Shown: in pieces, positions 1-64,000 of the stretch | How positions within the stretch are numbered: position 1 is the first letter of the stretch | Layout: each line of letters begins with the position of its first letter | DNA from: a virus | DNA: 64,000 nucleotides | Virus record (IMG/VR): IMGVR_UViG_3300035204_001874 | Location: 32,001-96,000 of that record | Reading direction: 5' to 3' (one strand) | The notes under the pieces: generated by a model | The model's database searches: none | What the model was told of the DNA's origin: nothing | The model's input: only the letters and a program-made list of their open reading frames with translations | Translations under genes and position numbers: made by a program

Positions 1-396
1 CGTCACTGGATAGAGGCGTTAAATAAAAAAATTAAAAATAATAAAAATAATTTGATTAATTCTATCGTCATAATAACAGATGTAAGATACGACGACTATC
101 CTGAAGATGAGGTGTATTGGCTTAAGGAAGAACTAGGGGGTTGCCTTGTTCATATCTCGCTATACGACGTAGTTTGTAGGCTAAATGCTGATTTTAAAAA
201 GTACGTAATGCCCGCAAACGAAGAAGAAGCGAGGAATAACCCTAAATTACAAAACCAAGCCGATTACGTTATCGAATGGCCAAGAGAGGAAAATAAAGCT
301 CTCTTAGGAACCCATATAGACACCTTCCTTGAGTGGCTCAAGAAAAAAGACGACAGATATTCAGCTTACCAAAAAGCTGAAAGAGGAGGGCTGTAA
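1..396 (+). CDS. Deoxynucleoside monophosphate kinase-like protein, C-terminal part (5'-truncated)
   Basis: Frame is open from base 1 (RHWIEALNKK...). IVIITDVRY..EDE..WLK...GG.LVHI resembles the phage dNMP kinase 'vvIsDvRf.nE...i...gG' motif. Confidence 0.6.
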   Translation, partial: RHWIEALNKKIKNNKNNLINSIVIITDVRYDDYPEDEVYWLKEELGGCLVHISLYDVVCRLNADFKKYVMPANEEEARNNPKLQNQADYVIEWPREENKALLGTHIDTFLEWLKKKDDRYSAYQKAERGGL

Positions 397-925
397 CGAA
401 AGCTTTATAGAGCTATCCCAAAGATATGAAAATGTATTTTATAAAATTTGCCAAAAATACAAGAACGCACTACAAAACGTAGGCATCCAACCAGAAGACG
501 TCTACGAAGAGAAAAACGTCGTACTCCTAAAGTGCGCTCTCTCCTTTGATCCTGATAGAAAAACTAAGTTTTCCACTTGGCTGGGTAATTACGCAAAATT
601 TACATGCCTAAACTACATAAACTCAAAAAGGTACATTTTCAACTCTGAAACTGACGAACTTCACAGGTATGTTGAAGAAAACCAACAAGCCCCTACGGTA
701 GAGGTGTTTACAGAAGAATCTAACATTATATTTAGCTGCTTGGGAAGGCTGAGAGACAAAAGAATTAAAAAAATTTTTAAAATGAGGTACTTCTACGTAA
801 GCAAAAAGGAAAGAACGTGGAAATGCATATCTGACGAAATTGGAGTAAGTATTCAGACCGCGATTAATCTCCACAAAAAAGGGCTTACTCTAATAAAGAA
901 TCAGGTGGGAAAAAAAATTAGATAA
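329..925 (+). CDS. Phage-encoded sigma-70 family RNA polymerase sigma factor
   Basis: Region 2 motif SFDPDRKTKFSTWL and region 4 HTH (IFKMRY...TWKCISDEIGVSIQTAINLHKKGL). The TTG start is uncertain. Confidence 0.85.
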   Translation: MSGSRKKTTDIQLTKKLKEEGCNESFIELSQRYENVFYKICQKYKNALQNVGIQPEDVYEEKNVVLLKCALSFDPDRKTKFSTWLGNYAKFTCLNYINSKRYIFNSETDELHRYVEENQQAPTVEVFTEESNIIFSCLGRLRDKRIKKIFKMRYFYVSKKERTWKCISDEIGVSIQTAINLHKKGLTLIKNQVGKKIR

Positions 926-930
926 AACAG

Positions 931-960
931 TTGACACGAAACAAGAACAGAATATACTAT
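931..960 (+). promoter_or_regulatory. Sigma70-type promoter, near-leaderless
   Basis: TTGACA (931-936), 16 bp, TATACT (953-958); ATG at 967. Confidence 0.75.
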
Positions 961-966
961 CCGCCT

Positions 967-1266
967 ATGAACGAATCAGATACAAAACCTCAAGAAAACG
1001 AATGGCAAAAACGCGAGTGTGGAGCTTTGTGGCTAAGGCAAAGTTCAAACCAGAAGTATTTTTCTGGCCACGTCACTCTTCAAGACGAAATGGGAGTGGA
1101 AACCAAGCAAAACCTTGTCATCTTTAGCAATAAACACAAAAAGAAAGATACCCACCCCGACTTCCGAGTCTACAAATCAGAACCCCGACAACAAGATGGC
1201 TCCGCCTCAAACAGCAAGCCAGTTTCAACCGCCGTAGTTGAAGAGGTCGAGGAAGAGTTAATCTAA
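967..1266 (+). CDS. Small DUF736-like protein with acidic tail
   Basis: GALW...KYFSG...IFSNKHKKKDTHPDFRVY pattern; C-terminus VVEEVEEELI. Start reassigned to ATG 967 because the TTG at 931 is the -35 box. Confidence 0.55.
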   Translation: MNESDTKPQENEWQKRECGALWLRQSSNQKYFSGHVTLQDEMGVETKQNLVIFSNKHKKKDTHPDFRVYKSEPRQQDGSASNSKPVSTAVVEEVEEELI

Positions 1267-1272
1267 AAATAT

Positions 1273-2373
1273 ATGAGCACTATAGCTCTTAACATACCCG
1301 TTAACACGGTATCTTTCGGGCAAATATCTACCCTTCTGCTAAGGACTCTTTACAAGCAGTCTTTAGCGGAGGGTAACTCTTTACCTGAAGTAAAAGTATT
1401 CCCTTATGGTGGGCAAGTAGATTTATCTTCTCAGCCTAAAGATGACCTTTTCGAGCTTTGGCTTAAAAAGAAGGTCGATGACGCTTTAGAAAGCCATAAG
1501 AAATCAGACCCATGTTTTAAACTGTGGCACTTGGTTGGCTCCATGGAGTCCTTTTCCTGCGAGCAGTCCCTCTTATCTTTTTACGAGCTAGATTCTCCCA
1601 CTAAAATAGAATTAAACGTCGCAAAAAATAATAAAACTTTTTTCTCCTCCCAATACACCTGCGATATATTTAAAAGCTCTGGCGTTGACTGCGGGTTTAT
1701 GCCGTTAGCTTTTGATGATTTTAACTTCAAAAAGACGGACAAGAAGTACTTTGACGACGAAAGAATAACGTTCACCTTAGTAGGTAAACTTGAGAAAAGG
1801 AAAAGGCACGAAAAAGTCCTAAGGTCTTGGGCCAAAAAGTTCGGTAACAATAAAAACTATTTTTTAAACTGCGCTCTTTACAATCCGTTCCTGCAAGCGG
1901 ACCAAAACAATGGGTTCATTCATCAAGCTCTAGAGGGGAAGCAGTACTTTAATATTAATTTTGTAAGCTTCATGGGCGAAAACCAAGTCTACAATGATTT
2001 TTTAAATTCTGGAGACATCGTAGTAGGAATGTCAGGTGGAGAAGGGTGGGGGCTTCCTGAGTTTCATACGGTTGCAATGGGTAAGCACGGAGTGATAATG
2101 AATGCTCACGGATACAAAGGGTGGGCTAACGATAAAAACTGCGTACTTGTTGATCCCTCTGGAAAATTAGATTCTGCGGACGGTTTATTTTTTCAAAAGG
2201 GGAATAACCACAACCAAGGGCAAATTTTCGATTTTAGTGAGGATGATTTCATATCTGCTTGCGAAAAAGCTATTGAAAGGCACAAAGACTCGCCCACCAA
2301 TAAAGAAGGTCTTAAGCTCCAAAAATCTTTTTCAAAAGAGAAACTGCTTAAAAACATACTATCAACATTATGA
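1273..2373 (+). CDS. Glycosyltransferase, GT-B fold (GT4-like)
   Basis: FTLVGKLEKRKRHE and SGGEGWGLPEFHTVAMGK motifs; the second Glu of the E-x7-E motif is His. Confidence 0.8.
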   Translation: MSTIALNIPVNTVSFGQISTLLLRTLYKQSLAEGNSLPEVKVFPYGGQVDLSSQPKDDLFELWLKKKVDDALESHKKSDPCFKLWHLVGSMESFSCEQSLLSFYELDSPTKIELNVAKNNKTFFSSQYTCDIFKSSGVDCGFMPLAFDDFNFKKTDKKYFDDERITFTLVGKLEKRKRHEKVLRSWAKKFGNNKNYFLNCALYNPFLQADQNNGFIHQALEGKQYFNINFVSFMGENQVYNDFLNSGDIVVGMSGGEGWGLPEFHTVAMGKHGVIMNAHGYKGWANDKNCVLVDPSGKLDSADGLFFQKGNNHNQGQIFDFSEDDFISACEKAIERHKDSPTNKEGLKLQKSFSKEKLLKNILSTL

Positions 2374-3080
2374 CTCCAGAAATAATCATTAGGTCTTTTT
2401 CTGACGACCAATACACGTTAGATAAAATCTTTTACTCCAACTATTACAGGATAAAAAACTTCGAAGAAGAGGAGTCGGTAGTAGTAGATGTCGGTGCTCA
2501 CTGTGGGTATTTTTCTATATTGTGCGCCATGAGGGGTGCCAAAAAAATTTACAACGTTGAACCCTTCATAGAAAATTATCGCGTCCTACTAAAGAACACA
2601 GACTCTTTCACAGAAAAGGTGGAGAATCTAAAACTCGGAGTTTACACAGAAAATAAGCTCGCTAAATTAGCTTATCCAAAATTTGAAAATAACTTTTTCT
2701 TTTTTAGTAGGGTGGGCTTTGATTCTTCAGCGGAACTTTTTGACTTAAATTCCTTTGTAACGCTAGACACCTTGATTGAGGCGACGAGCGAAACAAAAAT
2801 TACTTTATTAAAAATTAATATTGGTTATGCCGAAGTAGACATACTCAAATCTTCAACTCACATTGATAAGTGTGAATATGTCTGCGGAGAAATCAAAGGT
2901 GGAGAAGAAAAAATGACCTCACTAACCGAATATATGACTAGTAGGGGTTTCAAGGATTCCTTCTTCGCCAAAACCTCAAAAGAAGAAGACGTTAACGTCT
3001 TTATTTTTGCTAAAGACAAGTGCGAGGAACTTTTTGAATTTACTCCACCCAACGAGACGGAAAGCGATGCTAAAGAGTAA
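2370..3080 (+). CDS. FkbM-family SAM-dependent methyltransferase
   Basis: VVVDVGAHCGYFS SAM motif, NVEPFIENY, TLDTL, LLKINIGYAEVDIL. Confidence 0.8.
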   Translation: MTPEIIIRSFSDDQYTLDKIFYSNYYRIKNFEEEESVVVDVGAHCGYFSILCAMRGAKKIYNVEPFIENYRVLLKNTDSFTEKVENLKLGVYTENKLAKLAYPKFENNFFFFSRVGFDSSAELFDLNSFVTLDTLIEATSETKITLLKINIGYAEVDILKSSTHIDKCEYVCGEIKGGEEKMTSLTEYMTSRGFKDSFFAKTSKEEDVNVFIFAKDKCEELFEFTPPNETESDAKE

Positions 3081-3454
3081 TGCCAACGTATCTATTTCAA
3101 CACCCCAAAACCGACGAGATAATCGAGGTTGTTCAGAGAATGCAAGACCCTCACACTTTTGTTGATAAGGCGGGAGTTGAATGGGTGAGAGTTTTTACTA
3201 GCCCAAACGCCGCAGTTACTGATAATTTAATTAGTGCTGATACGTCAGAATCTGAATTTGTAAGAAAAACGGCAGAAAAAAATTACTCACTAGGTGACAT
3301 GTGGAACTTATCCGCAGAACTTAGTGAGAAGAGAAAAAGAGTCAACGGAAATGACCCGATCAAAGAAAAAGAAAAGAAACGCTATGAAAAACGAACAGGA
3401 AAAAAACACCCCCACTCAGGAGGAAGCGGAAGCGGTGGAAGCATCTCCATCTGA
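3080..3454 (+). CDS. FmdB-like small phage protein (cysteine-less)
   Basis: MPTYLF....EIIEV N-terminus and W.RVF.SP resemble the FmdB-type family; no CxxC pairs. Confidence 0.5.
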   Translation: MPTYLFQHPKTDEIIEVVQRMQDPHTFVDKAGVEWVRVFTSPNAAVTDNLISADTSESEFVRKTAEKNYSLGDMWNLSAELSEKRKRVNGNDPIKEKEKKRYEKRTGKKHPHSGGSGSGGSISI

Positions 3455-4463
3455 TGGTCAAGTTGATGACCACTCCGCCAAATCAATGGTAGCTCAAGGG
3501 GAGGACGTTCGACAAATTTTAGCCGCTGTTGAGACTGACAAAAAGACCTCAACAGATGGGTTAAAAAATTGCTACAACAAACTAGAAGTACGGTCATCAT
3601 CTATTGAGGGCTTTGGCGTTTTCGCTACCGCTGACATTAAAAAGGGTGAAATTCTAGAGGAAATACCATTTATTCTTTGGCCCCGCTATACTCTTCTGGG
3701 GGGCAAAATTTATCAAGCATTAAGAGGCAAAGATGACAATGGACCAGACTGGGTCTGTGATCGCGAAAAACATAACGAAGATATCTTGACCATGTTTGGG
3801 TTTAAAACGCCAGAAAAATACTATTTCAAATGGCACCCCCCACATCAAGACATTCACTTTAGCGTAATCCCTTTAGGCTTTGGTCCAATATACAACTCTT
3901 CAAACACAGACAACAACGCGGGGTGGCAAGCCAAAGAAAAAACCTTCGTATTTGTTTCCACTAGAGATATTAAAAAAGGCGAGGAAATATGTACCTTCTA
4001 CGGGTATTTTCTTTCTGAGCAGGGCGCGATATTCGGCGTTACAGACGTTTTAGGTTTAGGGGTAGACAAGTCCACTAAAGACGGACATACCTACTTAAGA
4101 TGTGTGAGGTTTGTAGGCCCAGAAGATATACAGATGAAAACTAATGATGCTGGATATCAAAAAATCAACTCTCTTTTAGGGGAAGCGAAAAAGAGCGGAG
4201 CAGAAGGGTTAAAAGTAAGAAGGATCAATATAGTAGAGAACGGTGAAGACAAGCATGTTTTTGATTTTCCTGAAAAATGGACAATCCACAATACCTACCT
4301 GAAGCTTAAGGAATTTAGGTTTTCAAGATTTAAAAATATAAAACTTCTTCTTACTTACGAAGAATCTTCTGAAAAAGAGGCCAACGACAAGAGGAGAGCA
4401 AAGAAAGAGCAAATAGTAGAGTTGGGAGAAGAAGTTGTAATTACTAATTTCAATGGTGTATGA
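3384..4463 (+). CDS. SET-domain protein (putative protein-lysine methyltransferase)
   Basis: LEVRSSSIEGFGVFATADIKKGE, GFGPIYNSS and RDIKKGEEICTFYG match SET motifs. Start uncertain (3351, 3384 or 3486). Confidence 0.8.
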   Translation: MKNEQEKNTPTQEEAEAVEASPSDGQVDDHSAKSMVAQGEDVRQILAAVETDKKTSTDGLKNCYNKLEVRSSSIEGFGVFATADIKKGEILEEIPFILWPRYTLLGGKIYQALRGKDDNGPDWVCDREKHNEDILTMFGFKTPEKYYFKWHPPHQDIHFSVIPLGFGPIYNSSNTDNNAGWQAKEKTFVFVSTRDIKKGEEICTFYGYFLSEQGAIFGVTDVLGLGVDKSTKDGHTYLRCVRFVGPEDIQMKTNDAGYQKINSLLGEAKKSGAEGLKVRRINIVENGEDKHVFDFPEKWTIHNTYLKLKEFRFSRFKNIKLLLTYEESSEKEANDKRRAKKEQIVELGEEVVITNFNGV

Positions 4464-5410
4464 GGATAAGCGTTAGACTAGAAGGTGGACTAGGAGACCA
4501 CTTATGCGCTACTAGATTTATCCCAGCCATACAAGAAGAGTACCCCGAAGCGGTAATTACAGCGTACTCCGACACTTCTGGCAACTTTTTCCAGAAGGAA
4601 TGCTTAGATATTCTCTACCCTCATCTCTATGACGAAATTAAGGTAATTCCTAGTAAAAAATACGAAGAGTTTTGGATCAATTGTCAGTTCGGGGAAGACG
4701 TAGGCTTTGGTGCTCTAGAGAATATTCCTGATGACTGGGTAAATGAAATGGAATCTTATGAAAAGTTTTACGATCTCCATATCGACTCTCTCAAATGGCT
4801 AGATTACGATTTTGATTGGTATCGGTATTTTAGATTTTTTCCCGCACCGATAATTAAAAAAAATAAAAATAAAGACCCATATATAATATTCCAACTCCAC
4901 ACATCTCGCTCTGGAGAAAAAAACAAAAGCCACTACTTGGAGTCTTGGTACGTAAAAAAGATAATAGATGCACTTAGCGCAGAGTATAAATGTAAAATTA
5001 TCTCGACCCCCGAATTGTTAGATGAATACGAAGAGCTAAGAAAAAACGATAATGTAGAAATAGTGGTGGGGGAAATCGAGCACATAATAAATGAAATTAA
5101 AGACGCCTCCCTCTTCTTGGGGATAGACTCTGGCTTTAGATTCATTGGGTACTCTTTTGGTATACCAGCTATTTTGTTTGGCACTTTCTATGATAGGCCA
5201 AATTGGTGTGCTCCATTTCATCAGATAAGGTGGAGTTTTTTCCCAGAACAATGTTTCCCCCTGCATCACGACAGTAAAGCTATAACTAATTTGGCTTTTA
5301 AAATCATGGAAAACAAAGCATTTTCCCTGTATCCTTTTATCAATGATTTTGATATGGAAATGGTGAGAAGAAAGTGGACCATTAATAAAGAAAGAAGCGT
5401 CCTCGCATGA
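4460..5410 (+). CDS. Glycosyltransferase, GT9 (heptosyltransferase)-like
   Basis: N-terminal GGLGD and C-terminal ASLFLGIDSG...SFGIPAILFG. Confidence 0.65.
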   Translation: MRISVRLEGGLGDHLCATRFIPAIQEEYPEAVITAYSDTSGNFFQKECLDILYPHLYDEIKVIPSKKYEEFWINCQFGEDVGFGALENIPDDWVNEMESYEKFYDLHIDSLKWLDYDFDWYRYFRFFPAPIIKKNKNKDPYIIFQLHTSRSGEKNKSHYLESWYVKKIIDALSAEYKCKIISTPELLDEYEELRKNDNVEIVVGEIEHIINEIKDASLFLGIDSGFRFIGYSFGIPAILFGTFYDRPNWCAPFHQIRWSFFPEQCFPLHHDSKAITNLAFKIMENKAFSLYPFINDFDMEMVRRKWTINKERSVLA

Positions 5411-6012
5411 TAGTAGACTGTTGCAATTTAGAAAATAACCTAGAATTATTAAACGTAAGACTGGGCATCCTAAACCCTTACGTTGATAAGTTTTTGGTTT
5501 TTGACTTTGATAATAACAACCTTCAACACGATAAAGTCTCAGTGATAACAGAACAAAACGACGGTTGGAACTGGGATAACCTAACGAGCCCCCTGCAAAA
5601 CCTAGGGCTAACTTCTGGTGACTTGGTTATCTTCTCAGATGTTAATGAAATTCCCAACTTGTCAGAGCTTGCGGCATTGTCAGAATTTACGAGAGGTGCC
5701 CGCGCTGCCTCTTTTACCAATCTTACCTTCTCTAACTTTTTTAACATGAAATCTTTCGACGTTATAGAAGGCAACAATCAAATAGATAAACTTTCACACA
5801 ATTCTATTGCGTGCTTCTATGAAACATTTAAAATGTGGAACCCGCAAAAAATTTGGGATAAGAGAGCATCCCTATCTAAATTTGACCAAGCTAAAGGCTG
5901 GCGTTTAGAAATTGATGACTCCGCAAACTCTAGAAAAATAGATATCGAAGATTACTTTCCAGATCATTTTGTAGAGGAAAAAGATAAATACAAAAATTTA
6001 ATTAAGCCATGA
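5407..6012 (+). CDS. Divergent GT17-like glycosyltransferase
   Basis: MIVDC....LELLNVRL..L...VDKF and DLVIFSDVNEIP resemble GT17 'MIYDCF..E.dlL.iRl...VD.F' and 'SDvDEIP'. Confidence 0.6.
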   Translation: MIVDCCNLENNLELLNVRLGILNPYVDKFLVFDFDNNNLQHDKVSVITEQNDGWNWDNLTSPLQNLGLTSGDLVIFSDVNEIPNLSELAALSEFTRGARAASFTNLTFSNFFNMKSFDVIEGNNQIDKLSHNSIACFYETFKMWNPQKIWDKRASLSKFDQAKGWRLEIDDSANSRKIDIEDYFPDHFVEEKDKYKNLIKP

Positions 6013-6716
6013 AGCGTGACCCTAACTTTCATAACTTGGCTGGCGGACTTTATCTAACAGAAAAATTCATTTCTATATCAAGGTCTCTCTTAAGGGATGA
6101 AGACGTAGAGGTGATTTTTGATTTAGGTTCTCGTGATGGAGTAGAATCGTTAGCTATTTCCCACCATTACCAAAATGCAAAAATTTACGCTTTTGAATGT
6201 AATTCCGTTACGTTACCATTAGCTCACGAGCTTACGTTGGGTAACCTCAATATAGAAATTGTCGAAAAAGCGGTTTTAAATTACTCTGGCAAAACTAAAT
6301 TTAATGTTGTTGGCCCAGATAATGAAGACTATAACCCAGGAGCTTCCTCTGTATTTCAATTTGGAGAAGAGAAAGAATCTAAATATCAAACCACAACTGA
6401 GGTTGAAGTAGAATGCGTTAGGTTAGATGACTGGATGAAGGAAAACTCTATACCAAAAGTTGACTTAATATGGATGGACCTACAGGGGGCCGAACTTTTA
6501 GCGATGGAGGGACTGGGCAGCTTTTTGAAAAATGTAAAAGTTATCCATACCGAAGTAGAGTTGCGTCAATATTACAAAGACCAACCTCTCGCTAATGAAG
6601 TGGAAGAGTGGTTTGATAGTAGGGGCTTTTCGAAAGTATATGTGAGGCCACATGACTCTGACGCTCTTGATACTGATTATATTTTTGTAAACAGGTCGTT
6701 AATGTCGTCTTGTTAA
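6009..6716 (+). CDS. FkbM-family SAM-dependent methyltransferase
   Basis: IFDLGSRDG, YAFECN, VRLDDW, DLIWMDLQGAELLAMEG, IHTEV. Confidence 0.88.
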   Translation: MKRDPNFHNLAGGLYLTEKFISISRSLLRDEDVEVIFDLGSRDGVESLAISHHYQNAKIYAFECNSVTLPLAHELTLGNLNIEIVEKAVLNYSGKTKFNVVGPDNEDYNPGASSVFQFGEEKESKYQTTTEVEVECVRLDDWMKENSIPKVDLIWMDLQGAELLAMEGLGSFLKNVKVIHTEVELRQYYKDQPLANEVEEWFDSRGFSKVYVRPHDSDALDTDYIFVNRSLMSSC

Positions 6717-6721
6717 ATTTT

Positions 6722-7144
6722 ATGAAAGTATTCACTAATGGCTGTTTCGACGTGCTGCATAGAGCTCACGTAGAATTATTGCTTTATTGCCACAGGCTCG
6801 CTGTCCCTGTTATTGGTGGAGAAGTAATTGTTGGGATAAACTCTGACGAAAGCATCAAAAAACTAAAGGGAGAAGATAGACCGTTCAACCACCAAGTGGA
6901 TAGACAGTTTGTTTTAAAAAGCCTCAAATTCGTAGATAACGTTCACATTTTTGAAGAAGATACTCCTTACGAATTAATAAGAAGAATTAGACCTGACATA
7001 ATAGTTAAGGGTGGAGACTATAAGGAAGAAGACGTGGTTGGAGGTGACCTTTGTGAGGTGATGATTTTCGACTATATAGATGGATACTCAACCACCGACG
7101 CTTTAGAAAGGATGAGTCAATGCCCTCAAGAAAAAAAGTCATAA
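6722..7144 (+). CDS. RfaE/HldE domain II-like adenylyltransferase (ADP-heptose synthesis type)
   Basis: VFTNGCFDVLHRAH, VGINSDESIKKLKGEDRP, RPDIIVKGGDY, GYSTT. Confidence 0.88.
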   Translation: MKVFTNGCFDVLHRAHVELLLYCHRLAVPVIGGEVIVGINSDESIKKLKGEDRPFNHQVDRQFVLKSLKFVDNVHIFEEDTPYELIRRIRPDIIVKGGDYKEEDVVGGDLCEVMIFDYIDGYSTTDALERMSQCPQEKKS

Positions 7145-8190
7145 TCACTGGAGCCCTTGGTCAAGACGGATCGAACATGTCGGATTACCTTTTAAGCAAG
7201 GGGTACAAAGTTTACGGCATGATGAGGCGTTCTGCTACTCCAAATTTCAGCAACATAAAAGAAGCACTCAAGAATTCTCGCTTCGAACTTGTTGATGGAG
7301 ATTTAACGGATGAAGTTTGCATATCTAATCTCATAAAAAAAATCAAGCCTTCTTACCTTGTGAATTTTGGTGCGAATTCTTTTGTCGGGTGCAGTTGGAA
7401 CATGCCCCTACAGGTTTTTGACACCAACGCCTTAGGAGTTATAAGATGTCTAGAGGCAATCAAAACTCACAAACCTAATTGCAGATTCTATAGTGCTGGA
7501 AGCAGTGAAGAATTTGGAGACGTTGATTACAGCCCGCAAGATATTCTTCACCCACTTAAACCTAGAAGCCCCTATGGAGCTTCAAAATGTGCTGCTCGAC
7601 ACGCAGTAAAAGTATATAGAGAAAGTTACAATATATATGCTGTTCACGGAGTCCTTTTCAATCACGAAGGAGTGAGGAGAGGCGAAGAATTTGTTACTAG
7701 AAAAATTTCAAAGGGAGCCTCTCGAATTTATCACGAAATGAGGGATGTAGATAAATGGAGAAAGCGTAATGGGGGAATCCCCAAATTTGACCCAATAGAA
7801 CTTGGGAATCTTGACGCAAAAAGAGACTGGAGCGATAGTGAAGATTTTGTTCGAGGAGTATGGTTAATGCTAAACCGAAAAACGCCGAAAGATTATGTTC
7901 TCGCCAGCGGAGAAACTCATTCGATTAGAGAGTTCGTGGAAGAAGCCTTCCTCTGCCTTAAGATAGACGGTAAGTGGGTCGGCAAAAATGAAAATACGAC
8001 CTTTGTTCACGCTTGGCACAATGAAAAGCTCGCCTTGGTGAAGGTCAACCCAGAATTCTATAGACCAGCAGAAGTCGAGCTTTTAATTGGCGATTCTTCC
8101 CCAATTAGAAAGGAATTAAAATGGAAACCTAAAACAAATTTTAAAGAACTCGTTCAGAAGATGGTTAAATATGATTTGAAAAATCCTTGA
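7120..8190 (+). CDS. gmd: GDP-mannose 4,6-dehydratase
   Basis: ITGALGQDGS, SSEEFG, PRSPYGASK, FNHEGVRRGEEFVTRKI, LGNLDAKRDW, YRPAEVELLIGD. Confidence 0.95.
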   Translation: MPSRKKVIITGALGQDGSNMSDYLLSKGYKVYGMMRRSATPNFSNIKEALKNSRFELVDGDLTDEVCISNLIKKIKPSYLVNFGANSFVGCSWNMPLQVFDTNALGVIRCLEAIKTHKPNCRFYSAGSSEEFGDVDYSPQDILHPLKPRSPYGASKCAARHAVKVYRESYNIYAVHGVLFNHEGVRRGEEFVTRKISKGASRIYHEMRDVDKWRKRNGGIPKFDPIELGNLDAKRDWSDSEDFVRGVWLMLNRKTPKDYVLASGETHSIREFVEEAFLCLKIDGKWVGKNENTTFVHAWHNEKLALVKVNPEFYRPAEVELLIGDSSPIRKELKWKPKTNFKELVQKMVKYDLKNP

Positions 8191-8215
8191 CTCTCTTTCA
8201 AATAGAGAGTATCAT
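8187..8215 (+). promoter_or_regulatory. Sigma70-type promoter of the recombination/replication operon
   Basis: TTGACT (8187-8192, overlapping the gmd TGA stop), 17 bp, TATCAT (8210-8215); ATG at 8225. Contains the inverted repeat ACTCTCT-N7-AGAGAGT. Confidence 0.65.
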
Positions 8216-8224
8216 ACCTCATGA

Positions 8225-8590
8225 ATGAAAGAGAAAGGCACAGCCCCAAAGGGATTCTACCATTTTATGGTACAGAGATTTTTGAAGGAGGATAAGGAGT
8301 TGACTCCCAGAGTGTGGGCTAGGGAAATTAAAATAGCAAAAAAAATTTTTAATTCATACCCTAATGTGTATTTTTGGAATCAAGTAGACCTTGGTTTTCC
8401 GTTAAATTCTCTAGCTTGGTTTTGCTCCCCCGAAGGGAAGTACGCCTTGATCATTCAGCGTAAGAAAATCAGCTATAAGCCAAAAAAGAATAAGACTTAC
8501 GAGTTGTCAAAAAAAATTGGCAAAAACAAAGAGATAACGAAAAGAAAAAAAACATTAATGGATTTTCTAAATGAGCAAAAAAAGAATTAG
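8225..8590 (+). CDS. Hypothetical basic protein
   Basis: 121-aa ORF directly after the promoter, overlapping the recA start. Confidence 0.7.
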   Translation: MKEKGTAPKGFYHFMVQRFLKEDKELTPRVWAREIKIAKKIFNSYPNVYFWNQVDLGFPLNSLAWFCSPEGKYALIIQRKKISYKPKKNKTYELSKKIGKNKEITKRKKTLMDFLNEQKKN

Positions 8591-9644
8591 TTCACTACTC
8601 GAAGATAAAAGATTCAAGGGTGACCACTACAATCACTTAGAAAAAGTAAGTTGGGTTTGCAGCACGGGAAGCTTACAACTTGACCTTTTTCTAGATGGAG
8701 GAATCAGGCCTGGGTTTTTCAGGATTTCCGGTGAACCTGAGAGCGGCAAAACCAGCTTCGCCCTCAACGCCGCAAAGATATTTCAAGAGAGTATTCCGAA
8801 TGGCTTTGTGTTTTACATTAACGCGGAAGGAAGACTTACTGATGAATTGATAGAGCGTTCTGGGGTTGACACTAGCGAAAATAAATGGTGCTGCTTTGAT
8901 TCGAATATTCTAGAAACAGCGATGGGAATGGTTAAAGAGCTCATTAGTGAAAACGGGAAAGGGGAAGACAAGGAGCAGTATCGATACTTGTTTGTTATTG
9001 ACTCTACAGACGCGCTGATAAAAAAAGCAGACCTTGGTAAAAAATTCGAAGAAGGACAGAAGGTCGCTGGGTCAGCCGTAATTTTTTCTCACGTAGGCAA
9101 AGTAACGAGCTTGCCTCTATCAAAAAATGGACATGCGATGTTTATTCTTTCTCAAACTCGATACAAAATGAACATGGGAATGGGCACGGGCTCTGGAACT
9201 ACTCAGTCTGGAGGCAAAGCTCTTAATTTTTATAGTTCCCTTATTGCTGAAATTAAACCTCTCTGGACTGATCTTTATATTTGGGAGAACCCCAGCGGAG
9301 CATCAATAGATAAAAAGGGAAAAAGGCTTGGGCATCAATGCGTTTTTAGGTTTACAAAAACCCGCAACGAAAAAACTGGCCAAGTGATAGACGTGCCAAT
9401 TAAATACGGGACGAAAGGAGGAGCGATATGGACAGAGCACGAAGTTATGAATCTTTGTCTTCAATTTGAATTTCTTCATAAAAAGAACGCTGGATGGTTT
9501 GAGTTCGACAAAGAACTAATCGATGACGCTGGAGATATAGAGTTCAAAGCGAAACACCAAGGGTTAAATAACCTAATTAACTACTTAGAGGAGAACGAGG
9601 AAGTAACCCAGTTCTTAGTAAAGAAATTCAAACAACTACTATGA
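8571..9644 (+). CDS. recA: RecA/UvsX-family recombinase
   Basis: STGSLQLDLFLDGG, Walker A GEPESGKT, Walker B FVIDS, GGKALNFYSS. Confidence 0.92.
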   Translation: MSKKRISSLLEDKRFKGDHYNHLEKVSWVCSTGSLQLDLFLDGGIRPGFFRISGEPESGKTSFALNAAKIFQESIPNGFVFYINAEGRLTDELIERSGVDTSENKWCCFDSNILETAMGMVKELISENGKGEDKEQYRYLFVIDSTDALIKKADLGKKFEEGQKVAGSAVIFSHVGKVTSLPLSKNGHAMFILSQTRYKMNMGMGTGSGTTQSGGKALNFYSSLIAEIKPLWTDLYIWENPSGASIDKKGKRLGHQCVFRFTKTRNEKTGQVIDVPIKYGTKGGAIWTEHEVMNLCLQFEFLHKKNAGWFEFDKELIDDAGDIEFKAKHQGLNNLINYLEENEEVTQFLVKKFKQLL

Positions 9645-10054
9645 GACTGTATAGCGTAACAGGTAGGTTGGTAAATAAAAATGTAAGCAGATACCTAATA
9701 AATTGGGATAAAAAATCTAGATCAAAAATACAATTTAAAACAAAACAATTTTTAAAAGAGTACTGGGAAAACCATATTGTTTACGAGGAATTCCCAGTGT
9801 ACGGCACGAGACTAAAAGTGGACATTTTGAATGCTACAAAAAAAATCGCAATAGAAGTGAACGGAAGACAGCACACTTCTTTTAGTAAGTTTTTCCACAA
9901 GACTCGAATAAATTATTTACGTTCCCTTAAGAGGGATCATAAAAAGCTAGAGTGGTTGAGAGTAAACGACTTTGAACTAATAGAAATAGAAGAAAAAGAA
10001 GTACCCTTAATAAGTTATGAATTCATTGAGGATAAATTTGGAGTAAAATTATAA
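9641..10054 (+). CDS. Vsr/DUF559-like PD-(D/E)XK endonuclease
   Basis: EEFPV...LKVDI....KIAIEVNGRQH...RDHKKLEWL..NDFELIEI. Confidence 0.75.
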   Translation: MRLYSVTGRLVNKNVSRYLINWDKKSRSKIQFKTKQFLKEYWENHIVYEEFPVYGTRLKVDILNATKKIAIEVNGRQHTSFSKFFHKTRINYLRSLKRDHKKLEWLRVNDFELIEIEEKEVPLISYEFIEDKFGVKL

Positions 10055-11541
10055 TGGCGTTACATTCGTATAACATAGAGAAGCACGTTTTAGGAGGTTT
10101 AATTAATAATTCGGAGGTTTTTGCGGACATTGAAGCGTTCGTGTCTGACAAGGATTTTTATTCAGACGTACACAGCACCATCTACTGTTGTGTAAGAGAC
10201 ATACTAATAAAAAATGAAAAAATTGATAAAGTTATTTTATCTCAAAAGATAAAGAATTTGGGGATATCTTTTAAAGACGACATTAACATTTTTGATTATG
10301 TCGATAGCATATCCTTTACTCAAATTTCTGCGAAGGCAACGATAGAAGCAGCTAAAGAGCTAGTTTCATTAAGGGTAAGGCGAGACTTAGATAGGACGGC
10401 GGGTCAAATCAAACGGCACGTACTAGATTCCTTAGATAAAGATATTTCGTCAGTTATATCTGAGGTTGACGCTATTTATGGAGATAAGGTATCTAGTTAT
10501 TACTCGGAAGAAGATAGACCTAAACCTTTGTTGGATGGAATTATCGAAAAAATTGAAGAACGAGGCAATAAGGTGCAAGAGGAAATCGGATTTCAAGTAC
10601 CTTATCCTGACTTCAACAGGCTTTATGGTGGACTGCGTCCAAAATGTCTTTATGTATTTATCGCTCGACCAGGAAACGGCAAAACCACGTTAATCAACGA
10701 TTTGTTATTTAAAGCTTGCGAGATAAACAACACGAAAGCTTTAGTGTTAGATACGGAAATGGCGAGCGAAGATATCGAATTTAGAATGTTTTCTTCGATG
10801 AGTCAGGTGCCCATGTGGCATTTGGAAACAGGTAATTGGAGAAAAAATCCAGAATTAGCAAAAAAAACCAACGAAGGGTTCAAAAAGGTCAAGGAGTATC
10901 TAGAGACAGGCAAGATAGACCATCATTTTATCGCAGATAAACACATTGACGAAGTCTGCTCACTTATTCGACGTTGGAAATTGGCTCACGTAGGCAGAAA
11001 TGGCAGGTGCATTATCGCTTTGGACTATCTTAAGCTTACTGGCGAAGGCGTAGATAAATCTTGGATGGAGTACCAAGCTATTGGCGAAAAAGTTAATAAA
11101 TTAAAAAAGCTTGCTTCAGAATTAGATTGCCCAATCGTAACAGCGGTACAATCTAACCGTAGTGGTGAAGGCAGAAGAGTCGGAGACCCAGTTGACTCAG
11201 GAGTGATAGCTTTATCAGATAGAATTCAATGGTTTGCTGACTTTACCGCTTTCTTGACAAGAAAAACTCGTGAGGAAATAGCTTGGGACGGAGAACGCTT
11301 TGGAACCCATATGCTTGTACCTTTTAAAACTCGATATCAAGGACAAGACGCGGCTGGTCATCAAGACTTAGTAAGACGAACAGACCCCAATGGCAGAGAA
11401 AAATTTTATGAAAATTTCTTAAACTTCAACATCGAAAATTTTAACGTGGAAGAGAGAGGTACCCTGCGTGACATAGCCGAACAAGAGTTAGGTATGGTTA
11501 GGCCAGACGACGTTAACAATCGAGACGGAGAACTGCTTTAA
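10054..11541 (+). CDS. dnaB: Replicative DNA helicase (DnaB family)
   Basis: N-terminal IEKHVLGGL..KDFY...H..IY; ARPGNGKT, DTEM, LDYLKL, AVQSNR. Confidence 0.93.
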   Translation: MALHSYNIEKHVLGGLINNSEVFADIEAFVSDKDFYSDVHSTIYCCVRDILIKNEKIDKVILSQKIKNLGISFKDDINIFDYVDSISFTQISAKATIEAAKELVSLRVRRDLDRTAGQIKRHVLDSLDKDISSVISEVDAIYGDKVSSYYSEEDRPKPLLDGIIEKIEERGNKVQEEIGFQVPYPDFNRLYGGLRPKCLYVFIARPGNGKTTLINDLLFKACEINNTKALVLDTEMASEDIEFRMFSSMSQVPMWHLETGNWRKNPELAKKTNEGFKKVKEYLETGKIDHHFIADKHIDEVCSLIRRWKLAHVGRNGRCIIALDYLKLTGEGVDKSWMEYQAIGEKVNKLKKLASELDCPIVTAVQSNRSGEGRRVGDPVDSGVIALSDRIQWFADFTAFLTRKTREEIAWDGERFGTHMLVPFKTRYQGQDAAGHQDLVRRTDPNGREKFYENFLNFNIENFNVEERGTLRDIAEQELGMVRPDDVNNRDGELL

Positions 11542-12458
11542 TGTATAGTTCAGTAAAAGATATACTTACGGAAATTGGTTACGATCTATTAGATCAAGGC
11601 AAAAATTACCGCACGAAGCCCCTCTATCGAGATTCTGATAGCAGTAATGTCCTATCGATAGATAAAGAGTCGGGAGTTTGGTATGACTTCAAAGAGAAGC
11701 GGGGGGGCAAATTCGAAGAGTTGATTCGCTTATCTCTTAAGCAGGGAGACATTACAGAAACGAAAGAGTGGCTGAAGTTAAAGGCTGGGAGAAGTGGCCC
11801 AATAGTTAAAAAAGAAAAACCCAAACTTAAAATGCCCAAAAAATACCCTAAAGAGATACTTCTCAAACTAAAAAAGGACCATTCGTATTGGGAAGGGAGG
11901 GGCATAAATCCCGAAGTCTCAAAGATTTTCGAAGGAGGGGTGGCTGAATCAGGGCAAATGGCAAACAGGTATGTCTTCCCAATATTCAACTCTCTAGACG
12001 AAGTGGTCGGTTTCACTGGTCGTTATCTTAAAGATATACCTGCGAATTCCAAAATACCAAAATGGAAACACGTTGGAGGAACATCGGGTTGGTGCTTCCC
12101 ACTAAAACACAACAAGAAGCACATATTTAAAAACAAAAGCATCATCTTAGTTGAAAGTGTGGGCGATACACTTGCGCTATGGAATGCTGGGATTTATAAT
12201 TCAATGGTGACCTTTGGGTTAACGGTAAGCAAAGCTGTCACATTGGTTTTATTGAGGATGGATGTTCAGCAAATTTTTATTTCATTTAATAATGATTTCG
12301 AAAACAACGCGGGCAATAGAGCCGCCGAAGAAGCTAAGAAACAGTTGCTGAAACATTTCGATTCTGAACAAGTGAAAGTATCCCTACCGTTTAAGAATGA
12401 CTTTGGAGACATGAACGTTAGCGAGATAAACCAATGGCATTCAACTATAAATAAATAA
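11541..12458 (+). CDS. DnaG-like TOPRIM primase (divergent)
   Basis: YWEGRGI, RYVFPIFN..VVGFTGR, PKWKH, IILVESVGD, ISFNND, KNDFGDM; follows dnaB. Confidence 0.82.
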   Translation: MYSSVKDILTEIGYDLLDQGKNYRTKPLYRDSDSSNVLSIDKESGVWYDFKEKRGGKFEELIRLSLKQGDITETKEWLKLKAGRSGPIVKKEKPKLKMPKKYPKEILLKLKKDHSYWEGRGINPEVSKIFEGGVAESGQMANRYVFPIFNSLDEVVGFTGRYLKDIPANSKIPKWKHVGGTSGWCFPLKHNKKHIFKNKSIILVESVGDTLALWNAGIYNSMVTFGLTVSKAVTLVLLRMDVQQIFISFNNDFENNAGNRAAEEAKKQLLKHFDSEQVKVSLPFKNDFGDMNVSEINQWHSTINK

Positions 12459-12459
12459 T

Positions 12460-13455
12460 ATGTCCAAAGAGGTATATTTATCTGCATCTAGGATGAAGAC
12501 TCTTGAGTCTTGTTCTTGGCTGTATTGGTGTAAGTACGGACTAAAACTCCCAGATACCACAAACTCAGGAGCATTAAGGGGTACCATTTGCCATTTGGTT
12601 TTCGAACTCCTATTAAACCCAAAGCATAAAAAGCATCACAGTTCTATTTCCGCAAATAAAACTATAGAAGCGTCTAAGTCTGTAGACAGGTTGGTGAGGA
12701 AGCACCTAAAGTCTTCTGGAATTCTTGATACTGAAAATTACGATTTAGTAAACGAAATGATTGTGGTGGGTTTACGCAACGACTTTTTCGTAGAAGGAGC
12801 AGAGCTCTTAGACCCAGAATTTGAATTCGATATAACGAACGAAGAACCTCGCTACAGAATCTTCGGGTTTATAGATAAAGCTGCTAAGTTTAAAAAGGAA
12901 AATAAAATTTTAATCAGCGATTACAAGTCAAGCAAAGCGAAATTTAAAGGAGAAGAGCTCGACTGCAATATTCAAGCCATGATATATAGCTTGGTAGCCA
13001 AGAAAACTTGGCCCAAACTAAAGCCTGTTATCGAATTCATTTTTCTTCGGTTTCCTAGAAAGCCAATTCAAAAACTTGAGTTTAGTGATGACACGCTAAA
13101 GGGGTTTGAGTATTACCTAGAGGAAACCTACAAAAGAATTTGCGAATTTGATGAAAACGACGCCAAGTCTAATTTCGCTGCCGATAAGCCTATACCCAAA
13201 GTAGGGTTTAGCGGCAAATTAATGTGTGGGTTTGCCAAATACCCTGGTCAATTAAAAAAGGATGGTAACCTTATGTGGCATTGTCCATATAAATTCTCTT
13301 TCTCCTATTACGTTTTAAAAAATAAAAATGGGAAAATTTTAAAAACAAGCTTTGAGAACACCTTCTCCCCAAAGAATGGAGAAACTGTGGAAAAGAACGA
13401 ATACGAAGGGTGCCCAAAACACAAAAGCAAAGACATATTGGACTCTTTTTCTTGA
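12460..13455 (+). CDS. PD-(D/E)XK exonuclease, RecB/AddB/Cas4-like
   Basis: LSASR....SC, RGTICHLVFE, GFIDK, ISDYKS, plus three C-terminal cysteines. Confidence 0.85.
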   Translation: MSKEVYLSASRMKTLESCSWLYWCKYGLKLPDTTNSGALRGTICHLVFELLLNPKHKKHHSSISANKTIEASKSVDRLVRKHLKSSGILDTENYDLVNEMIVVGLRNDFFVEGAELLDPEFEFDITNEEPRYRIFGFIDKAAKFKKENKILISDYKSSKAKFKGEELDCNIQAMIYSLVAKKTWPKLKPVIEFIFLRFPRKPIQKLEFSDDTLKGFEYYLEETYKRICEFDENDAKSNFAADKPIPKVGFSGKLMCGFAKYPGQLKKDGNLMWHCPYKFSFSYYVLKNKNGKILKTSFENTFSPKNGETVEKNEYEGCPKHKSKDILDSFS

Positions 13456-13479
13456 CAAAGCCTAAGACTCCCTTACAAT
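13452..13479 (+). promoter_or_regulatory. Sigma70-type promoter, near-leaderless
   Basis: TTGACA (13452-13457, overlapping the upstream TGA stop), 16 bp, TACAAT (13474-13479); ATG at 13488. Confidence 0.75.
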
Positions 13480-13487
13480 CTCCCTTG

Positions 13488-14795
13488 ATGAGCGATTGCA
13501 TACCGCTATTTAAATCGCATTACAGTATTGGCAGATCAATACTAACGTTAAATGCTCCGTCTGAAAATGGAGACAGTTCCCCTAGGTCGATCTTCGATAT
13601 TTTAATTAAAAATAAAATTAAGGAATTTTTTTTGGTTGAAGACTCTATGAGCGGGTTTCTGGAGGCTTACGTTAACTCCAAAGAAAACAAAATTAAATTA
13701 AACTTTGGTTTAAGACTCAACTTCCTATGTAGCATAGAAGAAAAAAACGAAGAAGCAGTTAGAGATAGATGTAAATATATAATCTTTGCGAAAAACACAG
13801 AGGGATATAAACGCCTCATAAAGATTTGGACGCTTGCCTCAAAAGAAGGTTTTTACTATACCCCCAACATTGACTTTAAAGTTCTAAAGCAATTTTGGGA
13901 TAACGACGATCTACTTCTTTGTGTTCCCTTTTATGATTCCTATCTTCATCGAAACTGTTTAGAGTCTGCTAATTGCGTGCCCGATCTTTCGTATACAGAA
14001 CCTACCCATTTCATTGAAGATAATGGGGTTCCATTTGATTACCTTATTAAAAATAGGATAATGAATTACGTTAAGGATACTGGACACAAAACTCAAGAAA
14101 CCAAAAGTATTTACTACGAAAATAAAGAAGACTTTTTATCTTATCTTACGTTTAGGTGTGTTAACAACAGGTCTACGTTAGAAAAACCCAACATAGACCA
14201 TATGTGTAGTGATGAATTTTGCTTCGAGAGTTGGGCGAAGCAAATGAATCTAGAAGTCATTAACAAAAAACCTGAAAAGAAAACTGCCGTTCCTAAAAAC
14301 AAAAAAGACAATATAATAACTTTGACAAAAGAACAGCAGAAATACGCGAACCAAATTGGAAGCAAGAGGCAAGAGTATAACGAATCTATAAATAAAAAAG
14401 ACGCCTACGGCTTCAAAGGTGACGGAAAAAAAATTCACATACAAGGAGCAAGAGCGGAACTGTCTGTAGCCTTAGCTCTGAAACAGGATTGGGCAGACTT
14501 CAAGGAAGACTATACGTCCATAATGGCTGATGTTGGAGACAACATTCAAGTTAGGAGTACCGATTACAAAGACGGTAATCTTTTAGTCCACCCGAAGGAT
14601 AAAGATAATCAAGTTTTTGTTCTAGTGAAATCTCACAACTATCCAGAGATGGAAATTTCTGGCTGGGTTTTGGGTAAAGACGCTAAAAAGAAAGAGTTCT
14701 GGGAGGATGGCTCTAACTTTCCTAAGTTCAAGGGGAGAGCTTGCTATCGATTTCCTCATGAAAAATTAAATCCAATTATAACTTTAGAGGTGTAA
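13488..14795 (+). CDS. Stand-alone PHP domain of Pol III alpha fused to an extra C-terminal domain
   Basis: PLFKSHYS, EDSMSGF, IKLNFGL, IIFAKNTEGYKRLIKI.T.A...GFYYTPNID match the DnaE PHP domain. A Lys-rich linker is followed by about 160 unrelated residues. Confidence 0.8.
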   Translation: MSDCIPLFKSHYSIGRSILTLNAPSENGDSSPRSIFDILIKNKIKEFFLVEDSMSGFLEAYVNSKENKIKLNFGLRLNFLCSIEEKNEEAVRDRCKYIIFAKNTEGYKRLIKIWTLASKEGFYYTPNIDFKVLKQFWDNDDLLLCVPFYDSYLHRNCLESANCVPDLSYTEPTHFIEDNGVPFDYLIKNRIMNYVKDTGHKTQETKSIYYENKEDFLSYLTFRCVNNRSTLEKPNIDHMCSDEFCFESWAKQMNLEVINKKPEKKTAVPKNKKDNIITLTKEQQKYANQIGSKRQEYNESINKKDAYGFKGDGKKIHIQGARAELSVALALKQDWADFKEDYTSIMADVGDNIQVRSTDYKDGNLLVHPKDKDNQVFVLVKSHNYPEMEISGWVLGKDAKKKEFWEDGSNFPKFKGRACYRFPHEKLNPIITLEV

Positions 14796-14801
14796 TATAA
14801 T
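14789..14801 (+). promoter_or_regulatory. GGTGTAAT motif, candidate phage-sigma promoter
   Basis: GGTGTAATATAAT immediately before ATG 14802; the same core occurs upstream of genes at 31067(-) and 50865(-). Confidence 0.5.
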
Positions 14802-15008
14802 ATGTGGGAGTCTTTACGTACAAAGAGGTTCAAGATACGCTTTTTAAAGAAAAAAAAAGGCATCAAGAACGACTTAAGTCTAGTAGCCCACAAGTTGACA
14901 AAGAATACTCCCGCCACGCCATCTTTGTTATCTCAGACCTTCAGAAAGATTTTAAAAAGCTTTTTACGGACAAGTACAGCTAAGAGAACTGGGGGTGCTT
15001 ATGCGTGA
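14802..15008 (+). CDS. Small basic hypothetical protein
   Basis: 68-aa ORF filling the gap between the PHP and exonuclease genes; no recognisable motif. Confidence 0.45.
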   Translation: MWESLRTKRFKIRFLKKKKGIKNDLSLVAHKLTKNTPATPSLLSQTFRKILKSFLRTSTAKRTGGAYA

Positions 15009-15642
15009 GCATCTACTTAGGTTTGATAAATCTAAAACTTACGTTTTCATAGACTGTGAGACGTTTAACCTATGCTTAAATAACTCATACAATCTCCCTT
15101 GGCAAATCGCAATGATTAAAGCCGTCTCTGGCAAAAAGGTAGCGGAAAAAGACTTTTACATCAAATGGGACACAGACCTAGAGATAGGAGAAGAAGCCGC
15201 CAGAATCACACGTTATAGTCAGAAGAAAATGGACGATATAGGCATCCCCCCAGAGCAAGCTTTCCCTACAATAAGAGATTGGCTAGATAACGCTGACTGG
15301 ATAGTAGCTCACAACATGCTCGGGTTTGATCTGTATCTAATTAAAGACTTTTATAAGGTAAACAACTTAGATTATAGGCATTTGATGCCCAAGATTCTTG
15401 ATACTAACTCTCTTGCGAGAGGTATCAAAATTGGCATCCCCCACAAGGAAGAAGAGGGCTCTTTAATTGAGTACCAGTACCGTATGACTAATATGCGTAA
15501 AAAAGGCGTTAGAACGAATCTGACGGCCCTTGGGAAGGAGTATGGGATTGATCATGACTACAGCAAACTGCACGATGCCATAGTTGATTTGGAGTTAAAT
15601 TTGAAAGTTTGGAACAAGATAAAATGGCAGATAGAAATATAG
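15001..15642 (+). CDS. DEDDh 3'-5' exonuclease (Pol III epsilon-like)
   Basis: FIDCET, VAHNMLGFD, LHDAIVD. Confidence 0.9.
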   Translation: MREHLLRFDKSKTYVFIDCETFNLCLNNSYNLPWQIAMIKAVSGKKVAEKDFYIKWDTDLEIGEEAARITRYSQKKMDDIGIPPEQAFPTIRDWLDNADWIVAHNMLGFDLYLIKDFYKVNNLDYRHLMPKILDTNSLARGIKIGIPHKEEEGSLIEYQYRMTNMRKKGVRTNLTALGKEYGIDHDYSKLHDAIVDLELNLKVWNKIKWQIEI

Positions 15643-18218
15643 ATTTTAAGTCTCATTTTGAAGGGATAAATCTACCTCTTTACGGGGTGCGTTTACCCAG
15701 TTTTAAAATTGAAAATGAGTACAAAAGGGAGATTCACGTTAGTGAAGATATTAGTAATTATGATTTTCTTCGTTCATTAGCTAACTTAGGATTTAAAAAT
15801 TTAAAAATAAATAAAAATAACCCCTTATATAACCGCTATGTCGAAAGAGCTAAGTATGAAATTGATACTCTTGCAGACTTAGGCTTCGTGGATTATGTAT
15901 TGCTGGTCTGGGACGTTATTAATTATTGCAAGAAAAACGATATTCCTACGGGCCTTGGGCGAGGCAGTGCTGCTGGCAGTTTAATTCTGTTTTTAATAGG
16001 GGTAACAAAGGTTGACCCCATCGAGTACGGACTTTATTTTGAGAGGTTTGTTTCCAAGGTTCGAGCTAAGAAGCGCATTGTTGATGGGGTGACATACCTC
16101 GACGGTTCCTTAATGTGTGATGTCGATCTTGATATATGCTATTATAATCGATTAAATGTCATAAAATATTTAGAAGAAAAGTTCAAAGGTAAGACTTCTA
16201 AAATTCTCACCTTCAATACTCTTAGCGGCAAGCTGTGCATTAAAGAGTGTGGCAAAATTGTAGGAAAGAAAAACGAGCAAGAGATGAATTTAGTTTCCTC
16301 AATGATTCCAAAAGTTTTTGGCAAAGTTAAAGACATTGAAGAAGCTTATAATGAGGTGGACGAATTCAAGGAATGGTGTGACGAAAACAAGCTCTCTTAC
16401 GAAATCGCCTTGAAGATTAAGGGTCTCATAAAAAACAAAGGAGTACACCCCTCTGCCTTAGCTTTATCATATGAAAATATGATGGAGAGTTGCCCAACCG
16501 AGCTCACTAAAGTCTCCGAAAAATCATCAGATAAAGTTTCAGTATCGTCTTACGATATGAATTGGACATCTGTTTCAAACGTAAAGCTTGATCTGCTCGG
16601 TTTACGTTCCGTTTCAGTCATTGATGATGTTTGCAAAAATGTAAAAGTTGAGGTTCAAGATATCGATCTGAATGACAGTTTTATATATGAAAAGCTTCAA
16701 GACCTAAGGACTCCACATGGACTATTTCAAATTGAAGCGGACACCAACTTTAAAGTATGCAGAAAAGTTAAACCTAAAACGCTCGAAGAATTGAGCGCAG
16801 TACTAGCCTTAGCTCGACCAGGAGCATTAGCTTACGTAGATCAATACGCTGATTACGCAAACAATGGAATTTATGAGCCAAGCCACCCCTTCTTTGACGA
16901 CATCTTAAAAGAGACTGGGGGAGTTGCGTTATATCAAGAACAACTAATGAAAATGGCGAACAAAATCGGCTTCACCCTTGACGAAGCGGAGCTATTGCGT
17001 CGTATAGTTGGTAAGAAGAAAAGAGCCGAAGTTAGAAAATGGAAAAAGAAAATTAAAAGCAAAGTTAAAGAGAGCGGCCTTGACCCTGACGTCGGTAAAG
17101 TTCTTTGGAAAATTCTTGAGGATTCAGCAAACTATTCATTCAATAAATCTCATTCTATTTCTTACGCTGCCTTAGCGGCCACCACAATTTACCTCAAGTT
17201 TAAATATCCACAGCAGTTTTTCTTGAGTTTGCTAAGGATGACTAGGCACGAGCCAGACCCGATAAACGAAATTTCAAAAATTCAAAAAGAAATGTCGGCG
17301 TTCGATACTCGTCTCTTGGCTCCTCATATTACAAAATCTAGAATGGACTTCACCGTTGAAGGCGACGACATTCGGTTTGGCTTGCTTTCTATTAAAGGGA
17401 TTTCCGATAAGTCGATAGAAAAGCTAAACAAATTCAAAAAAGATACCTCTACCAAATTTGAAGTGTTCGAAGCGGCCAGCGAGGCTGGGCTTACTATTGG
17501 TATTTTGTGCGCTTTGATTCAAGCTGGAGCTTTTCAAGGGTTCATTCAATCTAGAACAAAAATCGTATATGAAGCTCAACTATGGAACGTCTTAACAAAA
17601 AGGGAAAAAAAGTTCTGCATGGAAGCTTCAGCCAAGCATGATCATGATTTAGTAAAAGCGTTAAAATATGTTTGCTCTCAAAATAATGAGAGAGGTAAGC
17701 CTTTAATTAAAGAATCAAGGTTAGGAACAATAAAAAAGAAATCCCTACCCTACAAAGAGATTTTTGAGCTCAATAGGTTCTCGGAAAGTTTTGCTAATTG
17801 GTATTACGAAAATCATTTGCTGGGATACACCTACGGAAAAACCTTGAGAGATATTTTCATTGATACCTTACCGGACTTAGAGTCCATTAGAAACGTGAAC
17901 AGCAGAGAGCAAAGGGATACGGTCCATTTTGTTGGGACAATAAGCGGTAAACCTTCAACGAGGATGTCCAAAAAGGGTAACCGCTATTTTGTTGCTGATG
18001 TTGGAGACGAATCTGCCAATGTAAAAATAATGATGTTTGGAGGTAGAATTGAAGAATGCCAAGAACGTAACGCTAACGAGTTACCTAAAGAAAAAAATAT
18101 AGTCGTTGTCAAAGGACAAAAGCAGGAAGACAACACTGTGTTTGCCAATTCGATTACGATCCAAACAAATAAAATTTATACCCGCTTCTCTGAAATAAAT
18201 AAAAAGCTAAGAATATAG
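15624..18218 (+). CDS. dnaE: DNA polymerase III alpha catalytic subunit lacking the PHP domain
   Basis: GRGSAAGS, FERF, CDVDLD, KLDLLGL, ALARPG, YQEQLM, YSFNKSHS, IRFGLLSIKG, C-terminal OB fold. Confidence 0.95.
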   Translation: MADRNIDFKSHFEGINLPLYGVRLPSFKIENEYKREIHVSEDISNYDFLRSLANLGFKNLKINKNNPLYNRYVERAKYEIDTLADLGFVDYVLLVWDVINYCKKNDIPTGLGRGSAAGSLILFLIGVTKVDPIEYGLYFERFVSKVRAKKRIVDGVTYLDGSLMCDVDLDICYYNRLNVIKYLEEKFKGKTSKILTFNTLSGKLCIKECGKIVGKKNEQEMNLVSSMIPKVFGKVKDIEEAYNEVDEFKEWCDENKLSYEIALKIKGLIKNKGVHPSALALSYENMMESCPTELTKVSEKSSDKVSVSSYDMNWTSVSNVKLDLLGLRSVSVIDDVCKNVKVEVQDIDLNDSFIYEKLQDLRTPHGLFQIEADTNFKVCRKVKPKTLEELSAVLALARPGALAYVDQYADYANNGIYEPSHPFFDDILKETGGVALYQEQLMKMANKIGFTLDEAELLRRIVGKKKRAEVRKWKKKIKSKVKESGLDPDVGKVLWKILEDSANYSFNKSHSISYAALAATTIYLKFKYPQQFFLSLLRMTRHEPDPINEISKIQKEMSAFDTRLLAPHITKSRMDFTVEGDDIRFGLLSIKGISDKSIEKLNKFKKDTSTKFEVFEAASEAGLTIGILCALIQAGAFQGFIQSRTKIVYEAQLWNVLTKREKKFCMEASAKHDHDLVKALKYVCSQNNERGKPLIKESRLGTIKKKSLPYKEIFELNRFSESFANWYYENHLLGYTYGKTLRDIFIDTLPDLESIRNVNSREQRDTVHFVGTISGKPSTRMSKKGNRYFVADVGDESANVKIMMFGGRIEECQERNANELPKEKNIVVVKGQKQEDNTVFANSITIQTNKIYTRFSEINKKLRI

Positions 18219-18221
18219 ACA

Positions 18222-21200
18222 TCAAAGACTGTCTTCCTTATAGCCCTCTTCTCCTTGTTTATCTCCGGTGACTAGCCCCTGCTTAATATCCCAACAAGTG
18301 GTGCCTTCTGGAACCACGTATCCCCCCTTTGGCATTATCGTGTCACCAATGTTGCCAACAGGCTTGTCAAGTTTTAGCTTGTATCTTGGGTTTATCATTG
18401 GGTCAACAGTTAAAGAATCATAAATAGCCCAATGTTGGGTAATTAAGTAACGTTTTGTTATGTGGTCGCTGTTTTCACCAACGTCCATTGGTTGTCCAGC
18501 TTCTCCACAGATCATTAAGTAGGTATTGGTATACGTATAACCGTCGTCTTTTGGTTTGCTTTCCCAAGACATATGCCCCCCATTATAATGAAAAGCATCG
18601 CTAATTGTGGGCCATAAGTATTTATTATAATTTTCAGGAGCCTCGCTTTTAATCGCTAACATGTGGCCGCCACTCACCGTTGATCCTTCGATGGTGCTAA
18701 CGTTCCATCTTGTGAGCATTTTAGACGGAGCCGAATGTACGGGGTGTTTGTCATCGTTGGGCATCACGATATCTCCCCTTTTAAGAACGTCGGATGCGTA
18801 GTGAGGGTAGTCTATAAGGTCAAACCATGGGTCATCACTAACATCTTTCAGAACTATACCCTCAGTAAATATTGATGCCTCCTCTTGATTCTGGTAAGAC
18901 AAGTATCCCGTTAACGAGCAGTTTCCGCTTTGTACAAACTTAAATTCTGAATCGTTAGGTAGTTCACCTGGGGTCTCATAGTATGGTTGGAAATCTTTTA
19001 ATGTAACTTTTATTGTTGAAATTTCTCTCCATCCAGAAACCTTAACATACGTAGCTGGAATAGTACCCTCTTCACATTCAGTATCACCAGGTTCACAGGT
19101 TGTGGTAGTCGTTGTTGTTGACATATCACCCCCAAAAGGGTCCATTCCAACGCACCCTGTAGCAGCCCATCCTCTTGCTAACATTCTTCCGTGTCCGGTG
19201 ATTTTTTCATAATCATAACCACCATCTCCGTTGGCGATGCAACTCCATTCTCCAGTCGAAGCAGCATCAAAAAGAAATCCTTCGTTACGTATTACTTCTT
19301 TGTGAAATTCAAGTTCGAGATCGTTATCCTTTGCAAATAATTCAATTTTTTTATTTCCGATTGGGCCTGTTCCAGTAATTGAAATCGAATGAGGTATTGA
19401 GTATATAGGGCAACCGCCCAATCCCATATCTCCTCCTCCGTAACCATTTGGCGGACCAAAATCATACATTGCCATCTCCATCCCGTCAGCCATCTCAAAT
19501 CCGTCTAAATAAACTGGCCTTCTAAAATGCATATGTATTCCAGTATCAGAAAGATTAAATAAAAATACTTTATCTTCTGCGAATTGTGGATAGGGATCGA
19601 CACCGGGGTGTATACCTAATTCGCCCTCAAGATTAGTGCACGCTTCCTCTAGGTACATCTCTTTTTCCGACAGAAGATTGTCTTCGCATTGAGCCATCTG
19701 GGGGTCTAAAGGTTCAAAACCAGTTCCCTTAAAGTCATAATTCCCAGTTACTGCAATAAGACAGCCGGACCTTAATCCCATCCAATGATCTCCATAGATG
19801 TTATGCTCATTATACATTGACCCAGTAAAGGACTTTGCTTCCGTTGGGTGATATCTGTTTTTGGTCCAAATGCCAGTAGTTCCATCATCGCTGACCATGG
19901 GGTCAAAATAAATTGGGTCATATGTATCCAACATTTCGCCATCCCAAAAAATATTACAATTGTATGCGCCTTCGTTTTGAACAGATAGAGCTTCAATAAT
20001 AGAAGAATAATCTAGCCCGTATTTTTCTAAGACAAATGAGGGCTTGGCATACGTTGCCTCGATATCAAATATATAGCCCGTGAAACGATGATAACCTCCA
20101 AACGCCATCGTCGCCCTCTTTGGACCATCACCGATGTATTGAACAATGTCTGGTGTCCCTATTTTGTTTCCCGCACAAAAGCTTACTTCATTATCATAAA
20201 AAGAATGATTTCTTGTTTGCGTGCTATCCTCAATAACCGTGTTATTGCTGGAGGGGTCATTGTTATTATCGAACTCTGCCGTTTCAGATTGTGGCGAAAA
20301 GTTTTCATCTATTAAATTGCCCCAAGACATTCCAGCGTGCTCTTTTTGATGAACAGGTTGGTATTTCCCTTCTTCGTTTTTGACTCCATGAGTCATAACG
20401 ATTTCTCCACGCTCACTAATGTAGCCGCCAGAACAAATATCTTTAGAAATATACTCTTCTATTTTGACAGAAAATTTAATCTTCGTCGGGAATCCAGATA
20501 TCAAACTCGCATACTCTGGGTCTTTCAGTTCTGACTCGTAATATTTTGCGAAAGCTCCTGAGGCGTGAGGGTACATGAACTTGTAACGAGTGCTTGCGAA
20601 TGGGCCTCGCCAATACCTTGGTGGATTTTCTCCCCTTTGTTTACCGTAGAGCGGAGCCCACCCCCACTCTTCTGGCGTGATTCCATTATCATAAGAACCA
20701 TCACTACACATGCCATTAATGCATTGTGTATAATTACAAAACTCAAGCTCGTCGCCTTCTTGGCCCGCCATGCAATCAAATGGACATTGGACTTTTATCG
20801 GGTTATCGCACATGGCCATCATGGGGTCTTCGGAGGTGGTGGTTGTTGTGCTTCCACCTGCTCCTCCCCCGCCACACTCTGGGTCCATCGGATCACACGT
20901 TGTTGTCGTCGTTGGAGCGGCAGTTGTTGTCGGGGCGGCGGTTGTCGTGGTAGTCGTTCCAAAGAGTGCTCTACATCTAGATAAATTTGGAATAGAAGCT
21001 AAAGAACGGCTGGTGTGCCAACCATTTTCAATTCCACTAAATGGAAAATAAGACGGAGGATTTGGGTCTACCCACCAATAATTTAAAGTCTTACTTGAGG
21101 TTGTTGAATACCCCGTCCATTCGGACATGCATGAAACAATTTCTCCTGCGTGTTCTTCTCCGGTATATATGTAGCCAGTTATAAATTCATCCCAATAACT

Positions 21201-23696
21201 TGGGCCTGAGACCCCAAGAATAGTTTCTGAATATAAAATTTCGGCTCCGCTAACAGCCAATACGTCAGACAAAGGCGCACTTTGATTAATCGTGTAACTT
21301 GTATCCGAGTTCGTTTTATATAATCTATCTGGATCAATGTTTCCAGTGGGAACGGAATAAAAGGTCCATTTATGTCCAGCGTTTTCTCTATTCCAGCCTG
21401 AAATCTCATAATCTTGAGAGCAATCTCCCATCCCGAAGAATCTATTAGCTGTTAATTTTTGATTATGACGCCCTTCGGTTGGGTGGATTGTTTTTTCATA
21501 TGCGCTATTGTGTATATTGGGGTGTACGTTATTTCCTGTAAGTTGGCCTAAGTTATCTAGCCCTGGTTCATAAAGATAAGTTTCATCGTAGTTATTTGAA
21601 ATTGGGTCTGATTCAAATATAAGGTCCATTTCTCCATTGATGGCCTCAGAAAATCCAGGGTTAGTATATTTTCGGGACATTGGAATATTCCACCCTCCCG
21701 TTTCCATCGTGTGGTAAGGAGGAAGGGTAGGATTATTTATAAATTTCCACATCCACCCCGGAGTAATTGTGAGCGATGCACTTTGCCTATTTGTTTTGTT
21801 GTCTGATACGATTTGTGCGTGAGCAAATGGACCTCCTTCGAAATCATTAGCCCAACCACCCTTGGCGACTTCAGCGTATCTTAGATACGCGGGTTGAGGG
21901 GGGCCAACCGTACCTTTTATGACTCCCGCTGTGGGAACGGTAGCGGCGAAAGCTCTTCTTCCGACGCTCGTGAAATTTATAATTGGGTTAACTTTATGAT
22001 CTTTATATTGTCCGTAAAGCCTCGCTGGATGAAATTCTATGGGAGCTATAGCAAACCCAGTTCTTTCTATTACTGTCGTATCATCCCACCAATAAGCCGC
22101 AGAACCTATATCCTCTTTAAGGATGTGATGCCTTAAGCTCATATCTCGCTCTACCCCCACCGGAAACGCAAGTGGAGCTTGTATTTCGTATTGGTCAGCC
22201 CACTGCCAAGAATAAGGACTCCAAGTTCCCCCGCCATTCTGACATTTTGCTTCGGTTGTAAAATCGCAATGGCCATGCTCTTCACTTCCCGGACCTTCAT
22301 TGTGTGCATGGCTTGCTCCCGCAGCCCAATACCCACCAACATTTTCACAATCTTCTTTGCTTGTTATGGTAAAACCAGCGCATTGTGATGCCCACGTTAG
22401 GCAGTAATTCTTTCCTTCTACTCCGTACCCACACATTCCATACAGGTAATTTCCTTGCGAGTTGTAACAACACCCATGTCTATAAGCATCTCTCCAAGGT
22501 CTCCCGTCTGTTGTTTCGTGATCGTTCACATAGGAGTAAGCTTCAAAGTGAGAGCCATCGGTAACCGTATGCATTAAATTTGAGCCCTCATACCAAGCAG
22601 TCAGCCATGTACCGTCTGCGTGCTTATATGATTCAGCGTTATCAAAGTCCCAGTTATCGCCGTAAAGTGCTCCGATTGGGTAATTTTCTCTTAACCTTTG
22701 CTCTATGTACTCTATAGCTTTTGAGGAATACTGTCCGTACACTGGGGGAGCTTCTACGGTTACCCTACTCAACATGCTTCCGGTAACTGGAGCGATATTG
22801 TAGGATTCATCTATGCATGGATAATCTATTGGTCCGATATTTTTGTACCCAGTTATCTTATCGTCGTCATTCAACACTGGAACGGACACGTCTTCGCAAT
22901 AACGCTCATCTTTCCAGCTAAGGTCTGAATAAACAAATTCTGCTTCAAGTTTGTAGGCTTGAAGCTCGCTATCTTTCATTACTTGGGGATCAAGGTGTCC
23001 ATCGGAAAAGATGTCAGTTAAATCTTCAAAACCAAAAGACGTCATTATCGTCTCCACGGTTCCTTCTGAAGATTGTTCGACTTTAACTTCTTTTAGGACG
23101 TCTTCATAACTTAATTCAGTAAGCGCGACCATGTCTCCAAAAGTCATTTCTACTGATATCCTGTGTTTAAAAGCGAAATACCCAAGCATTCTTTGGTATA
23201 AAAAGAAAACCTCAAAACCGCTTTTCATCCCCTCCATTCCCATCGATAAACCTAATGCTACGGCACACGCAGCAATATCAGTCTTAAGTTCTGAACTGCC
23301 CGAACTTATAACCACCTTTGGTTTAGCGTATTCAACATATTGGTGAAACTTAGATTCGCTATCAAATCCTTCGGCGGCTTGTAATTTTTCTATATTGTCT
23401 TCACCCGAGTCGCTCACTACTGATTCGCCAGCCATACTTTCACTTTTTACAGTTTTGTAACCGCCCCTACCAAGAATGTCCTGAACGGTACTTCCTGCTG
23501 TGGCTCCTGCTGAATCTGACGCCATGCCTAAAATTGCCGCTAATGCTGTTTCCAGCCTTGGAGCAAAATCAGGATTTGGAATATTCTTTACAAAATAACA
23601 AATAACAAAAGAAGAAGATTTCCCCGTAACTCTTATGAAAGTTTTCTCTGGTGAAGTTCGATAAAATTCACTATTATATTTTGTCGGCTTTGACAT
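18222..23696 (-). CDS. Large virion-associated protein (1824 aa), Cys-rich with Thr tracts
   Basis: Long ORF rich in G/T/Y/W/C; carries the C..C..GG.W module shared with the tail genes and poly-Thr tracts. Confidence 0.6.
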   Translation of the reverse strand: MSKPTKYNSEFYRTSPEKTFIRVTGKSSSFVICYFVKNIPNPDFAPRLETALAAILGMASDSAGATAGSTVQDILGRGGYKTVKSESMAGESVVSDSGEDNIEKLQAAEGFDSESKFHQYVEYAKPKVVISSGSSELKTDIAACAVALGLSMGMEGMKSGFEVFFLYQRMLGYFAFKHRISVEMTFGDMVALTELSYEDVLKEVKVEQSSEGTVETIMTSFGFEDLTDIFSDGHLDPQVMKDSELQAYKLEAEFVYSDLSWKDERYCEDVSVPVLNDDDKITGYKNIGPIDYPCIDESYNIAPVTGSMLSRVTVEAPPVYGQYSSKAIEYIEQRLRENYPIGALYGDNWDFDNAESYKHADGTWLTAWYEGSNLMHTVTDGSHFEAYSYVNDHETTDGRPWRDAYRHGCCYNSQGNYLYGMCGYGVEGKNYCLTWASQCAGFTITSKEDCENVGGYWAAGASHAHNEGPGSEEHGHCDFTTEAKCQNGGGTWSPYSWQWADQYEIQAPLAFPVGVERDMSLRHHILKEDIGSAAYWWDDTTVIERTGFAIAPIEFHPARLYGQYKDHKVNPIINFTSVGRRAFAATVPTAGVIKGTVGPPQPAYLRYAEVAKGGWANDFEGGPFAHAQIVSDNKTNRQSASLTITPGWMWKFINNPTLPPYHTMETGGWNIPMSRKYTNPGFSEAINGEMDLIFESDPISNNYDETYLYEPGLDNLGQLTGNNVHPNIHNSAYEKTIHPTEGRHNQKLTANRFFGMGDCSQDYEISGWNRENAGHKWTFYSVPTGNIDPDRLYKTNSDTSYTINQSAPLSDVLAVSGAEILYSETILGVSGPSYWDEFITGYIYTGEEHAGEIVSCMSEWTGYSTTSSKTLNYWWVDPNPPSYFPFSGIENGWHTSRSLASIPNLSRCRALFGTTTTTTAAPTTTAAPTTTTTCDPMDPECGGGGAGGSTTTTTSEDPMMAMCDNPIKVQCPFDCMAGQEGDELEFCNYTQCINGMCSDGSYDNGITPEEWGWAPLYGKQRGENPPRYWRGPFASTRYKFMYPHASGAFAKYYESELKDPEYASLISGFPTKIKFSVKIEEYISKDICSGGYISERGEIVMTHGVKNEEGKYQPVHQKEHAGMSWGNLIDENFSPQSETAEFDNNNDPSSNNTVIEDSTQTRNHSFYDNEVSFCAGNKIGTPDIVQYIGDGPKRATMAFGGYHRFTGYIFDIEATYAKPSFVLEKYGLDYSSIIEALSVQNEGAYNCNIFWDGEMLDTYDPIYFDPMVSDDGTTGIWTKNRYHPTEAKSFTGSMYNEHNIYGDHWMGLRSGCLIAVTGNYDFKGTGFEPLDPQMAQCEDNLLSEKEMYLEEACTNLEGELGIHPGVDPYPQFAEDKVFLFNLSDTGIHMHFRRPVYLDGFEMADGMEMAMYDFGPPNGYGGGDMGLGGCPIYSIPHSISITGTGPIGNKKIELFAKDNDLELEFHKEVIRNEGFLFDAASTGEWSCIANGDGGYDYEKITGHGRMLARGWAATGCVGMDPFGGDMSTTTTTTTCEPGDTECEEGTIPATYVKVSGWREISTIKVTLKDFQPYYETPGELPNDSEFKFVQSGNCSLTGYLSYQNQEEASIFTEGIVLKDVSDDPWFDLIDYPHYASDVLKRGDIVMPNDDKHPVHSAPSKMLTRWNVSTIEGSTVSGGHMLAIKSEAPENYNKYLWPTISDAFHYNGGHMSWESKPKDDGYTYTNTYLMICGEAGQPMDVGENSDHITKRYLITQHWAIYDSLTVDPMINPRYKLKLDKPVGNIGDTIMPKGGYVVPEGTTCWDIKQGLVTGDKQGEEGYKEDSL

Positions 23697-23723
23697 TTTT
23701 TATTCAGGATAACGGATGTTATT

Positions 23724-26700
23724 CTACTCTAAGCCTCCTAATGGATTATTACCACCAGCAGCTTCATATGCATCTGCTATAGTACAGTTTATACCACATT
23801 CCATCATAATTCTAGACGCTTCTTGTGATCTTTTTGCTGCTTCCCGTTCACTTAACGTCTGCCAATCTGGGGTACTGTCAGGTGCGGGGGGCTTGGTGTC
23901 TTTCCAGCATTTATTTACGCAAGCTTTCATTTGCACTCGATCATGTAAGACCGCCCCCCCAAGCATATCTCTCACTACAAACCATGCTTCTTGGTTAGTG
24001 GCCTTAGGCCCATCTACAATGACCCACCTTGTAACTACGCCGCCAACAACGATGCCAATCTTCCAACCTACCCCCACGGGGAAACATATTAAAGCTGCTG
24101 CTCCTCCCGCTATTGTGGCAGCCGAGAGGGCAGCTTTCCCAGCTTCTGCCAAGCCTTCCATAACTGCATTCGCTAGTTCTTGGGTCGCGTTAAACTCTTT
24201 ACTATCTTCAAATTTTCCAGCGAGCGCGGCCCCCCAATGAGCAAAAACATCTTGTTGACCCACAACTATGCTATCCATGCCTAAATGGCAGGTCGCGGTT
24301 AGATAATTGCAATGGTCTGCCCCCCGAGAAGTGCAGGGGCTAACTTCTGTACCTAAGTATTCTGCGTATTTTTTATTTATATAAGTGTTACTTCGTTTTT
24401 CTATACTGTAATCCGCCCTAGAGTACCACGCTGGCATTTTACACTGAGTACCTATAGCTAGTCGTTTTTGATGGTCGAATTTCTTGTATTTTGTTAGGTT
24501 ATTTCCCTTTAAATCTGCAAGTATAGACTCCCTTACTAATTTATATGGAGTAGCCCATGGACCCCTCATTATTCTACGGTACCCTCCCCTAACTGGTTTT
24601 GGACCCATCCCAGGATGCGCTGTGTAGGATATAGTTTCGTCTTTGTATCTGTGATCTGCTGATATTTGAATTATATATTTATCAAATCCTATGCTCGGTT
24701 GAGCTTCTTTAACTAAAGTTCTTTTAAATTTTACATAGTTTGATAGTGCCAGCAATTTTCCTCCTGGGAAAAACCCGTAATTGTATTTCATGCTTAGGCA
24801 CGGGTCGAAACAAAGACCCGCCATTAACTGCAAATTGTCACAGCCGTAATTTTTTCCAGGATCAACCCCTAAGTTTTTTCCGTAATAATAATACGTACAT
24901 CTTGGGTCTCCGTGGGTAAGGGGGTGGCTTACTAGGGGGCTACCTGGTTCTTCTCTACGGTCATCTACGCAATGTAGTCTGATTGTGCCACATCCAGTTT
25001 TCATGCCGTGTCTGCCAAATCGTAAACCTTTAGTATTGTAACCAGCACCAAAAGCTTTTTTGCGGGTGTCCTTCATCCATTTAACTTTTGCACTAATTTT
25101 TTTGCCTTGTTGCTTTAAATAAAGACCGTAAATAGCGGGAGGATCATAAAGGTGAATTTGTCTATTGTGACCAGCGGAATAGAAAGCTTCAGATAGTCCG
25201 TTCCCGTTTCTATCCCTGTTGTGGTTCATCGTTTTCCATTCAAAAGCATAAGGACCATACATTGGCTCTCTTTTTAAGTAAGTATTGTAAGGTTTTCCCC
25301 CCCAAAAAAATTGGATAGCTGATGAGCCCCTCCTTAAACCTGGAGCAATGTAGCTGTGGTTCGCTGTTCTCTTCGTGCCTTTCCCGTTACAAGCTAACCA
25401 AACCCTTTGGTGATTCTCTACAAAATAAAGCATGAATCTTCCAGCGGAACCAGAGCGTGCGTTTATTTCGCTCCCCGGAATTGGTTCTCCATGGCCGCAC
25501 CAGCCACAATTGCTACCAGCAAGCGTAGTTCCTCCAATTAATCGTTGAGCATCCTTAAAATTTCGCTCTCTTGTCCCGCTTCTTTCCCCTCCCCAATAGT
25601 AGACATCATCTGTGTCGGCAGCTTCGTATTTAAATATCTTGCCTTGACCGAGACCTTTGGTTTCATGATATCCTGCTTTGCCAAATCTTGGTATTTTTCC
25701 TAAAAGATTTGAAAATTGCCAAGCTGTTCCCATGCCCCAATAACCAATCATAAGTTCTGGATAATCCCGATAAGAGTCTGTCTCTGGCCAAGGGTAAAAT
25801 TCTCCATGATGAAAAAGCTGCCTTGGTTTTAGACCGGGTGGATTATGATCACACAATACAGCAGGATCACGAACACTAAAATGTCTAATGGCGGACCCAT
25901 TAAACGTGAGGCTTAATCTTGGACCCTTGTTCCCAGGGTACATTTCGTAATTTTTACACTTAGGTAAATGTTGATATCCGTAAATTAAATCCCCTACTGA
26001 TTGCGATCCTTTTTGGTTCGCGTCCAACATTAGCCCGAAAGGGTATAGTAACCCGTATTCGAAATAAGATGCTTGATCTGCTCGCGTACCCCGAATGTCT
26101 GTTTGCACAGGGGGTTGATAAGTTCTAGTTGTACCTCTAAAGTTTTCCATTCCAACTGGAGCGAATGATTCGCAGTTGTTGGATAGGTTCATGTACGTTC
26201 TCCAAGTATTTTCCCAAGCAGCGTTTGGGTCTCTTGTAATGCCAGCAAACGGCATAACCTTATTTCCTGCTGCCCCTGGTATCCCTTGCCACTTCATATT
26301 TGCGCCGAGTTGTTCTCCCGCTCCAAAAAGTCCAGGCACAAAAGATACAGACGTGAAGTCTTTTTTTCCAAACCAAGGATTTACGGATATCCCAAGGCCA
26401 AGTGTCCCTTCAGCGGGGGAACCGTTTCTAACTGACACATCCATTCGTAACCAGTTTTCCGTTTCTAAATTCGCATACTCACTCCTCCTCATTCCAAACC
26501 TTCCAGAGGCAAGCGCAAAATAGTAATATTCTTCATCAGGGTCATCACTACCGTACCCTTTCGCGCCTTTTTGAAATATCATTGATGCAGTATTGCGTCC
26601 TGTTTTTACCGTGTAAGAATCCATATCGGCTCCTGGTTTTAACCCGTCGCAAGATATCGATTCGAACCAACCTCCATTTTTTGGGTTTTGGTATACGATT

Positions 26701-29700
26701 CCTTCGCAATCTAGCTTATATCCAAATGTTCCATAACCAACGGTGTACGTGGTGTTACCGTTTACCACGTTCCCCTTTGTTAAAACGTAAGAGCTAGTTT
26801 GATTATTCGCTCCGTTATGCGTTTCTTCTAGGTTTACAGAGCCACTGACCCACAAAGTGGTAACGTCAGGGTTACCTCCAGCGCAAGGGGAGGCGTTATT
26901 CGCGCAATGAGTAAAGGTTCCGTGTAAGCCGATTTCTTCTGGACGGTAATTACAATAAGCTTCTGGGGGCCACTCCGCATCACCTTGAGCAATCGTTCCC
27001 GCTGTTAACATCGCATCTTGATTAATTTTGGGCGTGTTGGGCCATTTGCAGGTGTTAGGATTCCCAGCGTTTTTTAAGAATTGAGCTTCATTACCTTGGT
27101 ATTCGTCTACATGACTTTCAGCAACACTTTCGTAAGGGTGAAACAGGGTACAATCTTTGGTTCCTCTCCCTCCCCTTCCTTCTATGCAAGCCCAATTCCC
27201 CTCTAAGGAAGCTGGTTCTGCGTACTCTAAAACAGACAACATTGCTTTGTTGCCACCTATCGCGTCATCTAATGGGGAGCTTACGTTAGTAAGAGCAGGA
27301 TCATTTGTATCTAACTTACTTTTGTGAATTCTATACCACTGCATGTCTATTGGGTAAAGACTTTGCCCATCGGGGTCTACTAATTTTAAATTGTTTACCC
27401 AAAAGTCAATTTCTGGATATCCCTTACCGACTTTATCCTCTGGTATTGTGTGGTAATCTACAACGTCGCACCGGAACGTCGGGGATTGCCCAATTTTACA
27501 TACAGCATCCAATGGTTGTTGGGTGAAAATCGGAGTAAAGCAGGAAAAATTAGGATCAAGTTTACCTACGCCACCCATTCCTTGAAGCCTCCATGGAGAC
27601 CTTTTTATTGCAGCGTCTTTAATCTTTCCTATTATGCTTGCGCTAATGTTGTAGGATTTACGTGGCAAATCCCCGCCACAATTTACATTATTGTACATGC
27701 CCCCATAGAAAAAGTGATTTGCTCCTGCTTGAAGTTGCACAATGTCTTGTATACCTGTTACTAAATCCTTAGAAGCGTAAACACCTTGGAAGTATCTTCG
27801 TTCTACTTCCGGCATATCATCGACAGTTTGTGCGCTATCAACCGTAGCTCGCCCCCAATGATTGTCATTTAAATAGCCAGTCATATGGTCTACCGCAAAA
27901 GTTATTTGGCTTAGTGGGAATAGATCAGTAGCCATACCTCTGTTGTGGTTTTCTACGTATCTGGTAAGTAGCCTTCTTTCTCTGCTTTCGATGAGCCTTC
28001 TGTAAAAATCTTCATCAGCCTTCCCTGGTACTTCTACCACATAAGAACAAAAGTTTTTCAATATATGATTCCAAGCGTTGATAGCTTTTTCGCCATTGCA
28101 AAAGACGTTATTTCTTCTGTCATCTTGCAGTTCTCGCGTGAATCTTTCATATCTTTCATTTGTGAATAAAATATCGCTTCTATCTGAGTCTATTGAGTAG
28201 GTTAACGGTCCACTTTGAAATAGCTCATCTGGGCCTCCTCCGCCTTTGAACAAAATAAGATCGCTATTCTTCCATTTTCCTAGATTCGCTTTGCAGGTTA
28301 CTTCATCTGTGTATTGAGGAAGCATTTGATTGCTTGCTAGTGACCAACAAGTTCCAACTTCTACGCTTTTTAAAAAGTGCTCTTTTGTTCCGCCAAGATG
28401 ATAATCAAAGTCGTCCTTTAATCTGCTTAACGCTCTTTTAAATCCTTCTGATCCGTCTCCAACAAGGTCTTTTTTCCATTCGTTAGATGCGACTATTAGG
28501 GGCCAATTAGCCCAGATAAAGAAGCCTATATTTCCAGCAAACCACTCGCTTGCTCTTTGTTCGCTTTTAGCTACTTTCAGAAGGGTTCTGTAGTCGTCTT
28601 CAGAGCAGGAAGAGTTTAAAACGGGAGGTTCAATATAAGCGGCAGTTGTGTTGTTGACGCTTCCTGGAGGAATTTCATTCCCGACGCCATCACAACAATT
28701 ACAGTCGGAAATATTCAAAGGCCAATCTCTTGGAATGTCGCCAGCTACTGGTATAACACCTCCAGCGAGAGGTACCCCTGGATTAGGTGATGAAATTTGA
28801 TTTGGTTGATTATCACACGAAAGCTGCCATTTACGCACATTCCATTGTCCTGCCACCCACTGCTCCTTTCTAACATTGCACCAAAACTGAGTTACCCCAG
28901 GTTGCTCGACCCCCTTTACGTAACATCTACCGCCACCAAAACCTTCGCAATTCCACTCAGCGGTAATTTCGTTACCGTGAATATCATTCGTTGGAGTACA
29001 GTAGGAGTGGCAGTCTTCTTGTGGTAGACTGCTATCTCCCCAGCAAGTAGAAGAGGCGTTGGTGCTGCCAGCGGTAGAGCCTATTTCTATATCCCACGCA
29101 TTATTTAAGGCGTCACGTTCCTCTTGGGGGTCAGAATCAGCATTTAAAACATAACATTCCTCATCAATTTTAATAATTTTATATTTGAGATATTGAGTTT
29201 TAGCTTTATTTCGAGCCTCGAATGAAGGACCACTATCAAATTGTTTTTCTACCCTTAGTATTTTCGCAGCATTTCTAGATGTCCAATTGCCCCCGTCAAC
29301 AGCGTTGTTTGGTGGGAAGTTTTTAAATTCGTCAAGTCTCCTATAGTAGTAAAAATGATACGCTAAATCATCCACACCGTCATTGGTTGAACCAGAAAGA
29401 TCAGCGGAGGTTCTTCCGCATTTATTTAAAAATCTAGCCCCGTAAAAACCGAACTTGCCTATTGCAGCATAATAAGGAACATCAAAATATTCATTTGGGC
29501 AAGCGTGTATTGGGGTTGCTGAAGACCAAGGGAGATAATCGATAGTATTTGGGCACTGCCTGTATGTCCAATAATGATTTTGGGTCGCCATCGAAGCACC
29601 CTTGCCTTCCATTCCAACAAATGAAGTTACAAGATTACTTGAGGTGTTTTCCGTTTGGTTAAAGAACTCTTCGTGATTATATCTAAATATGAAATGCCAA

Positions 29701-31025
29701 TAGACAGAATCACTATAACCGAGGAAGTTAGCTTGATCATTAAATGCTGCTCCAGGTCCAGTCGCAGCCCCCAATTGAATATTCGTGCAAGAAGAGCAAG
29801 CTGACACTGCTGTATTTGTTTCTAACGCTCTAGCGTTGCAAATTTTTCCTCTTAATTTAGTTTCGGTAATGCCCGCAATTGGATAGGTTAGCCTAGGGTA
29901 AGCGTTATTTCCTCTTTGGTTCAAAAAAGTTCCTGCGTCATCCAAAAACCAACCTTGGTATAACCCTTGTCCACCCGTATAACAAGTCTGAGTCCTATAA
30001 ACATGGGCTTGCGCGTGCCCATCCATATCTACCGCCGAAGGAAATGGGTTGTCATTATAAAAATTTCCCGCTAAACGAGCGTACACTGAGCCTGGGTGCC
30101 AACCATAAGTCGTTTCAACAAAGTAAACGGACGGTTCAAATTCTGGAGGGCATTCCTCTGAAGGTGCATGAATGGGGTGGACTTCCCCTCTCTTCGTGTC
30201 TTGCGACACCAATGGGCCAGTAGTTGGGAAAGTCGTTCTGATACCCCAATAGGCGCGTTTTTCCTCAATGGACATTTTTTTGCAACACGACCCATAACCT
30301 CCGGGTAATTCTCCAGCTAACATGGACAATTCCGCCATCTGCCCCTCAAGTCCCTCATCGCCCCCTTCTATTGTTAGTGTCGGATTCTCTCCGTAGGGAG
30401 GTTGGTAATACCCCGGCGCATAAAATGCATTATAAAAATTATAATTACCGGATATTCCTTGATTTTCTATGGGCCTTGTCCCGTGGCAAAGCTCAAAAAT
30501 AGGCAATGAATAAGTGTATTCAAAAGTTACAGCTTCTCCTCGACCCTTGGTGCTTGCTATGGCCATGTGGGGGGATTGATAAAAGCTTTGTAATTTTCCT
30601 TCTTTTTTATTGTATTGATGAAAAGCGTCAGGGCCACGATCATTATCAGCAGCAACGTAACCTTGGTATATGAGAGGGAAGGTGCCTTCGCCAGCTATCC
30701 GAGTTACCAAAGCTCCCGTCCAGTAATTATCTACACTGTCGTCGCGAGCGTAACCAAGGGGAACAGATTTGATATTTAGCTGGCTCCAATTTAGCATGTT
30801 AGGCATTGTCCCATCAGGTGGGGAGCCAAGGTTGCCTCTCGTGTCAGATTTGAAATAATTTCCTTTATACTCAATTACGTCATTTAACTGGTAAGTTTCC
30901 CTACTTGACCACTGATAGGTGCCGCCTCCTTTGGGATATATTCTAAGATAGGTGGCCGTAAGAGCCCCCAAGAATTCGGGGGGGAGCTTTGTGCGATAAT
31001 TCTGTATGAACTCTGGTACCTGCAT
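23724..31025 (-). CDS. Large virion-associated protein (2433 aa) with CBM5/12-like module, interrupted Ig-like domain and hydrophobic C-terminus
   Basis: WSSRETYQLNDVIEYKGNYF...P...W; PIFTQQP...G....FRC...QWY...YYF.LASGRFG; nested Cys/Trp modules. Confidence 0.65.
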   Translation of the reverse strand: MQVPEFIQNYRTKLPPEFLGALTATYLRIYPKGGGTYQWSSRETYQLNDVIEYKGNYFKSDTRGNLGSPPDGTMPNMLNWSQLNIKSVPLGYARDDSVDNYWTGALVTRIAGEGTFPLIYQGYVAADNDRGPDAFHQYNKKEGKLQSFYQSPHMAIASTKGRGEAVTFEYTYSLPIFELCHGTRPIENQGISGNYNFYNAFYAPGYYQPPYGENPTLTIEGGDEGLEGQMAELSMLAGELPGGYGSCCKKMSIEEKRAYWGIRTTFPTTGPLVSQDTKRGEVHPIHAPSEECPPEFEPSVYFVETTYGWHPGSVYARLAGNFYNDNPFPSAVDMDGHAQAHVYRTQTCYTGGQGLYQGWFLDDAGTFLNQRGNNAYPRLTYPIAGITETKLRGKICNARALETNTAVSACSSCTNIQLGAATGPGAAFNDQANFLGYSDSVYWHFIFRYNHEEFFNQTENTSSNLVTSFVGMEGKGASMATQNHYWTYRQCPNTIDYLPWSSATPIHACPNEYFDVPYYAAIGKFGFYGARFLNKCGRTSADLSGSTNDGVDDLAYHFYYYRRLDEFKNFPPNNAVDGGNWTSRNAAKILRVEKQFDSGPSFEARNKAKTQYLKYKIIKIDEECYVLNADSDPQEERDALNNAWDIEIGSTAGSTNASSTCWGDSSLPQEDCHSYCTPTNDIHGNEITAEWNCEGFGGGRCYVKGVEQPGVTQFWCNVRKEQWVAGQWNVRKWQLSCDNQPNQISSPNPGVPLAGGVIPVAGDIPRDWPLNISDCNCCDGVGNEIPPGSVNNTTAAYIEPPVLNSSCSEDDYRTLLKVAKSEQRASEWFAGNIGFFIWANWPLIVASNEWKKDLVGDGSEGFKRALSRLKDDFDYHLGGTKEHFLKSVEVGTCWSLASNQMLPQYTDEVTCKANLGKWKNSDLILFKGGGGPDELFQSGPLTYSIDSDRSDILFTNERYERFTRELQDDRRNNVFCNGEKAINAWNHILKNFCSYVVEVPGKADEDFYRRLIESRERRLLTRYVENHNRGMATDLFPLSQITFAVDHMTGYLNDNHWGRATVDSAQTVDDMPEVERRYFQGVYASKDLVTGIQDIVQLQAGANHFFYGGMYNNVNCGGDLPRKSYNISASIIGKIKDAAIKRSPWRLQGMGGVGKLDPNFSCFTPIFTQQPLDAVCKIGQSPTFRCDVVDYHTIPEDKVGKGYPEIDFWVNNLKLVDPDGQSLYPIDMQWYRIHKSKLDTNDPALTNVSSPLDDAIGGNKAMLSVLEYAEPASLEGNWACIEGRGGRGTKDCTLFHPYESVAESHVDEYQGNEAQFLKNAGNPNTCKWPNTPKINQDAMLTAGTIAQGDAEWPPEAYCNYRPEEIGLHGTFTHCANNASPCAGGNPDVTTLWVSGSVNLEETHNGANNQTSSYVLTKGNVVNGNTTYTVGYGTFGYKLDCEGIVYQNPKNGGWFESISCDGLKPGADMDSYTVKTGRNTASMIFQKGAKGYGSDDPDEEYYYFALASGRFGMRRSEYANLETENWLRMDVSVRNGSPAEGTLGLGISVNPWFGKKDFTSVSFVPGLFGAGEQLGANMKWQGIPGAAGNKVMPFAGITRDPNAAWENTWRTYMNLSNNCESFAPVGMENFRGTTRTYQPPVQTDIRGTRADQASYFEYGLLYPFGLMLDANQKGSQSVGDLIYGYQHLPKCKNYEMYPGNKGPRLSLTFNGSAIRHFSVRDPAVLCDHNPPGLKPRQLFHHGEFYPWPETDSYRDYPELMIGYWGMGTAWQFSNLLGKIPRFGKAGYHETKGLGQGKIFKYEAADTDDVYYWGGERSGTRERNFKDAQRLIGGTTLAGSNCGWCGHGEPIPGSEINARSGSAGRFMLYFVENHQRVWLACNGKGTKRTANHSYIAPGLRRGSSAIQFFWGGKPYNTYLKREPMYGPYAFEWKTMNHNRDRNGNGLSEAFYSAGHNRQIHLYDPPAIYGLYLKQQGKKISAKVKWMKDTRKKAFGAGYNTKGLRFGRHGMKTGCGTIRLHCVDDRREEPGSPLVSHPLTHGDPRCTYYYYGKNLGVDPGKNYGCDNLQLMAGLCFDPCLSMKYNYGFFPGGKLLALSNYVKFKRTLVKEAQPSIGFDKYIIQISADHRYKDETISYTAHPGMGPKPVRGGYRRIMRGPWATPYKLVRESILADLKGNNLTKYKKFDHQKRLAIGTQCKMPAWYSRADYSIEKRSNTYINKKYAEYLGTEVSPCTSRGADHCNYLTATCHLGMDSIVVGQQDVFAHWGAALAGKFEDSKEFNATQELANAVMEGLAEAGKAALSAATIAGGAAALICFPVGVGWKIGIVVGGVVTRWVIVDGPKATNQEAWFVVRDMLGGAVLHDRVQMKACVNKCWKDTKPPAPDSTPDWQTLSEREAAKRSQEASRIMMECGINCTIADAYEAAGGNNPLGGLE

Positions 31026-31033
31026 CTTTTCCC

Positions 31034-31061
31034 TTGACTTTTCCTTCTACCCCTGTATAAT
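31034..31061 (+). promoter_or_regulatory. Sigma70-type promoter
   Basis: TTGACT (31034-31039), 16 bp, TATAAT (31056-31061); ATG at 31072. Confidence 0.75.
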
Positions 31062-31067
31062 TACACC
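31055..31067 (-). promoter_or_regulatory. GGTGTAAT motif, candidate phage-sigma (late) promoter
   Basis: GGTGTAATTATAC about 30 nt upstream of ATG 31025, followed by a purine-rich leader. Confidence 0.55.
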
Positions 31068-31071
31068 TATT

Positions 31072-31644
31072 ATGATACAGTTTTATAAGCCTAATGCTAA
31101 AAATATGGGGGCTGCTTGCTCGTTTTGGTATAGCCCGCAAAATAAAGCATTCTTTGCGTCTATCATACGTCAAGCCTCTTGGGATGCTAAAAGCAGAACT
31201 GGTTCTTTTCGAAAAAATAAAGATAATCCACAAAAAAACGTTAAAATTAAATTAAATTTAAATGAAGTTGGTGGAATATTAGACTGTTTAGAGAATTGTA
31301 GAGAATTTGAAGGATATCACAACAGTCCACAGGCGGAACATATTACCAGAATGAAATTCGCCCCCTATATGAAGGAAGGTAACCAATTAGGACATATCTT
31401 TATGGCAACGAAAGAGCCAAAAGATGACCCCTCAGAAAAGGTATCTTTTAGTATAGCTCTAAACTTTGGAGAATCTATCGCTCTCCGTCAGTGCTTGCTA
31501 TTTATGATTGATACCCTATTCTCTGATAAGGTTGCGGAGATTAAAAGTAAAGATAACTCCAAAACTCAGAAATATCAAAAAACCGCCGCCCCCAAAGAGG
31601 AAAAAGCAGCATCTCCAGTTGATATAGATGACATCGTGTTTTAA
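31072..31644 (+). CDS. Whirly/PC4-fold-like single-stranded DNA-binding protein
   Basis: Collinear similarity to the Whirly pattern (FYK..., KLNLNEVGGIL, EFEGYH, MKFAP...GHIF, IALNFGE) and an SSB-like tail DIDDIVF. Confidence 0.65.
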   Translation: MIQFYKPNAKNMGAACSFWYSPQNKAFFASIIRQASWDAKSRTGSFRKNKDNPQKNVKIKLNLNEVGGILDCLENCREFEGYHNSPQAEHITRMKFAPYMKEGNQLGHIFMATKEPKDDPSEKVSFSIALNFGESIALRQCLLFMIDTLFSDKVAEIKSKDNSKTQKYQKTAAPKEEKAASPVDIDDIVF

Positions 31645-33555
31645 ATGAAAAAGAAAAAAATACTTTTCCAAACTGATTACTGTTTGGCAAAGACTGGCTT
31701 CGGGCGTAATGCAAAAATCTTGCTTGAATACCTGTACAGAACGGGCAAGTACGACTTAGTCCATTACGTAGTTGGTCTAAATTATTCTAATCCCGAACTG
31801 AAGCGGACTCCTTGGAAATCTGTTGGGTGTTTACCTGACAGCCAGCAAGAAATGCAAGAGCTTCAAAAAGACCCAAACGTAGCGAGATTGGCCAGTTACG
31901 GGTCTCACTACATAGATAGAGTTATTCAAGAAGAGAAGCCAGATATTTATATGGCAACTCAAGATATCTGGGGCGTAGACTTCGCAATAGGGAAAAAATG
32001 GTGGAATAAAATCACCTCTGTTATCTGGACGACTTTGGATTCTCTCCCAATTCTTCCTACCGCAGTAGAGAAGGCTAGAAAAATAAAAAACTATTGGATA
32101 TGGAGTAATTTTGCAGTCAAAGCTTTACATAAGCTTGGTCACAAGCATGTCAAACAGGTTTCTGGGGTCGTTCATGAAAAAGAGTTCTATCGATTAAAAG
32201 ATTCCGAAAGGAAAAACCTAAGAAAAAAACACGGAATACCACAAGACGCTTTCGTAATCGGCTTTGTTTTTAGAAATCAGCTTAGAAAATCCGTACCAAA
32301 TCTTTTGCAGGGGTACAAAAAATTCAAAGAAAAAAACCCTAACAAAAAAACATTTTTACTTTTTCATACCCACTTTGGTGAAGGCTGGAATATCCATAGA
32401 TTAGCTGATGAACATGGAGTTAACAAAAAAGAAATACTAACCACCTACGTATGTAAGGCTTGTTTAAATTACGAAGTTAAGCCTTTTACAAAGCAGGACA
32501 TTGATTGCAAAATTTGTTCAGCTAAAAAATCTCAAGTGACAACGAGTCCACAAGTGGGAGTGGATGAGCCTCAACTCAATCAAGTTTATAATTTAATGGA
32601 CGTTTACGCTCACCCATTCACATCAGGTGGTCAAGAAATCCCAATACAGGAGGCTAAACTAACAGAATTAATCACCCTCGTTACCAACTACAGTTGCGGA
32701 GAAGATATGTGTGTACCCGAAGCTAAATCATTAGCTTTAGATTGGGCTGAGTACAGAGAACCAGGAACAGAATTTATCAAAGCTTCTACCTGTCCAGAGT
32801 CTATATCAAAACAGCTTCAAAAGGTCGTGGAGATGGACCCTAATCAAAGAAAAAAAGAGGGAGAAAAAGCTAGGGAGTGGACCATAAATAATTATTCTAT
32901 TAATGTGATTGGGCCTTTATTTGAAAAGTTCATCGATGAATCGCCCTTTACTGATTATGACTTTTCGCAAAAAGAAGAAGAAAAAGACCCCCACTATCAG
33001 CCCCCCTCAAATTTAAGCGATGAAGAGTGGATTCTTGAAATGTACCATAAAATTCTGAAGATGAGAGACGTTGATAATCAAGATGAAGGGTTTAAATACT
33101 GGATGGCGGAAATAGATAAAGGGACCGATAGGAGAAATATTGAAAACTTTTTCCGTCAAACAGCCGTAAAAGATAACCAAAAAAATCAAAAAGTAGATTT
33201 TGCTGACATCTTAGGCAAAGACGACAAAGGCAAAAGGGTTCTTTATGTGATGCCAGAAAGCATTGGTGACGTTTATAATTCTACAAGCTTATTTAAATCA
33301 ATAAAAGAAACCTATCCAAACTACAATTTATATGTCGCAACTCAACCGCAGTACTTTGAGATACTAGAAGGTAACCCTTTCATTTATAAAATAATACCTT
33401 ACACACCCCAAATGGACAACTTGTTGTGGCTAGAGGGCTCTGGGGAACATGACGGCTATTTTGAGATAGCGTTTTTAGCTCACTTAGGAACGCAGAGGAT
33501 GTTAAATTACCTACATAACGGTAAAGATAAAATCGCTTACGAATTAAAAAATTAA
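31645..33555 (+). CDS. Multidomain glycosyltransferase: GT4-like with CxxC insert, DUF4214-like helical domain and GT9 N-terminal lobe
   Basis: KTGFGR, FVIGFVFRNQLRK, YNLMDVYAHPFTSGGQEIPIQEA; CKAC...CKIC; LSDEEW..MY..IL.....EGFKYW; VLYVMPESIGDV. Confidence 0.8.
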   Translation: MKKKKILFQTDYCLAKTGFGRNAKILLEYLYRTGKYDLVHYVVGLNYSNPELKRTPWKSVGCLPDSQQEMQELQKDPNVARLASYGSHYIDRVIQEEKPDIYMATQDIWGVDFAIGKKWWNKITSVIWTTLDSLPILPTAVEKARKIKNYWIWSNFAVKALHKLGHKHVKQVSGVVHEKEFYRLKDSERKNLRKKHGIPQDAFVIGFVFRNQLRKSVPNLLQGYKKFKEKNPNKKTFLLFHTHFGEGWNIHRLADEHGVNKKEILTTYVCKACLNYEVKPFTKQDIDCKICSAKKSQVTTSPQVGVDEPQLNQVYNLMDVYAHPFTSGGQEIPIQEAKLTELITLVTNYSCGEDMCVPEAKSLALDWAEYREPGTEFIKASTCPESISKQLQKVVEMDPNQRKKEGEKAREWTINNYSINVIGPLFEKFIDESPFTDYDFSQKEEEKDPHYQPPSNLSDEEWILEMYHKILKMRDVDNQDEGFKYWMAEIDKGTDRRNIENFFRQTAVKDNQKNQKVDFADILGKDDKGKRVLYVMPESIGDVYNSTSLFKSIKETYPNYNLYVATQPQYFEILEGNPFIYKIIPYTPQMDNLLWLEGSGEHDGYFEIAFLAHLGTQRMLNYLHNGKDKIAYELKN

Positions 33556-33556
33556 A

Positions 33557-34726
33557 ATGCACCAATTAGAATCATACGCTTTGTCTTGTGGGGTTAAAAT
33601 CGATAAGCCTTATATGTACGAACACTATTTTCCGATACCAACTGATTCTGAATATATCACGATCCAAAGAGAAGCTAAGTTTCCGTCTAGGCAATACCAA
33701 AGTTGGCAGCAAGTAATTGATTTAATCCACCCAATTTTGGAGAGGAACAATTTAAAAATATTACAGATTGGATCAAAAGAGGATAAGCCTCTAAAAAAAG
33801 TAATCAATCTTTCAGGCACCACCACTCTGAAACAGGCTAATTATATTATAAAAAATGCAAGTCTTCACCTAGGTATTGATAGTTTTGCTATCCATATGGC
33901 CTCCGCCCTAGATAAAAAAATCGTTGGATTATATTCCAACATGTTACCAGAAAACTCTGGTCCCTATTGGTCTGATCCTGAAAAATGTAAAATAATTGTT
34001 TCTCCTAGGGGAACGAAGAGGCCAAGCTATTCATTTGATGAGAGCCCCAGAACAATAAACAATATAAAGCCCGAGGAAGTCGCGAAAGCGGTCTGTGACT
34101 TACTTGATTTAAATTTTAAAAAGCCATACGAGACGATACACATTGGAGAAAGGTATCACGAAGAGCCCTTCTTGGTATTTTCTCCTAAATCTGTGCATTT
34201 TGTAGAAGGAAATGATAAACCGCTTGAATACAGAATGGATTACCATTTTAATGAAGAAAATCTTATCAAGCAATTGCAAATTTCTAAGTGTGGTATCGTA
34301 ACGGATAAGCCTATTAATCTCAAAATATTAGAAAGATATCGCCCCAATATAGCTCACTTAATTTACCAAATTGAGGAGCACGATAACCCTAAATTTATAA
34401 GTCACGCTCGTAAATTGGGCATTAATGTCATGCTGGTCTCTCGGCTTTCAGACGAAAAAATAAGTGATAAAAAAATAAATTATTATGATGTGGCAAGAAT
34501 CAACCACATAGAAGAACCAGAGGAAGAGTTGGTGGCGAAGCTTGAAAAGTTAGATAATTTATTTTATAAATCAAATAAGGTTATAATGTCTGAGCGGCAG
34601 ACCTTTTCAAGTTTTCCCAAGTATCAAAAGGGTACGCCTTCCATGGGTAATTTTGAGGCTGTAGAGTGCTCTGAGAGATTTTTTGATGATTTAGACCACT
34701 TTCATATAGTTAAAATGCTTGACTAG
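33557..34726 (+). CDS. GT9 (heptosyltransferase)-like C-terminal lobe plus unknown domain
   Basis: RQYQSWQQVI, ILQIG, NLSGTTTLKQ..YIIKNASLHLGIDSFAIHMASALDKKIVGLY. Confidence 0.8.
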   Translation: MHQLESYALSCGVKIDKPYMYEHYFPIPTDSEYITIQREAKFPSRQYQSWQQVIDLIHPILERNNLKILQIGSKEDKPLKKVINLSGTTTLKQANYIIKNASLHLGIDSFAIHMASALDKKIVGLYSNMLPENSGPYWSDPEKCKIIVSPRGTKRPSYSFDESPRTINNIKPEEVAKAVCDLLDLNFKKPYETIHIGERYHEEPFLVFSPKSVHFVEGNDKPLEYRMDYHFNEENLIKQLQISKCGIVTDKPINLKILERYRPNIAHLIYQIEEHDNPKFISHARKLGINVMLVSRLSDEKISDKKINYYDVARINHIEEPEEELVAKLEKLDNLFYKSNKVIMSERQTFSSFPKYQKGTPSMGNFEAVECSERFFDDLDHFHIVKMLD

Positions 34727-34746
34727 CTAAAAGGTCTTGCTATAAT
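34719..34746 (+). promoter_or_regulatory. Sigma70-type extended -10 promoter, leaderless
   Basis: TTGACT (34719-34724), 16 bp, TGcTATAAT (-10 at 34741-34746); ATG at 34753. Confidence 0.8.
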
Positions 34747-34752
34747 TTCTTC

Positions 34753-35460
34753 ATGGCGACCAAAAAAATAAAAAGCCAATTCATTAAAAGGGGTGCCGAT
34801 GGATTGATTAGTGGGGCTGATTACGTCTTTAACGAAGACGGAGCAATCGATTGGAGAGCGATGGTCAAAGCTCAATATCTTGTCCCAGACAGAAACAAGA
34901 CTCAAGAAACTGACGTAACCTTACTTCCAGACAGCCAACTTATCATTCTCCTCGGTGGCATTAAAGAGCTCGCCCAAATTAGGGGGTATACTTCTGTAAA
35001 GTATGCGGTAAAATGCCCCAGTCCAGAATACGTCGTAGCTACTTGCTCTATCGATTGGGTTCCCAACTATGAAACAGAAGGGCATGTTATCACTTTTTCA
35101 GCGATAGGAGATGCTTCGCCTAACAACACCAAAAGTTTTGCAAAAAACTTCCTTGGCCCTATCGCTGAAAATCGAGCTTTTGTAAGGTGCGTCAGAAACT
35201 TTCTTAAAATTAATATCGTTTCCCAAGAAGAGCTTCCAGAAAACAAAGCAAACCAAACTTACCCTGAGCAGCATCAAGCGGCTGTTGGCCCTCATTCGCT
35301 TTTGGAATCAGCGATGAGAGAAAAAAAAGTGACCCTAGCAAACGTGAAAAAAAGACTAGAAGATGAAGACTACGACGGAGCTACGGACATTTCTACTATC
35401 TCAGACATACCCAAGGTAAAAGTCTTTGAGTTAATAGAAAGAATTAAGAAGGTTCCTTAA
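34753..35460 (+). CDS. Putative Rad52/Erf-like single-strand annealing protein
   Basis: GGIKELA..RG, GDASPNN, IAENRAFVRCVRNFLKINIVSQEEL resemble the 'A.tRA..RalR....I.....EE' motif of phage SSAP-like proteins. Confidence 0.5.
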   Translation: MATKKIKSQFIKRGADGLISGADYVFNEDGAIDWRAMVKAQYLVPDRNKTQETDVTLLPDSQLIILLGGIKELAQIRGYTSVKYAVKCPSPEYVVATCSIDWVPNYETEGHVITFSAIGDASPNNTKSFAKNFLGPIAENRAFVRCVRNFLKINIVSQEELPENKANQTYPEQHQAAVGPHSLLESAMREKKVTLANVKKRLEDEDYDGATDISTISDIPKVKVFELIERIKKVP

Positions 35461-35654
35461 GGACGCCTTGATCTTGATTCTCTTTGTCTTCTGATTTCTT
35501 GTGCGCGTTTGGCAATTATTTCCCGAGCTTCAACCATTTTTGGCCAATAGCTGGGGTCTTGCTCTGCCCTTTTTAAGATTTCCTCATCGCACCCACATTG
35601 GCAACGCGGGTCTTCACACATTTTGTGAACTAAGTCTTTATCTGGTAATTTCAT
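35457..35654 (-). CDS. Small Cys-containing hypothetical protein
   Basis: 65 aa with CEDPRCQCGC; last gene of the minus-strand operon; its stop shares TTAA with the convergent gene. Confidence 0.55.
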   Translation of the reverse strand: MKLPDKDLVHKMCEDPRCQCGCDEEILKRAEQDPSYWPKMVEAREIIAKRAQEIRRQRESRSRRP

Positions 35655-35666
35655 TTTATTTAATTT

Positions 35667-36950
35667 TTATGGATTAAGGTTTTGTTGATCGGCTACAACC
35701 GAATAACTTGGCTGATATAAAATTGCACCAGCTTGTCTAGTTTTGGGTGTTGGAAATTGGTTTGGACTAGCTATGACTAGTGGCATACATTCGTCTAACG
35801 TAAGTCTTTGTTTGTTGTCTGTATTTGTATCTTCCATTACCACACAAGTCTTAAGGATGTTTTGACCTAAGAACCCCCCTTGTCGAGCCATTAGGTCTGG
35901 GTAAGCTACTCCATCTGGATCGACACCATTCCCTTGGTATTTCTGAGTACCACTTCTCAAACGATCAACGGTGCTCGCGTTATCTGGATTACAAATTCCT
36001 AGAGCGTAATGATATAAATAGTAATGCAAAATCATCCAGTAGTGATGTTCCCCAACGGCTGGATCATTCATCGTTCTACTAGGGTTTGGCGGAGTCCAAA
36101 ATCCACCGAAGTTCCTACACTCCATCTCATGAAAAATAATTTTTTTAGTGTGAGGGTTTATTATGCTACAGGTTCCAATTGCTTTGGGGGCCAAATAGCT
36201 GCTGTCAGCAGGATATAAAGGCTTTAACTGCTTCCAGAGATCATCAGCCGTATTTCTTTTTATTTCTTTTTGGGTCAGAGAGTTGTAAATTACTCCATCT
36301 ACTACTTTCACGCTGCTCGGTGGGCCATAATCTGACCAAAAACCGTCAGAATATTTTGCTTCGTCTGTCGGAGCAATCGCAATTTTATCTTTATTTCCCT
36401 TGTGTCCAACTCCCCCATATAATTTGTCAAATTCACCATAGGTATCATAACCAAAAGCTGAAACAAAAAAATCGGTCTCATGTGGGGTTTCGTGCTGAAC
36501 GAGCTTACGGCAAGTAAGTATTTCGCCAACGGTATATGGCCTATTTATTTTGGGGATAGTATTAATACTATAAAAGCCCGCTCTGCCAACGCTAATATTT
36601 CCAGAGTAGTCCTTTCTTCTTGTGCCTTGGTAATCGTTAGCTTTTGTATCTGGGGCTCCCTCACAACTAATCCATAAATGCTCCGGTCTTTTAACTAAAT
36701 AAAAAACTTTTCCAAATTTATCATTCGTAACTACCCTGTTAGCTGACTCTTTTTCACAAATAACAAACCTACTTAATATATCAAAGTGAGTGTCCTCCGT
36801 TGTTCCAGGGTCACCTGGGTTTGCAACAACCTTCAGGCTAAACGTCTGGTCTTTGTCTTTGCGATCATTTTCATTTTTGTTAGTTTTTTCTCTCTCCTTT
36901 AGGTTGAGCTTCTGAACTTTTGGATCGGTATTTTTAAAACTGCTTGACAT
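35667..36950 (-). CDS. Hypothetical protein in tail operon
   Basis: 427-aa ORF closely coupled to its neighbours; no recognisable motif. Confidence 0.7.
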   Translation of the reverse strand: MSSSFKNTDPKVQKLNLKEREKTNKNENDRKDKDQTFSLKVVANPGDPGTTEDTHFDILSRFVICEKESANRVVTNDKFGKVFYLVKRPEHLWISCEGAPDTKANDYQGTRRKDYSGNISVGRAGFYSINTIPKINRPYTVGEILTCRKLVQHETPHETDFFVSAFGYDTYGEFDKLYGGVGHKGNKDKIAIAPTDEAKYSDGFWSDYGPPSSVKVVDGVIYNSLTQKEIKRNTADDLWKQLKPLYPADSSYLAPKAIGTCSIINPHTKKIIFHEMECRNFGGFWTPPNPSRTMNDPAVGEHHYWMILHYYLYHYALGICNPDNASTVDRLRSGTQKYQGNGVDPDGVAYPDLMARQGGFLGQNILKTCVVMEDTNTDNKQRLTLDECMPLVIASPNQFPTPKTRQAGAILYQPSYSVVADQQNLNP

Positions 36951-36952
36951 TT

Positions 36953-39112
36953 TTAGCTCCCAAAATAATTTGTGTTGAAAAAGTTTTGCCCATCGAAGAG
37001 GGGCGTGGGCACATAGTAGCCCAAGCCAGTGTTTTGTGAAAAAATGTTCTGGCCTGTTATTAAATACGTTGAGGTAAAAGCGTTCTCCCCCTCTATATAA
37101 AGTTTACTAACCATTGGTTCATCTATGCTGGAGTTTTTAAAATGGACATCAATAAAAAACGATCTTTCACTATCGGGCAAGGTCATGCTTCCGCTGTATT
37201 TTTCCCCATCAATAAACATGTTGTTTTCGCCAAATCTTAGGCCACCTCCACTAAGGTTTACACCTGTTGTTATGTCCCAGTGCTTATCAAATTCATAAAA
37301 ATGACCGCTCTTGTTAAACAAGAATTCTCCAGACGCATTATCTCCCGTTCCCGTTCCAAAAGAGTCATTTACGTGACGGATGAGCCTAACTTCTGGCTTG
37401 TAAATATCGGGATCATAACCTGACCCTGGGTTGGTAATTAGTACACCACTGAATAAATAATCGTTTCCATCCTTTTCGAAAAAAGACAAGCCCGTTAAAG
37501 AGTCGGTTGTGTACTCCCCTAACGCTTGAGCCTCAAAGCCCTCAAAAACATAAGGAGACCTCCTTTTGCCAACATCATACCCAGTTCCTCCTATTAAAGT
37601 ATTGTCCCACGTTGAATCGTTGCTGGAATCGTCGCCTGTTCCTGTCGCCATAAACATCAGTGGCATTTTTGTATAACCAGTTCCTTGGCTTGTAATTTCA
37701 ACACCTGTTACCCTTCTCCAGTCAATAGTGTTGCTTCCGTCTGGAGTATTGTCGGTATGATTTTGTGGTAAATAGTTTTTTATATCTATTTGGAAAGCCT
37801 CAGTTAAAAAATATCCTGACGCACCCGTTCCAAATTCGCCCGTATATCCTGAAAATAAAATTGGTATTTTTTCTGGTGAATCTTTAGTTAGTAGATTATT
37901 CGTATTAAAGGTCGCACCCGTGATTTTACTGTAATCTAAAAACCTTATAGTCGGTAACTCAGAATACCTTCCGCTTCCTGGGTACTTCCCTGAACATTGC
38001 CATATTGGCCTAACGAGATCGTCCCAAGTCTCAAATGTCCAAGTTTGACCAGCACCTTCACAGGCCGCTTCAGTGGTGTGTCCTCCCGCATCACAACTTC
38101 CAGCGGCTTCGCAGGTCGCTTGAGTAGTGTATTGAGTATTAGAGCATTCTTGGCCAGTTATACAGTAATCGTGGCCACTAAAATACGTAAAAAACGAATC
38201 AACGTACACTCCCGTATAGTAAACTCCGCTTTCTGGAGAAACATTTTCCAAGGTAACCTTTAAAGGCTTCTCTTTAAAAACTCCCCTTTCATCGTAAGAT
38301 TCATAAGACAAAGAGTAACTCTCTTTTTGTTCTTCGTACTGTAGCCAATGAAATTTTGCAGCGTTTCCACTTCCAGAAAAATACGGAGCAATTATTGGGT
38401 CTACGTTTTTCCAACTATCAAAATTAGTTAGCGTACCTGCTGATCCAGAAAGCCTCTCTGAATCTACAGCTACCGTTATTGTCCCAATTGTTGTTCTTAG
38501 GTTAAGTATAGAATTCAGAGTATTACTTGAGAAACTCTCTGAGATGTCTTCAAGAGTGAAATCTAGTGCTGAATGCGCTGATACATCTCCCGTAACAAGC
38601 CCACTAAGACTTGGGGATGATTGAGTTTTTGAAAAGTAGCTACCTAGAATTTTAAAATCAATTGCTGAGTTGTTTTCTATTTTCCCGCTAAGAAGTTTGC
38701 CAGCGACAAAGGAAGAGGCAAAACTTATTTTATAATCTATTTTGGGGCAACTTAAAACTACATTTGTTGTAAGAGAGCAATCCGTAGTCTTAGCGAAGAA
38801 TTTTTCTATAGTAAAGGAATTAGGCTGAGTAAGCCCATCCCCAATAGGAGAGTCATCTATAAAATATCTATAAACATTTCCTTTAATATCTCCAGAAATT
38901 CCGATGGAAGAGTTCGGCTCGTATGAATAAACGTAGTTTCCGTTTAGGTCCATCAATTTCCTTCCAGAAAAAAAGAAGCTTGACGTCTTTCCTTCTCCCG
39001 AAAACCCAATCTCCGCTGTACCATTACCGTTAGACAAGGAGAGTCCGTCAAATACAAAACCTAATTGGCTTGTTTTCGGCGTTAAGGCGAAGTTTTCTCC
39101 CTGAAAAACCAT
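36953..39112 (-). CDS. Putative tail/baseplate protein
   Basis: Repeated V.IT..G.GY motifs (VTGVEITSQGTGY, GVLITNPGSGY) typical of phage baseplate/tail proteins; nested Cys module. Start reassigned to ATG 39112. Confidence 0.65.
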   Translation of the reverse strand: MVFQGENFALTPKTSQLGFVFDGLSLSNGNGTAEIGFSGEGKTSSFFFSGRKLMDLNGNYVYSYEPNSSIGISGDIKGNVYRYFIDDSPIGDGLTQPNSFTIEKFFAKTTDCSLTTNVVLSCPKIDYKISFASSFVAGKLLSGKIENNSAIDFKILGSYFSKTQSSPSLSGLVTGDVSAHSALDFTLEDISESFSSNTLNSILNLRTTIGTITVAVDSERLSGSAGTLTNFDSWKNVDPIIAPYFSGSGNAAKFHWLQYEEQKESYSLSYESYDERGVFKEKPLKVTLENVSPESGVYYTGVYVDSFFTYFSGHDYCITGQECSNTQYTTQATCEAAGSCDAGGHTTEAACEGAGQTWTFETWDDLVRPIWQCSGKYPGSGRYSELPTIRFLDYSKITGATFNTNNLLTKDSPEKIPILFSGYTGEFGTGASGYFLTEAFQIDIKNYLPQNHTDNTPDGSNTIDWRRVTGVEITSQGTGYTKMPLMFMATGTGDDSSNDSTWDNTLIGGTGYDVGKRRSPYVFEGFEAQALGEYTTDSLTGLSFFEKDGNDYLFSGVLITNPGSGYDPDIYKPEVRLIRHVNDSFGTGTGDNASGEFLFNKSGHFYEFDKHWDITTGVNLSGGGLRFGENNMFIDGEKYSGSMTLPDSERSFFIDVHFKNSSIDEPMVSKLYIEGENAFTSTYLITGQNIFSQNTGLGYYVPTPLFDGQNFFNTNYFGS

Positions 39113-39113
39113 A

Positions 39114-42100
39114 TTACATAATCCTTGGCCCAATCTTGTTGAGAATAGACTCCATTTCTGGTGGTGCTGGAGGTCTGGTTGCAAATGATAAGTCTGAATT
39201 TAATCCGTCCGCCCCCAGAGAGACCGAATAGCTAGTCAAACCAAATCTTGGGTGAGCAAGCAGTTTAAATTTTGGAAATTCATTTACTGAACCAGCTAAT
39301 TTCATGGTAATTTGCTTCGTTGGCTTAATCACGCTATAATCATCCAAGCCTCTTGCTCCAGCGATTGCGCCACGAGATACGTAATCATGATAGTCTTCAA
39401 CGGTTTTTAGTTCTGATCCGTCAGCGTCAAATATTCTTGTAATAAATGCGTTATTGTGTGGATCAATCATGGATTCCATATCTGGGTCAACAGTATTATT
39501 GATAATCTTTATGCTGGAAGTTGGATTACCGTTTCTATTTAGGGATATGGGCTCTCCATAAATTTCTACTAACTCTGGCCTTCTTTCTTCAATTGAAATT
39601 TTAGCGTTCCAAATGCCGCTGTAACATTGAAAATTCCCAGGGTTGACTGGGCTACCTAAACCGCCTAAGAAAAGCGGGCTTTGAATAACGCCCATGCCAA
39701 ATGCTATTGGTTGCGTCATTGGTTCGGTACCGGGATACCAGCCGTATGGCGCGTACATTTTAAAATTATTTATTGGATAAACAAGATTGTAATCAAAGAC
39801 CGCAGTTGGTAATCTGTCTAAGTCTTCCTCTAGGTCCGCTAGATAATAAAAACCCAAATCATCAGTAGGGGGATACTTAACATTTCGATTCGGATTTCTT
39901 ACTAATCTTATGTTTAAAGCTCTTGAATTGACGTCTCCGGGATGAATAAATGGGCCAAACACAGGGTGAAGCACAGGGAATCCGCCAATAAGATTGCGAT
40001 CAAACCCTTCTTTGTAGACTCCCGTAGGGCTAATGGCGCAACTTCTTGTCGTATCTATTCCAAATGTGTGACCGTAAATGGTAGTGTTACCTTCTTGTTT
40101 TGCTATCGCGTCTTCACAAAATTCAAAATTAATATCATAATCACATCTATCGAAATATTCCTCTTTCGCTTTTCTAAACCCCTCTTGGACCTCCCACTTC
40201 ATCCTTTCAAGTTTTGACATTTTGTTTATAAACCCGTTAGTGCTACGTGGGTGAAAATATATGTTTTCGTGCTTTGTAACATCTGCCACAATCATTACAT
40301 GCATTTTTTTGCATGTCCTTCTGAATTTGCTGTTGATGTCAACTCCAGCGATGGAAATTTCATCAATTAACCTTCCGTTTGCGTATAGGTCTTCAAAGTC
40401 TTCCTCTAAAGCGACCCAAGCTTCGCTAAGATCATCAAAAAATTTAGGTACAAAAGCGTCTAAGTCCCAACTTTGTGTTTTGTAAGGGTACATGTCCTCC
40501 ATGTCTTCTCTAATATTTAGTGAGTTGTTGTATTTGGTACATGCGTTATCCATGAAGACTTCATTGAAGTGTATTTCAAAATCTTCTACGTTAGTTCCCC
40601 ATGGGTTATCCAAATCAGCAAACAGTAAACCTGTTGGTAAAAAGTTACCCGACCTAATTAATACCCCATTAAAGGGGGCGTCAAACGTCTCTAGGCATGT
40701 CGTGCATTGAGCGTACGCTCCCGCAGAAGGAGAAAAAGAATGCTCTAATTTAGGTATAGTTAAACCTCGTAGTTGGTCAAATCCAGCTTCGCCATCTTTG
40801 AATCCGTAAAATTCTCTTGGAAAAAACGGATACCCAGGCAAGGTTCCCTGTATAGCTGCCCCGTGCTTATACATCGAATCCGCACACCTTTGTTCCCAAG
40901 AAACAACGTCTTCGTGTTCTTCGTTTGTATAGTAACCGATAAAAATCTTATAAAATCTTTGATCTAAATTAATGTCTTGGACATCGTTATCGCCTCCTGC
41001 TTGCATAAATTCCGTCATTACGTCAGTCTTGATAACTGGGTCTACCACTTCGGAAATTGGCCAGAAACCAAGAGCCATACAGTTTGCTTCGAAGTCTTTG
41101 CTAATTTCAGCATTCCAAGGTCCACCTCCATGACCATCTACATTTCCGTCAGCGTCATAAATTATTCCCCTTCGTGAAGACATACAATTTTCTACAACTC
41201 TTTGGCCAACATATATGTCTCTAAGTGACCTATTGAATTTCGAAAGAGCGATAGAGTAATCTATGTCCCACAGTTGCCTTTGGGTATACCAAATCCTTTT
41301 TCTTGCTTCGTGCCAAATAGGTATAGCTGGTTCAGCCCACATTCTTGGACCCGTATCTTGGTGAACGTATGGCCTCAAAGCTGAAGTCCAAGGTATTATG
41401 TTTGCGAATCTTTGTTCCGTAAAAAGTTCCCCATACACCGTATGATAATTAGTCATTGAAGTATTTGGAACGGTGAAATCTAAGGGGTGCATTGGCAAAT
41501 ACGGAGTGTATCTCTGTACGTCTTTGCTCTTTTCTCTTTTTTCGAACGGTTTCACGTTACTTGTTATAACTCGTTGAACGTGGGTATTTGCTAAGGAGCT
41601 TGACTCTTTATAAGATATAATTACGGTTTTGCCGTCATCTGTTGCTGCGAATTCTGAACCTGCGACTGTAGTGGGGTCTGCTATATCTTGTATTTGGCTA
41701 AGGTCTGCCCCCTGCTCAAGATCAACGAAACTAATTCTTTCGGCTTCATTATCCCAATAAAAATCTAAAGAGAATGCTCCACACCACTGCTCTAATACTT
41801 CGCGTAACGTTCCGATGTAGGTTTGTCTAAATTTAGGGTTTTTATCAACGTTTCTTGAAATGCCATTAGAGCCGACGTCGGTAGTAGTGTTTATAGACAG
41901 CCCATGAAACTTTAAGCTATAAAGAAGTTCAGTGAAGTTGTAGCTTATATTAGGTAAATCACTGCAAGCTTTGTCAGTAAACTCTTCCGTTCCCAACATT
42001 AGATATCCACCATCAATTGTAAAGCCTGTCGGGTGGCGTGATGCGGGTCCGCCAGCGTTAACTCTTTGTCTAAGATCACGCCAAAATTCTTTTGGAAATA

Positions 42101-43205
42101 AATTCCTCATATTTTCCCATGTCCCTGCGGCATACCAAGTTCCGCCATCGTTTGCACAATCAATAGAATTCCCCGCGACAGCCCCTGAACAGTGATCTTT
42201 TTCGCAAAGGTCTTGGTCTCCGGTAATGCCGGAATCTGGATCACCGCCTCTGCAAAAGTGGTGATTTGAAGGCTCCCAACCTCCTATTAACCCCGCGTTA
42301 GCTAAACGTCTTAGCGGGTGCCAATGTGCGCCAAACGGTATCCCGTTTATTAGGGGATTAGGCATAGGGTAAAGCCCCAAACAATCAACCCAAGGGATAG
42401 CAGAGTTGTAGCAAGCTTTGTCTGTAACAATATCTGGATTTTTAGGGTCGTAATATCTTAAAGAAGATAAATCCGCGACACCTTTTTTGATTTCGTCTAC
42501 GTTATCGCCGTACTTGACGGCGAATGACCCCAAGGCGAGTGATCTAACTACAATTCCTTTTTCTTTATTAAAAAAACTACTTAACTTAGAGCCCCACGGG
42601 CCTAAACCCTCCCCGCCTAACAAATAACAATTTGGACAGTAAGCTTCCATCTCTACTCCTGTCATGCTAAGTTTTATTTCGTCAGAGTTTTTTAAGGGAA
42701 AAGTTGGAAGTCCGGCGGTTCTTCCTTTCGCTGGGCCTTGTCTCTTAATGAGTCCGATATAAATTTTATTTAAAACTAAAGAATAGTCTTTAAATGTCAC
42801 AGCTAAAGTCTTTTGATTAGCCTCTATAGAAATTTCATAATCGTAAAGAAACATCCTTTTTAGCCCCAACCCATGCATATCAATCGTAAAGTAATAACCA
42901 GTTTTTTCTTCACCTAAGTAGTCTACTCCGCCGTTAGCGGTAAGACTTTTCTCTAAGATTTCAGGTTTTATATCGAAAGCTGCGCCAGACTTATTGTAAA
43001 TTTCATCTGAGGAAGCCTCTAATACGATATTAAGGGTTAGCTCGGTAGGTTCTTTGCTGAATCCAAGCTTTAAAGAGCTATTAAATATCCACCCGCCAAA
43101 AGCGTATCCCTTTACCCAATTAGCGTGCTTAAGCAACCCGCTTGCCTTTAGTGCGGGGCTTGGTGTAATTAATATGCCCTGTATGTTTTGGATGAAGTCA
43201 GCCAT
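39114..43205 (-). CDS. Putative tail tip/baseplate hub protein
   Basis: About 1363 aa. GTLREVLEQWCGAFSLDFYWD and a C-terminal beta-rich end resemble hub proteins; lies downstream of the tape measure gene. Confidence 0.55.
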   Translation of the reverse strand: MADFIQNIQGILITPSPALKASGLLKHANWVKGYAFGGWIFNSSLKLGFSKEPTELTLNIVLEASSDEIYNKSGAAFDIKPEILEKSLTANGGVDYLGEEKTGYYFTIDMHGLGLKRMFLYDYEISIEANQKTLAVTFKDYSLVLNKIYIGLIKRQGPAKGRTAGLPTFPLKNSDEIKLSMTGVEMEAYCPNCYLLGGEGLGPWGSKLSSFFNKEKGIVVRSLALGSFAVKYGDNVDEIKKGVADLSSLRYYDPKNPDIVTDKACYNSAIPWVDCLGLYPMPNPLINGIPFGAHWHPLRRLANAGLIGGWEPSNHHFCRGGDPDSGITGDQDLCEKDHCSGAVAGNSIDCANDGGTWYAAGTWENMRNLFPKEFWRDLRQRVNAGGPASRHPTGFTIDGGYLMLGTEEFTDKACSDLPNISYNFTELLYSLKFHGLSINTTTDVGSNGISRNVDKNPKFRQTYIGTLREVLEQWCGAFSLDFYWDNEAERISFVDLEQGADLSQIQDIADPTTVAGSEFAATDDGKTVIISYKESSSLANTHVQRVITSNVKPFEKREKSKDVQRYTPYLPMHPLDFTVPNTSMTNYHTVYGELFTEQRFANIIPWTSALRPYVHQDTGPRMWAEPAIPIWHEARKRIWYTQRQLWDIDYSIALSKFNRSLRDIYVGQRVVENCMSSRRGIIYDADGNVDGHGGGPWNAEISKDFEANCMALGFWPISEVVDPVIKTDVMTEFMQAGGDNDVQDINLDQRFYKIFIGYYTNEEHEDVVSWEQRCADSMYKHGAAIQGTLPGYPFFPREFYGFKDGEAGFDQLRGLTIPKLEHSFSPSAGAYAQCTTCLETFDAPFNGVLIRSGNFLPTGLLFADLDNPWGTNVEDFEIHFNEVFMDNACTKYNNSLNIREDMEDMYPYKTQSWDLDAFVPKFFDDLSEAWVALEEDFEDLYANGRLIDEISIAGVDINSKFRRTCKKMHVMIVADVTKHENIYFHPRSTNGFINKMSKLERMKWEVQEGFRKAKEEYFDRCDYDINFEFCEDAIAKQEGNTTIYGHTFGIDTTRSCAISPTGVYKEGFDRNLIGGFPVLHPVFGPFIHPGDVNSRALNIRLVRNPNRNVKYPPTDDLGFYYLADLEEDLDRLPTAVFDYNLVYPINNFKMYAPYGWYPGTEPMTQPIAFGMGVIQSPLFLGGLGSPVNPGNFQCYSGIWNAKISIEERRPELVEIYGEPISLNRNGNPTSSIKIINNTVDPDMESMIDPHNNAFITRIFDADGSELKTVEDYHDYVSRGAIAGARGLDDYSVIKPTKQITMKLAGSVNEFPKFKLLAHPRFGLTSYSVSLGADGLNSDLSFATRPPAPPEMESILNKIGPRIM

Positions 43206-43207
43206 AA

Positions 43208-45625
43208 TCACTCAATATTTAAAGAATTCGTATCATTATTATAAAATATAAGGGGCGTTTCTTCAAAAATACTGAAGGAATTAGTGAGGCTGCATTCAAG
43301 CCCCCTTCTATAATCGAGCTCTTTTTGTTGCCTAAGACCATTAAGCCAAACTAGCTCAGAAAATCCAGAAATTGGGTCTGATATACCATCAATTGGAGCC
43401 CAAGCTCCACCTGCGGTTACGCAAGCAGATTCAGTTCCATATGTGTTGTTCCAAGTGTTGGTGGGCGTCCAAGTATTGGTGGGTGTCCAAGTTGCGTTAG
43501 CGTTTTCGCAATTTGATTTGTTGTTATAGTTAGTATTGCTACAGGAACCATCGTATTCTAGGCAGGTCGTTTTCGTGGAGTAATTAGTATTGCTACAGCT
43601 ACCGTCAGTTTCGAAACAGGCTACCTCGGTTAAGTGTTGATTGTTACTACAGAAAGGGGCGATAGTGCAATTTTGGATAATCTCTTTAATTATCGAGGGT
43701 TTTTCTCCAGTATTTTGAGGCACGAAACACACTTCGGCGGTAAAAACGTCTTGCGGAACATTAAGGTTATTGACTATGCTGGTTGTCTGGTGACCCCATC
43801 CGGGTAGCCCTTCTCCGAATAATACTAAAGCATCGCCAGTAAACTCTGTCCAAGTTTCGCTTGTCCAAGTCCCAGCGGGGGTTGCTCCTTCGCAAGTTGC
43901 TTTAGTGGTATATTGAGTATCAGAGCAAGTTCCAGCATCTTCGCAATCTGTTTGGATGGAATATTGGCTATCGGAACAATAATCCCCCGTATGAATACCA
44001 GTTATATAACCGTGGTCCACTCCGAATACCAACTTTTGTCCATTTATATATACATCCCTATCGTGAATTGAGGCAAATCCATTTTCTCCCGATATTCCAG
44101 TAATTGTGATGGTGTTGTTTCCTGTTTCTAAAAATTGGGGGCTATCAGGATACCACGTTTGACCAGCACCAACTGCCGCGTTGAATCTGTTTTCCTCCCA
44201 AAGGCCACTAAAATCAATGCATATTGATCTCGCATCAATTAAATCGTAAGTTATGTAAGAGTCTCCAGTTTGAAATCCGCTAAGGAAAAACTCTCCACCT
44301 GTTGGGTGAACAAAGTAATCAAACTCATGAGAGGTGAGGCCCGTAGGGTACGATTTATCTCCAGAGGCTTGATTAAAAGCTCCATGATAATATAGTCTGA
44401 CTTGATTCCCCTGTAGAGATAGTCCTGAACCTGGTATCAGCCCTATGTCGGAACGTAAATCATCAAATGTATGTATTTCTATTTTTTCCCCGCTAATTAG
44501 CCCGTCTCGAAAGTTTAAAAAATATCTACTATATAGCTTTTGTTTTTCTTTATCGTAGTCTATACCACTTGTTATGATGTTGTATCCAGTCGTAAAACCT
44601 GAACCAGTTAGCAGAGCAATTTTTGTCCCAATCTGTATTAGTCCTGTTACTCCAGATTGATATTCTAATGGGAAAGTTCCTACACCCGTAGAAGCGGGAG
44701 TTCCACCGACGAATACGCAATTGCACCCACTGATACTTTCTTCTCCTTGGGAAAGCCCAGTTGCTTTTGTGAAGTAGCCAGTGGCAGTTACATAACCCGT
44801 TATCCCCGTGGTATAAATTGGAGTTTCGATTTTGCCTGTTACATAGGGTGTTGATTCAGTTACCGTTGTCGTTGTCGTGTTAATGCCTTCAGAAAACATG
44901 CAGTCACATTGATTTTTTACATTCCCTCCACCAAAGTCTCCGCTTACCAAGGCTAGGTTACGTATGTGACCTTCGTATCCGGTATATTCCGTATTTTCAT
45001 TACAGTTAAATCCACCGATAAATAAAGCGTTTGAGTCATTAAGTTCGCTTTTGGGCAAGTTCAAAGAATGAATTGAAGCTGAGTGAAGATCGTTATAATA
45101 AATAGATACATTGTTTCTGCCTTGTGTTACTGCTACGACTGAATTTGCATTAACTTCATCAGACAAAGTTTGTATTTGGGCTTGTTGGTTACTGTTATTA
45201 TATTGGATGTATAATCTATTTGATTGATTGATGCCGACGTGAAAACCGGAAGGAGAATCTACAGTTTCCATGGTAGACATCAGAACTCTAGATACGTTAT
45301 TTTCATCCCTGTAATTGCAGAAATCTGGGCTAATGTCCATAACCATTGACCAACCAGAAAACGGGAGAAGAAAACCAACTCTAACCACGTCTTCTCCAGC
45401 GAAATATCCTTCTCCAGTAATGGGCCAATTAGTTTTTCCTACTGACAGTCCAAAAAGTTTATCAATATCGAGATTAGAGCCAACAAAATGATCAGCTACG
45501 CTGTATACTTGATTATAAATGTAGTCATTCTCTCCGCTGTTAAACCCTAAAAACGACTTTACGTTTCCGGTCTCTTCGGAGACCAGTCTTAAGCAATCTA
45601 AATAATCTGAAAATTTAACTGACAT
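43208..45625 (-). CDS. Putative tail protein with LamG/ConA-like lectin domain
   Basis: WSM...FHVGINQSNRLY...LFIGG...YEGHIRNL LamG-like pattern; TG-rich repeats; VYINGQKL and VWLNGLRQ motifs; two nested Cys blocks. Confidence 0.65.
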   Translation of the reverse strand: MSVKFSDYLDCLRLVSEETGNVKSFLGFNSGENDYIYNQVYSVADHFVGSNLDIDKLFGLSVGKTNWPITGEGYFAGEDVVRVGFLLPFSGWSMVMDISPDFCNYRDENNVSRVLMSTMETVDSPSGFHVGINQSNRLYIQYNNSNQQAQIQTLSDEVNANSVVAVTQGRNNVSIYYNDLHSASIHSLNLPKSELNDSNALFIGGFNCNENTEYTGYEGHIRNLALVSGDFGGGNVKNQCDCMFSEGINTTTTTVTESTPYVTGKIETPIYTTGITGYVTATGYFTKATGLSQGEESISGCNCVFVGGTPASTGVGTFPLEYQSGVTGLIQIGTKIALLTGSGFTTGYNIITSGIDYDKEKQKLYSRYFLNFRDGLISGEKIEIHTFDDLRSDIGLIPGSGLSLQGNQVRLYYHGAFNQASGDKSYPTGLTSHEFDYFVHPTGGEFFLSGFQTGDSYITYDLIDARSICIDFSGLWEENRFNAAVGAGQTWYPDSPQFLETGNNTITITGISGENGFASIHDRDVYINGQKLVFGVDHGYITGIHTGDYCSDSQYSIQTDCEDAGTCSDTQYTTKATCEGATPAGTWTSETWTEFTGDALVLFGEGLPGWGHQTTSIVNNLNVPQDVFTAEVCFVPQNTGEKPSIIKEIIQNCTIAPFCSNNQHLTEVACFETDGSCSNTNYSTKTTCLEYDGSCSNTNYNNKSNCENANATWTPTNTWTPTNTWNNTYGTESACVTAGGAWAPIDGISDPISGFSELVWLNGLRQQKELDYRRGLECSLTNSFSIFEETPLIFYNNDTNSLNIE

Positions 45626-45678
45626 ATTTACCATCCAAACTTATAACCTGGGTCTCTTAATTTAACTGACATATTTAC
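45612..45678. repeat. 20-bp direct repeat spanning a gene junction
   Basis: AATTTAACTGACATATTTAC at 45612-45631 and 45659-45678. Confidence 0.9.
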
Positions 45679-48411
45679 ATCAAAAATTTCAAAGGCTACT
45701 TCATCATATACTTCTTTTTGCCAATTTCTAACACCCTTGTTTTGGTCACTAGGGTCGTAAGTGAACTCTTTACTTCGAGACATTGTAAAGATAGATGTAA
45801 AATCACTATCTTCATCGGTGCGCCACGCATTCTTGTGGTCAGAAAAGAGTTGATATTCTACGGCTCTTAGCGTTTCATTTTGTAAATTATATAAAAGGGA
45901 ATGTTCTCCCGCGTCATTGTCTGTCTGTTGGTGACTTGATCTAGCTGTTAATGTTCCATTAATGCTGATTTTGGCTTTAGCTTTAGTTTTGCAATTCAAA
46001 TTTTGAAGCGCGAAAAGACCTTCGACGTTAGCGGAGGGGATTATTTTGTAAGTGTCTATACTTTCGGTTACTTGAACGTTGTATTTTATAGGCGAAGCAT
46101 TCCAATAAGTACGTGTACTGGCTGAGTGCCAATAACGAGTACCCTGCCAATCTTCGGTATCCTCTTGTTTGTGAGGGTAAGCCGAGCTTAATTGGTGATT
46201 TATGGGGTCTGGAGCCCAAGAGTGATGAACCCTGTCTTCGTCTGAAAAGGTTGCGGACAAAGAAAGAGTCCCTAAGCCTGTATTTTCGTTAACTTTTATT
46301 GATGTTATATAGAATCTATTTGGATTAGCGAGAGAAGCTGCTCCTGCTTTATTATCCCAATCATAATCGTAGGTAGTCCAAACTCCTCCGGCGGCAGCGC
46401 ATTCTCCAGCACTATGCATTATGCCCTTTGGGATAGCTACAGAGCATTCCCCATGTCGCCCCCAAGCGTTAGGGTACAGATATTCTGCTTCTAATTCGCT
46501 TGTGAGTATTTCTTTGGTCAAATACGGTTCCCACATTCCCACTTCTTTTCCAACTGTATTTTTAAAATTTTGAAGAGCCGCTCTTTTTTCTGGCAAAGTT
46601 CCCCAAGTCTTAAATTCTCCATCAATGCTCCAAATTGATATGTCAGTTAAACCGTCCGTTGTGACGGAAACCTTGTTGTCAAAATATCCTGCAATCATAT
46701 CTACGTCTTTAATTCCCGTGACATATGAGGCTTTATATGTAAGTGAAGTTGACGCGGGGTCATCTTCCAAAGTGAAAGATGTTCTAAAAATTAATGCTTC
46801 TGGAACGTTTAACGTATCTGAAATATACCGTTGGTCAGACTGAGAAACCTCTAAGTCATCCAACATGGTTTGCCTAACATGGTCTAATTCGAAATTTCTT
46901 TGCGCCTCATCCTCGTACCCGTTGCTCCCTTGGTATCTAAGTTCATATTTTATGGAGTTGTAATCGTTTGTGATGGATTCGTTAAGGTCTAACTTATGAG
47001 TCGTGACTACTGGCACCTTTGTCACGTTTAACCTTGGTCTACCGAACGCTTTATTTTCATATTTGTAATTTTTTGTAACAGAAAAAGTTCCAGCTAATCT
47101 ATCTGAAGCTTCTGAGCTATTAATTAGGACTGCGCTATTCGCGCTTTTAATGAATTCTGGATACGTTGGGGGCGAGCTAGTTATGGCGTGAATACGTTGT
47201 ACAAAATTTACAGCGTTATCATACGCATTGGTGTCTATAGTTTTAATTCCCTTTGCTGACGTTTTACGAACGAGAGAAACTGTTCCATCGTCGTTTTCAG
47301 TAAACGTACTTGAATCTGAAGGCTCGATGACGTTGTAGCCCCCCGCCCTCGAATCTAAAATGTCATAAGCCTTTAGTTTTACAGAATACTTAATAAGTCC
47401 ATTTTCTGACCATTTATCTTCAGGGAAATCGATGCTTTCGATCATTACTGATGGATATGTTAAATAGTCCGCCCCATTATCTACGACTTTAAATTCCTGA
47501 AAATTGACCTTAAAAATATCAACAAAAGCTTGCCAATTCTCTGTTTTGACGTGCGCTCCACCAGCCTTTGCATCGGCCACTAGTTCTGACCTCATGGTAT
47601 CTAATACTGCATTCATGTGATCTATTTGTTCCGTTGTAAACTCATCTGAGCACCAGGAATAGTTCATGTAGTTGTTAATGGGCACAAGGTTCACCCCGTC
47701 GTCAGACAACGGAGGATTAGCGCAATCGTCCCACGTACTCGTATGAGGAGGTGTGTCTGCAAACTGGTCTGGTTGAAATGTATGAAATAGCCCCAGATAA
47801 TGACCTATTTCGTGAACAAGAGTTGCAGGGTCAATATTTGCTCCTCGTGTCTGATAAATGTGAGATGAATTTAATATTACGCCATCAAAGGGATCAGGAT
47901 TGGGGCCATTTGAATTTGCGTCTGGGAAAAAACCCATAGATGCACCACCATGAGCAGGAACAAACCACATATTAAAAAGTTTTGCCTGATTAGTTCCGGG
48001 AAGAATTGAATGAACTGTTCGTTCTACACCTGCATAATCTATCCCATTCGCTACTGTCACACTTGAATAGTCGTTCTGATCCCAAGCTAATTCAAATTTA
48101 ACATTGTTGGCTATAAGTTCAGTATTTGCTGCGTCAAGTAAAGCTTGCAAAAAAGCTTTCGAAACATCCGATCCGCCTGGATTGCTGAGTGAGTGCGCTT
48201 CACCGTTATTCAAAAGATTCCAATGTACATTTATTGTTCTTGTATCAGCTACTTGTTGTATGGTCTTGCTATCGTATTCAGTAAGTGTCCCGTTTAAAGT
48301 GATAGACTCGTTCATCCCCCATCTGTCTCCATAGTCTATAGGGGTTTCACTTCTGGAAACGAAAGGTGTTCCAGGAAGCTCTATTCCATTATAATAAACA
48401 TGCGTAGACAT
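45628..48411 (-). CDS. Putative tail protein with inserted M43 (pappalysin/ulilysin-like) zinc metallopeptidase
   Basis: TLVHEIGHYLGLFHTF, ADTP, Met-turn NNYMNY, FTTEQIDHM. Confidence 0.75.
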   Translation of the reverse strand: MSTHVYYNGIELPGTPFVSRSETPIDYGDRWGMNESITLNGTLTEYDSKTIQQVADTRTINVHWNLLNNGEAHSLSNPGGSDVSKAFLQALLDAANTELIANNVKFELAWDQNDYSSVTVANGIDYAGVERTVHSILPGTNQAKLFNMWFVPAHGGASMGFFPDANSNGPNPDPFDGVILNSSHIYQTRGANIDPATLVHEIGHYLGLFHTFQPDQFADTPPHTSTWDDCANPPLSDDGVNLVPINNYMNYSWCSDEFTTEQIDHMNAVLDTMRSELVADAKAGGAHVKTENWQAFVDIFKVNFQEFKVVDNGADYLTYPSVMIESIDFPEDKWSENGLIKYSVKLKAYDILDSRAGGYNVIEPSDSSTFTENDDGTVSLVRKTSAKGIKTIDTNAYDNAVNFVQRIHAITSSPPTYPEFIKSANSAVLINSSEASDRLAGTFSVTKNYKYENKAFGRPRLNVTKVPVVTTHKLDLNESITNDYNSIKYELRYQGSNGYEDEAQRNFELDHVRQTMLDDLEVSQSDQRYISDTLNVPEALIFRTSFTLEDDPASTSLTYKASYVTGIKDVDMIAGYFDNKVSVTTDGLTDISIWSIDGEFKTWGTLPEKRAALQNFKNTVGKEVGMWEPYLTKEILTSELEAEYLYPNAWGRHGECSVAIPKGIMHSAGECAAAGGVWTTYDYDWDNKAGAASLANPNRFYITSIKVNENTGLGTLSLSATFSDEDRVHHSWAPDPINHQLSSAYPHKQEDTEDWQGTRYWHSASTRTYWNASPIKYNVQVTESIDTYKIIPSANVEGLFALQNLNCKTKAKAKISINGTLTARSSHQQTDNDAGEHSLLYNLQNETLRAVEYQLFSDHKNAWRTDEDSDFTSIFTMSRSKEFTYDPSDQNKGVRNWQKEVYDEVAFEIFDVNMSVKLRDPGYKFGW

Positions 48412-48413
48412 TT

Positions 48414-50837
48414 TTACTCTCTATAGCTTAGATTTCTCGTGAATCTGGGTGATTGCTGTTTGTATCCATAGGTCATTTCTGCGGTTAAAGTAACATTATT
48501 AGTTGAGTCAAATACGTATGATAAATTAGATAGGTGCCCAACGAACCTATGGCCCGCTGCTAACCTTGTATGAGTAAATACACTCAATAGTTGGCGTTTT
48601 GCTTCTCTCGCTAGAGCTTTTAGTTCGTCGATTGGAACATATGGTCCGCCTTCTTCTTCTATTTTATTAAAACTATGCTGCAATACATTCCATCTTTTCC
48701 TTGGTATTATAGCTGAAAGGGCTACGACTCTCTTCCCTAATTCAGTACTGTAACCGAAAGATAGTGCGCTGCTTTTTTCTGGGTTCCCCTGTGGTCCAGT
48801 TTCTCTGTCTACGATAACGTGTTCGGTGAATACGTTTTTAGGCCAAGTATCTGTTATTTTTGATTCAACTTTTTTGAAACAATCTATACACCCCGGTAAG
48901 CTTTTTACGTAGACCGGATCATTCGTCCACTTTTTCTTTAGAGAGAACTCTTTGCCGTGAGTTGATGCTGATATCGTTTTAGATAATTCAGTCCACGTTT
49001 GGTTTGTGCTCCAAGTGGCTTGATCAGGGTGTATAAAAGTTACTGATCCTTCGCCACGATATCTGAAATACGAAGTAAAAATTTCTGAGTGAACTCTAGC
49101 TATACCGTCGTGATCTCCATCTGCGGCAAACCCCCAAATATTCTCTTCAAATGGGAAGTAGATCGGCCAAGTAACAGCGGGAGCGTGACCAACCGCAGAC
49201 ATACCAGGAACAAGCTCATCATAATATATTAATTCATCTATTATGCTTAGGTTATATTTGGAGTCTAGCCTTTGATCAATGTTCAACTTTTTGGGGTCAA
49301 AAAGTTTAAAAGTTAAATTGTAATCTATAGTAGAGACGTTTCTTTCGTCCACATCTAAGGTTATCGTATTTTCGACTGTATAAAATCCTCCCCAATCATT
49401 AATAAGCTTAGGCGCATTTGTAAATGCGGTGGTTATCGTTGCGGAATTGTTTGCCTCATCAATAGCAACAGTTGAGCTTATTGGTAGACGGTTTTCTGTA
49501 TCAATTGCAGGATCAAGAAAATTGAGATATTGAGGAGTAAGTAATCCCGCTCCCGCCGCAGGTAAAGCAAAACCAGCAGCTTTCGAAGCGTAAAATTGTA
49601 ATGTATTTTCGCATCTGTTAACGGCTTCGTTTCTTTCGTTTTGTATCCAGTCAGCAATTGAGTCATCATGACAAGCATAGTGACTATGCATTTCTAAATT
49701 TTCAGTTATTGTAACTATTCCGTTTTCGGCATAATCGATACTGTGTTTTATTTTTGTAGAGTAAGTCTTAGCGAGGTCTATATCTGTTAATATTTTTTGC
49801 TTCCTAGTAAAATTAAATTTATTAGTAAGCCAATCATGAGACTCCGAAAAACGACTATTACCCATCGGGACCATCCCTATGTCGGGCTGCGGTGCGTTAA
49901 AAAGTTTAAATTGATCTACGAATACGATTTGTCCGAGGGCTGCGTAGTCCATTGAGTCAAAAAGTAGATCGGCAATGTTAGCAGCTACCCACTGAGGTAA
50001 TATCGGAGTAAGTCCGGCCTGTCTAGTTTTTTTGTGATCACGAGAATCAGCTACGAATTCTCTCATGGTGCTGTCATTTATATCAACCGTACGAGCTTCT
50101 ACATCCACGGTATGAGTTAGAGTTTTAATATGATTCTCATCTTCATCTATGGTTACACTTTCAGTTAACGAATTAATCCATTTTGCGTATGTCTGAAAAA
50201 TTTCTTCGAGTTTGGCGTAATTGGTTGGCCACGCGCCCGCTGTGGCTGGATCAAGCTCGGTGTGTTGTCCGTTTTTCCAAGTTCCCCCTGCTGTCGTGCA
50301 AGCTCCAGCGTTGCCTTGTGGCGCGGGAGTCCAAAGGTTCGGGGTCCAAGTTCCAGCAGCAGCTTCACAGTCAATCACATTGTCGAATGGGCCAAGCCCC
50401 ACACCCAAGTTGCCACATTGACTCGTGTCTGTCTCGCAGCCGTCTTGATCATCGTTAAAGGCCGCGTTGAAACAAGTTCCATCGGGTGCGTCAAGGCAGT
50501 ATCCTTCCCATAACACGTCGTCAGGTATACGCTTCCTAACTTCTACGGTAACCTTATATTTACCTACGCGAATCAATTCTTCTTTTGGGTCGGGAGAGTT
50601 GGGAAGTTCAATTGATTTTACTTCTATGTCTGCTTTGTCTACAGCTAATTTTGCTGCTATTTGATTTTTAACAAAGAGACTAAGGGTTTCGTTGCCGGGC
50701 ACAGCATTCTCCAAATCAGTAATGTAAGTTTCATAAGTGATAGTCTCCACATTCCTGTAGTTAAAGGCTTCCCCAAAGTATTCCCTTTTTAAAGAATACC
50801 CCAATAACCCATCAAGTACTTCATTACCTATTGCCAT
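48414..50837 (-). CDS. Putative tail protein
   Basis: 807-aa beta-rich ORF directly downstream of the tape measure gene; nested Cys module. Confidence 0.6.
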   Translation of the reverse strand: MAIGNEVLDGLLGYSLKREYFGEAFNYRNVETITYETYITDLENAVPGNETLSLFVKNQIAAKLAVDKADIEVKSIELPNSPDPKEELIRVGKYKVTVEVRKRIPDDVLWEGYCLDAPDGTCFNAAFNDDQDGCETDTSQCGNLGVGLGPFDNVIDCEAAAGTWTPNLWTPAPQGNAGACTTAGGTWKNGQHTELDPATAGAWPTNYAKLEEIFQTYAKWINSLTESVTIDEDENHIKTLTHTVDVEARTVDINDSTMREFVADSRDHKKTRQAGLTPILPQWVAANIADLLFDSMDYAALGQIVFVDQFKLFNAPQPDIGMVPMGNSRFSESHDWLTNKFNFTRKQKILTDIDLAKTYSTKIKHSIDYAENGIVTITENLEMHSHYACHDDSIADWIQNERNEAVNRCENTLQFYASKAAGFALPAAGAGLLTPQYLNFLDPAIDTENRLPISSTVAIDEANNSATITTAFTNAPKLINDWGGFYTVENTITLDVDERNVSTIDYNLTFKLFDPKKLNIDQRLDSKYNLSIIDELIYYDELVPGMSAVGHAPAVTWPIYFPFEENIWGFAADGDHDGIARVHSEIFTSYFRYRGEGSVTFIHPDQATWSTNQTWTELSKTISASTHGKEFSLKKKWTNDPVYVKSLPGCIDCFKKVESKITDTWPKNVFTEHVIVDRETGPQGNPEKSSALSFGYSTELGKRVVALSAIIPRKRWNVLQHSFNKIEEEGGPYVPIDELKALAREAKRQLLSVFTHTRLAAGHRFVGHLSNLSYVFDSTNNVTLTAEMTYGYKQQSPRFTRNLSYRE

Positions 50838-50852
50838 TTACCTTGTCCCTTT

Positions 50853-50865
50853 TATTAATTACACC
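50853..50865 (-). promoter_or_regulatory. GGTGTAAT motif, candidate phage-sigma (late) promoter
   Basis: GGTGTAATTAATA overlapping the GTG-TAA end of the giant ORF, 15 nt before ATG 50837. Confidence 0.55.
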
Positions 50866-53800
50866 GCTCCTATATTATCTCCCCCATTACCGATTCCAGC
50901 TTCATTTACTGTTTTATTTACTAAGTCCCTAAGTTTACTGTATTCTCCCGCTACTTGCGCCAAAACTTGGTCGGAAGCTTTACGCGCCTCTGTTTGGCTC
51001 ACGCTTCCGTCAGATTGAACTTTCAAATGTATTTCTCCCTTATTGATGAGGTCTAACGTTCCTGTGATTTCGGTCGTATCGCCGCCTTGTTTGTTAGCTG
51101 TTCCTTTTTCCTTTTCTTTATCATCTAAGGCTTTATTGATCTTCTTAAGTACGGCAAGCAAGCTTTCGTTATCCTTGCTCTTGTCACCTTCGGTAGCGGC
51201 TTGTTTTTCCTTGGTAACAGCTTGTTCCCCTGCTTCATTAAGTTCTGTGACCGTGTTTGATTCGGGTCCGGCGAAAGGAGCCTTGGTATTCTTGATCGAG
51301 TCCGGCCAATTCATAACGTTGACTGAGGAACTTTGCCCCATCGTTATTCTTGATGCGGGATTAGGCTCGACTCCTGTTTCGGGGGTACTTCCCCAATCTT
51401 TATCTTTGGTTACAGGTGGGAAACGGCCGGGCAGTGCGTCTGTTTCGTCTGTTTCTACGGATGCGGTTTCTGTCGGTGCAGGTGTTGTGGTGGGGGGTGC
51501 AAAGGGGGTGGGTGGTACGTTCGGCCAATTCTTGATCGAGTCCGGCCAATTGGTGATTTCCACTTTCAATATTCCTTCTGTGGGCAAGCCTTTGGCATCA
51601 AGTACGGGTGGCCTTCCTCCTACGGGCAAGCCTGTGTTAGGATCAACTGTACGTGTAGATGGTTTTCTCCCGTCACCCCCGTCACCCATTTTTCTTCCCA
51701 TTTGTTTGTCTATTCGCTTGAATCCTTTGCGGGTCTGATCGTCTGGCTTGTAATCTTCATCAGTCCCTACTTTTTTCCAAGTCTTGCCGCCATCAGTAGT
51801 TGTTGCTACTACTTTGCCATTTATTGTTTTCTCACCTTTGCCAGTTTCTTTGTTAATGGATGAGACTAAACTGCTTCCGTCTTTACCATGTCCTCTCGCT
51901 TCCGTTCTTAACTCACCAGCATCTCCGCCTTTGGTTCCCGCTGCTGCACCCGCTTGACCTGCGGCACCTGCTCCTCCCATCGGGAAGGCTTGATTACTTC
52001 CTCCAGCCCCGCCGATTCCAGCATCATAACCTCCGCCAACATCGTAACCACCCATGCCTCTTCTACGAATTAATCGTCCACTTCCGGCCCTGAGAGATAT
52101 CCCCTTACCGGGTTTGAATTGTACTTTACCCGGCCAGTTGGTAACGAATACTGGCTGTACATCTTTTGCCATACCCATTCCCATTCCTCCGGCCACCTTC
52201 GCCATCAATCCAACCATTTGCGCTGGATTCATTCCTTCTTTTTCTTTTTTATCCATTTCGGCTTTTTGCTCTGGAGTTACGGCTCTCATTCTGCCGTCTG
52301 GACCCATTGCAAATTCTGTATGCGCTGAACCTAACGCTTTTTGCGATTCTTTAAATTCCTTAGCTTCTTCTTCAGTATAGAATTGATTTTTAGCAACATT
52401 CATTCCGACGAATTCTGATTTCATTTCTGCGCGTACTTGGCCCATAGCTTGTTGTCCGGTAGCTTCATCTATTTGCCCCCCCGCCATTTGCATTCTTATT
52501 TGCTGCTCTCTAGCCTTAAGCTCTTTGAATTTTTCTGCTCTTTGTTGAATTTTGATTTTGAGACCCTCGGTTGTCTTTAGAGCCTCTGTTCTTTCCTCTT
52601 GGCTAAGGACTTTTTCTGGAGCTACGTCTTGGAAGCCTTCTCTTATGGTGATGCCTTCGCCTCTCTCAGCTTTGCCCTTATCTTCTTCCAGTTGTCGTAT
52701 ATGAGCTTGACGACGTCTTTCGGTTTCAGTATCACCTTCACCCTTTACCCCTACGTCTTCGAAATCGTCTACATCTTTTCGGTATACCCTTGTTCCGTCT
52801 TCTCTGTATACCCCAACGGGTGCCCTTCCTCTTTTGCCTTCTTTTTCACCTATTGACTCATAATATCCTAATTGGGCTATGGCTTGCTGGTCTCCTTCGT
52901 CAGCCAGTTCCCGTAGTTGTTTCATGGATGAATACGCTTTGTCTTCTCCAACAATTTGAGACCTATAAGTCTCTTTACGTTCTTGAATTAATCGATTGTC
53001 TGCTCCAAATTGTTTTATAGCTTCTTCATCCATGTCGAAGCCGGATTTTTCAGCGTCTTTTTGCAATTTTGTCATTCTATTATTCCAGCTTTGCATTGCT
53101 GACTTCTTCTCATCCTCATCTTCAATAGCCATGATATCGCCCCATTCAACTTGCATACCAAACGCTTTTGACCGCAAACTTTCCTTCTCATTTTCGGACG
53201 CGGACTTGAGTTCATTAATCTCTTCGTCTATGCTGGCTATATACTCGCTCCTTACTGCCTCCTCTTCGCCTTCTCTTCCCAATTGACCAGCAAGCTGTTC
53301 CGCGCTCATGACTTCTTTTACTCCACGATCACCCAAAGAGAGGGCTGCTCCCATTTCTCTTTCTTGTGCCGTGTAGCCTTGTTGGCCTATTTTTCCGGTC
53401 CTAGCTTGAGTGTCTTTTATTCGTTTTTCAAGGTTTTGCTTCTGGACCTTCTCCTTATCTGTGAGTGTTTCTGTTTCTTCTTTGGTTTTTAGTTGCTGAA
53501 GTTCTTCCCTGTCTTTTGTAAACTGATCTCTTTGTTCTGTAGTTAGGCCAGTGGCACCAAGGAGTCTTCTTTCTTCTATTAGTTTTTTCTTTTTTTCTTT
53601 TTTCTCTGCCTCGAAATCCTCTTTTGATTGGCCTTCTTTTATCTTGCTCTCATCAACAGCTTTGATTGCAGTTTCAATTCTTTGTGCTTCGGTAAATCTT
53701 TCTTTTCTTCTTCCTATTATTTTTTCTCTTTCTTCTTCTCTATCTGCGCTTGTCATGAACTCGGTTTTAGCGAGCGTCTCGTTACGCAGAACCATTCGTT

Positions 53801-56800
53801 GTCTTTCTGCTTGCTGTTGCTGGGGCGAGGTTCGATTTCCCTGACCGAATGCTCCTCCAGCGGGTGGAGCTCCTCCCATTTGGCGCATTTGATATTGAAC
53901 TTGCTGCCTTTGGGCTGGAGACATATTATCCCATGCTTGATTTATGCGTGCCATAGCTTGCCTGTTCATGCCGCCACCCACTCCGCCAGTCATGCCAGCT
54001 ATCATGCCTCTCGGAGTGCCAGCTACGCCCATTTCGCTTATGTTAACGACGTGTACTGGCATCGCTTTCCCAATAGGGTTCAAATTTACTTTTCCACCAG
54101 GTTCCAGCTTTACTGTTTTAGCTTGAATTCCACCTTCCTCAGTTTTGGGGCCAACTTTCCCTGTCCGAATGTCGGCCATTTTTTCTTTCGAAGTCTTTTC
54201 AGTCTTGGTGTTCTTTGCTTTTTCTTTTGCTGCATCAATCCGTAGTTCAAACTCTTCTTTTGCGAGTTTTTCAGCTTTGGTTACTTCCGTTATGGCTGTC
54301 ATGCCTTTTTTACCCGCCATGGCGATATTAACCTTTAAGATGTCTCTCAAGAGACTAGCAATGATTCGATCTCCTGTACTCAGACCACCTTTGGATATCA
54401 TTGCTGAATACATCCCCATTTTTTCCTGTGCGCCTCTGGCAGCGAAAGCTTTTTGTTTGGTGTGCTCAGTTGTTACTCCGGCTATCCCACCAACAACGGC
54501 CCCTATTAAGGTTCCCCACCCTGGCAGAAGCATAGTTCCAATACCAGCACCTACTGCTGCTCCTGTTAAACCTGCTGTGCCCATGCTCCTCTTTGTGTCT
54601 GTCGATCCGGTAAATATTGCGCTCATGGCTCTACCGAATCCACCTTGTACGGGGCCAAGCTCTTGTCTTCTCTGCGAGAGATTTCGCATTCGTTCCATGT
54701 GCCCTTCAGATCCCTGGAATCCGATAACTCCGAGAACTCCCGCCCCCACAGCGGCTTTCGTATAGCTTTTTGAAGCCTCGAATCCCGCCTTGAGTCCTTG
54801 CATACCGCGAGCTCCGTCCTTTAAGGCTTTTGTGCCGAGAAAGCCAGCCCTACCTACTGTACCGTATGCGGCCCCCGCCCCACCAGTAAGTGCGCTAAAT
54901 CCTATGTTGATAGCGTCTACCACGCCAAAATCTTGGTGTTCCAATCCCTTAAAAAGTTCGTCGCTATCAAGTAAGTCTTTAATATTTTCTTTTTGTTTTT
55001 CGTCCTTACCTTTGGTAAAGCCCATCATTTCCATTTGCTGTTTAACATTGAAACCTCCACCTCCAGCAAGAGGGACAGGTAAGCCTGTCTCGGGGTCAAC
55101 TTTTGGAGGCGACATTGGCGGCGTTAACCCACCACTAAATTTTGCTTGTAGAGGCCCACTAGCATCAATTCCTTCAAGTCCTGCCACATTGGCACCATTT
55201 ATAATCACGTTAGCGTTGCTAGTCATGATGTTTGCCGCAGCTACATCCAATGAAGCATCACCCACTGATATATCTCCAGTTGTTGCGGCGGCTGTATCAC
55301 CCGCTGCAACTCCTTCGGGTGCCCCGTCAGCTTCAGCGGGAGTTACTTTTTGGGGAGTTACTTTTTGGGTACTTGCATCATGTAATTTCTTTCCGCCCCA
55401 GATAAGGCCACCGACTGCCGCGACTATCAAACCAATTTTTGTTTTAGACAATCCCTTAGCTGTAGCTTCAGCAGCCTCTCCACCCAACTTTCCACCCGTC
55501 TTTTCCAAAGCCTCCTTAGCTGTAGCTTCAGCAGCCTCTCCACCCAACTTTCCACCCGTCTTTTCCAAAGCCTTTTCGCCTGTTTCTCTACCTAGAGCTT
55601 TATTCACTCCTTCAGCTACAGATGCTGACACGCCTTTTGCTAAGGTTTCATTCACCTTAGCCATGTTGCGTTTAAGTATTGCGTTCAGCAGTAATCCGCC
55701 GCCTACAAGGCCGCCACCGAACATGCCAGCCGCTTGCCAATTGACACCACTGCTATCCGGCATCTCCATTTGTTGATCTTCCAGACCTATATTCCTACCT
55801 TCAGATAGTTCGTAACCTGATTGTAAAGCTATGGTATTTTCATTATGATCTTTTTTTCTTATTAGGGATTGCTGTCTTAAATCCAATTGTCCGGCTGCTT
55901 GCCCTCTTTGAAATCTAAGGTCTTTGCGTTGTCCTCTCAGCGTCTCAGCATCAGCGTGTCTTCCTTCAGCGTTAGCTTGCTCAATTTTAGCTGTGAGTTC
56001 AGATATTTCTCGGGTTAGCTCTGGAACTTTAACCGTTACCTTGGTTGCGTCCGTTCGGCTTTTTGCAACTTCTACCGCTCTCGATTCTCCAAACCTGCCT
56101 GTTCTAAGCGCGGACTCAATTGATTTGAATTCATCCGGCGTAAGGCTTACGTTCTTTCTGTCCATTTTATCAACCATGTTGGCCATCATCGTATCAAGTG
56201 ATGCAGCATCACCAGTTTCAATGGCGGCTAAGGCGGCAGCTTTTTTAGCGGCAGCGTCGGCTGCGCGATCAGCGGGATCAGCAATTGTGTCGTCCACAAA
56301 CGTTCCTTTTTGTTCAGCCATGATAACCAACTCAGCGGCAGCCGTTCTTTTTTGTTCGAGTTGTTGCAGGGCTTCAGATTCTCCTTTTTGATCTCTGATA
56401 GCTTGATTTAATACGTCGAGACGAGACAAAAGTTGGGTTGTTTGATTTCGGATTTCGGTACTGAAGTTATCGTTTAATGGATCGAACTCGTTCTCCATGT
56501 CTTGACCGATTACATTTATACCTTGTTGCAACCTTCTATTAATTGCCGATAAGAACTTCATTGATTGCTCAATGTTGTTTGGCATATTCTCAAGTTTCAG
56601 CTTGGCTTCCATTTGGTGGGTTGCAACTGTCTTGGCTCGGCCCCTTAATCCTTGCATTTCGCTAATCATGCCTTGTATAGCGACTTTTCCTTCCACGGTT
56701 CTCTCTCTGCCCTTTTTTCTTTGAAGGCTGGCTATATTTCTTTCAGCGAATCGTTCTATTCTTAGTTGGTTACCTTTGATTGCAAAATCTTGCATTTTCT

Positions 56801-59800
56801 TTCCTGCTGCGCCCATGCCTCCACCCACGGCATCTTGAACAGCCTTAGCTAAATCTCCCGCTGCCCTACCTTTTCTTATTGGGTCACTAGTTACGGTAAA
56901 TCTTGTGGCCGCTCTTTGGATGGTTCTTGTCTGTTCGCGCTCTTTCTTTCTGTCTGAGAAAGCGTCTGCGCCACCAGCAGCTTGTATAGCTCTATTAATT
57001 TCTAGTTGCTTTTTCTGTTCTATTAATTGCTTTAGGTGAATTTGGGTTTGTTTCGCGGTTTCCAAGCTCATCTTGCTAATTTGTTGAAGCATAGCCTCTT
57101 CAAGCTTGATTGATTCAGTGGCACCACCCGTTTCTTGGAACATTTGCAAAGCCATTGCTTCTGGTCCACCCTCTTTCAATACCCCAGCAATTTTATCAAA
57201 ATTAAGGTCTCCAGATTGGCGGAGATTGGTAATTTCTCTTATCATCTCAGCATCACCTGAGGCTTGAGCATCTGCCATCGCTTCGTCTAGTGCCGCGTTA
57301 GCAAAAGCGTCACTCATAGCCTTATTCATCTCTCTTGGACCCCAACCTTCGGCTGCTGCTTGTTTTTGGATTCGTCCAGTGGTATCCATTGCAATTTTTT
57401 TGGCTTTCATTACAGCTTCATTAGCAACAACGCCTCCCCTTGTCCCAGTCCTTGTGGATTCTGCTGCGCCTAACAAGCCTTGCGTTATGAAGTTGGCGAA
57501 TTGCCCTTGAGCCTCCGCTCTTGCGCCAGCCATATCTACACCAGCCTTTTCCAAAATTTCATTCATCTTGGCTGAACCCTCGGCGGCCTGTATGGTGCCT
57601 TCGCCAGTCGTTAACGCTGCGGTTTGGACCTCGGCCCTGAAGGCTTCCCTTCCAACGTCTCCCATTAATCTGCCACTCATTACGGTTCGGGCTTCCCCAG
57701 GCACGTTGGTTACTTGGCCACCAGCACCCATTATTGGTTGACCTTGCCTTGGACCACCCGGTATCGGTCCACCAAGAATGGGTTGGAAAACACCACGCGC
57801 TGTTCGGCCAGCCACACCTGTGCCCATCGCTGCTGCGTGCATACCTCCCGCAATTCGAGGGGTTTCTCTTCCAATTGTTATTCCTTGGCCGCCCGCGATG
57901 CCAAATGCGGCAGCTTTATCGATGCCTCTTTGCTGCGCGAAAATCTTCCTTTCTACGCGGGCTTTCTGCAATTCACCTAGGCTTCCCACCATGTCTTGTA
58001 TGGCTGAGTTTGCTGCTTGGGTAGCAGTTTTGAGCCGCTGCATTACATCAAGATTTTTTTCTCTAGAATGCGTTAATACGTCCATTAGCTCCTTATCTCT
58101 TTTCCTCTTGTCGGACGCTTCCTTAAGTTTCATCATGAAGACCTTCATGTCTTCTCCGCCCTTCTTAAGTTGCTCTGCAAACTCTTTGGTCATTACGCCT
58201 TGTCTTTGTAACGCAGATACCGCAGCTTCTGCCCCAGAAGCTGTCGATAAGGTGGCCATGTTCAAGCCATCAAACTCACTGGTCATTTTATCTAGCTGTT
58301 CAGGCTCCAAGTTAGTGGTGAAGTCTCTAACTGCGGTTCTAAAGTTCTCCTTCGTTTCTAATTCTTGAGCGTCTGTTTGATATCCGACAACCATACGTTT
58401 TGAGAACAATCCACTACCTCCTTCTGAGATTCCTCCGCCCCCGAAGAGAGACATTCCCCACCTGCCTTTAAGAGCTTTGAGATTAGCTTCAGCCATAGAC
58501 ATGGTTGATTCTGTTACGTTTTGTTTCCTTGATATTGTGTCTTGAGCTTGAGCAATCAGTTGTTGTCTCTGCTGTGGGTCAGCGGTAGCCGCCAATTCAG
58601 ACTTAATCTCTCGTCCTTCTTCGGTGTCAGGTATAGCGTTTAAAGTATCCATTAACTTCTTGTTTAAAGCGTCAATGGTTCTAGTGGTAACAGTCGGGTC
58701 TCCGTAAGCGTCAGTAAGTTGGCCAAGTGTCTGAGAATATTCTGTTAAAGCAGAGGAAAGTTCTTGGAATTTTGCTTTATTTATTTCGGCTATCTTCCGC
58801 ATATCCACAACCCCCATGAAACCGTCTATAGCGGCAGCACCAACAGAACCGATGCCGATCATTGCTGCGGCTGCCATGCCAGCGGGACCAGGCATCGCAG
58901 CCATTGCTTGCATAGCCATAGTTGCGCCAGTGGTGACCCCCTCTAAAGCTTGTCTGGCATTGCTCTGTTCCTCTCCAAAAGCTAACCCAATTCCACCTTG
59001 CGCGAATCCTCCAAATTTCGCTGACGCTTGATACATCCGTCCAGATCGATCCTTCTCTGCCTGTAATTCCTTTTTCTCTTCGATTGCTGATTCAATTCTT
59101 GCTTTTTCACCCTCTTTAACTTGATCGAAAGACTGCCCTTTTTCCATTCCAGCTTTGTATCTGTCTCGCGTTTCCTCTATTTGTTCTAGTTGTTCTTGGG
59201 CCGCTTGCGCTCCCTCTATATTGCCGATCCCTTCTTGTTCTTCGACTTGTTTCTTTTGGTCTGAGACTGCCTTCTCTAAAGATTCAATTGCGTTTTGTAG
59301 TTTTCTTTCGCCTTTTTCTCCATCTATTTCTTTAGTTTTAGCTTCTAGAGAAGCGTCAGTAAGGGCTTTGCTTGCTTTTGAGTTTTCCGCAAGTTCAGAG
59401 GTTAACTCTGCCACTTGTGCTTGTAGGTCTTCGAACGACATTCCTTCTGCTGTCTCTGCATCGCCACCCGTCGCCTCTAGTTTTCCGCTTATCTCTTCTT
59501 TTTTGGCTTCGAGAGTTTCAGTTAGATTGCCCTTTCCTGAATCCTTCATAAAGGTTGCGGCTTCTTCTTGTTTTTTCGCAAATTCCTCTTCTGAAAGTTC
59601 ACCCCTTTCTCCTGAAATGACGACCTCTATTATCTTCTTCTCTTTTTCTAACTCTGCTGCTTTTGAGACTCTGGTTGCCATTTCGCTCTTGGCGGCTTGA
59701 AGGCTTTCTCTTGTTTCTTCGGTCTTTGACTTCGCTTGAATTTGCTTTGCAAGAAATGATTTTTTCTCGTCCTTGTCTTTGGCTCGCTTTTCAGCTTCTG

Positions 59801-62800
59801 ATCTGGATATTTTTGGGCCAGCTTCAATAGTTTTAACTTTTTCTTTAGCGGCTTCTTCTTTCTTGGTATCGCCCGCTTCTTCTGCATCTGACTGTTCTTT
59901 TTTGGCGGCTGCAAGACTAGCTTCGTCAGCTACTGTCTCTGCTTGTAATTTATCTGCTAGTGCCGTCTCAAAAGCTTTAGTATCCATTACTTGTTGCCCT
60001 TGCTTAGATGCAGCTATTTCATCTATATTTTTTAATTCCCCTTCATCAAAAGTTCCTGACTTAATTATATTTTCGCTAAACTCCTTAGCGGCTTTAGTCA
60101 TTATGTTTTTGTTTTTATCTTCAGATTCAGCCAAGAACTTCATTCCTTGGGAAGCGAGAGCGATATCTTTGTCTAGACTGTCAAACTTGTCCTTTGTCAT
60201 GTCCATGCTCTGCATGAGCCCGAGGACAATGGAAAATTGCGCTTGCATTTCCATAAGGTTGCCACTAGCGAAATTCGGAACATCTTTGCCAGACTTAGAG
60301 CCGATACCTCCAGTAAAATTAGGAGTATAACCTTGAGCCATTCCCTGCTTCCAAAACGAAGAACTTGAGGGGGTCATGCTTGCGCCATGCACACTCTTTA
60401 TGCCTCCCAAAGCTGACGTTGGAGAAGAGTGAAAACCTTCATCTATAGTGTTGGTAACAAAAGCCCCGAAGTTAGGAACGCTTCCTTTTGCCATCGTGTG
60501 CAATTGAATCTTGCTTGATGGATTAGGAACCCCTCTTGACGCTAGAGCGGAAGTTTCTCTTTTTATTGCTGCTGATGCACCAGGGATGTCTCTGGAAGCG
60601 GACAAGGCTTGACCAGAAGAAAAGGTCTTTGCAAAGTTCGGAATGAAACCTCTCGCTGCTGCGTCCTTTGAGGGAACAGTTAAATCTGGACCGTCTGACT
60701 CGGGGAGTACCTCTGGTAAATCTTTCGCTTCAGAACCTCCCAGCGTTTCCGCCATCGTTTCTGCGCCTTTCTCCATCTTAAATCTATGCCCTTGATCTTT
60801 CCCTTCAGTCTTGGCTCTCTCAATACCTTCCTCATACTTATCTTCCCCCGAAATAAGGCTGCTTTGTCCCGATATTCTTTCAAAACCTATTTTGCGCCAA
60901 CGTTCAGCTATTTCGTATGCAATACCGGAATCAATTTTACGTTTTACTCCTTCGACGCTTACGGTCTCAAATGGAGCTTTCATTCCTATTTCACCCGTCA
61001 CTTCTTGAGCTTTTTTGAGAGCTTCATCCACCGATTCAAAACCAGCCTCATCTAGGGCTGCTTCTGTTGTTGTGCGTAGGTTTGCAACGTTTGTCACTAT
61101 TTTATCAAAGTTTTCAATTCCCGCTTTTACCATTTTATTTGCGGGAGCTCCGCTAACTTCGAGATGACTTTCGTATAATTCGGGCCATTCACTAAAGCCA
61201 GCCCTTGCTTTTTGCCTTGTGCTCTCAGCTTGACCCATAAGCTTGATGTTTGCTGACTGTACTGCGCTATCCCTAAAGTGTTCGTCAACAACTGAATCTT
61301 TTATTTTTTCATTTTCGAAGAGCTTTGTGTTATGGAAAAGTCCTTCTGGTTTTCTCGCTTCTTCTGTTGACTCTTCGATTGATATGTCGCCATAAGTCTC
61401 CCGAAGAAGGAGCTCTGTAACTTCTTTTCTCTTTTCGGTGTCTGTTTTTTCTGATTGTAATCGTTGAAGAAAACGAAGTCTTGCTCGATCAGTATCCTTC
61501 ACTTTATCCGCGAATACCAAACCGTCTGCTGGAATGGAGGGGGCTGATACAGGAATTAATTTTGACGTAATGACCATACCCTCCGTTTTGGGAGGTTCGT
61601 CTATTGGTAATCCTGCTGATGTTGGTTCTTCATCCTTCTCTAGTGGGCCAACTCCTGTATCAGCCCCCTCCTTTATGGAGCCATCTGTGTATTGTAATTT
61701 TAAATTAAAGCCCTCAAAAACAGTATCTCTTGGACCGTCTTCTTTCCAAGCCGCACCGCCTTTTGCTAGTCTATCGGCGTTATCTAGGATTGTCAGTGGG
61801 TTATCTTCATCAGCTTCATTATACTGAAATTGAAATGCAAATTTGTTTTCTTCCTCATCTTGGTAGGTCATTGCGGCTTTAATACCGAGTTTTTCGGGAA
61901 ACGATCCAGAGTAAGATACAAACTTATCCTCTTTTAAATTTCCAACCGGAGCATCTGGGTCTAGCGGTGGAACTATTGACTCTGGTGGTGGCACTGTTTC
62001 GCCAACTTCTTCGGCAACTTTTTCGGTAACTTCTTCTGCCTTTTCTTCTTCGCGCTTACCCCTAACGATGTCGAATAATTGTTTAGGTAGGTCACTTGAG
62101 TTACCGATCATATGGGATGCGGTTTCCCCAGCGGGGAAATACAGTGCTCTATCGAGTACACCAAGTTTGTCACCCCGATCGACAAGCACATGCTGCCAAC
62201 GTTCATTCTTGTACACCCCAGCCTCTTCACCCTTGAGCCAACGCATTTGCTCGGTATAGCCGAACTTAGCCGCAGTTTCATCATTTATTGGCATCCAGTT
62301 TTCTCTCAGGAGCCCTGAGGCTGGAATTTCTGTAGGTATGACGGGTGGTTGCGGTCCCTCGTCTGCGGGTGGTTTTGTTTTGGGTCGATCCCTTAATACC
62401 GCTGGTGTTTCTTCATCTTTCAAGTATTTGCGTGATGCGGCATCGTCGTAATCCCAATAGCTAGGATTATTTAGTGCTTTGCCCTCCTTGGCGGCGTCTG
62501 GCCATCTAGTGCCCATTAGAGCCTTATCAAGCAAACTAACTGGACCATCCTCTTTCCACCTGTCTATCCTGCTTCCCCTGTCGGATTTTACCGGTTTCTT
62601 TACCGTATCTTTTATTTCTGTAGCCCCAGCGTCTCCCCTCACTTGATAAAATGCGTGGCTGTGAAGTTCAGGCTCGATAAGGGGAGACGCTGGGTTTTCT
62701 AGGTTGGAACCAGTGCCCTCAACTAATCCTACGCGCCAAAATCTATTAGCTTCGTCTTGGAACGTTTGGATTTGAGATATGCCACCAATTGGTTTCGGTA

Positions 62801-64000
62801 ACTTGTACCATTTTGATTTTCCTTGAATTTTTCCAAATGGTGCTGGCGTGAGGTCAGCGGGTGGTACGCCAGCTTTGTCCATTGATCTGTCCTTAGTCGT
62901 CGGTGCGGGTGGCACCGCATCAGGATCAACAACGTCAGCAGCAATCTTTTCTACTTTCTCTCTTGTCGCGGGAGGAACTTCAATTGGCAATGTTTGCGGC
63001 GTTGTTTCAAGCGGGACAAAATTTTTATCAGCTTCTTGTACTCTTTCGACGAATTTTATCGCATCGGTGGGGGGAAATGATTCCCCGCCAGCAAAACCAC
63101 CACCAGGAGTTTCAAAGGCTTCTCTCACCGAAGGTCTATTTACTAATTTGGTACGCTGGTTGCTTACAACGCCTAAGGCGGCTAATTGATCTAGGTTTTC
63201 AACTTCACTAAAGTCATCTTGCATTATCTGGTCTTGCATATTTTTAAAAGTCTCAGACCAGTTTTCATTCTCAGTTTCAAATTTTACGTCGTTATATTCT
63301 ATTCCATATCTATCAGCTAAAAACTTTAACGCTTGATCGTTCCATTGCTCTTCGGTTAATTCTAGCTTGCCTTGGTCCTGCTTTTGAGCCTCAAGCATTC
63401 CAGCATCCCTGAAGGTAAAAATATTTTCTAAATTGCTTCCTGGGTCTGGCAGTCGATCTCTCGATCCGTCTGAGTGCCAGCTTTCGTCAATGTGTTTATT
63501 TTGGAAATCGATATTTTCACCAAGAATTGCTTCATCAAAATTTCCTTCATCAAGTATTTCATCACCCGCCTTCGTAATGCCGTCTCCGCCTAAAGTAACG
63601 TCGTGCCTCCATAACGTATCTCTTCCATCTCTATATTGAGTCCACGCTACGATTCCAGCGTTATCGTGAAACGGATCACCCTGTTGAAGGTTTTGGACTT
63701 CTGGAGTTAAATCTCCGATTGGCCCTTTTTCACTTATCTGTTTCAGGTCAACTTCTTTCTGGTGTTTGGCGATGTCTGTTACTTTTACGTCTTCTCCTTT
63801 GGGTACTGCGCCTGGTGGGTATTCAGGTGGCGGTAGGAGTACATTCTCTGCTTGTTCGGCCTGTTCTGTCGTCGTGACAATATCCGCAGCGGCTTGGATT
63901 GCCTCCTCCGTTTTCTCAGTGGTTCCCATTGGAGGCTGTACTACTGTTGGCTGACTTACTCCTGAGTAGATTTCGGGATATTTGTTTACGATTGCGAGAT
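50859..64000 (-). CDS. Giant tape-measure-like protein, >4370 aa, 5'-truncated by the window
   Basis: Frame stays open past 63929 to the window edge. Long Ala/Glu/Lys/Gln helical regions, Gly/Ala-rich hydrophobic segments, PV.V.N(WP) motifs; heads the tail operon. Confidence 0.75.
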   Translation of the reverse strand, partial: LAIVNKYPEIYSGVSQPTVVQPPMGTTEKTEEAIQAAADIVTTTEQAEQAENVLLPPPEYPPGAVPKGEDVKVTDIAKHQKEVDLKQISEKGPIGDLTPEVQNLQQGDPFHDNAGIVAWTQYRDGRDTLWRHDVTLGGDGITKAGDEILDEGNFDEAILGENIDFQNKHIDESWHSDGSRDRLPDPGSNLENIFTFRDAGMLEAQKQDQGKLELTEEQWNDQALKFLADRYGIEYNDVKFETENENWSETFKNMQDQIMQDDFSEVENLDQLAALGVVSNQRTKLVNRPSVREAFETPGGGFAGGESFPPTDAIKFVERVQEADKNFVPLETTPQTLPIEVPPATREKVEKIAADVVDPDAVPPAPTTKDRSMDKAGVPPADLTPAPFGKIQGKSKWYKLPKPIGGISQIQTFQDEANRFWRVGLVEGTGSNLENPASPLIEPELHSHAFYQVRGDAGATEIKDTVKKPVKSDRGSRIDRWKEDGPVSLLDKALMGTRWPDAAKEGKALNNPSYWDYDDAASRKYLKDEETPAVLRDRPKTKPPADEGPQPPVIPTEIPASGLLRENWMPINDETAAKFGYTEQMRWLKGEEAGVYKNERWQHVLVDRGDKLGVLDRALYFPAGETASHMIGNSSDLPKQLFDIVRGKREEEKAEEVTEKVAEEVGETVPPPESIVPPLDPDAPVGNLKEDKFVSYSGSFPEKLGIKAAMTYQDEEENKFAFQFQYNEADEDNPLTILDNADRLAKGGAAWKEDGPRDTVFEGFNLKLQYTDGSIKEGADTGVGPLEKDEEPTSAGLPIDEPPKTEGMVITSKLIPVSAPSIPADGLVFADKVKDTDRARLRFLQRLQSEKTDTEKRKEVTELLLRETYGDISIEESTEEARKPEGLFHNTKLFENEKIKDSVVDEHFRDSAVQSANIKLMGQAESTRQKARAGFSEWPELYESHLEVSGAPANKMVKAGIENFDKIVTNVANLRTTTEAALDEAGFESVDEALKKAQEVTGEIGMKAPFETVSVEGVKRKIDSGIAYEIAERWRKIGFERISGQSSLISGEDKYEEGIERAKTEGKDQGHRFKMEKGAETMAETLGGSEAKDLPEVLPESDGPDLTVPSKDAAARGFIPNFAKTFSSGQALSASRDIPGASAAIKRETSALASRGVPNPSSKIQLHTMAKGSVPNFGAFVTNTIDEGFHSSPTSALGGIKSVHGASMTPSSSSFWKQGMAQGYTPNFTGGIGSKSGKDVPNFASGNLMEMQAQFSIVLGLMQSMDMTKDKFDSLDKDIALASQGMKFLAESEDKNKNIMTKAAKEFSENIIKSGTFDEGELKNIDEIAASKQGQQVMDTKAFETALADKLQAETVADEASLAAAKKEQSDAEEAGDTKKEEAAKEKVKTIEAGPKISRSEAEKRAKDKDEKKSFLAKQIQAKSKTEETRESLQAAKSEMATRVSKAAELEKEKKIIEVVISGERGELSEEEFAKKQEEAATFMKDSGKGNLTETLEAKKEEISGKLEATGGDAETAEGMSFEDLQAQVAELTSELAENSKASKALTDASLEAKTKEIDGEKGERKLQNAIESLEKAVSDQKKQVEEQEGIGNIEGAQAAQEQLEQIEETRDRYKAGMEKGQSFDQVKEGEKARIESAIEEKKELQAEKDRSGRMYQASAKFGGFAQGGIGLAFGEEQSNARQALEGVTTGATMAMQAMAAMPGPAGMAAAAMIGIGSVGAAAIDGFMGVVDMRKIAEINKAKFQELSSALTEYSQTLGQLTDAYGDPTVTTRTIDALNKKLMDTLNAIPDTEEGREIKSELAATADPQQRQQLIAQAQDTISRKQNVTESTMSMAEANLKALKGRWGMSLFGGGGISEGGSGLFSKRMVVGYQTDAQELETKENFRTAVRDFTTNLEPEQLDKMTSEFDGLNMATLSTASGAEAAVSALQRQGVMTKEFAEQLKKGGEDMKVFMMKLKEASDKRKRDKELMDVLTHSREKNLDVMQRLKTATQAANSAIQDMVGSLGELQKARVERKIFAQQRGIDKAAAFGIAGGQGITIGRETPRIAGGMHAAAMGTGVAGRTARGVFQPILGGPIPGGPRQGQPIMGAGGQVTNVPGEARTVMSGRLMGDVGREAFRAEVQTAALTTGEGTIQAAEGSAKMNEILEKAGVDMAGARAEAQGQFANFITQGLLGAAESTRTGTRGGVVANEAVMKAKKIAMDTTGRIQKQAAAEGWGPREMNKAMSDAFANAALDEAMADAQASGDAEMIREITNLRQSGDLNFDKIAGVLKEGGPEAMALQMFQETGGATESIKLEEAMLQQISKMSLETAKQTQIHLKQLIEQKKQLEINRAIQAAGGADAFSDRKKEREQTRTIQRAATRFTVTSDPIRKGRAAGDLAKAVQDAVGGGMGAAGKKMQDFAIKGNQLRIERFAERNIASLQRKKGRERTVEGKVAIQGMISEMQGLRGRAKTVATHQMEAKLKLENMPNNIEQSMKFLSAINRRLQQGINVIGQDMENEFDPLNDNFSTEIRNQTTQLLSRLDVLNQAIRDQKGESEALQQLEQKRTAAAELVIMAEQKGTFVDDTIADPADRAADAAAKKAAALAAIETGDAASLDTMMANMVDKMDRKNVSLTPDEFKSIESALRTGRFGESRAVEVAKSRTDATKVTVKVPELTREISELTAKIEQANAEGRHADAETLRGQRKDLRFQRGQAAGQLDLRQQSLIRKKDHNENTIALQSGYELSEGRNIGLEDQQMEMPDSSGVNWQAAGMFGGGLVGGGLLLNAILKRNMAKVNETLAKGVSASVAEGVNKALGRETGEKALEKTGGKLGGEAAEATAKEALEKTGGKLGGEAAEATAKGLSKTKIGLIVAAVGGLIWGGKKLHDASTQKVTPQKVTPAEADGAPEGVAAGDTAAATTGDISVGDASLDVAAANIMTSNANVIINGANVAGLEGIDASGPLQAKFSGGLTPPMSPPKVDPETGLPVPLAGGGGFNVKQQMEMMGFTKGKDEKQKENIKDLLDSDELFKGLEHQDFGVVDAINIGFSALTGGAGAAYGTVGRAGFLGTKALKDGARGMQGLKAGFEASKSYTKAAVGAGVLGVIGFQGSEGHMERMRNLSQRRQELGPVQGGFGRAMSAIFTGSTDTKRSMGTAGLTGAAVGAGIGTMLLPGWGTLIGAVVGGIAGVTTEHTKQKAFAARGAQEKMGMYSAMISKGGLSTGDRIIASLLRDILKVNIAMAGKKGMTAITEVTKAEKLAKEEFELRIDAAKEKAKNTKTEKTSKEKMADIRTGKVGPKTEEGGIQAKTVKLEPGGKVNLNPIGKAMPVHVVNISEMGVAGTPRGMIAGMTGGVGGGMNRQAMARINQAWDNMSPAQRQQVQYQMRQMGGAPPAGGAFGQGNRTSPQQQQAERQRMVLRNETLAKTEFMTSADREEEREKIIGRRKERFTEAQRIETAIKAVDESKIKEGQSKEDFEAEKKEKKKKLIEERRLLGATGLTTEQRDQFTKDREELQQLKTKEETETLTDKEKVQKQNLEKRIKDTQARTGKIGQQGYTAQEREMGAALSLGDRGVKEVMSAEQLAGQLGREGEEEAVRSEYIASIDEEINELKSASENEKESLRSKAFGMQVEWGDIMAIEDEDEKKSAMQSWNNRMTKLQKDAEKSGFDMDEEAIKQFGADNRLIQERKETYRSQIVGEDKAYSSMKQLRELADEGDQQAIAQLGYYESIGEKEGKRGRAPVGVYREDGTRVYRKDVDDFEDVGVKGEGDTETERRRQAHIRQLEEDKGKAERGEGITIREGFQDVAPEKVLSQEERTEALKTTEGLKIKIQQRAEKFKELKAREQQIRMQMAGGQIDEATGQQAMGQVRAEMKSEFVGMNVAKNQFYTEEEAKEFKESQKALGSAHTEFAMGPDGRMRAVTPEQKAEMDKKEKEGMNPAQMVGLMAKVAGGMGMGMAKDVQPVFVTNWPGKVQFKPGKGISLRAGSGRLIRRRGMGGYDVGGGYDAGIGGAGGSNQAFPMGGAGAAGQAGAAAGTKGGDAGELRTEARGHGKDGSSLVSSINKETGKGEKTINGKVVATTTDGGKTWKKVGTDEDYKPDDQTRKGFKRIDKQMGRKMGDGGDGRKPSTRTVDPNTGLPVGGRPPVLDAKGLPTEGILKVEITNWPDSIKNWPNVPPTPFAPPTTTPAPTETASVETDETDALPGRFPPVTKDKDWGSTPETGVEPNPASRITMGQSSSVNVMNWPDSIKNTKAPFAGPESNTVTELNEAGEQAVTKEKQAATEGDKSKDNESLLAVLKKINKALDDKEKEKGTANKQGGDTTEITGTLDLINKGEIHLKVQSDGSVSQTEARKASDQVLAQVAGEYSKLRDLVNKTVNEAGIGNGGDNIGAV
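51288..51551. repeat. 24-bp dispersed direct repeat encoding NWPDSIKN
   Basis: ATTCTTGATCGAGTCCGGCCAATT at 51288-51311 and 51528-51551. Confidence 0.9.
55338..55367. repeat. 15-bp tandem duplication (QKVTP x2)
   Basis: GGGAGTTACTTTTTG twice in tandem. Confidence 0.9.
55454..55573. repeat. Perfect 60-bp tandem duplication
   Basis: 55454-55513 is identical to 55514-55573; encodes ALEKTGGKLGGEAAEATAK twice. Confidence 0.95.

Follow-up and report, generated by a model that had tools for sequence, protein, structure and literature searches.

A unit of about 20 residues with two cysteines and one tryptophan recurs in loops of phage proteins as module copies nested within each other, to a depth that varies among close relatives; this is a rare way of building a protein. 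Almost all protein repeats, by comparison, run head to tail. We consider it probable that the unit is a self-contained micro-domain that inserts into host hairpins and into itself, with a bracket-like growth of fingers as the outcome. The window analyzed here is a stretch of 64,000 nucleotides (positions 32,001 to 96,000 of IMG/VR record IMGVR_UViG_3300035204_001874). Its source is an uncultured marine phage, and the module lies in large tail-region proteins, the virion role of two of these (A and B) being putative. Genes and units are listed in Table 1.

Table 1. Carrier genes and Cys/Trp units in the window, with positions counted from the first nucleotide of the window
Feature	Position	Strand	Protein residues	Basis
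ORF A	18222-23696	-
A, two single units (aa 439-457 and 477-492)	22206-22403	-	432-497	pattern, unit HMM
ORF B	23724-31025	-
B, candidate single unit C-x17-C-KANLGKW	28272-28349	-	893-918	pattern only
B, divergent depth-3 block, loops of 10, 16 and 14 residues	28827-29045	-	661-733	parser, six-frame scan
C, candidate single unit C-x16-C-RNFGGFW	36096-36170	-	261-285	pattern only
Five large genes H-G-F-E-D, directly downstream of ORF I	36953-50837	-
ORF D	36953-39184	-
D, depth-2 block	38024-38146	-	347-387	parser
ORF E	39114-43211	-
E, depth-2 block, first loop long (15 residues)	42117-42254	-	320-365	parser
Gene F, 808 aa, N-terminal ConA-like lectin domain, then beta-rich domains	43208-45634	-
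F, depth-4 block	43400-43669	-	656-745	parser, six-frame scan
F, depth-2 block, tip of host beta hairpin	43850-43978	-	553-595	parser
ORF G	45628-48411	-
G, candidate single unit C-x14-C-AAAGGVW	46378-46446	-	656-678	pattern, marginal HMM match
ORF H	48414-50837	-
H, depth-3 block	50277-50498	-	114-187	parser
Giant ORF I, running off the window	50859-63929

Sequences were read with a recursive parser in which a unit is C-x(4-17)-C-x(2-9)-W and a child unit may lie either in the tail before the tryptophan or in the C-C loop. In nine proteins of the window, the parser returned six nested blocks, three of depth 2, two of depth 3 and one of depth 4. Residue shuffling, repeated 300 times, gave 0.04 depth-2 blocks per shuffle and never a depth of 3 or more, and a six-frame scan of the window detected depth 2 or more in the same six places only, in the coding frames alone. 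Chance and composition are ruled out by these shuffles and six-frame controls as the origin of the nesting. A DNA palindrome was also rejected as the origin of the blocks because inverted repeats are nearly absent beneath the bracket pattern, with one 14-nt pair in the four block regions scanned. Single units are another matter: a loose regular expression matched 6 of them in the real proteins versus 4.75 in shuffles, and gave 5 to 8 matches per frame in all six frames. Since this is not above background, the single copies in B, C and G are not counted as established.

The initial annotation had assigned the module to nine stretches in seven genes, all of which translate in frame (offset 0) in minus-strand ORFs, with the quoted peptides recovered. 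The seven carriers (A, B, D, E, F, G and H) stand, and an eighth gene, C, may hold a single copy. The proposed spacing of 7 to 16 residues between the cysteines had to be amended at one place, the candidate unit at aa 893-918 of B, where 17 residues separate them. That multi-copy blocks are nested and not tandem is true of the six that parse to depth 2 to 4; in A the nesting is ambiguous, because the block consists of two single units 19 residues apart and two spare closers (SPYSW and QW) after them. In the depth-4 block of F, a three-deep nest (three C-x10-C openers, then ATW, TPTNTW and TPTNTW) splits the C-C loop of the outer unit, which is then closed by C-VTAGGAW; in the depth-3 block of H, the C-C loop of the outer unit is split by a two-deep nest. 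The depth-2 block of D has invariant host cysteines, C341 and C397, on either side.

When a unit HMM was trained on 12 units taken from other proteins and none from the window, 14 domain matches in the blocks of F, D, H, A, E and G ranked before the first off-target match (i-E 8.9), and 12 of the 14 had an i-E below 1. Values ranged from 4e-8 to 0.89 for the blocks of F, D, H and E together with one unit of A. The two A units scored 0.023 and 7.9, the second being marginal, as is the G unit (2.2). This HMM detected neither of the two B sites nor the unit of C. The spacing fits in B, C, G and the second A unit. In 151 further proteins, there were 15 nested blocks versus 0.14 in shuffles; the homologue set was found using F itself and is therefore enriched for F-like blocks.

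The rule that n openers are matched by n closers was upheld: of the 30 distinct multi-opener blocks in all sequences, 20 balance exactly, and most of the exceptions can be accounted for. The 10 unbalanced blocks comprise five that are off by a host tryptophan, one with a tryptophan-to-phenylalanine change, one that is an unrelated Cys-rich stretch, one that continues as a loop-type nest and two with surplus tryptophans. Among imbalanced cases, P0149 has five tryptophans for three openers, locus L003 has four for three, and a phenylalanine replaces the innermost tryptophan in P0121. Paralogues with 24-56% identity keep the cysteine and tryptophan positions unchanged.

Alignment of orthologues confirmed that the blocks behave as indels of variable depth, with 0, 1, 2, 3 or 4 levels at one loop. 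Depths per loop are 0, 1 or 3 in H; 0, 1 or 2 and 0 or 3 at two sites in D; 0, 1 or 2 and 0, 3 or 4 in F; and 0, 2 or 3 in E. Openers and closers change by an equal number in every orthologue comparison. At the H site, one relative also has depth 3 (P0002), another a single C-x10-C-ATAGGTW (P0004) and a third none (P0003). Among the 13 sequences aligned at D 347-387, six have depth 2, three depth 1 and two depth 0; the rest are a six-Cys variant (P0156) and a protein in which the region is missing (P0161). Most of the 35 orthologues carry nothing at the E site, where depth 3 occurs in P0175 and other Cys-rich inserts in P0165 and P0168. For F, 147 relatives were found and three sites compared. 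At 656-745, P0006 has a depth equal to that of F, P0009 has one level fewer, and 66 of 69 aligned relatives have a loop of 7-18 residues. At 553-595, the depth is 1 in P0005, P0008 and P0011, and the unit is missing in 64 of 68 relatives. The block and the candidate single unit of B (aa 661-733 and 893-918) are missing from the B relatives in loci L005 and L006 (38-40% identity). Opener copies are identical at 29-34 of 51-57 nucleotides and hence old, so that no insertion event was caught in the act. A recent paired duplication in F site 2 was considered and holds only partly, the two closers being alike at 16 of 18 nucleotides and neighbouring openers at 34 of 54.

The consensus of 77 distinct units is C-S-D-x-Q-Y-T-T-x-x-x-C-E-A-A-G-x-T-W-T-P, with loops rich in S, T, N, D and Q. 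In a model of the block, AlphaFold (AF2) predicts the depth-2 block of F at 553-595 to be ordered and not a tandem array, with a core pLDDT of 87-91 (all five models at pLDDT 80.4-81.9), helices at QTDCED and KATCEG, and strands at YC, GTC, WTS and WT. In the model of whole F, this block has a pLDDT of 74-79 and is flanked by host strands 543-553 and 595-606; the F blocks are predicted to sit between two host strands. The inner unit of the second F block is modelled as strand 692-698, helix 706-711 and strand 716-724 (pLDDT about 80). Since pLDDT falls below 50 in the outer levels of the depth-4 block, the models lend no support to a straight stalk deeper than two levels. The predicted order within a unit is a strand, a loop, a short helix with the second cysteine, a turn and the tryptophan strand, which pairs back onto the strand of the first cysteine in a beta bridge present in each unit. 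The view advanced in the initial annotation, of a mini-domain with adjoining ends that inserts into host loops and into its own at variable depth, is supported by three independent lines: the orthologue depths, the single units in tandem, and the AlphaFold models with their bridges and with the F blocks set between host strands.

The gene order H-G-F-E-D is also found in loci L004 and L006, and we read the five as putative tail-tip genes. PHROGs gave no match for A to I, and a PDB sequence search with E, F and H gave no match naming a tail protein. The whole model of F (AF2; pLDDT 81, pTM 0.75) places the block-bearing loops in its beta-rich domains. Its N-terminus matches Laminin_G_3 with an E-value of 6.6e-4, below Pfam's cut-off. 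Foldseek with whole F returned jelly-roll folds only, none of them reaching a query-relative TM of 0.2, including botulinum neurotoxin binding-domain chains and CBM40; we read these matches as a generic ConA-like lectin domain at the N-terminus and no more. Another carrier, P0138, has an N-terminus resembling T5 Dit pb9 (E 0.0086), and both it and P0133 contain autonomous single units in tandem. Two proteins that bear a T9SS sorting domain, P0125 and P0149, also carry the unit, and such carriers reach depth 3-4. The module is not phage-specific, since it is found in T9SS-sorted bacterial proteins. The strict junction pattern CE..GTCSD.QY matched two loci in IMG/VR, one of which (L013) holds a nest about seven deep. 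Searched in one genome per species, the same pattern gave one match, within the span of a Nitrosomonas gene preceding the IF-2 gene; this is read as chance because the product of that gene holds no such motif.

The module does not coincide with an already described family in Pfam, NCBIfam, PHROGs or the PDB folds. No family of Pfam (E ≤0.01), PHROGs (0.001) or NCBIfam (0.1) covers any block in A to H, and curated families gave no match over the blocks of eight other carriers at E ≤1. Domain databases probably cannot model the module well, because profile HMMs describe linear and not nested grammars. Structural searches used the depth-2 model, whose 59 residues give them little power: the best E-values were 0.98 with Foldseek against the PDB and 2.1 against BFVD, and VIA-align found none of 48,161 chains with Z ≥2 and none of 12 on a second look. 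The unit profile matched nothing in the PDB by hmmsearch, and no useful look-alikes of the tandem array emerged from the ESM Atlas. Peptide patterns in IMG/VR yielded no useful close relatives of F and H, and tblastn of F against GenBank phages no useful match. Full-text searches of the published literature found no description of the module. Recursive insertion within one family is already in print, for Si3 of RNA polymerase.

In the explanation that we favour, the first cysteine would lie in a short strand and be followed by a loop of five to six residues with a conserved aromatic residue, then by a helix of one to two turns with the second cysteine, a Gly-rich turn and a short tryptophan strand pairing back. 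The two cysteines are presumed to be joined by a disulfide that links the helix with the strand, with the tryptophan packed as a cap. Since its N and C ends are adjacent in this fold, the unit could sit at the end of a beta hairpin in the host and leave the host undisturbed. Two points in the unit may be permissive, namely the turn before the tryptophan and, some 5-7 residues past the first cysteine, the C-C loop, and because both would accept a further unit, arrays could grow as brackets within brackets. With n openers on the way out and n short T-x-x-T-W closers on the way back, the finger would lengthen at its far end, and lineages would quickly gain and lose whole levels. The fingers are presumed to be stiff and exposed on phage tail-tip proteins and T9SS cargo, where they may set reach or give weak adhesion to surfaces or glycans. 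Phage fingers would become cross-linked only after the virion meets oxidising water; the disulfide may be dispensable for folding, given that tails assemble in the reducing cytoplasm and that the unit is retained in gp8 of T4, a phage of E. coli.

Several observations would also fit a rather unlikely alternative, in which the same three-dimensional ribbon is lengthened limb by limb through slippage, opener duplications of about 54 nt and closer duplications of 15-18 nt being separate events, and matched limbs are selected without any insertion of unit into unit. In F site 2 the repeat length is 54 nt for openers and 18 nt for closers, the imbalance of P0149 and L003 resembles extra closer copies, and the closer T-x-x-T-W (5-6 residues) exceeds the two-residue T-W that it would replace, so that a clean paste of unit into unit is not what is seen. 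Limb slippage does not, however, explain whole nests inside C-C loops, as in H, F site 2, P0125, P0129 and P0150. Units are moreover present at fresh host loops, at F site 0 (P0005, P0008 and P0011), at aa 58 in P0006 and, in the D relative from L006, at three sites, and such new units require the movement of whole units.

That the cysteines bind zinc or iron, in a four-Cys site shared across the C-x5-C junction of adjacent levels, is improbable. Virions do assemble in a reducing cytoplasm, and 5-6 residues separate the second cysteine from the first cysteine of the next unit at junctions. Zinc ribbons and zinc knuckles, though, have four ligands per site, usually in C-x2-C pairs, and the unit has two cysteines 10 residues apart without a conserved histidine or further cysteine. 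Single units, with two cysteines each and no conserved His, Asp or additional Cys, are common, cysteines are always gained and lost in pairs within a unit, and the module is also found in T9SS-exported proteins. We regard as very improbable that the blocks are flexible Ser/Thr/Asn-rich linkers of low complexity without a fold, their C/W pattern being a by-product of composition or DNA repeats. The S-, T-, N-, D- and Q-rich loops, the low pLDDT (<50) of the outer levels in the depth-4 block and the lack of a PDB fold match would agree with such linkers; against them stand the failure of shuffles ever to reach depth 3, the invariant cysteines and tryptophan among paralogues of 24-56% identity, the confidently modelled depth-2 core (pLDDT 87-91), the lack of inverted DNA repeats and the fact that copies are only about 55-63% identical in nucleotides.

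If the self-inserting micro-domain is taken as the preferred reading, a broader interpretation can be put forward more tentatively, with the balance slightly against it: the module may be a natural, recursively nestable cross-linked unit of 20 residues, whose own tip accepts copies and whose finger length is set level by level (from 0 to at least 7) in tail-tip proteins of marine phages and T9SS surface proteins of Bacteroidota, as a fast-evolving element that serves host recognition through reach or adhesion. No smaller domain hosting itself would then be known, and the module would be ready for use as a scaffold in the design of stalks with programmable length. Should the predicted fold prove right, it would offer a minimal model of a domain that tolerates insertion into itself, explain the hypervariable tail-tip loops of a poorly known marine phage group, and draw attention to an unannotated element in surface proteins of phages and bacteria that present domain databases overlook.

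Ig-like domains are lineage-specific add-ons on exposed phage tail and head proteins, quickly gained and lost, and are thought to give weak surface adhesion. They have about 80-100 residues and are added in tandem or at termini; Pfam and family profile searches found no Ig-type family in the blocks. The bovine ultralong antibody CDR H3 is an out-and-back beta-ribbon of variable length with small disulfide-rich elements. It differs in having a single stalk and one terminal knob (the knob is mentioned in the abstract of PMC10213618), with neither a recursive stack nor a sequence relation to the module. The only PDB sequence match of the depth-2 profile was the designed mini-protein HB1.6928.2.3 (5VLI chain C; E 0.37), in which CIEQSFTTLFACQTAAEIW is spaced C-x10-C-x6-W like the unit; this match to an artificial disulfide mini-protein is most likely a coincidence.

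An architectural parallel in print is Si3 of the cyanobacterial RNA polymerase beta-prime subunit, for which two articles describe recursively inserted HABAS (sandwich-barrel hybrid motif) domains, with six nested levels reported in Prochlorococcus rpoC2 and a lineage-specific depth (PMC11515920, PMC13114784). As in the module, domains of one family are inserted repeatedly into one another. In these accounts, however, Si3 is made of full-sized beta domains, some of them domain-swapped, in one conserved cytoplasmic enzyme, whereas the module has about 20 residues with two cysteines and one tryptophan, differs in depth between close orthologues and occupies many loops of many unrelated extracellular or virion proteins (putatively so for A and B).

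A likeness in sequence is offered by T4 gp8, a baseplate wedge protein of the phage tail tip. Its loop 139-165 contains C142-SIASLTDKDE-C153-LKLGGK-W160-TP, which shares the C-x10-C-x6-W-T-P spacing and about half of the consensus positions. The unit profile was aligned by hhalign exactly at this loop, although weakly (P 0.0012, probability 19.6%). An excerpt of a T4 tail review does not mention the loop as a module or a disulfide (PMC3004832). C142, C153, G157, G158 and W160 are invariant in five orthologues (43-68% identity); gp8 differs from the module in holding one un-nested copy that is fixed, not variable, in these five. Its structure is PDB 1N7Z, as given in Table 1 of that review (PMC3004832), and this one copy in a solved structure would make the basic geometry of the unit checkable at once.

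The initial annotation had described a Cys/Trp unit, with a C..C opener and a short W closer, over nine coordinate ranges in seven genes. All nine ranges were found to be in frame, and the quoted peptides were recovered by translation. We ran a recursive parser on proteins A to I, encoded by the large minus-strand ORFs of the window, in which a unit is C-x(4-17)-C-x(2-9)-W and a child unit is allowed in the tail just before the W or in the C-C loop. Six blocks were obtained, nested and not tandem as proposed (see table); in 300 shuffles, depth-2 blocks averaged 0.04 per shuffle and no deeper block arose. A six-frame parse of the whole window returned depth 2 or more at just those six places, with coordinates exactly as first claimed. 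A DNA-palindrome origin of the bracket look was also considered and rejected: the four block regions scanned held a single 14-nt inverted-repeat pair. A profile built from 12 units of other proteins gave 14 matches in the F, D, H, A, E and G blocks that rank above the first off-target match; support is marginal for G and for one A unit, and the profile misses B and C. The nested blocks are solid. The un-nested copies of B, C and G count as no more than candidates, since the loose single-unit pattern occurs 5-8 times in each of the six frames and the profile is marginal for G and silent for B and C.

Features of the window, with nested blocks found by the parser in proteins A to I
Feature	Coordinates (nt)	Strand	Length (aa)	Nested blocks (residues, depth) or remark
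Sugar-related genes	1273-8190 and 31645-34726			GDP-mannose 4,6-dehydratase; two FkbM methyltransferases; GT1-, GT9-, GT17-, GT41-like glycosyltransferases
SET-domain protein	3294-4463	+
PHP-domain ORF of split DnaE-type polymerase	13410-14795	+
RNase T-like exonuclease ORF of split DnaE-type polymerase	14995-15642	+
DnaE-type polymerase body	15609-18218	+		separate gene from PHP and exonuclease ORFs
A	18222-23696	-	1824
B	23724-31025	-	2433	661-733, depth 3
C		-	427
D	36953-39184	-	743	347-387, depth 2 (site 1)
E	39114-43211	-	1365	320-365, depth 2
F	43208-45634	-	808	553-595, depth 2 (site 1); 656-745, depth 4 (site 2)
G	45628-48411	-	927
H	48414-50837	-	807	114-187, depth 3
I	50859-63929	-	at least 4356

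The strongest evidence in our analysis, drawn from aligned sequences, is the comparison of orthologues. Whether the blocks are indels of variable nesting depth had been raised as a check, and depth indeed differs at fixed loops in H, D, E and F. Among five H sequences, the 3-level block is present in the window, P0001 and P0002, one plain unit (C-x10-C-ATAGGTW) occupies the same place in P0004, and P0003 has none. At D site 1 (13 sequences), six have depth 2, three have depth 1 and two have depth 0, one lacks the region, and P0156 carries a six-Cys variant; a second D site is empty in eleven of the 13 and holds three levels in P0160 and P0121. The E site (36 sequences) is two levels deep in the window and an identical copy and three levels deep in P0175; two sequences have Cys-rich inserts of other kinds there, and most of the rest have nothing. 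In a 70-sequence alignment of F, site 1 is two levels deep in the window and one level deep in three sequences, and is a short Cys-free loop in 64/68. At site 2 of F, the window and P0006 reach depth 4 and P0009 reaches depth 3; 66/69 have a unit-free loop of 7-18 residues. A third F site has a unit in P0005, P0008 and P0011 only. Both B blocks are missing from the B relatives in contigs L005 and L006. Wherever orthologues differ in depth, an opener and a closer change together, as in P0009 compared with the window at F site 2.

Two further features were observed in D. The inner unit of P0156 (aa ~323-370) has an additional Cys pair (CadsnCttqptCvgngageC), showing that a unit can be embellished internally in addition to being nested. 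Host cysteines C341 and C397 (window 38000-38170) flank the D block, are invariant in 11/11 aligned orthologues, including unit-free ones, and may form a host-level staple at the loop base.

A full HMMER scan with F retrieved 147 relatives, some of which match through the blocks alone. In 151 proteins, gathered with F as bait and hence biased to F-like blocks, the parser found 15 nested blocks (nine of depth 2, four of depth 3, one of depth 4 and one of depth 5, in P0150), compared with 0.14 in shuffles. The equality of openers and closers was counted over each distinct run of at least two openers in all sequences, giving 30 blocks. It held exactly in 20/30, but real additional Trp residues are present in two (P0149 and contig L003). 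For the others, five D orthologues had a host Trp caught by the counting rule, in one block Phe replaces the innermost Trp, another is a Cys-rich stretch unrelated to the unit, and one runs on as a loop-type nest that is balanced overall. The deepest nest seen is in the IMG/VR contig L013 (IMGVR_UViG_3300020478_000003), where seven openers in a row precede at least seven short W closers (ORF aa ~830-1003); a second nest in the same ORF (approximately aa 513-630) bears a larger insertion at the tip. Over 77 distinct C-x10-C units, the consensus reads C-S-D-[TPS]-Q-Y-T-T-[QKE]-[AT]-[TDA]-C-E-A-A-G-x-T-W-T-P.

The shared theme of the carriers is exposed, extracellular or virion-surface proteins. 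P0125 (1751 aa) and P0149 (2002 aa) have a C-terminal T9SS sorting domain, above curated cut-offs, indicating that Bacteroidota-type secreted proteins bear 3-4-level blocks. P0130 combines collagen repeats, two depth-2 blocks and a trypsin-like domain. The N-terminal 140 residues of the metagenomic protein P0138 (419 aa) resemble T5 distal tail protein pb9 (E 0.0086), and at least eight plain units in tandem, the last lacking Trp, make up its remainder. Plain tandem units, also found in P0133, indicate that the unit can stand alone.

The blocks had been expected to fold as stacked disulfide units forming an antiparallel stalk. An AlphaFold2 model of whole F (70 sequences; pLDDT 81.0, pTM 0.75) placed block 1 between host strands 543-553 and 595-606 with pLDDT 74-79. 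A second model, of F 545-603, used an alignment of 11 paralogous depth-2 blocks and reached pLDDT 81.9 (core 87-91; five models within 1.5 units). Its elements run in the order strand Y-C1, helix QTDC2ED, strand G-T-C1', helix KATC2'EG, strand W-T-S and strand W-T, so short strands start and end each unit and the second Cys lies in a short helix. This arrangement fits a ribbon running out and back, where the two ends of the inner unit would pair with each other and likewise those of the outer unit; we infer strand pairing, disulfides and Trp packing from the order of elements in the model. The ordered depth-2 model is consistent with a stalk of two levels. In block 2 of whole F the inner unit has pLDDT ~80 and the outer levels are below 50, so a straight stalk of greater depth is not supported. 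Comparison of the 59-residue depth-2 model with PDB and BFVD gave no structural match, which for so short a model is weak evidence of a new fold.

We propose that the unit is an insertion-competent strand-helix-strand micro-domain, probably disulfide-stapled, which would accept further copies at its distal turn and first loop, yielding fingers that would extend from their far end. The leading alternative differs in history and not in shape: each limb could have expanded by separate slippage, followed by selection for balance. The closers exceed a bare T-W in length and the repeats have 54-nt and 18-nt periodicities, both of which favour slippage; nests sited in C-C loops, and units in newly occupied host loops, speak for insertion of whole units. 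Copies in this genome share 55-63% nucleotide identity and are therefore too old to choose between the two. Metal binding by the cysteines and disorder of the blocks are less likely than the proposed stapled micro-domain. The function of the blocks is a guess from context.

The window is a phage-like contig with ~39-47% G+C. Plus-strand genes at 1-18218 include GDP-mannose dehydratase, FkbM-type methyltransferases, glycosyltransferases, the SET-domain protein, a RecA-like protein, DnaB helicase, primase and a PD-(D/E)XK nuclease. The polymerase has only distant GenBank phage relatives (<30% identity). Very large minus-strand ORFs follow from 18222 on, broken up by a four-gene plus-strand group (31006-35460). 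Related contigs L004, L005 and L006 show the same order of these genes, and a TARA ocean scaffold is one source name among relatives of E. Sugar-related genes are abundant, some sitting between large structural-like genes; virion or host glycan modification is possible. ORF I has zero Cys, beside Cys-rich neighbours (37 in A, 60 in B), and matched nothing in Pfam and PHROGs; if it is part of a tape measure protein, H to C would be tail-tip genes. G has a zinc metallopeptidase domain of the M43 (pappalysin) type at aa 141-273 (E 4e-12 to Pfam Peptidase_M43), with mirolysin (E 1.1e-5) and ulilysin as closest solved relatives, and may be a virion-borne protease. The N-terminal ConA-like lectin/Laminin_G_3 jelly roll of F (aa ~100-230), kept in more than 100 relatives of ~600 aa, is a likely sugar-binding part of the presumed tail tip. 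The C-terminus of B (aa ~2290-2340; window 23724-24200) has a Gly/Ala/Val-rich hydrophobic stretch that by eye looks membrane-spanning or fusion-type.

No already described family was matched: Pfam, NCBIfam and PHROG models leave every block uncovered, both in the window proteins and in eight other carriers. The sole PDB match of a depth-2 profile was a designed mini-protein (E 0.37). The T4 gene 8 product (NC_000866; crystal structure 1N7Z, Table 1 of PMC3004832) contains C142-SIASLTDKDE-C153-LKLGGK-W160-TP, and hhalign aligned the unit profile exactly at 139-165 (P 0.0012, probability 19.6%); hmmsearch of PDB with this profile did not list gp8. The Cys, Gly-Gly and Trp of the gp8 loop are invariant in five orthologues (43-68% identity). 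As a sequence resemblance, the loop is a good lead to real unit geometry and not proven homology.

The initial annotation knew of no earlier description of this architecture in phage proteins. Full-text literature searches returned no description of the module itself, but there is a published precedent for a domain family whose members are inserted recursively into one another: PMC13114784 and PMC11515920 describe it, to six levels, for the HABAS domains of Si3 of cyanobacterial RNA polymerase. Compared with the HABAS domains, what is new here is the 20-residue scale of the unit, its Cys/Trp chemistry, its occurrence across many unrelated exposed proteins and how rapidly it turns over between orthologues.

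Follow-up and report, generated by a model that had tools for sequence, protein, structure and literature searches.

The 64,000-nucleotide stretch of marine phage DNA analysed here (IMG/VR record IMGVR_UViG_3300035204_001874, positions 32,001 to 96,000; below, the window) encodes a protein of 190 amino acids whose predicted structure has the Whirly fold and whose C terminus carries a linker predicted to be disordered and, at its end, an acidic tip that is conserved. This Whirly-fold protein is probably, with a likelihood that we put at about 60%, the single-stranded DNA-binding protein (SSB) of its phage clade, acting in DnaE-based replication and UvsX-type recombination. The assignment is based, first, on the fold, the weak sequence match to Whirly proteins and the architecture of basic core, linker and tip, and second, on the genetics: a single-copy core gene behind the DnaE gene, with its own promoter, in phages whose related genomes have no recognisable OB-fold SSB family. 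The gene and its parts are as follows.

31034..31061, + strand: sigma-70-like promoter, TTGACT-16 nt-TATAAT, 11 of 12 consensus matches
31072..31644, + strand: coding sequence of the Whirly-fold protein, 190 aa, from ATG at 31072 to TAA at 31642-31644, stop codon included
31072..31572, + strand: Whirly domain, residues 1-167 (AF2 model, VIA-align, family conservation)
31573..31620, + strand: low-complexity linker, residues 168-183 (pLDDT below 50 from residue 170, predicted disordered)
31621..31641, + strand: acidic tip DIDDIVF, residues 184-190, aromatic at its last position (family conservation)

The translation begins with MIQFYKPN, ends with DIDDIVF and contains all the segments quoted in an earlier note on this DNA. 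A longer reading frame from the ATG at 31006 was rejected as gene start, since the homologues begin at MIQFYKPN and the promoter-like site lies within the extension.

Whirly domain and relationship to plant Whirly proteins

The AlphaFold (AF2) model of the 190-aa protein has a pLDDT of 88.6 and a pTM of 0.78, with residues 1-160 mostly above 90. It consists of tandem bbbba repeats in one chain, in which two antiparallel sheets are packed on two helices. In the model, the strands of the first sheet (residues 2-6, 14-21, 26-33, 36-38/43-45 and 56-61) are followed by a helix (63-75), and those of the second (79-84, 90-101, 104-116 and 124-131) by a long C-terminal helix of 36 residues (132-167). 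Foldseek displayed at ranks 1-21 plant Whirly or MRP1/2 chains throughout (E 1.2e-5 to 3.5e-4). VIA-align gave Z scores of 15.4-16.3 to plant WHY1/2/3, PBF-2 and StWhy2 and of 15.0-15.4 to MRP1/2 of T. brucei; these ten Whirly and MRP entries span 15.0-16.3, and the next fold, PUR-alpha, follows at about 8. The best match, AtWHY2 (Z 16.3), superimposes with an rmsd of 2.4 Å over 133 aligned residues. The model therefore has the Whirly fold (type I PC4-like domain), as the earlier note had proposed from the letters of the sequence. An OB fold is absent from the model, and the protein has no match to PF00436; PC4 (PF02229) was matched neither by the protein nor in 5 near-complete related genomes. 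The core (residues 1-135) is basic, with a pI of 9.15 (family median 9.2; 141 of 150 members exceed 8), and Y5, K6, G13, Q34, F46, K60, E65, H83, G107 and E134 are conserved in the family.

A relationship to plant Whirly proteins is also seen at the level of sequence. When a family profile built from 150 sequences was run against 177,635 PDB sequences, seven matches were obtained at E≤10, and the five best are plant Whirly chains (E 0.0036, 0.0083, 0.0083, 0.018 and 0.1); MRP1 is sixth (E 0.67) and the seventh is unrelated (E 2.3). This resemblance exceeds chance and points to homology, at a weak sequence level. Four of the five motif pairs that the earlier note had proposed were reproduced by the HMMER profile alignment, which places IKLNLNEVGGIL, EFEGYH, GHIF and IALNFGE opposite LSVTEIGSII, CEFFH, GHFF and VTKAE of p24. 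The remaining pair, that of IQFYK, is not covered by this alignment. No Whirly chain was among the 7 PDB matches at E≤10 of a profile made from the N-terminal 58 residues only, so that this parallel is unsupported at the sequence level.

The Pfam family Whirly (PF08536) was not matched by the 190-aa protein, even at E≤10, and a search of 4 related genomes gave no match to it at E≤1. Among the 150 relatives, 21 matched it at E≤0.1, with 1.7e-5 as the best value; every other Pfam family was matched by at most 4. Since PF08536 misses the protein itself and is matched by only part of its relatives, we file the phage proteins as a family of their own within the Whirly fold class, which is probably homologous to PF08536. 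Other searches gave little: a sub-threshold match to BEN in a single-sequence Pfam search, no family in PHROGs, no match in a single-sequence search of the PDB sequences, no match for gene or protein by tblastn and megablast in 50,697 phage records, and only the same family, without plant proteins, when the family profile was run against a word-indexed protein database.

The plant organellar Whirlies (StWhy1/PBF-2 p24, StWhy2, AtWHY1/2/3; PF08536), which bind ssDNA according to passages in PMC7549692 and PMC9070903, have the same tandem bbbba fold as residues 1-160. They also share the motifs around TEIG, FxxH and GH/GF, the Glu with which helix 2 begins, the basic core and a variable C-terminal part, whose acidic and aromatic tip may be equivalent to that of the phage protein. 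The phage protein differs in that it is only 12-16% identical, is phage-encoded with a DnaE polymerase gene as neighbour, and has no PF08536 match, transit peptide or KGKAAL motif. KGKAAL is described in part of PMC9070903 as the ssDNA-binding motif in the first sheet of higher-plant Whirlies, and the same part reports that algal and liverwort Whirly-like proteins are also without it. It is absent from the 190-aa translation, whose first strand reads IQFYKPNAKNMGAAC. A broad PC4-like/Whirly class of beta-sheet ssDNA binders takes in the phage Whirly protein together with the T5 PC4-like SSB (4bg7) and the bacterial PC4-like proteins YdbC/SP_0782. The T5 and bacterial proteins each consist of one bbbba unit and pair with a second chain (type II), whereas a single chain of the phage Whirly protein contains the two repeats (type I). 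The PC4-like nature of the T5 protein shows that non-OB SSBs are open to phages (PMC7549692).

A variable linker and a conserved acidic tip

The segment behind the conserved E134 ranges from 32 to 123 residues across 150 members. The linker, rich in E, K, P, A, S and Q throughout the family, diverges even between homologues of 70-80% identity, whereas the tip stays constant. Phe or Trp is the last residue in 118 of 153 full-length relatives, compared to 79 of 799 control ORFs, and a hydrophobic end with at least two acidic and no basic residues in the last eight is found in 109/153 and 89/799, respectively; Asp or Glu make up 39% of the last eight residues across the family. On the core-domain tree, Phe and Trp were interchanged at the tip at least 19 times. 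Trp is the last residue in 61 of the 153, a share that is probably higher than is usual for SSBs. The tail of linker and tip is a conserved, selected feature; the earlier note had pointed out the linker ending in DIDDIVF, which is present here and whose tip is kept in the relatives.

The same tail had been taken for one of the bacterial SSB type. Its elements are indeed there (disordered linker, acidic tip, hydrophobic or aromatic end), and bacterial SSB (PF00436), T4 gp32 and T7 gp2.5 follow the same logic of core, disordered linker and acidic tip with a hydrophobic or aromatic end; like the phage Whirly protein, they are encoded by a single-copy gene of a replication module, but their core is an OB fold and that of the phage protein is not. 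The better reading is a Whirly architecture shared with the relatives rather than an addition of bacterial SSB type, because plant Whirlies have a Glu-Trp tip and ChmC of phiKZ has an acidic tip with Phe. In StWHIRLY1, Glu271/Trp272 contact Lys188 of the Whirly domain and damp ssDNA binding, according to part of PMC9070903.

The tail does not discriminate DNA from RNA binders, since the RNA-preferring phiKZ ChmC has one too: the C terminus of phiKZ gp67 (ChmC) is an acidic stretch with a terminal Phe. ChmC (phiKZ gp67, PhiPA3 gp61) is the one characterised phage Whirly protein, an RNA-binding Whirly-fold tetramer of nucleus-forming jumbo phages with a disordered C-terminal region that prefers ssRNA (Kd 58 nM) over ssDNA (184 nM) (PMC11077065). 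MRP1/2, which match the model as well as the plant proteins do, form an RNA-annealing heterotetramer in the mitochondria of trypanosomes. That these Whirly-fold relatives bind RNA speaks against an SSB. The phage protein could accordingly be an RNA-binding chaperone of the ChmC or MRP1/2 kind that acts on phage mRNAs, but this is unlikely: the family profile has no similarity to phiKZ gp67 (hhalign probability 0.14%, E 0.43), and the sequence matches are led by the ssDNA-binding plant Whirlies, with MRP1 only behind them. ChmC is described as built of bbba repeats, with an N/G-rich region that forms condensates, and its target is mRNA at the phage nucleus, whereas the proteins of the present family have about 190 residues, a linker of the above composition instead of one rich in N and G, and a gene that lies downstream of DnaE in nearly all loci (see below).

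Genomic neighbourhood and the search for another SSB

The family is large: at 50% identity it forms at least 455 clusters, nearly all of them from viruses that have not been cultured. Its members come from contigs of 35-200 kb that belong to uncultured phages of the sea and of fresh water. A search of 185,579 species genomes found relatives on only 3 short MAG contigs of inconsistent taxa. The DnaE and DnaB proteins of the nearest cultured phages among 50,697 phage records are less than 30% identical, so that this collection contains no cultured phage of the clade. All six near-complete related genomes have a single copy of the Whirly gene. Its surroundings in the window are:

8571..18218, + strand: replication/recombination module (Pfam and PHROGs; joined to the Whirly gene in relatives), with the following eight genes
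8571-9644, + strand: UvsX-like recombinase (Pfam/PHROGs)
9641-10054, + strand: endonuclease-like ORF, 137 aa (PHROGs)
10054-11541, + strand: DnaB (Pfam/PHROGs)
11541-12458, + strand: primase (Pfam/PHROGs)
12460-13455, + strand: PD-(D/E)XK nuclease (Pfam/PHROGs)
13410-14795, + strand: PHP (Pfam/PHROGs)
14995-15642, + strand: exonuclease (Pfam/PHROGs)
15609-18218, + strand: DnaE core of a split DnaE polymerase (Pfam/PHROGs)
18222..31025, - strand: two giant genes (1824 and 2433 aa), here between DnaE and the Whirly gene
31645..35460, + strand: glycosyltransferase-like gene (636 aa), GT9-like gene (389 aa) and an ORF of 235 aa, abutting the Whirly gene (Pfam and PHROGs)

In relatives, the order UvsX-DnaB-primase-nuclease-PHP-exonuclease-DnaE is kept upstream of the Whirly gene on the same strand. 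Of 80 related loci, 78 have DnaE itself upstream in the same orientation; the median gap is 38 bp, and in 47 of these 78 loci the distance does not exceed 87 bp. In the phage studied here the distance is 12.8 kb; homologues of the two giant genes are found beside the Whirly gene in only 7 of the 80 loci. On the other side, the 636-aa glycosyltransferase-like gene adjoins the Whirly gene in 78/80 loci (median gap -6 bp), and the Whirly gene heads a glycosyltransferase unit, a bond as tight as that to DnaE. Since it stays with the glycosyltransferase genes at 12.8 kb from DnaE, the linkage to replication is one at a module boundary, and this position, together with a promoter of its own, counts against the SSB reading.

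The -10 element of that promoter ends 10 nt upstream of the ATG, which implies a leaderless mRNA or one with a very short leader. When 57 distinct upstream regions from relatives were compared, 38 had an equivalent promoter (score at least 10/12, -10 element ending 5-12 nt before the ATG), as against 50 of 660 control ORF starts. Such a host-type promoter suggests early expression, which would also suit a transcription factor or nucleoid organiser, a role first proposed for PBF-2/p24 and for WHIRLY1 of plastid nucleoids; here it would work on the DNA of host or phage at an early stage of infection. In the entry title of 1l3a, p24 is a transcriptional regulator, and Whirlies compact nucleoids according to a passage in PMC9070903. 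We regard such a role as very unlikely, given the conserved place behind a polymerase gene, an acidic docking tip that is atypical of such factors, and the lack of a tie to phage sigma-factor genes, a place that is taken by another protein:

967..1266, + strand: DUF736-like protein, 99 aa, with core, linker and acidic tip, ending in EEELI

The gene for this DUF736-like protein is present in 24 of 34 related records, including all six near-complete ones, and follows a sigma-factor gene in 22 of the 24 loci. Its model, a helix and a four-stranded meander, is not an OB fold; it had no Foldseek match at E≤0.001 and a best VIA Z of 3.9, and PUR-alpha and T5 PC4 match it at noise level only. Our literature search found no functional paper on DUF736. 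The protein is a candidate either for a rival SSB or for a sigma-linked factor, and the existence of a second conserved protein with linker and acidic tip also weighs against the SSB reading. In the complete 178-kb relative, a loose filter for acidic tips was passed by 7 of 227 ORFs: the Whirly protein, an RNR small subunit, the PD-(D/E)XK nuclease, a sigma factor, the DUF736-like protein, a helical-looking ORF of 136 aa without Pfam match and an ORF of 63 aa.

No OB-fold SSB had been apparent in the window, and this holds for the 28 ORFs scanned with Pfam, none of which matched an SSB family; four giant ORFs and a small 5' ORF (1-396 / 52-396) were left out of the scan. PF00436 scored above cut-off in none of 34 related records, nor in any of the 6 that are at least 90% complete. 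The gp32 and Enc34/gp2.5-type families were found in none of 4 related near-complete genomes, which are weak negatives because these searches rang in no control genome. A sliding clamp of the DnaN or gp45 type was likewise not found in 5 near-complete genomes, with the gp45 search above cut-off in no control genome. Two small ORFs were considered as cryptic SSBs and dropped: the 137-aa ORF at 9641-10054 is endonuclease-like by PHROGs, and a homologue of the 121-aa ORF at 8225-8590 occurs at just 1 of 80 loci.

The phage could use the SSB of its host instead. With host SSB or the DUF736-like protein at the fork, the Whirly protein might be an accessory of recombination and repair that coats resected ssDNA and either guards against illegitimate recombination or aids the UvsX-like recombinase. 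This would agree with the service of plant Whirlies in organelle genome stability and repair (described in part of PMC9070903), with the UvsX-like recombinase and the PD-(D/E)XK nuclease in the module, the latter having an acidic tip that ends in Phe or Trp in 32 of 43 distinct tails of relatives, and with the second acid-tailed core protein. It is rather improbable all the same: the six near-complete genomes have no recognisable SSB family, and the DUF736-like gene goes with the sigma-factor gene, not with replication genes, and its product is not modelled as an OB fold. Moreover, the two roles overlap, because SSBs serve both.

Proposed function and meaning of the family

As the SSB of its phage, the Whirly-fold protein would bind ssDNA on its two beta-sheets without sequence preference, as StWhy2 does, for which the basic core is indirect support, and the long C-terminal helix would build a tetramer, like the helices that hold Whirly homotetramers together. 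In the free protein the tip may lie against the basic face that binds DNA, much as Glu271/Trp272 of StWHIRLY1 contact Lys188; once DNA is bound, the released tip could dock on partners in the replisome and in recombination, like the tails of SSB, gp32 and gp2.5. The strong promoter and the nearly leaderless mRNA would provide the stoichiometric amounts that an SSB needs.

To our knowledge, OB-fold SSBs serve all well-studied replisomes of cells and the majority of those of phages, and the PC4-like protein of T5 is a rare exception. The present family appears to place a Whirly domain in this role and to keep the linker-plus-tip design of SSBs. If that holds, it would add a second and widespread alternative to the OB fold, and the tail would make a clean case of a mechanism that is either convergent or shared. 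In the library searched, we found no paper describing a phage Whirly-fold replicative SSB, and a wider literature search on non-canonical SSBs yielded nothing relevant. The protein is small and well predicted, and its function can be checked by simple binding and pull-down assays.

Whirlies were called plant-specific in a 2022 review. With the phage family they gain relatives outside eukaryotes that can be detected by sequence and whose C-terminal tip, too, is acidic and aromatic. It thereby becomes possible to test where the plant organellar Whirlies came from and what their autoregulatory tip does. A bearing on that origin, which the earlier note had suggested, is plausible. More specifically, and doubtful at present, one may speculate that Whirly core, linker and acidic/aromatic tip are an old non-OB SSB module of phages that travels with DnaE-type polymerases and from which both the plant Whirlies and ChmC descend. 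If true, Whirlies would join Twinkle and the phage-type RNA polymerase as phage-derived parts of organelle DNA metabolism, and the autoregulatory Glu-Trp tip of the plant proteins would be what is left of a docking tail like that of SSBs.

The Whirly gene and its viral family

P0001, the Whirly-fold protein studied here, is encoded by the following gene.

31072-31644, + strand: coding sequence of P0001 (190 codons, then the stop TAA)

All segments quoted in the earlier note are present in the translation, which begins with MIQFYKPN and ends in DIDDIVF. The frame is also open from an ATG at 31006, and this start was rejected in favour of 31072 because the homologues begin with MIQFYKPN and a promoter-like site lies within the extension. 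As a single sequence, P0001 gave only a sub-threshold match to BEN in Pfam and no match in PHROGs, among the PDB sequences or, by tblastn and megablast, in 50,697 phage records.

A word-indexed search returned 35 relatives. Exhaustive phmmer over 1.84 billion cluster representatives returned 455 at E<=0.001 and 232 at E<=1e-10, all of them unnamed, about 170-230 aa long and without Pfam labels. In IMG/VR a relative is found on 183 stretches, of which the best 80 (contigs of 5 to 203 kb) were analysed as related loci. Since only three short MAG contigs carry a relative among 185,579 species genomes, the family is essentially viral. Its conserved positions are Y5, K6, G13, Q34, F46, K60, E65, H83, G107 and E134, and the gene is present in one copy in each of six near-complete related genomes. 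The window comes from a large uncultured phage; among cultured phages, no relative of its DnaE or DnaB exceeds 30% identity. Seawater and marine metagenome runs contain near-identical DNA (nine rows with at least half of the sampled words, two of them possibly the source); no RNA run was among the matches listed.

Fold and probable kinship with plant Whirly proteins

The AlphaFold2 model of P0001, built from a 33-sequence alignment, has a pLDDT of 88.6 and a pTM of 0.78 and is predicted to be disordered from residue 170.

Residues 2-6, 14-21, 26-33, 36-38/43-45 and 56-61: strands of the first sheet
Residues 63-75: first helix
Residues 79-84, 90-101, 104-116 and 124-131: strands of the second sheet
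Residues 132-167: second helix

In the close homologues P0009, P0012, P0014 and P0015 about 26 residues are inserted into the hairpin that joins strands 2 and 3 of the second sheet (columns about 121-150 of alignment A1), the remainder being unaltered.

The Whirly-like fold proposed in the earlier note was borne out by the model. Among the Foldseek matches listed against the PDB, ranks 1-21 (E 1.2e-5 to 3.5e-4) are all plant Whirly proteins (Arabidopsis WHY1, WHY3 and WHY2, potato PBF-2 p24 and StWhy2) or the T. brucei proteins MRP1/2, and PUR-alpha is the next match. The best matches in BFVD are uncharacterised phage proteins, with a weaker one in Pseudomonas phage EL. One of the best carries the source annotation 'Whirly transcription factor'. 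A role of P0001 as a transcription or nucleoid factor we regard as very improbable.

The resemblance is also seen in sequence. A profile of 150 full-length family members (A2), run against 177,635 distinct PDB sequences, gave seven matches at E<=10.

Comparison of P0001 and its family with PDB chains (chain; VIA-align Z against the P0001 model; E of the A2 profile)
AtWHY2; 16.3 (rmsd 2.4 A, 133 residues aligned); 0.018
AtWHY1; 16.1; 0.1
PBF-2 p24; 16.0; 0.0036
StWhy2; 15.5; 0.0083 (two sequences)
AtWHY3; 15.4; -
MRP1/2; 15.0-15.4; 0.67 (MRP1)
PUR-alpha; 6.6-8.2; -
All other folds; about 6 or less; -
RNA polymerase subunit, unrelated; -; 2.3

The alignment pairs lsltEiggii of the family with LSVTEIGSII of PBF-2 p24, efsayH with CEFFH, Gfsls with GHFFNLS and ltfgEa with VTKAEF, and these motifs coincide with the most conserved family residues E65, H83, G107 and E134. 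Four of the five motif parallels drawn in the earlier note were thereby reproduced. The remaining one, IQFYK, is not covered by the alignment, and residues 1-58 used alone as a profile found no Whirly chain. When the 150 members were scanned individually against Pfam, 21 matched the Whirly family PF08536 at E<=0.1 (best 1.7e-5) and every other family was matched by at most four. The ESM Atlas neighbours are viral clusters, in one of which 13% of the members carry PF08536. P0001 itself falls short of PF08536 and is without the KGKAAL motif, which higher-plant Whirlies have (PMC9070903). For these two reasons we keep it apart from the Pfam family and treat it as representing a separate family that has the Whirly fold and is probably homologous. 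In plant Whirlies, which are tetramers, ssDNA is bound both on the sheets and between them (PMC7549692), and with this precedent, the modelled fold and the basic core (pI 9.15 in P0001; family median 9.2, above 8 in 141/150), P0001 very likely binds nucleic acid.

Genomic setting and promoter

In the window, a replication/recombination module comes after a sigma-factor gene and genes for sugar modification. Its order is UvsX-like recombinase, endonuclease-like ORF, DnaB, primase, PD-(D/E)XK nuclease, PHP, DEDD exonuclease and DnaE core, and giant opposite-strand genes come next. The Whirly gene has these neighbours.

18222-31025, - strand: two giant genes, of 1824 and 2433 aa, lying between the Whirly gene and DnaE
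31645-35460, + strand: 636-aa glycosyltransferase-like gene, GT9-like gene and 235-aa ORF, downstream of the Whirly gene

Window ORFs were compared with those of the 80 loci. In 78/80 the Whirly gene is preceded, on its own strand, by a DnaE homologue, at a median gap of 38 bp (within 87 bp in 47/78, at about 0.8-1.0 kb in a further 15); giant genes intervene in the window and only seven of the relatives. Homologues of the exonuclease are found upstream in 72 loci, of PHP in 70, of the PD-(D/E)XK nuclease in 69 and of the primase in 61, and further out those of DnaB in 59, of the endonuclease-like ORF in 47 and of the UvsX-like gene in 40; the counts fall solely because the 10-kb flank runs out. 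Downstream, the 636-aa glycosyltransferase-like gene adjoins the Whirly stop codon in the window and abuts the Whirly gene in 78/80 loci, where the median gap is -6 bp; after it come the GT9-like gene in 64 and the 235-aa ORF in 63. The Whirly gene thus lies where the replication module meets a block of glycosyltransferase genes, and in the window phage it stayed with the glycosyltransferases, which weakens an argument from guilt by association alone. A role as accessory factor of recombination and repair, for which the UvsX-like and nuclease genes of the same module might speak, we consider unlikely.

Within the module, DnaE is encoded in two pieces, one for PHP and one for the polymerase core, and the DEDD exonuclease gene lies between them (13410-18218, + strand), an order kept in at least 70/80 relatives. 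The 137-aa endonuclease-like ORF (9641-10054, + strand), between the UvsX-like and DnaB genes, matches HNH/homing endonuclease families in PHROGs (E 6.5e-8); at about 50-65% identity in 47/80 loci it is unusually well conserved for a homing endonuclease and may be a resolvase or other fixed part of the module.

The Whirly gene is preceded by its own promoter-like site.

31034-31061, + strand: predicted sigma-70-type promoter TTGACT-16-TATAAT, 11/12 consensus match, ending 10 nt before the ATG

A site of at least 10/12, whose -10 element stops 5-12 nt short of the ATG (in most cases 6-7), is present in 38 of 57 distinct upstream regions of relatives, a count that under-scores at least one locus where the start rule took an upstream in-frame ATG; the same kind of site precedes 50 of 660 control ORF starts. 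In many relatives the -35 element and the end of DnaE overlap. The transcript is predicted to be driven by host sigma-70 and leaderless or nearly so, which would fit a protein required early and in quantity.

The C-terminal tail and the proposed role

For the tail, 153 of the 184 collected proteins were taken as full length (at least 165 aa and the N-terminal motif); the 31 dropped were mostly fragments. The last residue is F (57) or W (61) in 118/153, and 109/153 end in a hydrophobic residue with at least two acidic and no basic residues in the last eight; for 799 further ORFs from the same loci, each at least 150 aa long, the numbers are 79 and 89. Several exceptions carry the same motif 1-3 residues short of the C terminus. 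Between 32 and 123 residues separate E134 from the C terminus. E, K, P, A, S and Q are abundant ahead of the tip, and D or E make up 39% of the last eight residues. Among homologues at 70-80% identity the tip is constant and the linker rewritten. In a FastTree built from the core domain alone, the class of the last residue (F, W or other) changes 41 times, compared with a mean of 68.3 and a minimum of 60 in 200 shuffles. F and W interchange at least 19 times (117 sequences), so it is terminal aromaticity that is kept, not one given residue.

The earlier note had read this tail as of the bacterial SSB type. Linker and acidic tip are indeed conserved, but a bacterial borrowing is less favoured in view of the tips of plant Whirlies and ChmC. 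In StWHIRLY1, Glu271 and Trp272 of the C-terminal variable part contact Lys188 of the domain, mutation of Trp272 increases ssDNA binding, and the contact residues are reported to be conserved throughout the Whirlies (PMC9070903). The one phage Whirly protein described as characterised, ChmC of nucleus-forming jumbo phages, is a homotetramer that binds ssRNA (58 nM) better than ssDNA (184 nM); its disordered C-terminal region drives condensates, and its acidic region is treated there as an electronegative cluster (PMC11077065). Translated from the public phiKZ record, gp67 (ChmC; L115:12160-12900) has an acidic stretch and a terminal Phe after an N/G-rich region. It thus has a tip of the kind seen in the P0001 family and in SSBs, but no profile similarity to the family, and an RNA chaperone of the ChmC or MRP kind is a decidedly unlikely role for P0001. 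The acidic aromatic tail probably belongs to an architecture that the family has in common with plant Whirlies and perhaps ChmC.

Of 43 distinct tails of the PD-(D/E)XK nuclease (12460-13455, + strand) in relatives, 32 have an acidic tip with a terminal F/W; the window copy ends otherwise. DnaB tails carry at least three acidic residues in the last eight positions in 22/36. The Whirly and nuclease tips together hint at a docking site common to several proteins of the module. Searches of five near-complete related genomes revealed no phage clamp gene.

The earlier note saw no OB-fold SSB in the window, and no recognisable SSB family was found in the related genomes either. PF00436 was above cut-off in 0/34 records (0/6 of those at least 90% complete), its sole weak match (E 0.002) lying inside an 876-aa frame of DnaE size, and PC4 was found in 0/5 near-complete genomes. 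The gp32 and Enc34/gp2.5-type families gave 0/4, a weak negative because neither search gave a positive in any control genome. Applied to G003, a complete 178-kb related genome, an acidic-tip filter left seven ORFs, among them a small DUF736-like protein with a copy in the window.

967-1266, + strand: DUF736-like protein

Its product (about 85-130 aa) has a conserved 65-residue core, a variable linker and an acidic tip with two terminal aliphatic residues. The gene is present in 24/34 records and 6/6 near-complete ones, and directly follows the phage sigma-factor gene in 22 of the 24 loci; it is tied to transcription, not replication. The model (pLDDT 75), a short helix and a four-stranded meander without a convincing PDB match (best Z 3.9), is not an OB fold. 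It may be a factor linked to sigma or another ssDNA-binding protein, and is a rival candidate for the SSB role.

Taken together, the placement after DnaE, the single-copy core status and the strong promoter, along with the lack of a recognisable SSB and the SSB-like linker and tip, favour P0001 as an SSB in replication and recombination, with a probability of about 0.6. In the free protein the tail tip would bind back to the basic face; on DNA, the tail would dock partners, as in bacterial SSBs in function.

Whirly-fold proteins of phages are already known, from databases and, for ChmC, in print, as are non-OB SSBs, the SSB of phage T5 being PC4-like (PMC7549692); Whirly-like domains are also mentioned for the Shedu and Menshen defence systems. 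In the papers found by our literature search no phage Whirly-fold replicative SSB is described, and a 2022 review terms Whirlies plant-specific (PMC9070903). What is new is the combination: a large, DnaE-linked family with a full Whirly core, a sequence resemblance to the plant proteins that is weak but specific, and an SSB-style linker with an aromatic acidic tip, in phages without a recognisable SSB. The family also raises an evolutionary possibility, a phage origin of the Whirlies of plants.
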